A DNA stretch of 63,145 nucleotides, counting the filler, from Polymyxa betae A26-41 (taxonomy: Eukaryota > Protista > Endomyxa: Phytomyxea): assembly GCA_003693705.1 (NCBI GenBank). It is 6 parts of 6 records of this genome, joined end to end, with 100 filler letters (N's around TTAATTAATTAA, not from the genome) between each part and the next. Parts side by side here need not be neighbours in the genome. Positions count along the whole stretch, not along the records: positions 1 to 15,271 come from RBZT01000722.1; positions 15,372 to 30,046 come from RBZT01000256.1; positions 30,147 to 52,142 come from RBZT01000481.1; positions 52,243 to 55,685 come from RBZT01000177.1; 2 more parts are not named here. The stretch is one strand, 5' to 3'. Positions 1 to 63,145 of the stretch are shown piece by piece. The notes under the pieces were generated by a model. It was not told the DNA's origin and ran no database searches. It saw only the letters and a program-made list of their open reading frames with translations. The position numbers and the translations under genes were made by a program. How positions within the stretch are numbered: position 1 is the stretch's first letter; the number at the start of each line of letters is the position of its first letter.

Positions 1-145
1 TTCCTTGCCGAACTGACCCCAGTGTGCTGACATTGGCCGAAAATAGCCTCATGGATATATTACTGAGCTGTTTCGGGTTTATAGATGCACGTGCAGGTGC
101 AATTGTCTGCTTCATAGAAATTATAATTAGGGTTTGAGTTCGTTA

Positions 146-945
146 GAGCACCTCCAGCGCACATCTTTTTCTTTGTTCTGTGAACAATATTTTTCCATCT
201 ACTACAGATCTTGTGATATGTAGAGGGTTTCGTAACAGATTCTTTAATTCCAATATGGAGTTTGATAACAATTCTCATCTTAGGGTCACGGTTCTAGTGC
301 CTCAGAATAGGATATGGCATTGCTGACGATGCTAAAGGAAGAAGAGTCAGAAAACGTTGAGGAGGTAGAGAGGAACATCTCCAAACACGGAGCGTCGAGG
401 ATAAGTTTATTCTAAGCTGTTTTTTGAAGATTATTTGGGTTCCAATCCCGTGTATCGTGAATTGGGTTATCAAGCGTCGCTTCCGTATGCCTATTGGGCT
501 ATTTAACGAGATAGTTTAAAAATACTGCAAAAATACTGCAAAACGTTTTTTGTTGTATACAAACGCGCGATGCCTGCAATTGCTAAGCGTTTCGCCTCTG
601 CGAAAAGCTTGTTCAGCCATGTATCTGCTGGCAACGGGTATCGTAGCTGGCATGCAAGATGATAAGTATAGAGTTGATGGATCGGCATGCTTGGAATGTT
701 TACGCCGGTTGTGTGACGTCATCGACCATGTTTTCGGTCATCAAATTGAGGGCCCCAAGTGAGGATGATCTAAATCGATTTCTTGACGAATGATTGGATG
801 CCGGATGGCCTGGCTGTCTGGGCTCCATCGATTGCGTCCAATGGAAATGGGAAAGTTGCCCATCTGCATGGCAAGGGATGTCGAAAGGAAAAGGAGCGCG
901 GTCCAACTGTCCTGCTGGGAGCTATAGCAGATCTTGTCAATGGGA
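146..945 (+). mobile_element. Decayed PIF/Harbinger (Plant_tran-type) DNA transposon: left end plus frameshifted transposase
   Basis: TTA followed by GAGCACCTCCA (Harbinger/Tourist-like TIR) at 143-156. Transposase motifs lie across shifting frames: EDYLGSNPVY..RRFRM, SPLRKACSAMYLLATG, GWPGCLGSIDCVQWKWESCPSAWQG, PTVLLGAIAD. Truncated at about 945. Confidence 0.85.
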
Positions 946-1453
946 CTCGTATCACACTCTTTACTGGTTAGCCGATCGTATAGATCCAGCTCACCACTGC
1001 TTCGTAAAAACGATCCAAAATCATCAGACGGTTTGTTTAGTCTCAAGTGAGCATTCAGATTTCCAGAAAGGTTTCCTTAAACAGAGAACGTTCCAACAAA
1101 GTCCCAACGGAAAGTTGTCAACAAAAACGATTTCTTTAGAATACGTGATAACTTTCATTATTGAATCATTCATTGAATAGCGAACTTTCCGCTCCTCTCG
1201 TAATTTTGGTAGCCATACAAAGATAATGTATCTTGATTGGCGTGAAACAGTTACTGCATCGAAACCTCATCAGACTACAAGTTTGGAATACATCGATCTT
1301 GTTCCACTCCTGCAAAGGCCGTGCGGCCCGACGGGTCAGAACGGTCCGATAACAAACCCGGCCCGAGTCTTCTATCTAGACCTCTTCTGACCATAGTCAG
1401 ATTGCTTCCGACCCGCTCTGTCCAGTTACAGATCAACCTCTGATCTCTATAAC

Positions 1454-2641
1454 ATGACATCATACGTCCTGTCCGCGATCCTTACTGTCATATCTCTACT
1501 GTTATCGGTCAGTCATACGCAGGCCCATGACCCCATGACCCCATCGGTCGCCCCGCGCCACCATTTCGACCGCGTCCTGTCCCAGATGCGATCCTACCAC
1601 GAGCGGCCTCCGGCATCAGACCGCATTCACCAACAGCTCTACCAATTGCTCGGAGAAATCACGGCGGTCACATCGACCGCCGTACTGCCCCGATTACGGC
1701 GTCTGATTCGGGCCGGCGCTACGACCCAGTATTTCGTCGATTACGAACTGGGCGGAGGAAACCTCGCGGATCTCATCTCGGACGTGTTTCTCGCCCAGGA
1801 TTTACGATACCGTCCCAGTCGTGCTCTGTTCCGATGTGTATCGTTACTGGTCGCGGCTGGTCCGGCTGCCGTGACTAACAGACGCTACGCGGGCAATGGG
1901 GGTATTACCTCCGCACAGCTGATCGAACCCTTTCTGTTACAGTGGCGTCATCTGTTGCGTTTCCGTGGTATCGTAGAGACGACCGAGCCGAATGCCCGGA
2001 TCATGTATGGACAGTGTATTCGTTTATTGCAGATGATCTACGCGCAGAAGATGATTTATGAGATCCCCGATCGCTATTACGTTACCAATGAATGTCGATA
2101 TTGTTACATATTCGGGTGGTGCGCTGATCGTAGTATGCCGACGCCGCGTAACATGCCCGATTATGTGGCCGATCTCATCGTCGACTTCATACGGGTAACG
2201 TTATGCACCGATTGCGTTACAGGGATGTTACCGACTCCCAGTGATGACTGCTCCCACGATTATCGCTCGCTGGATGCATTCGGGACAATCCCATCGAAGG
2301 TCTGTCAACGCATCTTCCAGCGCAAAGACGTGTACGACCCGATTCTGAACATGGTCGTCTCTAACAAAAAGATGGCGAAGGCGTTTCTAAATGGCTTGCA
2401 TCAGTCGAAAGAGTCACGGCGTGTATTGGCTCAGATTCTACGAATTCCGGATGTGGCCGATCATCTGCTCCGGAATGATCTCGTGCTCGCTGAACTAATA
2501 CGACGTAAAGATGTGAAATCACTGGAGATATTGGTGCCAAAGATGTCCGATGAACGTCGCTCCAGTCTTTACAACAATGAAGTCGCTCAACTTCGCGGCT
2601 GTAAACATCGTATTGAAGAATTATTTACGAAGACTTATTAG
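1454..2641 (+). CDS. Single-exon secreted protein, 395 aa (effector candidate)
   Basis: Long intact ORF with an N-terminal hydrophobic signal peptide (MTSYVLSAILTVISLLLSVSHTQA) and CxxC pairs (CRYC, CTDC). No family recognised. Confidence 0.8.
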   Translation: MTSYVLSAILTVISLLLSVSHTQAHDPMTPSVAPRHHFDRVLSQMRSYHERPPASDRIHQQLYQLLGEITAVTSTAVLPRLRRLIRAGATTQYFVDYELGGGNLADLISDVFLAQDLRYRPSRALFRCVSLLVAAGPAAVTNRRYAGNGGITSAQLIEPFLLQWRHLLRFRGIVETTEPNARIMYGQCIRLLQMIYAQKMIYEIPDRYYVTNECRYCYIFGWCADRSMPTPRNMPDYVADLIVDFIRVTLCTDCVTGMLPTPSDDCSHDYRSLDAFGTIPSKVCQRIFQRKDVYDPILNMVVSNKKMAKAFLNGLHQSKESRRVLAQILRIPDVADHLLRNDLVLAELIRRKDVKSLEILVPKMSDERRSSLYNNEVAQLRGCKHRIEELFTKTY

Positions 2642-4287
2642 AAATACAATACAACAGGACTGATTTTCTACACAAGTACAATATCCTACATACGGAGTCA
2701 TCTCGCTGCACTGCGTTCTAAGCAGGTATGATAATATCACGTTAGCAAAACACATCATCCTGACAAGTCTCATGAAGGCATTTATACATTCCGATAGATA
2801 TCTGAACAAACCATCAAAACATGTCCCAAAGAGCTTGCGTTGCTCGACATCATCAGGCGCCGAATGCAATCCGCTGGATCGCAAAAAGAAAGGAATAAAA
2901 ATAAATACAAGCAAAAGTGAAAAGATTCAGATCTCTAGCTTACAGTTCGAAATCTTGTATGTGATGACGTAAATAGTGAGTACCATCATCATGGGCAATT
3001 ACAGGGTCGGAATTCCGCTCGTGATTCGAAGAGAGTTCCAGCTCGAATCCGCAACGGCCTCCGGTAATGGAAGCTGATCGACAATGGGTCATTGAAGTTC
3101 TTAACAGCGAACAGGAAAGTTTTTAGGTCACGAGGGCAGCAGAGAGGGCTTACAGATACTGACGATCGGTTCCCTTTTATCAATATGTTTGCAGAACAGG
3201 TTCGCAGCGAATTTTCTCGAAGGTGCTCTTCGCGAGCGGCAGTATAGCGGTGTCGTTGAAGACGGCGCTTTGTGCTACGCCCGGTTCCACCAGCACTGCT
3301 CACGCAACGAATAGATTAGTATCTTGACTTGAGATTGCGGAATTCGTCATGGTCGGGCTGAATGTTTCTGCAGAGACACGTTTCTGGCAACATTACACCG
3401 ATAGTTGAACCAGGAGCTAACACAGCTGATCGAAATCGGTAGCATGCTCCATTTGTATCGTACTCACGGAATGAGGCCAGTAATCAGAAGATAAAAACAG
3501 AATGTATCAAGCCGTACTGGTGCATTCAGTCGGCGTCTCTTCGATGCGGTCCCTGGAATATGTAGGGCTAATAGTGGATTGGATTGGATATGGACCGGAT
3601 TCGACGAGTTCGCTCTCAAATGGGGGCTGGGTCGTATTCTTAGCACAAGGCCTAAGATTATCACCTTTGTAATCCTTTGGTGTTCATACTTCCATTTTCC
3701 CAATAGGGCTAATAGCAATCGAACTGATCAAAGTATGAGCACATACAGGATTTTTATGTTATTAAAAGAAGAGATCGATTTGTTTAGTAGAATTGTTTTC
3801 GCTTTCATTCTTAAGTGTTGCAAAAATGTGAAAAGATAAACTAATGTTTGAATAGGTGCCGCATTGGCCTTTCTAAAGCAAGGAAGCCCAGCATCCAGAC
3901 TGAGTACAGTCCCGTAATTCATCAGTCGAACATCTGTGGCAGCAGATATCTTTACGGGCTTTCGATTATTTTTTTATATGTTTGCTTATCATTTTCTGAA
4001 AGCGCCAGTTTTTCATGCAGCCTGCCTGGATGTCCACAGCTGATAGATTTGCCAGACGCCCACAAATGAAACGAGTTTGTTTTCGCCACCGGATATAAGC
4101 ACTTAAGAAAGGCTCACTGAAAGACCAAATTCGGGAGAACTTGGTCGCAATTCAGGCTAGGGTTTTGACCCAGTTGTGCGAAAAGTCGTGCAAAAATCTG
4201 GCGCCAACTCCGCGCCGCAGCCCATTCACCCTCCATTGATAAATCAGACTCCCGCCGACCTTGTCGTAGGGAATATCTCCAGCCCAG

Positions 4288-7200
4288 ATGCAGATGACGA
4301 TGTATCCCTTCCTAACGCCCGGCGCCGTCCCTGCTTTACACAATGGGAGCAGCATCTCCGATCCATGCTTACAGGTGCTGTCCATTTGGTTACGTTTTTC
4401 TCCATGTTTTCGCTTGTCGTTAGAGAATCTTCTCTTCTATTACGGTTTGAAATGAGAATGTAATTGTTATCTTGAATATTTCGCTTCCTAAGTCAAATAG
4501 TTCCTGTTTCGGTTTTATGTACTGCAGAATTTAGTTCACAATTTGATATGCCCCTTTAGATTATCGATATCAAACAAATTCAGAATCAGGGCAGCTACCG
4601 GGTTGTCTTGAGCGATGGCCAATACTATATGGCTGGTGTACTTGCCAGTCAGCTAATGCAAATGGTCCATGATGGATCTATTCAAAGATTAGATATTATC
4701 AAGGTTTGCACTATGATTCTGGTCTTTCCATTATCTTGGTTTTCTCAGCATTCGATGTTCAGCATTCGATGCTGTTATCAGATGATGATTTATCGTTTTT
4801 GTTAGGTTTTCTAACAATTATTTTCCATCATCAGAATTGTTAGTCTTTCTCAGCCTTTCTAATGCCATTTCGCTCCCAATGAAAATTTACCCCTCTAATT
4901 ACTGGAGTATTGTGCATGGCTGGCTGTAACTTTATATTGCTTTTTGTTTTATACTTCTGTGCCATCGTTTTTAACCAATTTTGCAGCTGGTTCGCTATCA
5001 GCCTCAAGAAATCAATGGACGCCGTCTTATCTTCATCTATGATTTTGTCAAGCAGCCGCCCGTCAATGATGTGATCGGCGCCCCTCAAAAGTATGGCGAC
5101 GCTGCTGCGGCTTCAGTACCAAACGCCGCTCCAACCCCTGCCCCTGCAACCAATGTAATATACACCTCTATTGCGATTCCGTCTTTCTCAAGTTTTCACC
5201 AGTACGGCGCTGGAAGCAACTACCCTACTCCTGCTGCACCATCGTATGCTTCTAATCAAGGTTCTTACAACTCGGGAGCAGCAGGAGCGAGCTCGATGTC
5301 GGGTGGCTACGGCACCGGGGCGCCATCTTCGTATGGCGGACACGCTGCTGCTGGTCGCCCTGCCGGATCATACGGCGCTGCTACGAATGCCAACCCGTAC
5401 GGAGCTGCGCCAACGGCGACGTCGTATGGTGGTGCCGATCAGAAATCATTCTCTCCTCAGCAGCAACAATATCAGGTGCGATTTCTGCTTAAGAGTTTAT
5501 CTGATTTTGTTTTGTCTCAAGTATCCTTAACTCGTGCTTGTGAAGTCTGTCTTTGTTACCGATCGTTTTCGCTTCAAATGCTGTGCGGTTTCGCTGACGA
5601 ATCTGTTTCAGAACTATGGATCCCGAGGAGGGCCCGTTGTTCCCACTCGCGCTGGGCGAGCCAACATCGTTAATGTCGCCGACCTGAACCCCTATATGAC
5701 CAACTGGACGATCAAGGCCCGGGTCACCACGAAAGGCGAAATGAAAACCTGGTCGAACGCCAAAGGCGAAGGCAATCTCTTCAGCTTTGAGGTCTTGGAT
5801 GCTGGAGGCGGTGAAATTCGCTTGACTGCTTTCAAACAAGATGCCGATCGTCTCTTTGATCTCATTCAGGTACATTTTGGTTGCAATGGGTGTTGCCATC
5901 ATTTTTTCATTTCAACATCTGGTTTTAACATTATTTTGTTATTTTTATTCTTGGCATGTCTCATTTTTTCGGCAGTTATTGTGGAATCGTTGTTTTGCTG
6001 GGGTTTTGTTACTTTTGCTTTGTTCATTCATTTTGATTTATCGAATACTTCTACCATATGCCTCACATATTCAACGATGGGATCAGGTCGGGAAAGTTTA
6101 TCTTATCACTGGAGGCACGCTCAAAGTTGCGAACCGCAATTTCACCCATTTAAAGCATGAATACGAGATCACATTGGGTCGTGAAACTCAAGTTGAAGCG
6201 GTCCATGGCGATGTAAGCACTTTTTCCTGTTGTCTGCTTATGCTTATTGGATTGTTTCATCTGATGAATGCTAAGAGCTTTTATCGTGATTTCTTGTTTC
6301 GATTGTTTGATTCTGCTTTTCTATCATTAATCTTGCAGTTGTTATTTTTTGTTAACTTCAGTTGTTGCCGTTTGAGAATTCAATCGTACTTAAATGCTCT
6401 CAGGATAACTCGATTTCGCAAATGCACTTCGATTTCGTAAGGATCTGTCAAATCGAGAATATCGCTCCAAACGCTTTTGTTGATATTATTGGCATTGTTA
6501 CTGAAGTCTCCCCACTCGGGTATTGGCGTTTGCTGATACTGGCACTCGTCTCATTCTGATCTTAGAACGATTACATCGAAGGCCACACAGAAGGACATTG
6601 AAAGACGCAACATTACGATCATTGACGATTCTAATAAGTCAATCGAGATCACAATCTGGGGTAAAAACGCCATCACCTACGATGAAAATTGTCTAGGTAG
6701 GATTCCAGATTTTTTATGCTATTGGGAAAATATATTGATCGAGATGTTACATTTCTGGCAACCTACTTTTGCATCTCATTTGTAGTTTTTTAACCTGTTT
6801 TCTTAAAGCTTTTTTTGACTTTTTTTTATTGTTTTCCCATGATGGCAATTTCTAACGTGAATCAGGAGCCAATGCTGTCGTAGCTTTCAAAGGTCTGCGT
6901 GTATCCGAATACAGTGGCCGTTCGTTATCGACAGTGAACTCCTCATCTATCGTTGTCCAGCCCGACATTCCTCAGGGACACTTATTGCAGCAATGGTTTA
7001 ACACAACGGGAGGCGCTGTTAACATTGACTCGCTGAGCAAGCGCGGTGGCAGCGGGTCTATGGCTGGTCTTCCTTTCAAGACCTGTAGCGAGATCGCTCT
7101 GGACGGCAATGTTCAGGATCAAATGTTTTTCCTGATTTCTGCTACAATCAATGTCCTGCAGTTCAACAACGATCGTCCACCTTGGTACCTGGCTTGCCCT

Positions 7201-8111
7201 GGACCTGACTGTAAGAAAAAGGTGGGATATTTTGATAATTTCCTGTTTTGCTGTTTCCCTTAATAATGCCAGCAATTTTTCAGCACTTATCTTGTACCGA
7301 TAGATTGATGCTCTTTTATCCAATCCCTCTCAATAATCGTATTCAAAATTATTGCAAAGTTTCTCATTTTTGTTGCCAAAGCATCCGCTCTTGCTACTCT
7401 TTAGATTTCGTTCTTGCTTGCATTCGAGTTCACATCATTCTTCGCTATTTCGCAATCTGTTTTTCTTTCGCTGACTTCTTGCTCCTTAAGGTGACTGATA
7501 ACGGTGCTGGTGGTTATACCTGTGAGAAATGCAATCGAACATATCCCACATGCGTTCCCAGATACATCTTCAGTTTTGCTGTCTCGGATTCCACCGGATC
7601 CGCCTGGCTTTCAGCATTTAATGAGGTATGTTGCACTCTTTAAACTGACGTTGATGTTTTTGACGTCATTTTTTTGTTGCCTCGTTATGTTTCGTTTGCC
7701 AAATTTCTTGGATTCTTGTGATTTGGGCTCAACCATTTCAATAGACTGGAGAACACCTCCTGGGAAACCGGACCGCCGATGATATCCGCAGCTGTGTTGA
7801 AAACGGCGATTACTCGGCAGCCGAATCCGTATTCCGTGATGCCAATTTCACTGAACACATATTCAAAGTCAAAGCTAGATGTAAGTCTGCAGCTCTTTTA
7901 TCGTCATCTGTCTACAATGTTTACTGGCATTGATTGTGTTATCGCCAATATCTTTCGAATGGTCTGCTTTTTACTCGAAAAGTTACTGAGCTGTTCCACA
8001 GTCGACAATTTCAATGACTCTTCAAGGCTGCGTTGTACTGTCATGGACGCGATGCCGATCGATCACGCTGCAGAATGCCGCCGCCTCTGTGATCTCATTC
8101 GCCAATATTGA
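4288..8111 (+). CDS. RPA1: Replication protein A 70 kDa subunit (multi-exon)
   Basis: Spliced exons (4288-4374, 4560-4703, 4987-...) give the N-terminal OB fold (LTPGAV..YRVVLSDG), a G/Y/A-rich linker, DBD-A (LNPYMTNWTIKARVTTKG..WSNAKGEGNLFSF), DBD-B (VDIIGIVTEV), and DBD-C with a zinc finger (YLACPGPDCKKKV..YTCEKC). Canonical GT-AG introns. Confidence 0.96.
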
Positions 8112-8365
8112 TCACTCTCTCGCCTCCATCTTAACTATTGTCGAAAATGCATTATTCATTCTTCTCCTCTATTTTATCGATAAGATTCAACAATAGAATG
8201 CTTTCGAATATTACTTTTGAGTATTGTTATTGAAAGGTTGTAGATAACAAGCAATTCTAATGGACAAAATATAATCTGGGCTTTCTGATGATTCCAGATT
8301 AAAGTAATTTAATGAAAGAACTGGTAGCGCATCCTTTGCAGCTGGATCTTCATGCCAGTATTAGA

Positions 8366-8572
8366 TCATTGCTGTCGCAACGCCATCAGTTTAGAAGAGA
8401 CTGGAATTGGCTGAAGGAAATCGCGCTTGCAGTCGAATTGCAATCCGAATTGTTGAGGATTATTCCGCACTCGAACAGCGAACTCATCAAGACGCTGTTC
8501 TTCTTGGTCCATTACAGAACTCTTTGCCAGCAATGCCATCAGCATCACCAAAACTGTTGTCATCGACAGCAT
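8366..8572 (-). CDS. Small secreted peptide candidate, 68 aa
   Basis: Signal-peptide-like start MLSMTTVLVMLMALLAKS; divergent from the 9057 gene; GATTAATC 60 bp upstream. Confidence 0.45.
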   Translation of the reverse strand: MLSMTTVLVMLMALLAKSSVMDQEEQRLDEFAVRVRNNPQQFGLQFDCKRDFLQPIPVSSKLMALRQQ

Positions 8573-9056
8573 AATTGATTTGTCTGGAATGCGACTGAGC
8601 TCGGGTTTGGGGTCAGCCGCAGATTCCGACCGGGATTAATCTTGTATTTTTTCTTGCTCCATAACCTTTTGTCATCGCTGACGCAATCTTGGTTTCAGCG
8701 ATCAAAATCGGCCATTGCATACAATTTACCCCAGACGTTCGGTATATCTGTATCTCTGCATATCTGTGTGGATTGGATTATATTGCGATTGACAAATGTC
8801 AGATGAACTAAAGAGGAAATATATCATCACAATGAATAAATGCCCTTTTCTGGTCTTCTTATCCACTGTTTTGGGATCGTTTTGGTTATTAAAACGTAGC
8901 ACGCTATGCTGCCATGAAGGGCAGGACGAATGCTGACTGATGTTTCGAGGTCAACCTCGGATAGCGCCACGGATTAATCAATCGATGGGTCGTTCTTGTT
9001 TCTGGTGCTGATCTCATTCAAGAATCGATTTCTGACTTCTATCACCTCAATAAGTC

Positions 9057-9812
9057 ATGATGCGCCTATTGGCCCAGCTCGCCTGTTTTACGATCATGAT
9101 CGCAACCGTGCTGGCCCAGCTCGGGTCGGCACTGGACAGTGACTCAGAAACTGCTCTCACTCCATCTCACAAATCACTCGTCATCCGTCTGCGATTGCCA
9201 TCACGGACGCCCATCTCAGATCAACCTGGGCCAGTACGATCAGATGACCGAAATGCGGCTGCAACGCCATCGCCGCGCGGCCCGATCCGACTGCGAATCA
9301 AGCGCCGCCTGTCCGATCGACATCGTCTTGGCGGCGGCCAAGGGCGACCTCGAGTCATTCGGCGCCGCCTGCTCATGGAAGGCCGGCACGAATTCGACCT
9401 GCGCCGCCAGGCTGCGGACGCCGTGCTTCGGGCCGACCTCCGGGGCCGGTATGCCCGCCTGGTCGCCGATGCGAACGAGATCGTCACCATGCTCGGCCTA
9501 CAGGATCCCGAAGCCCGAATCGATTCCCGTTACTGGCTGAAACAATACTACCCGCATCTGAACTTCAGGAAGGTCGGCGTACTGGCCCGGTCCTGGCTGG
9601 TCCAGTACGACCAGCTGCTGATGTGGATCGCGGTCGGGAAGCGACAGTTAACATGGGAGGTATCGGAGCAGCTCGAGGCAGCCCAGCACGTGATCGCATC
9701 GCTGCGCGGTCCGAATATCATCCGCGCCTGTACCGACGCCAACACCGATTGGACGGCGCTGATGCAATTGTCGCATTACGATCTGCAACTCCTGACACGA
9801 ATGGAAACTTAA
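9057..9812 (+). CDS. Single-exon secreted, Arg-rich protein, 251 aa (nuclear effector candidate)
   Basis: Signal peptide MMRLLAQLACFTIMIATVLA; basic NLS-like stretches (RLRIKRRL, RVIRRRLL); intact GC-rich ORF. Confidence 0.8.
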   Translation: MMRLLAQLACFTIMIATVLAQLGSALDSDSETALTPSHKSLVIRLRLPSRTPISDQPGPVRSDDRNAAATPSPRGPIRLRIKRRLSDRHRLGGGQGRPRVIRRRLLMEGRHEFDLRRQAADAVLRADLRGRYARLVADANEIVTMLGLQDPEARIDSRYWLKQYYPHLNFRKVGVLARSWLVQYDQLLMWIAVGKRQLTWEVSEQLEAAQHVIASLRGPNIIRACTDANTDWTALMQLSHYDLQLLTRMET

Positions 9813-11330
9813 ACGACACCAATGCACTGCGACGTTTCACTCCTAGTCTGTTCATGTCGCAATGGCTGCATGAAGCAGTTGTATTGGATTAGCTCTTTAC
9901 TGGCGTCAGAATCGCTGTGGATAAGTAAGGTCGTACAGGCCCCAGAAACAGCAGAGTCTTCAATAAGTACATAGCGGTGATCTGTTTGTAGGAGTTCGAT
10001 AGATTTCAATGCGAAGAGCGGCTTGGATTAGAATGGTGATCGAGATTGGAATGAAGGACCGCGTTCGTGTGGGTGATGAGCAGATCAGAGCCAGTACAAC
10101 CATGATGTGGATGTTCAACTGGGGATACCTTCGTGGGTGTATTCGGTCTTGTAATGGCGAGATTGGTGCGGCGATGTCTTTCCGTGAACATCAGCAGAGA
10201 CGAGCCCGCTTCCATGGCTCAGAAATTCGTTGCAAAAGTCAATCTGTGATTGTGCGTGCGAGAACAATCTGCGTGAACTGAGACGAGTGACGAGTCTATT
10301 CACGAATAATCACGATCTTTTTCACCAGTCACGCAGTATTTACTTAGTTCTAGAACGCAGTTTCTAATCCCACAGAAAGCGACAGTCGTTGAAAAAACGC
10401 TACAGAAAACGCAGTTTTAATGGCCAAATATCTGGCGAAAGCATAATCACACGGATGTAACGTATCACAATCAACAGCATTCCAATCCGTCAGAGACAGC
10501 GCCGAGAAATTTCCGTGACCGGCTTCGTCACAAACGTGAAAACCCATCAGGGACCATAGCCAGGGCCTGCAGCAATGATCTAGGACAATCAGCCACCGAC
10601 CTGCGGCCTCTGTCGGTGATAAAATGTTGCCGCTGTCGCAAAATAAAATGAATGCCACCAGCGTGGATCGAACACGCGACCTTACGATCTTCAGTCGTAC
10701 GCTCTCCCAACTGAGCTATGTCGGCATCACTTCGGACCTCACTGGGTGCTCACATATTTGTGTCTAATGGGAGAACTTGAGAGGTTATCAAACCTGTTGA
10801 AGTGCATCCATCCCTGAATAGAGATCTGAGCTCGTCCAGATACAATATTGAAGAGTAAGAACACGGATGTGATTAAGGCGAAATGTCAACCCGCATTGCA
10901 TGTTGAGTGCTGTTAACCAGATACTATGGCAATCATGTGCTGCGGCATTTCATTGTAGGCGATCCTGGTTTGCTTACCATCAGTATCTGTATATAAACTT
11001 GAAAGTTCAGACATCCAAACACAACTTCCTGTTTGTCACAATGTCACATTTGAAATTCGTTGAGGCAGATAATAATTTGGTTGCAATCCGATTTGCATGC
11101 TATGTAAAGAGAACCGGCACTTCGCAAGATGTTAGAATGAACTTCTAGAATGCTCCTGCCATTGAACCTCTAGAAGGCTCCTTCCATTGAAACATCGTCA
11201 CTCAACAATCGGAAGTTCTTGCTTAAATCTACCATTGAGATAAGCAATATTCAAAAAAGGTTTATGATGTTGACAACATTTCTGTGAAATCTCGTTCACT
11301 CGAACCATCGCCGTCAAAGGCAACAGGTAA

Positions 11331-11393
11331 GCGCTATTCGTTCATGGTAGAATAGCACGTTGACTGGCCCGGGTTTAATTCCCCGATGGCGCA
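11331..11393 (+). pseudogene. tRNA pseudogene (Gly-like), anticodon arm deleted
   Basis: GCGCTATT..TGGTAGAATAGC A-box resembling the tRNA-Gly genes here, GGTTTAATTCCC B-box-like, acceptor 3' side ATGGCGCA and a downstream T-run. Only 63 nt long. Confidence 0.7.
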
Positions 11394-11766
11394 GTCGTCA
11401 CTTTTTGTTTTCGAATTTAGTGAGCTGAAGGCGGTAATGTCGCAGACGATGGTAATCGATTTGCAACAGGCGCAGTTTTGAACAATCACTAAATTAAGAA
11501 ATCCCTGGGGCAACCCGCATTTTTTTCACATGCGCAGATTTGTAAAATCACAAAAATATGTACGGAGTAATGCTTGGATCCAAACGCATTTATTGAGATT
11601 GCAACTGGCGCAATTTTGTAAAATCACAAAGATGTGAAATCCTTGTGAGACCACGTCGCGAATGACTTCAAGACAAAACAGACGACTCCGGTTGATGGTT
11701 GATACATTATGGCCCTAACTGTCTTTATCGTATCCCTTTGATAGATCGAACATCGTGATTTGTTTA

Positions 11767-12225
11767 TCAGAAATTATAGGGATTCGGGGAAAAGGCGACA
11801 ATCCATAGTGCCAGAGTTGATAGCCAAATCATTCTTCTGTTTCTTGTGCTTCTGTCGATCCGTTTGAATTCTTCCGTCGTCTTCGCCTTGCTCCCCGCTT
11901 CTGACTCCACCTTCGATTCTGACAGCGTTGGCTTTCTGGCCACCTCTTGGACCGAACAGTTCAACGACGGCAACTTTTTCTCCTTTGGTTTGGGCTTGAG
12001 CGTCGAAGGCGTCGCCTTCTCAGCCTCGCTTGAAACCGAATCCGTGGTTGGTGTAGTCGGCTCGCTAAAAGCAGGCCGGATGCTGAGCGACGACCGCAAC
12101 ACCGAGTCCTCAACCTCGTCGAGTTTCGCCTTAAAACGCTTCAGCAGCTCGCTCTGGACCGTGTCGGCTCGAGTCGGGGGCGGCCGGGCTGAGAGCCGGC
12201 GAAGACAACGGCCCCATGTGTTCAT
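11767..12225 (-). CDS. Probable mitochondrial membrane protein (presequence, coiled coil, C-terminal TM), 152 aa
   Basis: Arg-rich, acid-free N-terminus MNTWGRCLRRLSAR; heptad helix LLKRFKAKLDEVE; C-terminal hydrophobic IWLSTLALWIVAF. Confidence 0.7.
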   Translation of the reverse strand: MNTWGRCLRRLSARPPPTRADTVQSELLKRFKAKLDEVEDSVLRSSLSIRPAFSEPTTPTTDSVSSEAEKATPSTLKPKPKEKKLPSLNCSVQEVARKPTLSESKVESEAGSKAKTTEEFKRIDRSTRNRRMIWLSTLALWIVAFSPNPYNF

Positions 12226-12505
12226 GACGTCCTTATTCGATGAATAGTACCAGCGATACCGAGCCGTTCATCATCCGTCACCATTCATGAATTTGCAGAC
12301 AGACTTGACAAACAACTTTTTCGCCTCATTTTTAGAAAGTGCGACAAGAATTGGAAGTGTGCGACAGTCATCTCCCCGCAATATGAAAACCCTCATGGTT
12401 TTAATCACGCACTTTCTAGGCAATATGAAAAACCCTTAAGTCACGCAAATTTTTGGATCTAATTTTTATTATTTTGCTGACGTTATCAAGATCGATTCGT
12501 TCTTG

Positions 12506-12800
12506 TCAATTCGGTGAGCAGCAGGCGCCGAAGGACGCCGCTACCAGCTTAAACAATATCAGCGCTGTTTGAGCTCTATCCTTTAAATAACCCCGGAACA
12601 GCCCATCGTAAAACATTATCTCTACAAAGCTGATCAAGGTCAACGCCACGAATGGATGCTGATCCGTCAATTCGATTTTCTTTCCGTTCGAGGCAATCCA
12701 TGCGCACCTGAACCGATTCCGTTGGGCCAGTTCGTCGCCCAGCGCCGCTGTCGTGGAGCGAGTCGACACCTGCCGTAAACTGCAGCTGGTGAGGCAATTC
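12506..12800 (-). pseudogene. Degenerate paralog of the 13080-13569 gene
   Basis: STRSTTAALGDELAQRNRF/VRMDCLE (frameshifted) matches STRSTTTLTDVQAQVNRLHIRMDRME; hydrophobic C-terminus. Confidence 0.5.
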
Positions 12801-13079
12801 GGCGACTATAAACCTCCATGAATGGCGAGCCGGCCAATCACCCTACCATGAATGCGAAATTTCCTTCGGAAGGCGCCGTTGGCCCATGACGGAGACTTAA
12901 TAGCTGAGCGCACCCAGATCTGCCAGAAACGCCAAATGCCTATCTCGTGGATAATATTTTTTGGAGCCAATGATCTGGTGAAACCCTAACCCTAACCTTG
13001 ATTGGAATGCAATCAGTGCGAACGAAGTCGCCGAATCCAGGCGACTCGTGAAGAGAGGAGGATTCGGCAGAGTTTGTAT

Positions 13080-25779: not shown

Positions 25780-26135
25780 TCCGGTATACAAGCACAAGAG
25801 AGGAAAAACGAGTCATTCTGCCGGAGAGAATCCCGTTTCTCAACAATTGGCTGAGCTGCGATTTTATTTCGGAATGTTTATGCTGTAGATAGAATGGTGA
25901 AAAGGATAACCTGTGATGTGTTTCCAGCTCAGGGGCGAAGGGCGGCCCCACCATGACCAGGCTCAACCCGGGCGAGTCGGCGACAGTATAACTTACGTAA
26001 AATCTGTGCCATTCTATCGAACAGTCCGCCATGATGGGAAAAAACTATCTGGATGGAAGAAAATGACCGCCCACTTCGGCCGAAAGGACAGGGGCGCTCT
26101 ATTATGGTGTCTGAATTCCTGTGTGAATTTCAAGC
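25780..26135 (+). mobile_element. Fragment of an IS630/Tc1-like DDE transposase
   Basis: AHDGKK/IWMEENDRPLRPKGQGRSIMVSEFLCEF resembles the 'ANDG..W..LR.KG.GRSI.VS.FL' motif of these transposases. Confidence 0.6.
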
Positions 26136-26239
26136 GCCAATGAAATTGAGAATTTTTGTCGTGTATTTCCTGTGGGTAATCAGCTAGAAATCGACCACGA
26201 AGCATTGAAGTTATAATGTTAGGCGATAGAAGGCTGATT

Positions 26240-27400
26240 TCAAATGAGAGAATTTAAGCCAACTGTAACCAACTATTCAAAGTAAAAAACACTATCCACA
26301 AATACTAAAAACAGCACGCATAGAGCCACTGCCCAAGGCGAAACCTGGAAGTACCGACAGATCAGACTGCTGCCAAGCTGATCGAAAAGATTCGAATACT
26401 TGATACATATGAGCATCAGAAACATTGTAAAGAAAAATCTCCCACGTCATCAGTTCGAATGTAGGCCGGGGCACTCGACATCAAAAGCACTGAATAGATT
26501 CTTACACTATTCAGGAGTGATGCAGGCAAGAAAACTACCGAAAACCATGATACCGGTGTCTGGACGGATGAAAGCCTAAAACGACATAGAAATGTGAATG
26601 GTGAAGAATTCCCTCTAACTGGCACCCAGAAAATTGTATATTGAGATCAAAATGACGAGTTCTCCGAACTTCCCTTCAAAACAGCCCTACAAATCGAGAA
26701 CGTTGTGTCGAGTTATCAAACTGAGATAATACCGATACAAACTGGCCTAGAGACGATTCTTCCACGAAATTTGCAGGAAGATATCACTTGTTCACTGAAT
26801 CTCTTTCATGGATCTATCAACCAGCTAGACACGCTCCCATTCAATACAAATTTACGAATGCAGTAGTCAAAGACGTCGCTAGCCAACTTGCAGAACGCCG
26901 TGGAAGTGCATTCCGTTCCCTGCCATAGAGAAGAAAGAATGGCACGGAGCAGGGGAATCGACTCACTAACAAAAGACTCTGCAGAGAATGGCGATGAAGA
27001 GATTGATCATGACCCATTTTGATCTTTATTCAAACTCTTGTTTAAGAACAGCGAAAAACTCAGACTCCAGAGATACCTGAAAACGAAAATTCAGAATTAT
27101 CTGAAATTGTTCATGGCTATCCAGATAGAACTCTCGGGATTAAAAGCCAAAAAAAGATCAGCAATGAGAATGGGGACCAGGATGGAATCGTTCCGATAAA
27201 CTCCACACTCGCATTCCTAAACCGAGTACGCACAGGCCATACACGGGCAAGAACACTTCTAGAGAGCAACGGAATAGATTCGGGATGTATTTGCCGGCAT
27301 TACAACAGATACAGCGAGACAATCGGACAGAAATTGATCAGATGCAACACGTCTAAAAACGATTAAAACAATTTTCCAGACGAGAACACATAACGCGGGC
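26240..27400 (+). mobile_element. Decayed non-LTR retrotransposon with RNase H (internally deleted ORF2)
   Basis: RT N-terminus: YPQILKTARIEPLPKAKPG/YRQIRLLP..FEYLI..HQFECRPGHSTSKAL. RNase H: VWTDES..EVHSVPCH..IDSLTK. C-terminal LNRVRTGHT..CICRHY..ETI..LIRC knuckle. Confidence 0.85.
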
Positions 27401-27602
27401 TGCGCCATCTATTTTGGATAGCGCAGATTTGAACATCCACTGTTAGACGGGAGAGGGTTTTGAACTGGAATGTGTTTGAAGAAGTGTTTTATTTCTTAGT
27501 ATGCAAGCGGAAGGCAATGCTTCCGGTTGAATTAGCGTGAGTCAACGCTATCGATATCTCGAGATTGATCTAACAGCGCTCATCTACTGACATCCACAAA
27601 TA

Positions 27603-27673
27603 GCACCGATGGTTCAATGGTAGAATAGCTGCCTTCCAAGCAGTTGACCCGAGTTCGATTCTCGGTCGGTGCA
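27603..27673 (+). tRNA. tRNA-Gly(TCC)
   Basis: Exact reverse-complement copy of 24671-24741, followed by a T-run. Confidence 0.97.
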
Positions 27674-28477
27674 CTTTCTTTTTCCATTAAGAAACATCTC
27701 ATCCTGAAGCTTGTCCTATGCGGGTTTCAGGTCTCAGTTTTCGTCCATCTACTAATGACATAGCTTCTTCACCACCAGTGCAATGGCATTGCCATCCGTT
27801 TTTGTCCAAATATGTATTCTTGTCGTTCCGGAACGACGCTCCAATAATCTTCAATGAAATCGTTAGCAGATTGCAGGATTGGGATTGTTATCACAAATAG
27901 CACGTACAATGCATCGTAACTGGATTTTGTGTTTTATGATTCGTTTATAAAAATGGATACATTGAAAAAGATCATCATGTCTGTAGTTGCCAGGCTTGGC
28001 CCATCAGAAGCTCATACCTTACGAAAGACCTGATGGCAAGAGGCGTCCGCGAGGCGGAGCCTTGTTAGTTTTAAGGCAGCGTGGGACGATGATCATTTTA
28101 AGACGCTTCGAAGACTTCGGGGGCCATTTGTATTAATTAATTGAATTCTGTTTTTCGTGGAATCTATCAAGACCGGGTTCCTGATCGCAATTTGATGGGA
28201 AATATGAAGATGATGCTCACTGCGAGACGAGAACCCTAACCCCACACGGCAGTAGTATCAGGATGCAGCAAGACACCGATTAGCTTTGGTCACAGAAAAA
28301 AAGTTTAGTAATAAGTGCGAAGGCGTTGAGCGGAATTGCGAGCATAAACAAGGCGCAAGCTGGACGATTACGGCAACTTGGCTATCTCACGTCTTGCTCG
28401 AACTGAATCACAAAGCCTTAACTTGACAAAAAACAAAAGCAAATTTTCGTCCACCGAAAAAGACAGAAATCACTTCA

Positions 28478-29101
28478 TCACAAATAGAGAAATCTCTGAC
28501 AATAGAAAATTGAATCCAACCGACCTTTTGCGAGATTCCACTTCCCAATCATTAAGAAGTTCAGGTGATTTAAAAGTAACTTGGAAAAATTTCTGACGAT
28601 GACAACGAAACGTTTTTTCGATTCCGAGATCAGTTGGCGCCTATAGTGATGATCTTTACCACGGACATGAAGTGAATCGAGAAGCATTTGGACATAGGTC
28701 GGTTCACGTAATGAAGCTGAAAGCACAGGACCCCAAAGCTGGCAACACTCTGCCGATAAAATCTTCTCAATCGCCAATTTGAATGTTTCCTCAGTGTGAA
28801 TCCGCGTTAACACCGATTGACGCGCGAATACATCCAGGAAGGTTGCGTGCTGTTGCAGAGCCAATTGCAGCAGATCCTGTATGACCACCAGCACTATGGT
28901 TGGGGATTCATGTTCAATAATGACGAGATTATCAAGCAATTCGACGATAGAATTCCCCAGATCTTCCACTTTTGCTAGTATTGTTTGATATTGATTTTCA
29001 CGTTTCTGACTGTAGAACCTGTAAAGTCCATAATTGATTAACATAATTCTTTGTTGGACAGGATTAGGACGTCCATTAGGTGGTAATTGATTCAGGTTCA
29101 T
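28478..29101 (-). CDS. Hypothetical helical protein or fragment, 207 aa
   Basis: Open ORF with protein-like composition next to LTR debris; no family recognised. Confidence 0.4.
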   Translation of the reverse strand: MNLNQLPPNGRPNPVQQRIMLINYGLYRFYSQKRENQYQTILAKVEDLGNSIVELLDNLVIIEHESPTIVLVVIQDLLQLALQQHATFLDVFARQSVLTRIHTEETFKLAIEKILSAECCQLWGPVLSASLREPTYVQMLLDSLHVRGKDHHYRRQLISESKKRFVVIVRNFSKLLLNHLNFLMIGKWNLAKGRLDSIFYCQRFLYL

Positions 29102-29480
29102 AAACGTGACAAGATGGTTAACATCCTGCTCGGGAACGTCTGGGGTTGATAATAGACCCAGACGGTTAGCAAAGGCTGATGAAACCCAGTAGTGCGAGGA
29201 CCTCGGTGAGGTCGTCGTCGTCGAGGCAGGTAGGAGTGACCTTGGAGTCGGATGGTGTAGAGCAGCGACCTCTCCCTACCGACCCCGCCTGCAGCTGCAG
29301 AGCGGGCCCAGGGGGACCCCGCAGTGACACTGTGGCGACGGTCGGGGCCACCCGACCGGCCGCACGCATCAAGGTGGTGGTCGGGGTTGAGCGGTCATTG
29401 CGCTCACTCAACTTCATATTACAGAGCAGTACATCCCCGTACTGTCTCTGCAGTCTTTGGTCCCTGTGCATAGACATCTA

Positions 29481-30046
29481 TGTCACATACCTCGGACTCA
29501 ACGAATTTTCCCACAACGAATATAACACAACTGAATTTCACAATAACCAAAAACCATACAATTTAATGCATACCACCACAACGGCCGTCTCTGATGACCG
29601 TGGATATATTAAATTTACAAAACTTAATCCAATACAGCATCGCAGAAAGCAAGAGTGGCGCTTAATCGCTCCAGGCCACCTAATACATACAAAAGCACCA
29701 AAGCACAAGCGCACGGGTACAATCCACGTTTAGAAGAAGTAAAAAACAAAATCTATCGGTTATCCCCACCAGGCAATGGAACTGCTTGTGCTGCCAGAGC
29801 CGATAGACCGAGATAGATCTACTCAAAAGGTGGCGATAGTTGGGTCAACAGAACTCAACCAATTTATTCAACGAATGGAAGATAAGGATCGAAAAGTACG
29901 CAGATACCATCGAACGGCACAGGAAAGAAAGGTAGATATCGATCTTAGAATCTTCCTAAGAAAATGTAAAAGGAAAGTGAAATAAAGGAAGTACTTGGTA
30001 ACGAATGGAATGAGAGAATATGACATTGCCCCCCTCCACTATGAAG
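29481..30046 (-). mobile_element. 3' LTR (29481-30025) and polypurine tract of an LTR retrotransposon running into the gap
   Basis: TGTCA...TGACA termini; on the minus strand GTGGAGGGGGGCAA immediately precedes TGTCA. Confidence 0.75.
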
Positions 30047-30146
30047 NNNNNNNNNNNNNNNNNNNNNNNNNNNNNNNNNNNNNNNNNNNNTTAATTAATT
30101 AANNNNNNNNNNNNNNNNNNNNNNNNNNNNNNNNNNNNNNNNNNNN
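30047..30146. other. Artificial contig spacer
   Basis: Same N/TTAATTAATTAA linker. Confidence 0.97.
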
Positions 30147-30163
30147 AGAGAACTAAATGTGGA

Positions 30164-33100
30164 ATGCAGCTGAAGTGCTACTGTCTATCTCATCGATGCG
30201 ATGGAAAGATGGTTCACCCCGACACCTTTTCTGCACATGAATGAGCAGACCAAAATATGTCTAAGCATGTAGAAGACAACGCGTCATCAATATCGTCAGC
30301 TTCGGAACGTGTGGGTTATCAGGAAAGCACGGTCGACAATGTGTCAGTGTCTAGCGAACTTGGCAATGCTGGAGCAAGTATCGATATTGAAATCGATTTG
30401 GCATTTTCTGCGAATGACGCCCAAACTGACAATCAACTATCAAGTGCGAATCCAGAGAACAGCAGCGTTACCAATTCTCCAGAGCTGGCCATCCTTTCGG
30501 ATAACCGAACAAGTTCGATAAGCTCAATCCACGAAGCTGATTTAAACCACAATGGCGTGTATATTGATCCAATCGCCGATTTGAAGTTCAAATTCGATCA
30601 ATGCATAGCGAAGACTATGAACAATGGGCGATCAATGCATAGCGAAGACTATGAACAATGGGCGAAAGTTGCTCCAAACTCGATCGGTCATTCATCAGAA
30701 CCAAATTGATGAGCTTGACATCCCCTCATTACAGCATCTAGAGAGAATCAAGATTAAGGTCATGCAATTTGCAGATCAACGCTTAAGATCAGGGATTAAC
30801 CGAAAAAGTTTCGACGAGCTGTTAAAATTGTATCTTTTGGAAATGTCGACGCGGCCAGACCCCCAGACTGGAGAAGCCATGGGAATGTATCGGAATTTCC
30901 CTGAAGGATGGGATCAAGCCAAGAAAACCGTTTTGAGGGATCTCTTCCTGAATTTTACGCCAATACTTTTGGAATCATGCCCGAATGGACACTGCATATT
31001 CATTCAGGACTTGGAAAACGAGCAGGAATGTCATGAATGTCACACATCAAGACAGAAATCAAAATCGTTTCTGTATTGGCCGATATCATATGATATACAG
31101 GTTTCAAATGTTTACGAGTGTTGTCGAATTTGAAAATGATCAAGTGTTTTGCAGATCCGATTCGCGTTCCCGTCAATTGCTGCTCTCTTTCGTTCCGGGT
31201 TTTCGGAGATCGACGACCTGGTCAGAGACTTCAAGGCAACGAACAAGAGAGAGGAGATAATGTCAGATTGGGTGCATGGAAACCTTTTCTACGATCACTA
31301 CGCTCCTTTTCATCTGGAAGCCACTGGAGAGCTCTCTATGTATACAAATATCATCTAATGTAGTTTCCTTATAGCTGACAGCGAGTTAGATGGAATGGGA
31401 ACTATGGTACTGGCATTGGCGCATTCGTTTGATGGAGCTCGAGTGCACATTTCATCAAAGGTATCAATCTGGCCGCATCTCTTCTCCTATCTTACTCTGC
31501 CGCCCTCTGCCCGTTGCAAACCCTCTTCAATTATGATGACCTCCTGTTCATATCTCTCAAGCCAAGCGTTTTTCAAACTGATTGCTCATGAGCTCAATGT
31601 TATCAACCAGAGGGGATTGTGTATTTTCGATTCGGTTACTAACCGACTTATAATGGTAAGGAATGGCTAAGAAGAACACAGTTGTCATAGTCAAATTAAG
31701 ATGCTGTGTGATCAGATAAAAGTCAAGTTGATGAGCAGCATGGGCGACCTGCCCGCTTTTGCAAAGGCCATGAGAAAAGCTGGTCACAACAGCCGACATG
31801 GAGCCTGTATATGCTCTATTGAAGGTGTCGTCAGTGGGCAGCGTACATGCCGGCTAGGCTCGTTTGCGTTCTTACCTAAGCATCATCAGTTTCGTAAACG
31901 TGCCCTGATTCCGAATTGTTTGAATCTGCATATGAAATCGCCTACACCATGTTTTTGGACGAAAGATTCAATAGTGGAAGCAGGTAACTGAATTAAGATG
32001 AAAGAAAGTTTACTTATCCGATCAACTGTTTTACAGGCCAAAACGCTTCTCGTTATGAGCTGGCGAAGAAAAATGAGCGGAGCGCAGTGCCAAGGCTCAT
32101 AACGGTGTCGCTCGCAAAGCCAAAGGGACGATCAAGCCTTACGATCGTAAATCCGACAAGAAACATCCATACAAAAGTTCAGGACCAGGGCATTATGGAG
32201 TTGACGCGTTAACGGAAACCCTGAGCTCAGGATGGGACCCAAGCAGGCAGTATAAATCTGATTTCATGCATCACCTAGGCGTAAGTCAAAGACTTGTATT
32301 ATTTGCTGTCACAAGATTTTTAATCAAAACTGCAGAACGTGTTTAGGACTCTAGTGGAATCCCTAGACCACGAAAGTGGTGGATCTGGCCTCGCCTTCAC
32401 TGCTGAGGCAAGGAAATCAGAACAGGTTCTAGGCAGGCTAAAGCATGTCTGGGATGTGGAATCGCCGCTTCCTTGGTCTTTGGTTGCAAATAGCCGTATG
32501 CAAATATCCAAACGCCTCAGCTCTCTCGTGGTTCCAGAATGTATGGCCAAGACTATTCTGTACGCTTATGAAATTAACGGATGTTTGAACAGGCACAGAG
32601 GAAGTGTTCAATCCATATGTAAAATCACAAATTTTGACCAAGAACGCACAATGGCACATGTTGCTGCACGGATTGTTCAAATTTATGACACGAGGTCTTT
32701 TTCAAAAGACTGGAGACGCAAAAGCTGTTCAGAAAGCCCTGTATGGTTTCTTTGACTGCTTTTCACAGATAACTTGCTCCATTTTGAAGCGTTCCCAACT
32801 TGAAAGACTACAGCTGAAAATAACAGAAAGCCTGGCAGTGCTGGAAGAGGTAAGCTGCTTGAATTTGGAACTGGAAAACGTCTTCACTCACAGTTCAATA
32901 TTTTCAGAAACTCCCCAGCATGTACATGACTCTACCGGTGCACTTTATGCTGCATATTGTGCCTCATATTCTACAAGATTTGGGGCCTCTAACTGGAACG
33001 TCTTGGAATTTTTGGTCGGAGCGGTTTTGAAGCCCATGAATCACGCTAGCCGAGGGCAATCAGTCAACATAATGAACAACTACTCAGAACAAGTGGTGAT

Positions 33101-34199
33101 ATCGTGCTTCGGTATGATGGCAGTATCTACCAAGCAAAATACTGATCCCACTTTTTGCATAGGCGTGAATACCATCAGCAATTTCCCTACAGCTCAGATA
33201 GGCTGTGGACATTTGGAGAGTCAAAAGATGCCGATGAAAGCAAAACCGATGATGAATTGGAAACCACTCCGGTGATATTTAAAGTTCAAGATTTGCAGTT
33301 AGGTACTAGATTACTTCAATGATTGCAGTCAAACAGATTCCAACGATTTTTATTCAGGAAAGTTACATGAAGAACTTTTCAATCAGATCGAGCAGTATCG
33401 AAATTCGGTTGAAGTTTTCAATCAGGGCCTTATCAAGCCTTTCTCACAGCAACAGCTAACTCAACAGCCGATAGCGTTTTTCCAGCGTCACCATTCTGAT
33501 CTGCTACAATTTTTAGGGAGAGAGGGCTTCCAGGAGAATCTCCTGAATGCTTTAAAAGGTAAGCTTCGCTGTAGTAATCGTCATGGAAGCAACTGGAAAT
33601 GTTTGGGACAGTGTTATTTTAACAGATTGCCTTTATTAGAATTCGATACGCTGAGTAGTTACTGCCAATTGTTTGTTTAATCTTCAATACAAGAAGTGTT
33701 TTATTCAGATTTCCTGGCTTTCACCTAACCTGCAATGCCTTTTTACAAAAACGATTTAGGAGAAATTCTGACAATCAAACGAGTGCGACACAAAGAAAAG
33801 CTCTTTCGATCCCGCGAATACGAAGAAAAACGATCGCTGAAAACCTGCAACCATATCATGCAGGTCAAAATCGACTCAACCAGAGCCAGCGGAACAGATC
33901 ACTGGTTTTGTGCTGTTAATTGGTTTACAAAGATGTCAATAATGGAAGAGATGCCAGTAATGACCATTGCATACGTTGATTGGTTCCAGTCTCTTCCAAG
34001 ATCTTCAAATCCTGCCTTTACAACTGATGAAGAGACCGGCCTCCCTCTAGTTGAACCAATGAACAAGACAGAGAACAATAAATGGTGTAGGTGGGTGCTA
34101 TTGGATAATGTCAACCCTTGCAATTTTATGCTGGGAAAAATCGAGGGAGTCAAAGGTTACTTCATAATTCGAATTGGAAGACTCGAACAGAGCGAATAA
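30164..34199 (+). mobile_element. CACTA/EnSpm-type (CMC) transposase, intron-rich, pseudogenised
   Basis: N-terminal CYC..RCDG..H; CPNGHCIF..ECHECHTSR; FDG..SIWP..LPP; DLPAFAK..GHNS..CIC; DFMH; HFMLHIV..LGP..FWSER. Lesions: a stop near 30240 and a 34-bp duplication frameshift. Confidence 0.88.
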
Positions 34200-34379
34200 A
34201 CTTTTATTGATATTCTTCGATAATATTATCTGAAAGAAAATTTCAACAATGAAAGATTCTGTCACGGAAGAAGAAAAATAGTTAGAAGATGATAAACAGC
34301 TACGTTGTATGCATCCGGATTGCGACGACAATAGAAGCTCCTGACCAATAGGTTCATCGATGGCTATGCGGCGACAATG

Positions 34380-36190
34380 GCACTAGTAACAGCTGGAACC
34401 GGCGATAGACAGAGCGCAGGCACTGTTACTATTGAACAGAATGGGCCCATGAAGACAGATGATATCGCAGCCGTGATCGCCAGAGGCTGTTTCATCAGCA
34501 GGGGCAGCAGCACCAACAGAATGACACAACCCAGAAAAAAACTAATGAAAAAGGAGAAATGTCTGAAAATGGAATAATCTAATAAATAACGATTACTGAA
34601 TTACAACATTCAAACAGATTGATAAACCAGATAGCACTTAATGAGAGAAAGAGCACTCTCACTTATAGAAGAAGCAGCAGCTGAAACAGGAATACCATCA
34701 CCAGCAGCTGAAACTGCAGAACCAAACCATCAGCAGCAGCAGCCGCAGCAGCAGCAGCACAGTACCGTTAATATCAACAGCACCAGCACCAGGAAGCATT
34801 AGCAGCAATAGTGTCCTCGAAGTTAACTGAAAGTAACGGTAGGTGTACCAGAAGCACAACCAGAATCATTAGAACACAATTTATCAGTTCAAGATAAGAA
34901 ACGGAAAGAGTCTCAATATGAAATCGTCAAGCTGCCATAATTGAAAATGCACAAAAGCTCCAGTTTTCCGAATAAATACAGAAGATAAATATAAAGCGAA
35001 ATATAAACTCATTGATATAATTGAAAAGATAAAACATTCAGGATTCAGATAAAACGTAATAAAACCAAAAATCCCTCACCTACAGCAGATGCAGCAGCAG
35101 AAACGACAGCAACGGCGTCAACAGGCAGTGATGACACCGAGAACCGCATCAGCACCAGTATCTTCGTCACCAATAGTGACAGCGGCAGAAGCTGAAACAA
35201 GAGCACTATCAGCAGCAGTTGAAACAGCAGAATCATCAGCAGCTGCAGCACAGTACCATCATTATCATCACCACCAGGAAGCATTAGCACCAATAGCGGA
35301 CGTGAAGTTAACAGAAGCTAGATGCTGTAGCAGCAAAAGAAATCGCAGCCATAGAATGCAGCCATAGCAGCACCAGTACAATCAGGATCCCTCAACCCCA
35401 TCATCAAATAGTAATGTAAAACAAGCTAATAAAGATTGTCAGTATTCATAAACAATCATTTTTCAAAAGGCAAAAAGCCATCAAATTGATAGAAAGATTG
35501 AATAAAGATCAAGGAGGAAAACTCTGGAAATAGGGACTTACCTCTAAACAATAACACGTAGGTGATTGCCAATATGTGGGCTAGGCTCTGGGCTCAGCAG
35601 CCTCGTGTCATCACGGCGCCTTTCGACTAAAGGCGGTCGACAGGCACCATGATGGCACGGTGTCATTGAGCCAGAGAGCGACAGCCGGGACTCACCACCG
35701 AAAACGTGACAGCGGGGGCTCGATGGTCTGAACGACATCGATGATGCTACGATCTGAACAGCTGTGTCGGCTCAGCCACGATCCAGACAACGGCGCAGGA
35801 TCCATGATCGGGACAGCGGCGGCGCCACTCAGATCAGGACGATGACCTCGGCTCCATAATTAATCTGGACCGAAGGGTCAGTACGCCACCCATGTAGGGA
35901 CGATGACGTCGGCTCCCTAATCAATCTGGAACGAGGGGTCAGTACGATAATGACAAGACGATGTAAAACGAGCTAATAAAGACAGATAGAATTCAAAAAC
36001 AATCATTGTTTAAAGGCAGAAACCTGTAAATAAATAGAACAGATTAAATAAAAACTCAAGACGGAAAACTCAGCAAATAGGGACTTACCTCTAAACAATA
36101 ACACGTAGGTGATTGCCAACATTTGGGCCAGGCTCTGGGCTCAACAGCCTCGCGTCATCATGGCCTGGCGACCGAAGGCGGTCGCCAGGC
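34380..36190 (-). repeat. CAG/GCA-rich low-complexity region with duplicated exon-intron blocks (possible decayed second gene of the CACTA element)
   Basis: 35418-35645 resembles 35962-36190; a ~60-bp duplication lies at 35836-35946; minus-strand donors AG|GTAAGT occur in both blocks. Confidence 0.5.
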
Positions 36191-36204
36191 ATTCGGGTCT
36201 TTCG

Positions 36205-36445
36205 AGATATAGTTCCGCTGATGAATTTGAATTGTTCTAAGGATCTACTGAAATATCTCTATGAAATTGTCCATACAATATTGAACTTCCTTCAATATCA
36301 TTGTAATAAGATGTTAACTCTTTTACTATGATGTTTGGAGACCATATTCAGGAACAGCAACTCCTAGCGAATGAGTGTTCAAAACTGAATGATCACCTTA
36401 CAGATCTATTTACAAATACTTCCAACAGCATCAGTCACCATTAAA
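36205..36445 (+). pseudogene. Orphan fragment of the Crypton-tail-like domain
   Basis: LNCSKDLLKYLYEIVHTILNFLQYHCN/DVNSFTMMFGDHIQEQQ..CSKL aligns with 41507-41794, with one frameshift. Confidence 0.75.
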
Positions 36446-37514
36446 AGACGATATAAATGTTTTCTTGAAATCCTGCTTCTATCGATGACATTCTGGTCTT
36501 CAACAGAATGATGGTGAAGGCGGGTGGCGAACGGGACCCTTCCCAGCCCTGATTATAAAGGAGACTTGGAGAGCTGCCGGATTCATAGTATGAGCCGGGG
36601 ACATTTTGATTCTATCAGCTTGTCCTTCGTGATTCCTATCCGGATAAACACCCAGCAAACTTACCTCTACCCAAGAACTCAAGAAACCACACGCCTCAGC
36701 CGTCCCACATGATCCGGTGCGCGTTGAAAGGCAAAGAAACATGGCAGCTATGGAAGAAAGACGTCCTCCGGTGGGCAAACCACCAAAAAATCATTGGAAG
36801 AAATTAGTTGATAACGTTCCCTGTTGTAAAAGTGCTACTCTACACGTGGCGAGATTTAGACAACTCAAGGAATGAATTATTAAAGGTCTAAAAAGTAGAT
36901 TAATAAAGAGGCACGCGCCTTGAAAAGATTTGATAAATTATAAGGACACGAGATCTTTTATTGTAGCCGGCAGGCGGTGCAGTACGACAATGTCAACATT
37001 CCGACATCTATTGATACAGCCAAATCGACTTCAAAAATGCGACCGCAGTTTCCGAGGGACCAGCATACCGGTATTTCAAGAAATTTGTCAAAAATGCGAA
37101 TGCTTTAAGCAATCAGAGCTCATTAAGATAATGCATTCAGGAACAGATCTGTGCCGTTTGTATTTAGGGACGGCAAATTTTTAACGTCTCATCAGGGACG
37201 ATGATTATCTCGTCAGAACTCAGAATCAGTTTTTAAATCCGCTTCCATAATCAAAGCAGCAGGGTTACTGACCTGCCCAATTTTCGTTCTAGCTTGAACT
37301 GACGTTTGGGCCGGGGCATGATGATGACAAGCGATAATGGACACAGAGCTCGAATTCGGCGCTCGGAAACCCAGCTTTAAAGACATTTTAGGACTGTAAA
37401 GCTGCGTGACTACGCACATTTCTTTTTTTGATCCTGTTCAAAAAATGCGTACGGATAGTTTCAATTTCAAGTGCGTATGAGTTTTCTTTCAATCCCCCAT
37501 ACAGACGGGAAAAT

Positions 37515-37675
37515 TTAAATTGACCTACGATTGCTCTACGCTCTACGGATTGATCTACTCCACGCACTTTTTAATTGCTCTGTAAATTGATCTATTTTGA
37601 CGGAAATCAGACAATTGACCTACAAAATGATCTACTTTCTCGAATGATCTATTTTTGACCTTACTCCACGGACAG
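37515..37675. repeat. Array of about seven short (A)TGA[CT]CTA[CT] motifs, like transposon subterminal repeats
   Basis: aattgacctac, attgatctact, aattgatctat, aattgacctac, aatgatctact, aatgatctat, ttgacctta, all in the same orientation. Confidence 0.65.
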
Positions 37676-37999
37676 TTAATTGCGACCTGCTAATTGATCA
37701 AAAGTTACCTCCAGGTTAAATGAGGAATCAAAGAGATTATTAAAATCGGGAAGATCCGAGTAATTTTGTATAGGGTATGGATCATAGAGTATCGGTTCCT
37801 ATAAAGCATGATAAAGAGATGTGACATGTTTCTGACAGAATAATGTTACTCTGGTGTCTGTAGTAGGGAGGGCGAGAGGACAGACCTTATCAGGGGGTCA
37901 CTTCCAGTGTGTGTGTAACATTACTAGTCGAACAGCTGTATGTAGCCAAGCGCTCAGATAGGCTCAGGATCAGGAAGACAATTTCTAGGCCAACCATTT

Positions 38000-39095
38000 T
38001 CACCTAATGAAGTCTGATGGATCCGAAACTTTTGCTTCGGATCAAAGTGAGTTGAAAGTGGATATTTTTCAAAGCGAAAATTTTTGTCAAGGGATGATGG
38101 CTCAACTGACAGGAAAAATGTGGTTTTGTGGTAACACAAATGTGGAAACCGTAATCATAATCGCTTAGCTTCACCAATATAAAATGCGAGATTTGGTCAT
38201 AATGAATATAATGTGAAATTATCACAGAATTCCTTCAAGTGTCAATAATATTGAAGAGTGTTCAATACGGATCTTCAAAATCTAAGATATTTCCTCATAC
38301 TAGATGAATACATCAGATAATTTTCTTTTCCAGTGCATCAAAATGGCGCCGAATACACTCCAGCTGTACCAAAAGCAAAAGATTCGACTCAGAGTCCGCT
38401 TTGATTGATCGAGCGATTCATTGAGTCATTTATTCGGGCAGTTCCTCCAATTATGAGATGAAGGCGACACAATTTCCTCTTGTGCAGTGACTGCCGCAAC
38501 AAGCAGATCGTACAAAGGAAGATTAAGTATCTGTTTTTTGCGGCGGTTCCATTTTTCTATAAGAATCTCGATTTGTGGAATTTTGGTCGCGATTGACATT
38601 CTGCTTCACAATGCTTTCAAAGGCCTTCATTATTGGCCTGTGTTGATGTCTAGTTTGATGATTCTCGTGTTGGGGATAATTCCGTAATCTAAATAGCTGT
38701 GGTGCTCTATGTGATGGACTCTTCAACCGCCTGTTTTGTCGTTGCCCCATTCGCCCATAAACTTGATGCTATATCGCCAGTGTTCGCCTATCGCATTATG
38801 GGTTGGTTCCGGTACGGTGTATTTGTGATTTCATGATAGCTCGTGGTTTATGCTTCCGCATTGCGCTAGAACCAAGTGAGCGGTTATTTCGCCGTTATTC
38901 TTGCGATATTGAGGCCTCCTGTCAAGAATATCGTGCATTGTCTGTCTGTGTCGCTGTAGCTTTAGCCTTTAATATGGGAAGCCCTGAATTATTCTAGTAA
39001 TATCAAAGTTCGGAAATGCTTTGAATGTCACAAATCAGTTTTTGTCACAATTAGCTCAGCCTTGGAGCACACGTTCAATTGCGGTACTGTTAGTG
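38000..39095 (-). mobile_element. Highly decayed LINE endonuclease/linker remnant
   Basis: Weak APE-like motifs (LTGGLN, EPTH) in an A-rich minus strand with many stops. Confidence 0.35.
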
Positions 39096-39100
39096 CATTT

Positions 39101-39318
39101 TGTCATGCCCCGACGTTCGCGTACCCGATCTGGTCGTCATTAAGGCGTACCTGCTTGATCTCCTATCTTTATCATATATATTATATTTTCGATCGCTATT
39201 GTGTACCTTTTAAGATCATTCTTTTGTGATCATTATTCATCCTTCCTTTTGAACCATACAAGGCCTAGTTCCGCTCTGTATTCGTCTCATATTCTCGTAG
39301 TCATTCTGTGGCATTACA
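39101..39318. mobile_element. Solo LTR, 218 bp
   Basis: TGTCATGC...GCATTACA termini, 5-bp TSD CATTT, near-identical to 48509-48726. Confidence 0.92.
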
Positions 39319-39654
39319 CATTTTTGTGATTCTTTTCAATGCTGGGATCAGTAAGTCACATTTCGGGACAAAACAAGCGAACAAATCCGTGATCGAATGG
39401 AAAGTTCTCCATAGACTGGACAGCGATTCATTGCCTGACGTTGCGCAAATTAAAACCAATACTGATAGGAACAAATTTTGCTGTATACGATTACATTACA
39501 GTGATGTATGAATGGTAACGTAACAGCGTTGGGGAAGCGTCAAGAGAAAGTGAGAACTATTTCTTGCGCAAAAACTGTCAGAATATTTTGCGCATTTGGC
39601 AGACCTCGGACTTGATCGAATCGTTGTCTCATCAAACTCGTCGTTATTATCAAG

Positions 39655-41794
39655 ATGCTTTCTTCCTGCATCTTTCTCTTGATACTGGTGATATGCGATG
39701 CCACCAATGGCACCATTATGGGGCAACTCATTAATAGGCCGATGGAGCAGCCCGCCGAGGTAAGCTCGTCCGTTCTGTATCAGCAAAAGTCGTCGATTCG
39801 TCATTAATGGGAAATGGATAGTTTTTGAGTGAAAGTGATATCCGACCAGCTCAAGATTCCGATCATCAGCCTCTTTTACTCCGGGATTTCCTGGTTGGCA
39901 TTGAAAGACGAAGTACTTCACCTCCCGCTTTCGATTTGAGTGTAAAACGGGCAGCTTTCTGCGAACATCTCAGGCTAAATATTCGATCTAGGAGCCATTT
40001 GAGACTTTATCAAATTCTACTGTATGAAGTGGTGCAGCTCGCTGCCCATTATGAGACTGAGATTTCTTTGCAATGTGAATCTGTCAATAGGGGGTTCTAT
40101 TCACACATCAACTGTGACACTACCTGAAGAGCAACAATTAACAAACTCATTTCCGCGACCGAATCTGGACTTTCTTCTGAATCATAATGTTGCTGATATT
40201 ACAGACTATGATAGTCTATGCCAGTTTCTGGTAACAACAATTCTATCGGTAGGCTGCTGTATTAAATGGTTTCTCCGAACAAGGAGCCGAATGCCAAAGA
40301 GCTGCAAGCTCTCTCTCAGCAAGCGTCCGGCTGTTTCATTGATTATATCAAGAGAGTCAGGAATCCATTAACAGTGGATCTGAATGGCACAAATATTATC
40401 ATACATGAAATCACGGAGATCGCTCTGTGTGAGACCACATTACACAAGCTCATATTAATAGCCAATCTGTATCGGAAACTCATCTTAATCCGGACGCTTC
40501 GTCGCGATTTCTTGCAAGGCAATCGATCTATGAATGACTGGAGGATTGCTGTCAGTGGTCCAGTATTACGCTGTCTCATACATTGCTGCTCGAAAGATCT
40601 CGAGATGTTCCAGTCCCGTTGGGGGAATCCGTTCTCACATTCTCGATTCAAATTGAGATGCTCCGGAGATAAATGTTGATATAATCTGGGCCAGACTCGC
40701 TTTCTTCCACGAAATTTGAACACTCTGCTTCCTTTAAAACGTAATGTTACATCTGCAGAATCTGATACGAATGTTAATCCCTCGCAAACTGAATCCCAAA
40801 AACGCCGCCGACTGGCCTTCGAAAAAGGCCGAAAACGAAAGTATTATTTGCAGAGGGTACTAAACTTCACAGTGGACGATATCACGGATTACGACAGCCT
40901 CTGCTTCTTTCTGGTAGGTTTCGGATTCGCTCTTCATATTGTTTTTTTAAATTTCTGTAGAACAAACAGCCTGATGCAGAAGAATACGCTTTCCTCACAG
41001 ATCCCCGTTGGTGTATATCTAAAGATGAAGCTGTTCCTGGTCCTAGGAATCCTTTGATTATCAATGTTAACGGTGTCGAGGTGGAATTGACAGAAACCAG
41101 TGAAATTTCTCAATCTACGAGTACTTTGCAGAAGCTCATTCTTATTTGCCGCTTATATAAGAAATTTGTATGGGCTCGCGAGAATGGATGGAAATCTCCC
41201 GGATGTACCTGGGAGGTTCGCTGTGTCCCGATTCTGTGCTGTCTCACTATGTGCTGTCAGAATGATCTGAAAATTTTTCAGTCTCAATGGGGAAGCAAAT
41301 TTCCACATTCCATATTTTTTGCTAAATGTTCCCGCAACATTATTGATGGGTCACTTTGTGGTTTTGAACAGCAGATTGCAGAGACCAGTTACCTCGGTGG
41401 CATTCAATTTGTTCGAGATCTTGATCACGAAGATCTCTATGATTGTTTGCTTCGATATCAAATCAAAGGTTTTCAAACAGTATGATATATCACCGAATGG
41501 TTTCGCTTGATTTTGAATATCTCTCAGAAATCTTTCCTTCTCTGTATTCGAGTCCTGTCAGATCAAGTTCAGCAACAAAAGTTGAAATGTTCCCCCGGTT
41601 TACTCGCTTTTATAACTGATATTGTGAATCCCATATTGAACTGCCTTCAATATCATTGTAATAACGATGTGGAGCTTTTTATCAAGACTTTCGGAGATCA
41701 AATCGACCACGATCAATTCCGATGGAAATATTGTTCTGAATTGTCAGAACAATGTCCAGCTCTATGCCAGAAGACTTATGGATATCAACAGTGA
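39655..41794 (+). CDS. Secreted protein with three tandem Crypton-tail-like domains (in-frame TGA at 40677 after module 1)
   Basis: Signal-peptide exon MLSSCIFLLILVICDA (39655-39759). Modules: PVLRCLIHCCSKDLEMFQSRWG, PILCCLTMCCQNDLKIFQSQWG, PILNCLQYHCNNDVELFIKTFG. NLS-like KRRRLAFEKGRKRK. Exact 5' splicing is unresolved. Confidence 0.75.
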
Positions 41795-42228
41795 ACTGAA
41801 TCATCACAAAGTCTGATAGCATTGTCTCTAGGTATTATTTTTATCGTGATTGAATTGTTGTTATAAAAGCATTTATTGATGGTGTCACCGCACTAGCTGC
41901 TGACTACACCAGCAACATAATTGCCTATCTTCTCTTCCTTATGTCTCGAATAGATACAGAACTAAAGCTTTACGAAGTTCTACGACTCTATCTTTCTCGA
42001 AGGAGTAGGGACCATTTGTTAATGGGATCTGAACGCCTGACGCCATGCTAACCCTTATTGCTGGCTAGTCTAAGGGTGACGTGGCAATGGTAGAAAATCA
42101 AGTTTGTATTGCTAAGGATCAAGATGACAATCAAATAGCCCCATAATAATCTCATCTTAGAGACATGGGCCGCTCCGCCATGTCATTGATGTGGTTGTAG
42201 AGAGTCTATAGAACAGTATCCGTACAAT

Positions 42229-42423
42229 GTAACATTATCGGGCTTCTAAGGAGATGTCGTTCTAAATAGTGTCGTTATAGAGAGGGAAGACTGTAGCATT
42301 ATCGGTCTTCTATGGAGATGTAAAGAGTGTCGTTATAGAGAGCGACTGAGCGAGGACTGTAACATTATCGGGCTTCTATGGAGATGTTTTCATAAAGAGT
42401 GTCGTTAGAGAGCGAGGACTGTA
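42229..42423. repeat. Three tandem ~65-bp units, each ending ...GTCGTTA(TA)GAGAG..GACTGTA (Tc1/pogo-TIR-like)
   Basis: Direct inspection; the reverse strand begins TA|CAGTC..CTCT..AACGACAC. Confidence 0.75.
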
Positions 42424-42682
42424 TTTTGGTTTCCGTCTGTGTACAGCCTAACTGCTTGCCATTGCTGCATGTGGCTCAGGCATTGAACTGCATTTAAAGG
42501 TAACCGAAAGTCACGCAATTTTTTGGTGATTAATCACGTCGGATTAGTCCGAACCCGTCTCCGGGGTCTCTCGAATGTCGTCCAGACGCCATAGTGGAAA
42601 ATCGCTAAAGTGTTCGTGGAGGAAGACAGACAGACACACGGCACGGTAACGTATTCAGCAACGTCAACGTAACGTAGCGGCC

Positions 42683-44013
42683 ATGCTCGCGTTGAACAGC
42701 AAGCTGACGGTGGGGCGATGCCCGCATGGGCATCACCCCGGCTTCATCGATGCCGTCGCCGACATTGTTGGTGTTACATTATTCGTTGCCCAGGGGCAAG
42801 CCACGTTACTGATTTGCTGTTACAGCTCACCAACACACTATCTTTGCTCTCGTCCATTGTGACATCGTCCGTTTTCTATCTGTTGCTCTCATTATACCTT
42901 TTTCTGGAGGTAACGTAATCCTACCAATTTGCTTTAACGGAATCTTGTATTTGATGATTCTTTTCATTTCGACATGGCGAACTTCCAGTCGTACGCTTAA
43001 TAATAGACCGAGTTAACGTTACACATCGACTGAGCTAACGTTACACTTGTAGTCGTCTGTCGGAGTGACGTTATGGGTCCTGATGCCCGACGATTGCCCC
43101 GAGGCCTTCAAGTACCTGGTCGTGGCGATGACGACACGTTTCTGTATCGTAATGGTATGCTGGGTTGCGTTCGCCGCTCTTGATCCTTATATGTGCCGTC
43201 CGTGCAGGCCCATTACGGCGCAGCCCGCTGGGAACGAAGGCTAATGCGTGTATTCGCCGCGCTCATCTTCTGTATTGTCTGCATGGTGGTGTTCGTGTTT
43301 ATGTTTTCGTTACAGGTAGCGTCATCGTTGCGTTACATATTGCGAGACTGATGGGTGCGCTGTAGAAGCAGCTGGATGGGCGGCCCTATCAGGGCTGGTT
43401 CGTCTTGTTCTTCATCGTTACGGTCGCTCTGAACTTGTTCATGCCGCTCTTCGTCGTGGTCATGCTGTGTCTCATCACTGGTATGTAACGTTGAACCGAC
43501 TGAATGCGTAACGTAAACAGCGTTTGCTGATCTTTCACGTTTCTTAGTCGTGACAATGCCGTGTTTCGTGCGCTCATACAAGCGGTATGACAATGATAAT
43601 GGCAACGTAATCGTGCTAACGTTACGTGACTGGTGACAGGCGACAGCGGGCTGCTGCGCTCAGTCGTGAGATTCTGTTACGGCAGCCGACCTCGCTGCCT
43701 CTAGCGAAAATGGAACCGGTACGCAGCTGGACCGACACCGCACTTGGCCTAACGTTTCACTTACGTTACGTAACAGGGCGCCGCCTTTCGCTACGGGACT
43801 TGCCGGGCCTGTATGTCAGACTTCAAATCCAGCGATCTTCTGAAGACGTTCCCGTAAGCTGTTTACGTTACTGGGTTGATTCTCCAGAGATTCTCATTCG
43901 AATTTTGCGATAGATGCGGACATAAGTTCCACTCTGCCTGCGCTTACGAACGTCTGAGTCGGATGGCGACCTGCCCGGTGTGCGGATATGTGGTCCCTTG
44001 TCCGTTGTGCTAG
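42683..44013 (+). CDS. Multi-TM RING-H2 E3 ubiquitin ligase (multi-exon)
   Basis: Hydrophobic exons followed by CRACMSDFKSSDLLKTFP|CGHKFHSACAYERLSRMATCPVC (C3H2C3). Confidence 0.85.
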
Positions 44014-45269
44014 TTGGGACGTAACTTCACGTTACATGACGTTTTGACCGGAGTAACTCTAACGAACTATTCCCTAATAAAATCTCTCGCACATGCTGTT
44101 AAGTCGGCATTCTTGTGCTGCGGTCGTCTTCACATTGTTTACGCTTCTATTACAACCAGCGAAGGAATTGGCGTCTGAAATCAGTTTCAAAACACAATAC
44201 CCTTTTTTTACTCCTCCGAATCTCTCTCAATTCAGCTCGCAGACCGTGAATTCGTGCGATTTGAAAATATCGTCGAAGAATGGCTCTGGAAATGACGTTG
44301 TAAAATCATGATAGCCTTCCGACTTCATTGTCTAACAATGGCTTGAGAAGGTCGGCTGGAACTTCATCATTTAACCCGGACTGGAACGGGTCCTGAGCTG
44401 CCTTTAAGATCTCCGAGCAAATCTCAAGCAAGTATTCTAATTCATGAAAGTCAACGATCGATTCATAAAACAGAACGGCCCAGCTCGAAATCAGACCGTG
44501 CACGGAAGGAATGCCTTCAATCACCGCCAATCAAAGCACCCCGGTGTTTGGAATACAGACAGCGATAAGCCGTCCCATCGTCGAATTAGGTTGCGACGAA
44601 CGATTCGGGACCGGATTGCAGTTCGGATGCCGAGATAAGTTCCTCGACCACCAAGACGGTCGCTGCAGTGCGAGCTGCCATTCGGTGCACACCGGGCTGT
44701 CCATAATGTCGCATATTGAACAACTTCAGAATGGTGTTCAATAGCCCTTGGCTTTATAAACTGCTGTAGTAGCGAAGAGATTTTCTCGCATATCCTTCCA
44801 ATTAGAGAACATTCACCAACATGATGCCTGGTGTGTGCTTCATTTTTCCAATATGTGTTGCATGCATTTAATGACCATTACCTAGAGTGGAATCCGTAGA
44901 GTATTCAGCGCTTTCAAAGCGTCAAAATTCCGGTTTTTTCCCGTTATATCGATCGTCGATTCTTACGACCTACAGGAAGCATTTGTGAGCGGCTTCTTAA
45001 CATCTCGAAACTTGCACTGCCCAGTATTCGCAAGCTATTGCTCCCTGAACATTTGCAAGTGCAACTCTTCGTGAGATTCAACTTGAATGTGGAAATCTTT
45101 CAATCGGACTTGTGATAAACTGGAATACTTTTCACAAGGGAAATTGAATGTTTTATTTACGTTTTTTTTTGGTCCCGGAAGAAATAATTCTTACTGAGGA
45201 ATATGAATAATTCCCGACTAACAAGGGCTTATTTATTCGGAATCCCTGTTTTCTAGCAATGCTGTCACC

Positions 45270-46215
45270 ACTGTTAATGGCTCTTTTGCTCTTTGATAAT
45301 AATCCACTATACAGCGGGACGATTGCTGAGAGAGAGCTTGCAGCTCTTTGGCATTCGGCTCTTTGTTCTGAGAGACCATTTATTACCGCTACCTATGAAA
45401 AAAAGGAGTTGTTTTACCAGAAACTGACATAGACTTTCATAGTCCGTAATATCAGCAACATTATGATTCAGATTCTCGTCCAAATAAGAAAAGAGTCGTG
45501 GTCCGTTAATTCCACTTCGCCTTCTTTTCACACGAGTTCTTGCTTTGTGAGAAGCTCCCTGAATAAACACAATTAATAAGATCTCAAAAGTGATTAGTAA
45601 TGGATGACATTATCTATTTCACAATCCTGAAGCGGTGACGAATTTGTTAGAACTGATCGCGAAACAAATTCTTTCAATTGCTGATTTTCAGATAGTGTTG
45701 CTGTCAGAAATGGCTTGTCATAATCCAATGATGTTGGATGTCCATTGCAGAAATCCTACATAAAAAGTTCAGTTTTGAAATGGTCTGCCAATTAAAACTC
45801 ATCATACCAGAGAATTTGATAATGTATCATGAAACTCCTATATAGAATATTTAGCCTGAAATATCAGCAAAACACAGCCTGTCTTACACTCAAACCTAAA
45901 GCATTTGTTGAACAGGTTCCGCTTTCAACCCCAACATTCATCTCCACGCGATTGCTGACTTCATTGTAATCAATAATAGGTTGATTTGGCTTTGGTAAAA
46001 GAATATAAGAATCTTGAACTGGTCGGATATCAATGTTAATCAGCAGCTATACATTTACACTAATTAATCTGCTACTTGCGATAAATACAGACGGACGAGC
46101 CTACCTCGGACTCCTGGTCAACCGGACTGTTGATGAATTGCCCCATAAGGGTCTCAGCAGCGTTGGCGGCGTCGCATGTCACCAGTATCACGATGAAGAT
46201 GCAGGAGGAAAACAT
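45270..46215 (-). pseudogene. Inverted, 3'-truncated paralog of the 39655 gene
   Basis: Signal peptide MFSSCIFIVILVTCDA, same first intron, RTRVKRRRSG, and LNHNVADITDYESLCQFL|NKEPNAKELQALSQQ; similarity ends at about 45270. Confidence 0.8.
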
Positions 46216-46311
46216 ATAGTCAAATAGCGAATAGCGAGATGTGAAGAATGCCTGCGAAGCATCGACAGAGTCCGTGGGCTGCGCTGTGAAAAATATTATT
46301 ATGACAGTTCT

Positions 46312-46600
46312 GGGCTTCCAAGGATCTTTTATCGCAGCGTTTTTTTTGAATTTCTTTAGTTTGCATAACGATAGTGAAAACGTTTCCTATATTGCTGTCG
46401 CAACTAACAAGACAGACGATTTAAGAAACAATTTCAAATTCCGGGGCTAGATTTGGCTTCCAAGGATCTTTATCGCAGCGTTTCTTTGAAAGTTCTTTAC
46501 TGTCCATAATGATCGTGAATAGCGTTTCCTATATTGCTGTTACAGTAATTAAGATTGACGATTGTTGAAAACTCTTTCAAACTCCGGGAAAAGATTTGGC
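46312..46600. repeat. Two diverged tandem copies of a ~143-bp unit upstream of the 46215 ATG
   Basis: GGCTTCCAAGGATCTTT..CGTTTCCTATATTGCTGT..TTTCAAA.TCCGGG..AGATTTGGC repeated. Confidence 0.85.
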
Positions 46601-46669
46601 GAAAATTGATCCTCGAAAAGATCTGACAGCTGTGATACAATCCGTAGTCAGTGCCATTCCTGTGAGTGA

Positions 46670-48480
46670 CATCAGGCGCTAGATTGATATGGATCAGGAT
46701 TGCGTCTTCTTCGATTCTTACGCTTGGATGTTGGATGTTTGATTCTGGGAAAATTTATTCGTAATGATGGCGCTATTTCTTTCAACTGGAGCCCATTTCT
46801 GCAAACGATCGCACTTTGAGCTAGTATTCGTTCGCGCACTCGCGAAAACCTTGGATTTGGCGACAGGTACACGTTCAAAAATGCAAAAAATATCGATGTT
46901 TCTTTTCTTAGCGATCTGCGTTAATTCGCCTGCTTTTTCTTGGTTTGTGCATTCCATTATGATATCGATATTGTGGACTTTTTATTTTGTGTGATTATCG
47001 ACTTCCTGTTTAAAATTAGATCGGAACGGAAGATTCCAGAAAACGATAGCAAATTTGCCGCTGACTGAGCGGCGGCGATCTGGCGTGAGACATGGGTTTC
47101 GCCGTCGTACTGGCCCGAAGTGAAAGGGACTGCTAAGTAGGTCGACTGATGCTGTAGTAGGGATCGCCTGTCCATGTAACGTTAACACTTGTCGAGTGAT
47201 ACGACGATGGCGGGTTTGTCATGTTGGGCTGCTGCGTATTTGAGGCTTTTAAATGGTACTGAATGAGCCTTATCAGTGGTCGCGATCGAAAGAAGTGGTG
47301 GTTGTTCTGGTTTCTACCTGGGGTGAAACATTGCAGGGTTATGTTACCTAATGTTGATATTCGCAACTGCGTGGTCAGGTTGTATTGTTTCAGGAAGTTT
47401 GGCGTGCGTGGCGTATTCTTGTAGTGTCCTAATGGCGTTTGCCAGGCAAGTGGGAGTTAGATCGCCCTTGATTACTGAGTATTTGACGTAAACAGAAATG
47501 AAAAGAAATCGGGAATTTTACTAAGAAGCGTATTCCGAGATGTAATGTAAAGATTACTAAAAGAGAAGTGGTCGAGGTGAGCGTATAAGACGCCCAGAGC
47601 GTGTAGTGGTAGATCTGGAGGCGACGGAAGATGCCTGTTGACTCACAGCTGGGTCTTTTTCAGGAGTCGAAGATGAGTTAATATCTGCTGGAGTCATTGT
47701 TTGAGGCACGACAGTATTGCAGAGTGGTAACTGTTTCCGTTTCGGTCGATCTTTACCAGGGCTTTGAAATCCAGCAATGAACTGAGTGGAACGTACAGCA
47801 TTGCGCACTTTGTGGGTGTCCGTTTGCGAGGTTGTTGTTTTTTCTGTATTGCAGGAGCGTTTCTGCTACCAGTTGAGCTTTGTCCTTGTGATGTGATAGT
47901 TGGTGATACCAAGTGGTGGGTCTGATCCGTTCGGCGTCTTTCCCTGCAGCTTTCGTCAACATCCATATACTTGGAATCGTTATCGATGGAGTTCCTGGGT
48001 GCTGCACTCATATTGTCTGATATTGATAGTTGTTGTTGCTCTGCAATAGTCATTAGCACTGTGGCTGGGTATGGTGGGGCCGACGGGTGTCCTATCAGGT
48101 TCCTCTGCTTGCATATATCGTGTTGCCTTAATAGACGTTGGCTGCACCGCTGCCAGTCATGTGAGGAGTCGTGCAGTGTTGTTGAGTTCGACCGTGGCTG
48201 AGCCAGTCTGAACTGGTTTTCGAACGCCCTGAATATTGCAGCAAATCGTTTTCTCAGTTTTACAGGTTGGTTATATTTGTGATTGCTATTTAACTTGTGT
48301 CTATTTTGTGAGAAAGTTCTGCCTTTGAGAGCTTGAATCGCTCCATTACTGCATATTGCTGCTGACCTAGTCTCCATTCTGAGTATGGCGTCTCGTATGG
48401 GAAGTTTCCTATGAAGTTGGCATCCATGGATGACGAAATAGAGTGTGTTGTAACTGAAAAAATGTACTTGAAATTGCCCG
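46670..48480 (-). mobile_element. 5' part of a decayed LINE (ORF1-like region plus APE endonuclease N-terminus)
   Basis: *WNAQ/KAGELTQIAKKRNIDIFCIFE..AILI matches the APE start (WN..GL..K..EL....DI..I.E); upstream basic S/T-rich ORF remnants. Confidence 0.6.
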
Positions 48481-48492
48481 ATCAAAGATCGG

Positions 48493-49254
48493 TGTAATGC
48501 TTTATCGGTGTCATGCCCCGACGTTCGCGTACCCGATCTGGTCGTCATTAAGGCGTACCTGCTTGATCTCCTATCTTTATCATATATATTATATTTTCGA
48601 TCGATATTGTGTACCTTTTAAGATCATTCTTTTGTCATTATTATTCATCCTTCCTTTTGAACAATACACGGCCTAGTTCCGCTCTGTATTCGTCTCATAT
48701 TCTCGTAGTCATTCTGTGGCATTACAATCGGGTCTAGTTGATATGGATTGTAAATATCGGATCGGACGATCTTAGATCGCTTAAGGATTGATTCCATAGA
48801 TTGGGACTCCTTTCGGAGATCCCGGACTAATGGAATGAAGGTAACCAGCACGGAGGTCGATCCGGCCGGCCCAGCGTGAAGCCGTCATAGTCGAAGATCG
48901 GGTCTGGCCCAGATCCCACGACCGGCTGTCATCGCGGGGACTCCCTGAGCCCGCTCGGCCGGTGCCTGAGCTGCTGGTAGGGAGAGTACATGCTTACTTT
49001 TGAGGCATCCCCGGCCCGTCCGCCGCGTCTCCAACTGCCTCCTAGCCTCGCTCCTGGATCCACCAGGGAAGGCGTCAAGACAACCCTCCCTTTGATCCAA
49101 CGACACGCGCCCAGTTACAGAAGTGGTGCTGTGTACCTTTAAAGATCATCCTTTTTTCATTATTATTCATCTCTCATTTTGAACAATACACGGCCTAGTT
49201 CCGCTCTGTATTCGTCTCATGCCCTACCGGTAGTAGTCATTCTCTGGCATTACA
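48493..49254. mobile_element. Longer LTR-like element of the same family, interrupted by the 218-bp solo LTR
   Basis: Perfect 8-bp inverted termini TGTAATGC/GCATTACA; 49130-49254 matches the 3' half of the 218-bp LTR; no TSD seen. Confidence 0.65.
48509..48726. mobile_element. Solo LTR, 218 bp
   Basis: TG...CA termini, 5-bp TSD ATCGG, copy of 39101-39318. Confidence 0.92.
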
Positions 49255-50897
49255 CACAGGCCAGCTCTGTTAATGCAGTCAGACTCGGTTGGGAGAATGC
49301 GCGCCTCTAAACCATTCTCGATGACTTCTAAAGTTAGGGACGTCAAGCCCCCAACGAGACATCCTAAAGAAGCCCACGCACCATCAAGGTGAAATTTCTT
49401 ATGGGGAACTTCTGCAGTTTAGAACTTAGTGTGACTATCTCACATGTATTACACATTTGGGAATCAAAGGGGTCCAATGACCACGATAAAGATAATTAAA
49501 ACGGTTTTTGGCGGTATTTAAACACTGCAAACCTCACTTGAGTTGAAAATATGACGATATGTGACTTCAGAGTGTGTTTCAGTGAAAAAAAAATAGGTTA
49601 CAGTTAGGGGTGAAGCGTATCTGGCACGTCCAGTACGCCCACGGATGACTCCTTCCAAGGTGATGGTGAGCCGTATCAAAAAGTCACTCTTGATGGCAAT
49701 ATCTGGGCACCATCCCAAACAACATCTTTAAAAAATTAAGGATACGATTTTACAATGCGGTAATCGACGTGCGACTCCGAATCTGTCGTAACTTGGGCAA
49801 AACGCCTATCTGCCCCTGCCAAGTACGTTACAGGGGACAATCACTATCATTGTGAAACATGGCCTCGATTCAAATGCAAGGAAGGTCATATCATAAAAAA
49901 CAACTTTCCGTTTACCTTTAGAATCCCACCAGTTGCAGGAGATTCGGATTTTGTCCATATCCTTCTATCATTTTGTTATTGATGGTATATATCGACAGCC
50001 GAATTTTTGATTGCGCTTTTTGGGATGCGCTTGAATTTTCAGCAAGCCACTCGATCACTTCATTTTCTTCCAAATCGTGAACCTCTTCCGCTTTCGCCGT
50101 AATCTACAGTCATTGCTGGTTAGTGGCGTCATTTCAAGAACGATATCGAGAGCGCAAAACGTCCATGCGTAAATTCTCCCTTTTCACGCACAGAACAATT
50201 AGGTCCTCCTTAGTCTCAGGTGCGTAAAGCGAATATTAATCAGGCACAACCTCACTTTAGTCACACCACCTGTCAGGATATAGACGGCGTTGCCCGTTTC
50301 CAACGGCCTCTAAGAGCACTCGTAGAGGGACTAGAGACACCAGCCAACGTGGGAAAGGTAGTCACTTTACCAACCCTTACTGGAAGTAGCACCTTTGACA
50401 CCGCTTTGGGATGATCGTATCCAAAACCCCGTCACGCTGTACACAACATACGAGAGAGGCGTATCTGCCGGGACAATCTGTCATTTTGATGGTATTCTGG
50501 TTACACGGATCGGAATAGAAAACAAGTCAATACACTGAGATACGATACCTGGAGATAATATTAATACAGAGATCGCACTCGAGCAATCCAGAGTCTTGGC
50601 CTTGTACAGAACTTACGCTTTAGAGAGCGAATATGCGAAAAGGAGGCCCAAGCGTATCTGAGTTTTTGGAAATGAACAGCATGGTGATCTCTCCTCAACT
50701 GCCATTTGATACGACTGGTTATGCGATAGAATGGTCAGGCAGTCTACACATCTCGCACTGAAAAATTTCCAAACCTTCATCAGATGAAACAAACAATATT
50801 CTTTGCCTTGAAGAAATGCAAACGAAACAGTACAAATTGCAAACGATGTCCGATAATACAATTGTTGGCCATTTTAATCAATTCAACATTAAGTAGG

Positions 50898-52142
50898 TTA
50901 ACCGAGCCAGCGGAATAACATGAGAGAGATGACCGGTGCCCACGACATTACCATAAGAACGATATGAGAGACAATCGACCCAATCACCTGAGTGGCACCA
51001 AGCAGGCCTACAATGCCCATCACGGCAACGTACATCACGGACAGCGTGCAATTGCGCCAGAACTTCCATGATAATGCCGCACGGCGTCGTCGAACAGGAA
51101 AATGGCGTCTCTGAGGGTATCGGACCAGCACCGGGACAACAGGGGCGTCCATTATGGCAGCAGATGCGTCCGCTATACCCCGAGGAGCGCTTGTTACTAC
51201 TGATTGGAATCTGCCAGGAGAACGCCTTCATGTCCAGGCGCTCCCGCAGTACGTGCATTGCATGTTTCGGCATCCGCCATTCTTGGTAATAGGAACGTGA
51301 CATTCCGGACAGCGCTGTGTATCCGATCCGATCAGAGCCAGCGAAGCTCGCGTATACTTTCCAAGATATTTCTTGTATTTGTGACAGGACATTCCGTCAT
51401 GACTGCGGCTGCTAATTAGCCATAGAAAACGGCTTTCTGATAGCCATGGAGAATTGCATAGAACGCAGGTCGTAATGTTACAGAGATTGCAGTGGAAACG
51501 TCGCTGATCCTTGCCGGTGTCATCGACTTTATATCGGCCGAAACCAGTAGGAGAATCCGTTTGAATGAGAGGAGTGCTCTCATCGAAGTCAAGAATTCGG
51601 AAATTTTTGTCAGAGAGGGGGCCATCAAACCAGACGATGTTCGGGCAATCGGGTGTTGGACATTGATAAGAATACTTCAATGATAAGTAGAACTTCTTCA
51701 GTTGGAGCTGAAGCCATCGATCATAGAGATGCCGAGATTCTCCCGAAAGTTGACGAATGACAGAATCCGTGAAGATCACAGAACAGCAGGGACATCGTAG
51801 ATCGTATCTTCCTTGATCCAGCATCGTCACAGCATATCGGCGAATGCATTCGAAACAGAACCGATGCTGCTCCTCACAGACGAACAGATTCTGTATCTCT
51901 CCGAGGCAGATATTGTTGGAACTGCAGCGACTATCGTGGAGTCCAAACACACAGAGTTGGTGAGAATTGGGAATTAGTGTATTGAGGGACGCAGATCCGG
52001 TAAATGTACCCGGGCGAACGGCTCTCGCCAGTGATCCCTTTCCAAGATTAGAAAGGGCCACAGTGGCTCTTCGGGTCCACGCCGTGGCCATTCCGGTGGA
52101 CGCAGTCGCCGTTCCGAGTCTGGGACTTGGGCTCCGTGGAGG
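50898..52142 (-). CDS. RBR (RING-IBR-RING) E3 ligase with C-terminal TM; in-frame TGA at 51228-51230; 5' end in the gap
   Basis: CNICLG-like RING1 (NNICLGE..CEEQHRFCFEC..CPCC), IBR (CPTPDC..CNLC..CVLC..H), RING2 (CPECHVPITKNGGCRNMQCTYC), then a same-frame hydrophobic tail. Confidence 0.88.
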
Positions 52143-52242
52143 NNNNNNNNNNNNNNNNNNNNNNNNNNNNNNNNNNNNNNNNNNNNTTAATTAATTAANN
52201 NNNNNNNNNNNNNNNNNNNNNNNNNNNNNNNNNNNNNNNNNN
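52143..52242. other. Artificial contig spacer
   Basis: Same linker. Confidence 0.97.
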
Positions 52243-54894
52243 TCGAAACTGGAATGAATCTCGATACCCAAGCTTGGAAGGGATCGAAATTGCTGCTATC
52301 GCCCCGAAATCGGGTTGAAGGGGTTCTGGAATCTGTCTGGGCAAATTGCCTGAATTTTCCAGTCATGCGTTTTGGAAAGAGCGCCGCCTGTTGACCATAA
52401 ATCAGCGAACTAGTCGAATCCAATCCAATCCAAATTTTAAGGGACCACTTGCAGCCATGTCCGAATCGATTCGATGACACAGATGAGTAAGTCCGAACTC
52501 CGTTTCGGGGATGTTCACTGATTATGTGGAGGGAACTCTCAGATGCGTATCCGGGATCGTTCGCAGTCCGTAAGAGGCATGAGAACACTCCTTCCTCATT
52601 TCCGAATATTGTATCGCTGAGAACGGTATAGTGGAGATCTCGAGTCGTTAACGGACGCCTTTGATTCTCCGTGGCTTGCCAAGAACACAAAGAATTGCAA
52701 AGAGTCGAGCGAACATGAATTTTTATTCTTTGTATTTCCAGAAAACAACATAAAAAATGGACAAATGGTGTCCGCTACCCCTTCGGTGCGTTTTTTAACT
52801 TTGGGACCAACACTTCAATCGCATAAAACTCCAAGCTATCAACTCTGAGCTGGAGCCGACATTGAGAGCAAACAGTGTCGAAGTAGCCGAGATAACGAAA
52901 ACGATGTGAAACGCAGACGGAAAAAAAACATTATCCTCAAGTCACGCACTTTAATTTATCAACAAAGTGCGCAGATGCGCATTTTGATTTATCATCGAGG
53001 GAAAAATCGAAAAGTGTGAAGTTAAGATGGCGGGTAGCCGGGTACCATATTTGGAGTATAAAAAGGCCGAAAAGGCTAGTGATTGTCTGAGTAAAATACA
53101 GATGTAATGTTGACAGGAATTCGTGCGAAAAATGTGACTCTGGATGTCTTTTGCCACAGTCCGGAGATCGGACTCCGGAATGAGTTGGTAGCTTCAGCTC
53201 TCGACAAGCAGCGTCAACAGCCTGTTTGGACTTCGAAATCAGATGGTCCGGGCATAAGCAGGAAGGATATCCGCAGAGGGCTCTCGTAGATCGATTCTTG
53301 ATCGTTCTGAGATAACGCTGTCACAGCTTTGCGAGTAGACGTCATAGCACAGAGTCAGATCGGAAAGATTCCCTGGATCGAGCCGTTCGGACGGCGTTGG
53401 AGAACGGAGTCAGACGGAATGATTGCAATGAATCAAGTAATGATCAAAGCTGAATGTGGGATGGATCAGGAGATGGATCGAGCTGCGAAGGAACGGTAGG
53501 ATCGGATGATGTCGGTAGAAAATGGACCACGACGAAAACTCCGGAGATGACAATCCGCATGGCCATTCCTCATAGGTTTTCTCCCGTCGCCCAAAAATCG
53601 AATATCCCAACTAGGGTTTAGGGTGTTCTTGAGAGGAACTCGTACTGTAAGTTAACCACCCCGAAGAGTGTATTAGTAGAGCCAAGCGCCCCGGTAACCG
53701 TCATTGTTATGTCAGAACGGCCACTCCGGATCCAGCAAAAACGTGAATGGCGAAAAGTCCGCAGCATAATCAAGGGCCGGGGATCCGTAACGACCGCAAG
53801 CTCGCGGACAGCGGCAAGAAGCGGACACGAACGATCTCAGATTCATCGATGCGGACAAGGTCGAGGTCGATGAAGACTTCAACTCCGCCGATTCGGGGAA
53901 GGCGCCGTACCGGCCCCTCCTAACTAGGGGTTTAGACACGGCTAATACGATTGGAGGTGGGAACAGAGGTCGCCACTCTCAGCGCCACCTGACTCCAATA
54001 TGTCCGGAAACGTCTCCGTGCGGAGATTCGGAATCCGAATCTCCGGCGTCGATACCGAACTAGAACAGATCGTCCCGCGGCTGACGTCGGATTGTAACCG
54101 CCGGCTGAGCCGGAGACACCGTATGCGGATCTATTCACGGACCGCACTGATAGAATCTTCGACGACAAAGCGATTTCGGTAACAGAAAAGTGAAAGTTAT
54201 ATAGGCTGTAACAGCCCTTTAGTAACTGCTGGAATGTGACTCGACATTGCTAGAAGATTCCAAGCCTGGAAGGTTCCACGGAGTCGGAGTGCGTGAAGTG
54301 CGCAGTGGTCGTACTGGCCCGGGGCGTTCTTGGAATGCTCCGAGTAGTATTTAATCGACTTTTGTTTATGATAAACAGTTCAGTTGTGTTTCGGTCATCG
54401 AACTGTAGCATCGGTAGGCCTTCAAGGTAAACGATGGCGAAGAGAGGGACGAAAACACCAGCTCGCAGCTCTAGATCAGCGACTCCACGACGAGATGAGA
54501 TAGACACCAGGCCCCACCCCTTTCAACAGAAACATGGTCGGGGCGAATTCCTCTCCAGCGCAAACGACAACGTATGCTATAATAACGAATTAGATAGAGA
54601 GCTGGGAGGGGAGTTAGGGTATTAGGGTTTGAGTCCAATAAGATTGGGCAGGTCACACATTATCTTGTCAGACCTCTCTTAAGTCCTCCGAATAGGGCCG
54701 AACGAGATCCAGACTAACATAAATGGGACTTGAAGTAGGGGTCCTGGTAGGTACTAAAGCGACTTTCATAATACAACAGACTTACGATATGAATACCGCG
54801 CCGCCTGATGACAAACATCAACAAACTAAATAGAATCCAATACAGTCCTTTATGCACTGGTAGACCTGAGAAAACCTTAACATCAATTTACTGA

Positions 54895-55265
54895 TTAAAT
54901 TGTCTTGTCAGCATTAATAGAAGATAGAGCAGGACATTGTCGAGTATGTCCAGGACAATAATTGTGTTGAAATTGATAATGATTTATATGATGTCCAAAT
55001 ATATGAGAGAAATAATTGACATCATTATTACAATGATGTTCAAGACAGTATAATATTGGATTTACAGAATTTGAGAGGTCTTCACTCAGATCAGATGACT
55101 GTTTCAACTTCCGCTTCTTCATCAAGTAATTATTCATTCGCTAAATACACTCCAACATGATCTTCTGTGATTTATTCAGAAAATACAAAAAAACTTGATC
55201 ACAGTAATACCGTCTCAATTCCTTTCATAGAAAATCTCAATTGACAATGAACACGATCTTCTCTA
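54895..55265 (-). pseudogene. Fragment of the Crypton-tail-like domain (module-3 type)
   Basis: EDRVHCQLRFSMKGIET|KIMLECI*RM..VNPILYCLEHHCNNDVNYFSHIFGHHINHYQF..YCP..QCPAL; same intron position as 41480-41527; in-frame TAG. Confidence 0.8.
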
Positions 55266-55685
55266 TCGGGAAACTACTTCTGTCTGTCGACAGATGGCGC
55301 AGCCTGCTGTCTGTCGGTTCGCAATGGCGGCGAATCATCTTGCTAACAACTGACCTTTGTTGCACAAACCATTATACGTGATCAGTTCTTCGCTGGTGCA
55401 TGTAAGATTACGCTCAGTTGCTTGCCGTCGCATTATTCCATAATAACTCAATTTAGTGTTGGGTTTGGACAGCTCAGTGATCCGTTCAACATTAAATTGA
55501 ATTCTGCAGTTTATGAAATTCCAATCAGTGAACAATTGCAACTATAGCTACAGTCGTGTTAAAACAAATACGCCAGGAGTTCAAGTGCGTTGAGCTTCAT
55601 TCAGAAGCTGAAGCTGAATTCTAACAAGGAGAAAGTGTGCGGGGCTCATACATCCAAATTTCACTGCGAAAACGGTGGGCAGTTT

Positions 55686-55785
55686 NNNNNNNNNNNNNNN
55701 NNNNNNNNNNNNNNNNNNNNNNNNNNNNNTTAATTAATTAANNNNNNNNNNNNNNNNNNNNNNNNNNNNNNNNNNNNNNNNNNNN
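55686..55785. other. Artificial contig spacer
   Basis: Same linker. Confidence 0.97.
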
Positions 55786-56039
55786 CGCGATAACATGTTC
55801 TGTCTGGGGGAGCAAGGACATAATACAAAAACTTGCAAGAAATGATGGGAGACCTAGGATTTTAATGGCGGCATCCATCATATGCAATTATTCAATACAC
55901 ATGTAGTTATAAGAATACGAGTATTACTGTGGTCATAGATCTAAGACGTATGCGACCGCCTATATAGGAGGTCGCGCACGCAGTTAAAACTGCGACCGGT
56001 CGCAGACGTAGCAGGGTCGTTATTTTAAAATAGCGGGCC

Positions 56040-57981
56040 CCAACGGAGTTCTGCCCGTCTATGAGGGCCGATTCTATTATGGCGTTTATTGATTTTAAAG
56101 TTCTTCCTGAAGGCAGAAATGTTCATATTTCTGTGGCGAATGCGTCCTCTCGGCGTCGTGTCGGTGCTGTTACGGACAATTTTGCACGACTGCCGATTGT
56201 TGCGAACCATTCCTGGAATGATCCGGGAAACTGCAACTTATTTCTGGGCGCCATTTCTCCGCTGCATTCTGCCCGAAAACAATCCGGACCCTATCAGGAG
56301 CCATGTTAGCGCTGCTGGGAAAATTTCAACCGGGGCGATCCCGCGCCCTGTGTTTTTCATCGGGAGTGTCATTTATGGCGATGCGGATCTCCGCGCGAAT
56401 TGGACAAAGTCCGAAATCGTTATGAGCGAGTAACCAAGATCGACCTGCCCGATTATCAGCCGCAGGCCGATTCCGGCCTACTTCCGCATGAACTGATTAT
56501 GGTCCGAGCGGGGCTCCTCTCCAGAAACGTCAAGTCCGGGTTTCGGCTCTGGACGATCTTCTTATGCAGCTTCGTCTTGATGCTGCGGTCTCGAGAGGCG
56601 ATCAACATCAAGTGATGATTTTATCCCGAACATGACCACCGTGAATCGGACTTCCGGAGATCTGTTAACATCGGACTGCGGATCAAGGGAAAGTCCGATA
56701 ACTCTTTCAAAATACCTGATAATCCACCGCAAGGACGAGATCCCGGAACTCTGTCTGATCCGTCATATGTTGGCTTGGATCCATCTATCTGGAAGAGACA
56801 CAGGATTCGTGTTCAGCGACTGTTTCGGGCGCCCTTTCAAGTACAAATCCCTTAATATTAGGTATGTGATCTGGAAACCCTAAAACCCTAACTGAATCAA
56901 TGTTCAGCTTTCAGAAGTCGGTGAGAGCTGTGATTGACCGCCCAGGTCCGTGGGGGACGCATTCAATGCGAAAGACCGGCTACATACTGGCCCTATGGGG
57001 CGAAGGCGACCTGCCCCAGATCATGTTGTCGGCGAGACATAAGAGCCTCAATTCCGCGAGGCGATACTTTTCGGATGCTCTGTCCGTTCTGGAATTGGCG
57101 CGGCGTCAGAAGTCAGTATTTTTTTATTTTTGTTAAATTTCCGCTAATTTTGGCTTTCAGTGATGACGGCCTATTACGTTACAGCTATAAGTGGCGCCCG
57201 TTCCACATCGATAATCCGGGCCCAGCCATGGCCGTGACGATTATGCTTTGGAGCATAATGACTTCTCATTATGCGCCCAAAAGTTCGTCGACAGTATGAT
57301 TGAGAGGCGACTTCTGCAAATCCGTCAGTCCCGTAACGTAATCGCATTAGCAATGCGATTATCCGGTACGAAGACTGTGAAGACCCGGACGTATATCTGG
57401 CCCAATTGTTCGAAAAGATCAAGGCCGCTGGACTCGGGGACGTCGCGGACGAGATCAACCGCATACTGGCCCGAAAGTATGCGGATTCCGTACTGCCAGT
57501 GATCCCGCAGCCCGCAGCCGAAGCCGATAATTCCGAACAGAATGAAGATGAAGATCACGAGCATATAGTTCGTCCTGCTGATTCTGTTCGCGATGACCCA
57601 ACAGTGGAGCGGCCTCCTCCCAAGCGTCGGCGTCTGAACGCTTCTTTTGATGTAAAGGAGCGCGAATCTTTAAGCAGGATCAAGGGCACGCCGGAGAAGA
57701 TGGCGGTCTTTGGCCGGGTTTTCGCAACCTGTAAGACGCCCGGCATCAGTGTCAACGATATGGTGCCCGGCCTGCGGAGCGCCTGGTATTCGGTGATCGA
57801 GCCGATCATGAACTGCTTCCATCACCATTGTGATGGAAATCTGGACACGTTCGTGAGTCGTTGGGGCGAAAAACTCGCTCACGTACTCCAACTTCGGGCG
57901 CGAGAAATACCCAGGCTTGGGAGACAGCAAGGATGTTTGCGGCCATTCCGCATAATACTATTTCATCAATACAGTTTTTGA
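56040..57981 (+). mobile_element. Crypton-type tyrosine-recombinase transposon gene (5'-truncated, disrupted)
   Basis: Catalytic R in VLMLRSREAI, HxxR in GTHSMRKTG, H and Y in SARHKSLNSARRY. N-terminal Cys/His region (CPSM..WNDPGN..H..C..C..C..H), two short introns, stops at 56307 and 56613, NLS PPPKRRRL and a C-terminal Cys/His domain. No RT or RNase H nearby. Confidence 0.85.
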
Positions 57982-59297
57982 ATCCTGATCTCTGTCATTG
58001 ATTTCGAATCTGCTGGGTGACGTCTGGCGGAAACTGCGTTCGCATTTTTCGATTGAACCCTTTCATCCCCTCTCTATTTGACGAATACTGTACCCAACAG
58101 GATATCAGTCTCTCACATTTGATGACAGGGGTTCGAGTCCCAGTATCGGAGTTTTTTTTGTTGCAATTCGATTCTTACAAAAAGATACTGATCTCAGGCC
58201 GTCAGGCGTGATCGGTAATTCCACTCTTTGATGGGAATTCTAAGTGGAATTGATAAATTCCGTTTATCGTTTATAACGAGAAAGTTTCTGAAAGTTTTCA
58301 AAATTTCACTACTTCCCAGCGCCCACTACATGCTACAGCCGAGCGGCGTTCGAGGCCGCAGCAGTTCGTAATGGCGATGAGAGACACCAGATGGGTAGCC
58401 ATGCTGGCAGATGAGTCGGCCACTATACCTTTCCCAACCCTGTCTACAACCGATTCATTTAAGAATCGGTTTTGTCTATTGTGAAACCGTATTCAATACA
58501 TCATTTTATTACATTCAAAATCCGTTGGCTCCCCGTTAGTCACCGCGAGTCGGTTGGCTATACGTTTATAGACTATTTGTGACTGCACCGACACAGCCAC
58601 CATCTTAGTGAATAATTTTCAATGTGTCTCTCATCTCCTTTGTCAAGAGTTGAAAGGTGAATGTCAGCCTCTTTAGACTTGACCTACATGCAGGGCAGGA
58701 AGTTATCTGAATCGTTCTTGATCCAGGTTAAATGGCATGTTTTTGTACAGCTGCAGCCTTCGATGAAGAGATACTACATTGTATTTTTATTTGATGACAA
58801 TTTTCAGACGCGCCGCCTTCCGGTTCCAGGCCTTTCAGCTTTTCTCTTAAGTCAGGCTCTAAACACAGACACCTTCGACTCTCCGAGGTTTTTCAAACAC
58901 AAGTCGTTCAAAGCAAAGCAGCAGACCGAAAATTTCACAAGTATCGCCAGCCTGATAACTGATGGTGGAAAGCCAGAAAACATCAGAGCTCGCTTTCTTT
59001 GTCGCAATTGAGAGCACATAAAGAGCTCGAAGGGAACTTACGATTTGGTATAGAATCGCAGATGATTTGCAGACGTGGAAAAGATAAGTTTCAATCTTTC
59101 AGCTATCGACATTTTTAAAGAAGGAAGAATTATATAATGAAATAGTAAGCAAATTTCTTCTGAAACCAGCTTGATTAGCGATGAAGAAAACGCTGCTACA
59201 AAGCGTATGTCTTTCAAAGCATTTACTGTACGCGTCATGATCATTTTGTTCAGATTGTGTCTCGCCAAATTATGGGCTGGTATGACCTATGATCTTG

Positions 59298-59397
59298 NNN
59301 NNNNNNNNNNNNNNNNNNNNNNNNNNNNNNNNNNNNNNNNNTTAATTAATTAANNNNNNNNNNNNNNNNNNNNNNNNNNNNNNNNNNNNNNNNNNNN
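59298..59397. other. Artificial contig spacer
   Basis: Same linker. Confidence 0.97.
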
Positions 59398-60051
59398 GAG
59401 ACATAGGTAGTGCCCCAACGATCTCGAAGCTGATTGATGATCGACAAAACCACATCATTAGACGCGTCTTCTGCACGGTCAACTGTAGCAGGCTCTAACA
59501 CAGCGGCTTGAAAATCAGCATAGTGTGCAGCTGTTTGAATGTTGATTCCGTATTTGTAGATAAAGAATTCTACTACATGCCCGCGTGCAGTCCAGTTCTG
59601 CAGAATGGATGTAGACATGTCTGAGATACAATTCTAAAATACGACATCTTGCGAACAGGAATCCAAATTTACTTTCTATACTGTAAAAGTGATTTCGATG
59701 CTTAAACGAAACTATCAGGTCCAAGTCTTCGCGCGAAGGAGGCTCGTTCCTCATCGAAGAGCTCTGATCCTCTGGAACAGCAATTCCTTGAGCATGTTGA
59801 GAGGCAACATCAAAAACAGCCGTGCAGAAATCCTCGAGAGCCGAAACGTTGATCTCAAGTACTCCTAAAGAAACACCAGAACGAGCCTGTGCATTTTTAT
59901 ATGGCTTCACCAAGGCATTCAGCTTAAGACGGTACAGCTGGTCAGCGTCGGGTCGCTGGTTTAGACTAGCCGAGCTAGACAGAGTTGGGCCAGTCGCGTC
60001 GTTCTCCGATCGTCCCTCGTGAGAGAGCTGACTGCATTCCTGCGTGGTCAA
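59398..60051 (-). other. Partial spliced ORF, probably a DNA-transposon accessory gene
   Basis: FIYKYGINI..F...VLEPATVDRAEDA..LRDRWG resembles TE-associated hypothetical proteins of filamentous eukaryotes (from memory, unverified). Confidence 0.4.
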
Positions 60052-60077
60052 CTACGTCATGAGCTCTGCGAGCAGGT

Positions 60078-60891
60078 ATGGCGATGATTGTCAGGACAGT
60101 GCATAAAAAGTACATGAAACCATCGCGGATTTTTCATTTCACGCAAAATTTACAGTATGCAAATCTCAAAACAATATATCGAAAGATCCAAGAGGCTGAA
60201 CAAGAAACCGGCAAAAGCAAACCCAAAAACAAACACTGTACTGGGAACCGCTTAACAGCCATTTGGCGGACGAGAGGGCGCTGCACATGCAAACCGTTTC
60301 AAGGATGGTGGTCGTGGTCAGAAACCTGTCCACGAAATGCAGGAAAAGCGATTATCTTTAAAAGAGTTCCCAACACCGTCCTGCAAAAAACCGAATGGTA
60401 GCCGTTACTGATCGCCTGAGTGCTGTAGCGTCGGTTGGCACCGATATCAAACACGGCTTGGAGAGCTTGGGCGACAAAATGATACAGGCGATGTCTGCAC
60501 CTGTGCACGGTACGGGCTCAAGTTTAGTTGATGCAATGAAACTTCAAGCTGCGCAAATTCAAAAAACTAACGAACTGCTAGAAGCCAGTAATTCAAGGGC
60601 TGAGCAGATATTTCAACTCCAACAAACTCAAACCCCCAGATTATGCAAACATAAAATATATGGCTCGAGGCAATGGCAAAATGTCTGCAAAAATAAACTT
60701 ACAACCGCTTAAGAGTATGGTCGCATCTGAAAAAGGTAGTCCTTGATCCTGTCTCGAATGATTATAGCTTGTTCGCGGCCCGAAATTGGCCCATGCCCTT
60801 GCTGTCGCATAGGCTCATCCTCCGAATCGCTCGAGTAAGGCTCGACTTCTGCAGCGACTTTGCCATCGAGGATGAGGAATATATTGTGTAA
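60078..60891. mobile_element. Remnant of an older Harbinger-like element: convergent 3' ends of the accessory ORF (+) and transposase (-)
   Basis: Minus strand LHNIFL..acidic..IRDRIKDYL* (DDE_Tnp_4 C-terminus) meets a plus-strand coiled-coil tail at about 60710. Confidence 0.65.
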
Positions 60892-61116
60892 GAGTTCGTT
60901 TGGACACTCGCAATTTTGCAAAATTCCGGGGGATATTTTATTTTGCAAAATTGCCTGTTTTGAAAAATAACAGATGCTGAACGTGTTTCGAACCCCTTTT
61001 TGCAAATCGTGATTTTTACAAAGTACCCTTGAATTTTGAAAAAAATGATTTTTAGCTCGGACCTAAATATTTGGGCGGCGATTTCAAATATTATTTATTT
61101 ACCTGCTGTTCGAGAT

Positions 61117-62426
61117 ATGGCTCCTGCCTTCTCCCGGGGTCTTAAGGCTTGCAGGATCGATGACGATGACAACGATGCTGCTGACTTTCTTGTCCTAGCA
61201 ACAGGATGGTATGCGGCAAATACCTTTGCAAGGAGCCATGTCGAACGTCCATCATGACCGGCAACCTCTCTATACAGGAATTGCTGTGGCGTACTACTAA
61301 CGAACGGCGCTTCTTGGAGTTCTTCCGAATGAATCGTCTTACCTTCCTTAATCTGAAAAATGCCATTCTTGCGAAAGGATGCCTGTTGCCATCACGAGGT
61401 ATTACTACCGATGAACAGTTGGCTATTTTCCTTTATGTCGGTCAAAATGCATCCAACAGAAGCTGCCAAGAGCGATTTCAGCATTCTGGTGAAATCATTA
61501 GCAGGTACGTTTGGAATACATTCCGGTAGTAATAAATAATAAAGTGAGCAGACATTTCAATGCTGTTGTGAATTCTATGGTGACAATGGCTGCCGATTAC
61601 ATCGCTCTCCCGGGTAGCACCGCGCCCAGGGAAATTACGAGCAACAAAAAAATCCTTCCATATTTCAAGGACTGTATTGGGGCTTTGGACGGGACACATA
61701 TCTCTGCGACTCCTCCTCAAGGAAATACTGTCCCTTTTCGAAACCGCAAAGGGTTTTACAGTCAGAATGTCTTAGCTGTATGTTCATTCGACATGTATTT
61801 CCTATATGTGCTTCCTGGGTGGGAAGGCTCGGCTGCAAACGGTACTACTGTTCTCCAAGACGCACGATCAAATTCGTTTACTATCCCTGCTGGTAAATAT
61901 TAATTGGGGGATGCAGGATAAGGATTAGCGAAACATTGCCTGACCCCATTTCGTGGAGTACGATATCATTTTAAAGAATGGGGACAAGCAAACGAAAAGT
62001 ATGTCATCCTCTGATACTATTGTTACCAAAAGCTGCCTGACCATTTTATCGAATTATAGGCCTAAGAGCGCTGAAGAGCTGTTCAATCTTCGACACGCCC
62101 AGCTCCGCAACGTCATTGAGAGGATCTTTGGGGTGATGAAGAAGCGGTTTCCAATATTAACAGCGCCTCCATCATATCCTTACGAATGCCAAGTGAAATT
62201 GGTGCTAGCCCTGTGCGTTTTGCATAACTTCATTCGAAGTGAGAGCAGAGATGATACTTTCGTGCAGCTATATGATGAAGAGCAAAGATCGGAATGTTTC
62301 GATTCAATAGGGCTCAGTGCTGAGTGCTGTGATCCTAGATCAAGGGGTGATTCGGCAGTTAAGTACTGGCGGAAACTAATAGCTGATACCATGTGGAGTG
62401 ACTACTTGAAGTACAAACGGAAATGA
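61117..62426 (+). pseudogene. Harbinger DDE transposase (HARBI1/DDE_Tnp_4-like)
   Basis: FFRMNR..EQLAIFLY..ERFQHSGE, CIGALDGTHI, QNVLAVC, GWEGSA, Y*LGDAG*, FNLRHAQLRNVIERIFGVMKKRF, LHNF; nonsense codons at about 61901 and 61919. Confidence 0.93.
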
Positions 62427-62452
62427 CAGTAGAATGATTTATGATTCAAAAT

Positions 62453-63145: not shown

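Follow-up and report, generated by a model that had tools for sequence, protein, structure and literature searches.

An 11-base word, CGTACTGGCCC, is iterated far above chance in the 63,145-nucleotide stretch of Polymyxa betae A26-41 DNA analyzed here (the window; six contig pieces joined end to end), and it may tentatively be regarded as a lineage-specific, protein-read site that has been spread by biased conversion or repair. All counts are from these 63 kb. The initial annotation had reported a 10-mer, all nine exact copies of which were found where it had placed them; since C precedes eight of the nine, the 11-mer is taken as the full word. The eight one-mismatch 10-mers that it listed also exist, two of them one base off (correctly 9108 and 15892), and a further 11 had been missed, the total being 19.

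The exact 11-mer occurs eight times, with 0.015 copies expected under a Markov model of order 2, 0.07 at order 5, and 0.36 at order 6 (the latter two with exact copies masked). At one mismatch there are 19 copies against 0.5 expected, so that 27 sites match the word exactly or with one mismatch; at two mismatches there are 19 versus 8.4, and at three, 98 versus 83. The enrichment of about 500-fold for exact copies, 37-fold at one mismatch, and 2.3-fold at two amounts to a graded preference such as would be expected of protein recognition. The CGTACTGGCCC family ranks first among the 11-mers of the window (P ~1e-35), and when four paralogue groups are collapsed 22 of the 27 sites stay, where a local-GC null predicts 0.7 (P = 5e-19, corrected for all 11-mers). 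In 100 dinucleotide shuffles, the exact 10-mer averaged 0.03 copies with a maximum of 1, and the 28 copies found at one mismatch or fewer compare with 1.24. The observation is confirmed and is stronger than first stated, the enrichment surviving both the Markov nulls and the codon-aware nulls given below.

Mismatches in the near-matches show no significant departure from a uniform spread over positions (P = 0.24). A G two bases upstream of the word is preferred (18 of 27 sites; P = 1.5e-6), which is partly a codon effect. Neither the sub-words CGTAC (81 versus 76 expected) and GGCCC (84 versus 69) nor the palindromic sub-words CGTACG (12 versus 19) and GGGCCC (16 versus 13) are enriched. The sites, in 11-mer coordinates, are as follows.

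9228..9238, minus strand: exact; antisense within 252-aa orphan ORF 9054-9812, frame GPVR
9578..9588, plus strand: exact; sense within the same 252-aa orphan ORF, frame GVLAR
14074..14084, minus strand: exact; frame WAST, old tandem paralogue of 12724 and 13494
15791..15801, minus strand: exact; first copy of a duplicated element of unassigned kind, paralogue of 17105
17415..17425, plus strand: exact; second copy of that element, with frame TYWP provided that the ORF is real
18216..18226, minus strand: exact; frame RAST, paralogous site 16312 has two mismatches
47106..47116, plus strand: exact; not covered by any ORF of at least 120 aa
54310..54320, plus strand: exact; not covered by any ORF of at least 120 aa
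17710..17720, plus strand: one mismatch (CpG to TpG); exact as a 10-mer (the ninth such copy), frame DVLAP
1681..1691, plus strand: one mismatch; 414-aa orphan ORF, transcribed and unspliced, frame AVLPR
9107..9117, plus strand: one mismatch; frame TVLAQ
9599..9609, minus strand: one mismatch; frame LVQYD, faces exact copy 9578 with 10 bases between
9932..9942, plus strand: one mismatch; covered by contig 9900-10244 from a spliced (RNA) run
12724..12734, minus strand: one mismatch; paralogue of 14074
13494..13504, minus strand: one mismatch; frame WACT, paralogue of 14074
13809..13819, plus strand: one mismatch (CpG to CpA)
15891..15901, plus strand: one mismatch; same sequence as paralogue 17257, flanks 71% identical
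17105..17115, minus strand: one mismatch; paralogue of 15791
17257..17267, plus strand: one mismatch; paralogue of 15891
17313..17323, plus strand: one mismatch; within the duplicated element
22065..22075, minus strand: one mismatch; exon of a conserved MyTH4-FERM gene, codes LELAH
24188..24198, plus strand: one mismatch; frame VAQYD in a minus-strand orphan ORF of 205 aa
35875..35885, minus strand: one mismatch; unit 1 of a 61-bp tandem duplication
35936..35946, minus strand: one mismatch; unit 2 of the 61-bp tandem duplication
53906..53916, plus strand: one mismatch
56983..56993, plus strand: one mismatch (CpG to CpA); broken tyrosine-recombinase-like frame (label assigned by eye, no Pfam hit), YILAL
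57462..57472, plus strand: one mismatch (CpG to CpA); ORF adjoining the recombinase-like frame, frame RILAR

Coding frames and lineage

Fourteen of the 27 sites lie in ORFs, in several frames, with VLA, GPV, and RAST among them as first described. This number compares with 0.9 under pooled synonymous resampling and 1.9 under a within-ORF shuffle; a codon-order shuffle expects 0.24, against the 0.9 expected given the proteins, which indicates a bias towards the word in the amino acid sequences as well. Under each of three codon-aware nulls, 0 of 1,000 runs attained the counts seen for exact or one-mismatch copies; several of the ORFs used are stop-to-stop frames whose translation is unproven, and an intron lies within one. 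The claim that the word is not codon-driven holds (14 ORF sites versus 0.2 to 1.9). In orphan ORFs, the word is exact at five of the eight exact-compatible positions (0.07 expected) and within one mismatch at seven. A homologue search with ORFs 9057 and 1454 found none, six of six window ORFs were absent from the collection searched, and ORF 57337 had no Atlas match and no related locus in viral contigs.

That the host is a eukaryote is borne out by spliced genes in the window, and the DNA is that of a plasmodiophorid distinct from Plasmodiophora brassicae. Introns and transcribed parts are seen over 1-15260 (runs X3 and X7 are spliced), where four runs showed no variant. A P. brassicae RPA1 query retrieved no related locus from metagenomes. 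At the MyTH4-FERM site, LELAH in the window is encoded with one mismatch to the word, where QEMAA of P. brassicae could give at least four; the three amino acid differences are all towards the word, and a third homologue has Q and A as in P. brassicae, which suggests that at this one site the word was gained in the present lineage. The first 400 bases of 518 P. brassicae coding sequences hold one exact copy and none of four halo variants. This is no excess, against five exact copies in 17 kb of window ORFs, and on the coding sequence compared the word is lineage-restricted.

Strand, compartment, and repeats

On the window strand the sites are 16 plus and 11 minus (15 and 7 once paralogues are collapsed), and within ORFs eight are sense and six antisense, both orientations occurring within one ORF; a Chi-like polar signal is not supported by these counts. 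Inspection by eye showed no skew flip at the sites. Of the 27 sites, 26 fall in bins whose GC content is 46% or higher (26.5 kb together) and none in the 17 kb below 42%. CpG content near sites equals that of GC-matched DNA, so that the sites mark a compartment without a local CpG effect, and a local CpG-island effect was rejected. The spread is uneven, the first 30 kb containing 20 of the 27 sites (KS P = 6e-4); sites are nevertheless present in five of the six contig pieces, from which a genome-wide extent is inferred.

The word is not confined to one repeat family: site flanks are unrelated (mean identity, 0.27), and none of the 14 tandem arrays of the window holds a site. The description of the word as running across genes and transposable elements stands for genes and is weak for transposable elements, since only 2 of the 27 sites lie in a recognizable transposon-like element. 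Transposons are mostly free of the word, the Harbinger-type ORFs of the window have no site, and CpG-poor transposon-like DNA is avoided. One duplicated element (15.7-18.6 kb) holds eight sites, and 5 of the 27 are paralogue copies. Five of six paralogue comparisons are ungapped, with 7 changes against ~14 expected from flanks (marginal); the pair 18216 and 16311 differs by two ungapped substitutions, the direction of which needs a third copy. Of the 17 telomere-like AACCCTA clusters, 10 have a site no more than 500 bp away, with 4.1 expected by shifting (P = 0.024) and 6.5 in GC-matched DNA (P = 0.018); at 150 or 300 bp the association does not reach significance. An origin from tRNA 3' ends, which we take the word to resemble, was rejected, as the flanks lack a T-loop or CCA and the three tRNAs in the window have no site; no Rfam family or tRNA-like flank was found at any site.

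Doublet scans for comparable words elsewhere found 4 viral loci, 120 metagenome loci (in 17 of 64 parts), and 120 prokaryote loci (in 13 of 64 parts). Outside the selected cluster, they gave 4, 34, and 48 dispersed clusters versus 2.5, 23.1, and 38.5 expected. The best single locus had a P value of 0.01 among 244, the best 40 loci listed are local arrays, and no locus in these scans resembles the 18 clusters of the window. Motif and peptide terms were unmatched in the supplements of PMC7996130, PMC4815078, PMC8256667, and PMC8471823 and in 12 of the 13 supplement files of PMC12503489, which probably hold no sequences.

Candidate explanations

The reading that we favor, while giving it less than even weight, is that a lineage-specific DNA-binding protein recognizes CGTACTGGCCC. 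The bound allele would be cut less often or preferred as a repair template, the better-matching allele would tend to be copied in recombinational repair, and the word would accumulate, with substitutions towards it spreading even where they somewhat impair the protein. The GC richness would then mark a recombining compartment. No reader protein was found in the window analysis, and we know of no eukaryotic motif that gains by conversion. It is more doubtful that the word is a full eukaryotic counterpart of bacterial uptake sequences, with a putative reader, success in meiotic conversion, thousands of copies, and changed proteins; if the density of the window held, a genome of ~28 Mb would by extrapolation contain about 3,500 exact copies. 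P. brassicae has been reported to have meiosis genes and synaptonemal complexes (PMC6823432).

Words in coding DNA strong enough to change proteins have so far been a bacterial phenomenon (uptake sequences and HIP1). A eukaryotic case, if true, would suggest that Rhizaria, a supergroup whose chromosome biology has been little studied, possess a DNA-binding system not yet described, and one could then test whether a motif can arise through conversion instead of being lost to it. The peptides VLAR, WAST, and QYD in orphan or secreted proteins of these parasites may then be traces left by a DNA word, and such short recurring peptides need not be functional protein motifs.

The patterns of excess, halo, frame, GC, paralogues, and P. 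brassicae also fit selection on binding sites. Such sites could serve a general chromatin or chromosome factor active anywhere in a gene of a compact genome, with putative roles in opening chromatin, shielding from silencing, or loading replication or cohesin/condensin machinery, an explanation that we regard as possible but rather unlikely. It is favored by the graded halo and the preferred upstream G, by the avoidance of CpG-poor transposon-like DNA, by the AACCCTA clusters at 500 bp, and by the many sites that lie in transcribed DNA. To our knowledge, however, the excess of eukaryotic factor sites is far under 500-fold, whereas the excess here reaches that level and bends amino acids; no site falls in RPA1 (4238-9019), which is transcribed, positions within genes are not fixed, CpG is not raised beyond that of GC-matched DNA, and the AACCCTA association is lost at shorter distances. 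For this explanation there is also the precedent of VANC proteins, which show that anti-silencing can be brought in through a short word specific to one lineage (PMC5735166).

Worn transposon relics (footprints or terminal or subterminal words) or local duplication are improbable sources. The mismatch-class counts do fit a decayed fixed word at ~17% divergence (arithmetic on the counts), 4 of the 19 near-matches are CpG transitions, and the duplicated element and paralogue copies point the same way, but 22 sites are independent with dissimilar flanks and lie outside the tandem arrays. An 11-base insert would break the frame, yet intact ORFs carry sites in several frames; the MyTH4 site shows substitutions, and recognizable transposon ORFs are poor in sites. 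There is similarly little probability in a signal acting at the RNA level (a small-RNA target, or an element for splicing or export) or in a feature restricted to this scaffold. P. brassicae small RNAs show a 5'-C bias (PMC13547706) and the sites crowd into the first 30 kb; against these stand the mixed orientation in ORFs, the five contig pieces with sites, and the flanks without RNA families. Conversion of near-matches into the word by a methyltransferase and repair, a model proposed for HIP1 (PMC4390886), would suit the CpG, GTAC, and GGCC contained in the word, but the word is non-palindromic and neither its 5-base nor its palindromic sub-words are enriched, which leaves this explanation very unlikely. 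Chance, codon usage, or conserved peptides can be dismissed for the window on the three codon-aware nulls and the corrected P value, even though the codon register at 9 of the 14 ORF sites is the one suiting common residues and the RFxWAxT triplet (12724, 13494, and 14074) and the recombinase-like YILAL site may be protein-constrained.

Comparison with known systems

Of the likenesses first drawn to HIP1, DUS, and Chi, the DNA-level, orientation-free character shared with HIP1 and uptake sequences stands, and a Chi-like polarity is not supported. The uptake sequences of Pasteurellaceae (USS) and Neisseria (DUS) are likewise non-palindromic, lineage-specific words of 9 to 11 bases that occur in both orientations, accumulate free of frame in ORFs with a preference by codon fit, and enrich the peptides they encode (PMC2817400). 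Here, in contrast, the host is not a transformable bacterium with an uptake receptor but a eukaryote, with spliced genes and no known DNA uptake; the mismatch halo is broader, and terminator-like hairpin pairs are absent except for one facing pair. Findlay and Redfield report uptake sequences to be missing from genes that have no homologues (PMC2817400), whereas the present word is richest in orphan ORFs, which counts against the conversion reading.

HIP1 and the alternate cyanobacterial palindromes also lie far above Markov expectation, occur within genes, are replaced between lineages, and have an open function (PMC4390886). As with HIP1, CGTACTGGCCC exceeds its nulls and lies in genes in several frames, but it is not self-complementary, adding its flanks does not make it palindromic, and it has no enriched core of 4 to 6 bases and no known cognate methyltransferase. 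The VANC motifs of Arabidopsis VANDAL elements are short, lineage-specific, rapidly gained, eukaryotic, and protein-read (putatively so here), but they are non-coding, tandem, co-oriented, and tied to one transposon family (PMC5735166), whereas CGTACTGGCCC is dispersed, coding, and in both orientations. With 14 of the 27 sites in ORFs, none in a tandem array, and flanks unrelated, the VANC type does not describe the word, and neither do transposon terminal repeats or footprints, given the flank identity and the ungapped paralogue comparisons. Chi is a non-palindromic, over-represented, partly coding word as well, but it is strand-polarized with replication, and no polarity is seen on the window strand. 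PRDM9 and other meiotic hotspot motifs are degenerate, lineage-specific words of 11 to 13 bases tied to conversion, as CGTACTGGCCC perhaps is in its GC-rich DNA. Those motifs are eroded by conversion, whereas CGTACTGGCCC is in large excess, so any conversion bias acting on it must run opposite to hotspot erosion.

An iterated 11-mer and its near-matches

The initial annotation had reported nine exact copies of the 10-mer GTACTGGCCC, and all nine stand where it placed them (shuffle mean, 0.03); with up to one mismatch, the window holds 28 copies compared with 1.24 in shuffles. C precedes eight of the nine exact copies, and the word was therefore taken to be the 11-mer CGTACTGGCCC. Under an order-2 Markov model of the window, exact copies of this 11-mer number 8 (0.015 expected), one-mismatch copies 19 (0.5), two-mismatch copies 19 (8.4), and three-mismatch copies 98 (83), and the family ranks first among the window's 11-mers. 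Enrichment had been foreseen as possibly disappearing under a Markov or codon-aware null; the exact count stays significant through order 6, and none of 1,000 runs of each codon-aware null matched the observed ORF counts. The iterated word is real and strong on an evidence base of 63 kb, and, as a eukaryotic case of such a phenomenon, it has apparently not been described so far.

Positions 5, 7, 10, and 11 are unaltered in every near-match, and the spread of mismatches over word positions in the window's near-matches showed no significant unevenness. G is preferred two bases upstream (18 of the 27 sites with at most one mismatch), which may partly be an effect of codon register. Four paralogue groups inflate the site count (15791/17105, 15891/17257, 35875/35936, and the triplet 12724/13494/14074); without five paralogue copies, 22 sites are left, 8 of them exact, compared with 0.7 under a local-GC null. 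None of the window's 14 tandem arrays contains a site. The triplet encodes RFxWAxT, and its parsimonious ancestor is the exact word, lost once by each of two copies. Across paralogue comparisons, 7 changes fall within the word and about 14 were expected from flanks, a marginal difference for which protein constraint is possible.

A second family, GTAACGT/ACGTTAC, is also enriched in the window (31 copies, 4.5 expected; e.g., 21322-24354 and 42646-44029). Two genes, MyTH4-FERM and one that is RING-like, carry it densely in their GC-rich exons and short introns, and it is almost missing from RPA1.

The word in coding sequence

The coding nulls used 30 ORFs (17 kb), several of them stop-to-stop frames and one, at 21628, spanning an intron. 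These hold 5 exact and 9 one-mismatch sites, where resampling of synonymous codons expects 0.9, shuffling synonymous codons inside each ORF 1.9, and shuffling codon order 0.24; the 8 two-mismatch sites show no excess once the proteins are taken into account (6.4 to 8.0 expected). In the 13 orphan ORFs, the word is present at five of the eight positions where the protein permits it exactly (0.07 expected); conserved ORFs have no such position and transposon-like ORFs have one, without the word. One-mismatch-compatible positions are filled at 12 of 29 in orphan (0.93 expected), 1 of 8 in conserved (0.07), and 2 of 9 in transposon-like ORFs (0.09). Eight ORF sites are sense and six antisense, and the earlier observation of different reading frames extends to all six, four of them in well-supported ORFs and three in the ORF at 9054 alone. 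This independence from strand and frame means that the force acts on the DNA.

Genomic setting and comparison with Plasmodiophora brassicae

The window's six pieces, joined by N linkers, have a GC content of 45.6%, and a published report gives 45.7% for Spongospora subterranea (PMC12883290). Bins of 500 bases with at least 46% GC contain 26 of the 27 sites, and the 17 kb of DNA under 42% GC contains none; GC is highest beside the word (0.57) and declines to about 0.45 at 400 to 900 bases. CpG and TpG ratios around sites do not differ from those of GC-matched site-free DNA. Of the 17 telomere-like AACCCTA clusters, 10 have a site no more than 500 bases away (P about 0.02), an association not significant at 150 or 300 bases. 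The telomere-like words AAACCCTAA number 12 (0.25 expected), and the 17 clusters range from 128 to 56884, upstream of genes and also within introns (22254, 22479, 22561); they resemble the plant telo-box. Other elements of the window are as follows.

10652-10726, tRNA-Phe gene
24671-24741 and 27603-27674, two inverted tRNA-Gly genes
12640-14150, three diverged tandem units with the common RFxWAxT peptide, the first two covered by RNA contig 12481-13650
15700-18650, duplicated element of about 1 to 1.5 kb, 75 to 90% identical, with broken frames, 8 motif sites, and no Pfam match
30245-34199, broken transposon-like gene with low CpG (0.7 to 0.9 observed/expected), which suggests methylated transposons
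56310-57980, tyrosine-recombinase-like gene with a frameshift (HxxR..RH..Y, identified by eye); an adjacent ORF has a C-terminal FxSxWG segment, seen again at 40266-41485, and the pair is presumably Crypton-like, with no Pfam or Atlas match
61502-62426, split DDE_Tnp_4 transposase, Harbinger type
15272, 30047, 52143, 55686, and 59298, assembly linkers of 100 bases (44 N, TTAATTAATTAA, 44 N), which give spurious k-mer and repeat matches

An RPA1 exon is 73% identical to that of P. brassicae and the MyTH4-FERM gene 37 to 48% identical to its counterpart; judged by sequence, the host is a plasmodiophorid distinct from P. brassicae. RPA1 (4238-9019), which contains no sites, has eleven GT-AG introns, 46 to 283 bases long and supported by two runs, and RNA contigs cover a last exon of about 1 kb; its introns are longer and more AT-rich than those of the MyTH4-FERM gene, giving two gene styles within the window. 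No sequence variants were seen in 1-15260 in four runs.

The P. brassicae sample comprised the first 400 bases of 518 secreted-protein coding sequences (PMC9530463 supplement; at most 207 kb), 17 of which match other organisms. It contains one copy of CGTACTGGCCC, two of its 9-base core (as does a shuffled control), none of four halo variants, i.e., near-matches of the word, and only 8 of GTAACGT/ACGTTAC. Word density is roughly 50-fold below that of the window ORFs, in a sample restricted to 5' ends and to one special class of genes. No dispersed excess emerged when a viral collection and parts of metagenome and prokaryote collections were scanned for doublets. Neither the word nor a comparable motif was found in the mostly open-access plasmodiophorid literature that was covered; passages on motifs in PMC4471660, PMC4815078, PMC6823432, PMC12883290, and bioRxiv 10.64898/2026.10.14.759018 held nothing relevant.

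Candidate mechanisms and known systems

The one-mismatch site of the MyTH4-FERM exon (22065) encodes LELAH, where P. brassicae has QEMAA and a third homologue QCINA. At this one site, all three residue differences from P. brassicae bring the DNA nearer the word, reducing the mismatches from four or more to one; two of the three differences look derived. Paralogous sites differ without gaps in 5 of 6 comparisons, which favors point substitution rather than insertion, and the graded preference for near-matches suggests recognition by a protein. A drive by biased conversion is, tentatively and at somewhat less than even probability, the best fit because of the size of the excess, the amino acid imprint, the lineage restriction, and the confinement to GC-rich DNA. 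An allele bound by a reader protein would suffer fewer cuts or be copied more often; we infer the reader, the link to recombination, and the genome-wide extent.

Almost as good a fit is selection on the binding sites of a chromatin factor, which is only somewhat less probable than biased conversion. The remaining explanations fit worse than either. A transposon relic is improbable: the DDE_Tnp_4 ORFs at 61.5 to 62.4 kb carry no sites, nor do the transposon-like ORFs at 30 to 34 kb, whose family was assigned by eye, and mean flank identity over all pairs of sites is 0.27. A broken tyrosine-recombinase-like element carries two sites. An RNA-level or local feature is just as doubtful. Methylation-repair is slightly less probable still. 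Chance is negligible, with a P of 5e-19 for the 22 collapsed sites after correction for all 11-mers.

The window's word differs from VANC motifs (PMC5735166). It is a member of neither the uptake sequences (PMC2817400) nor HIP1 (PMC4390886), yet it behaves like both.
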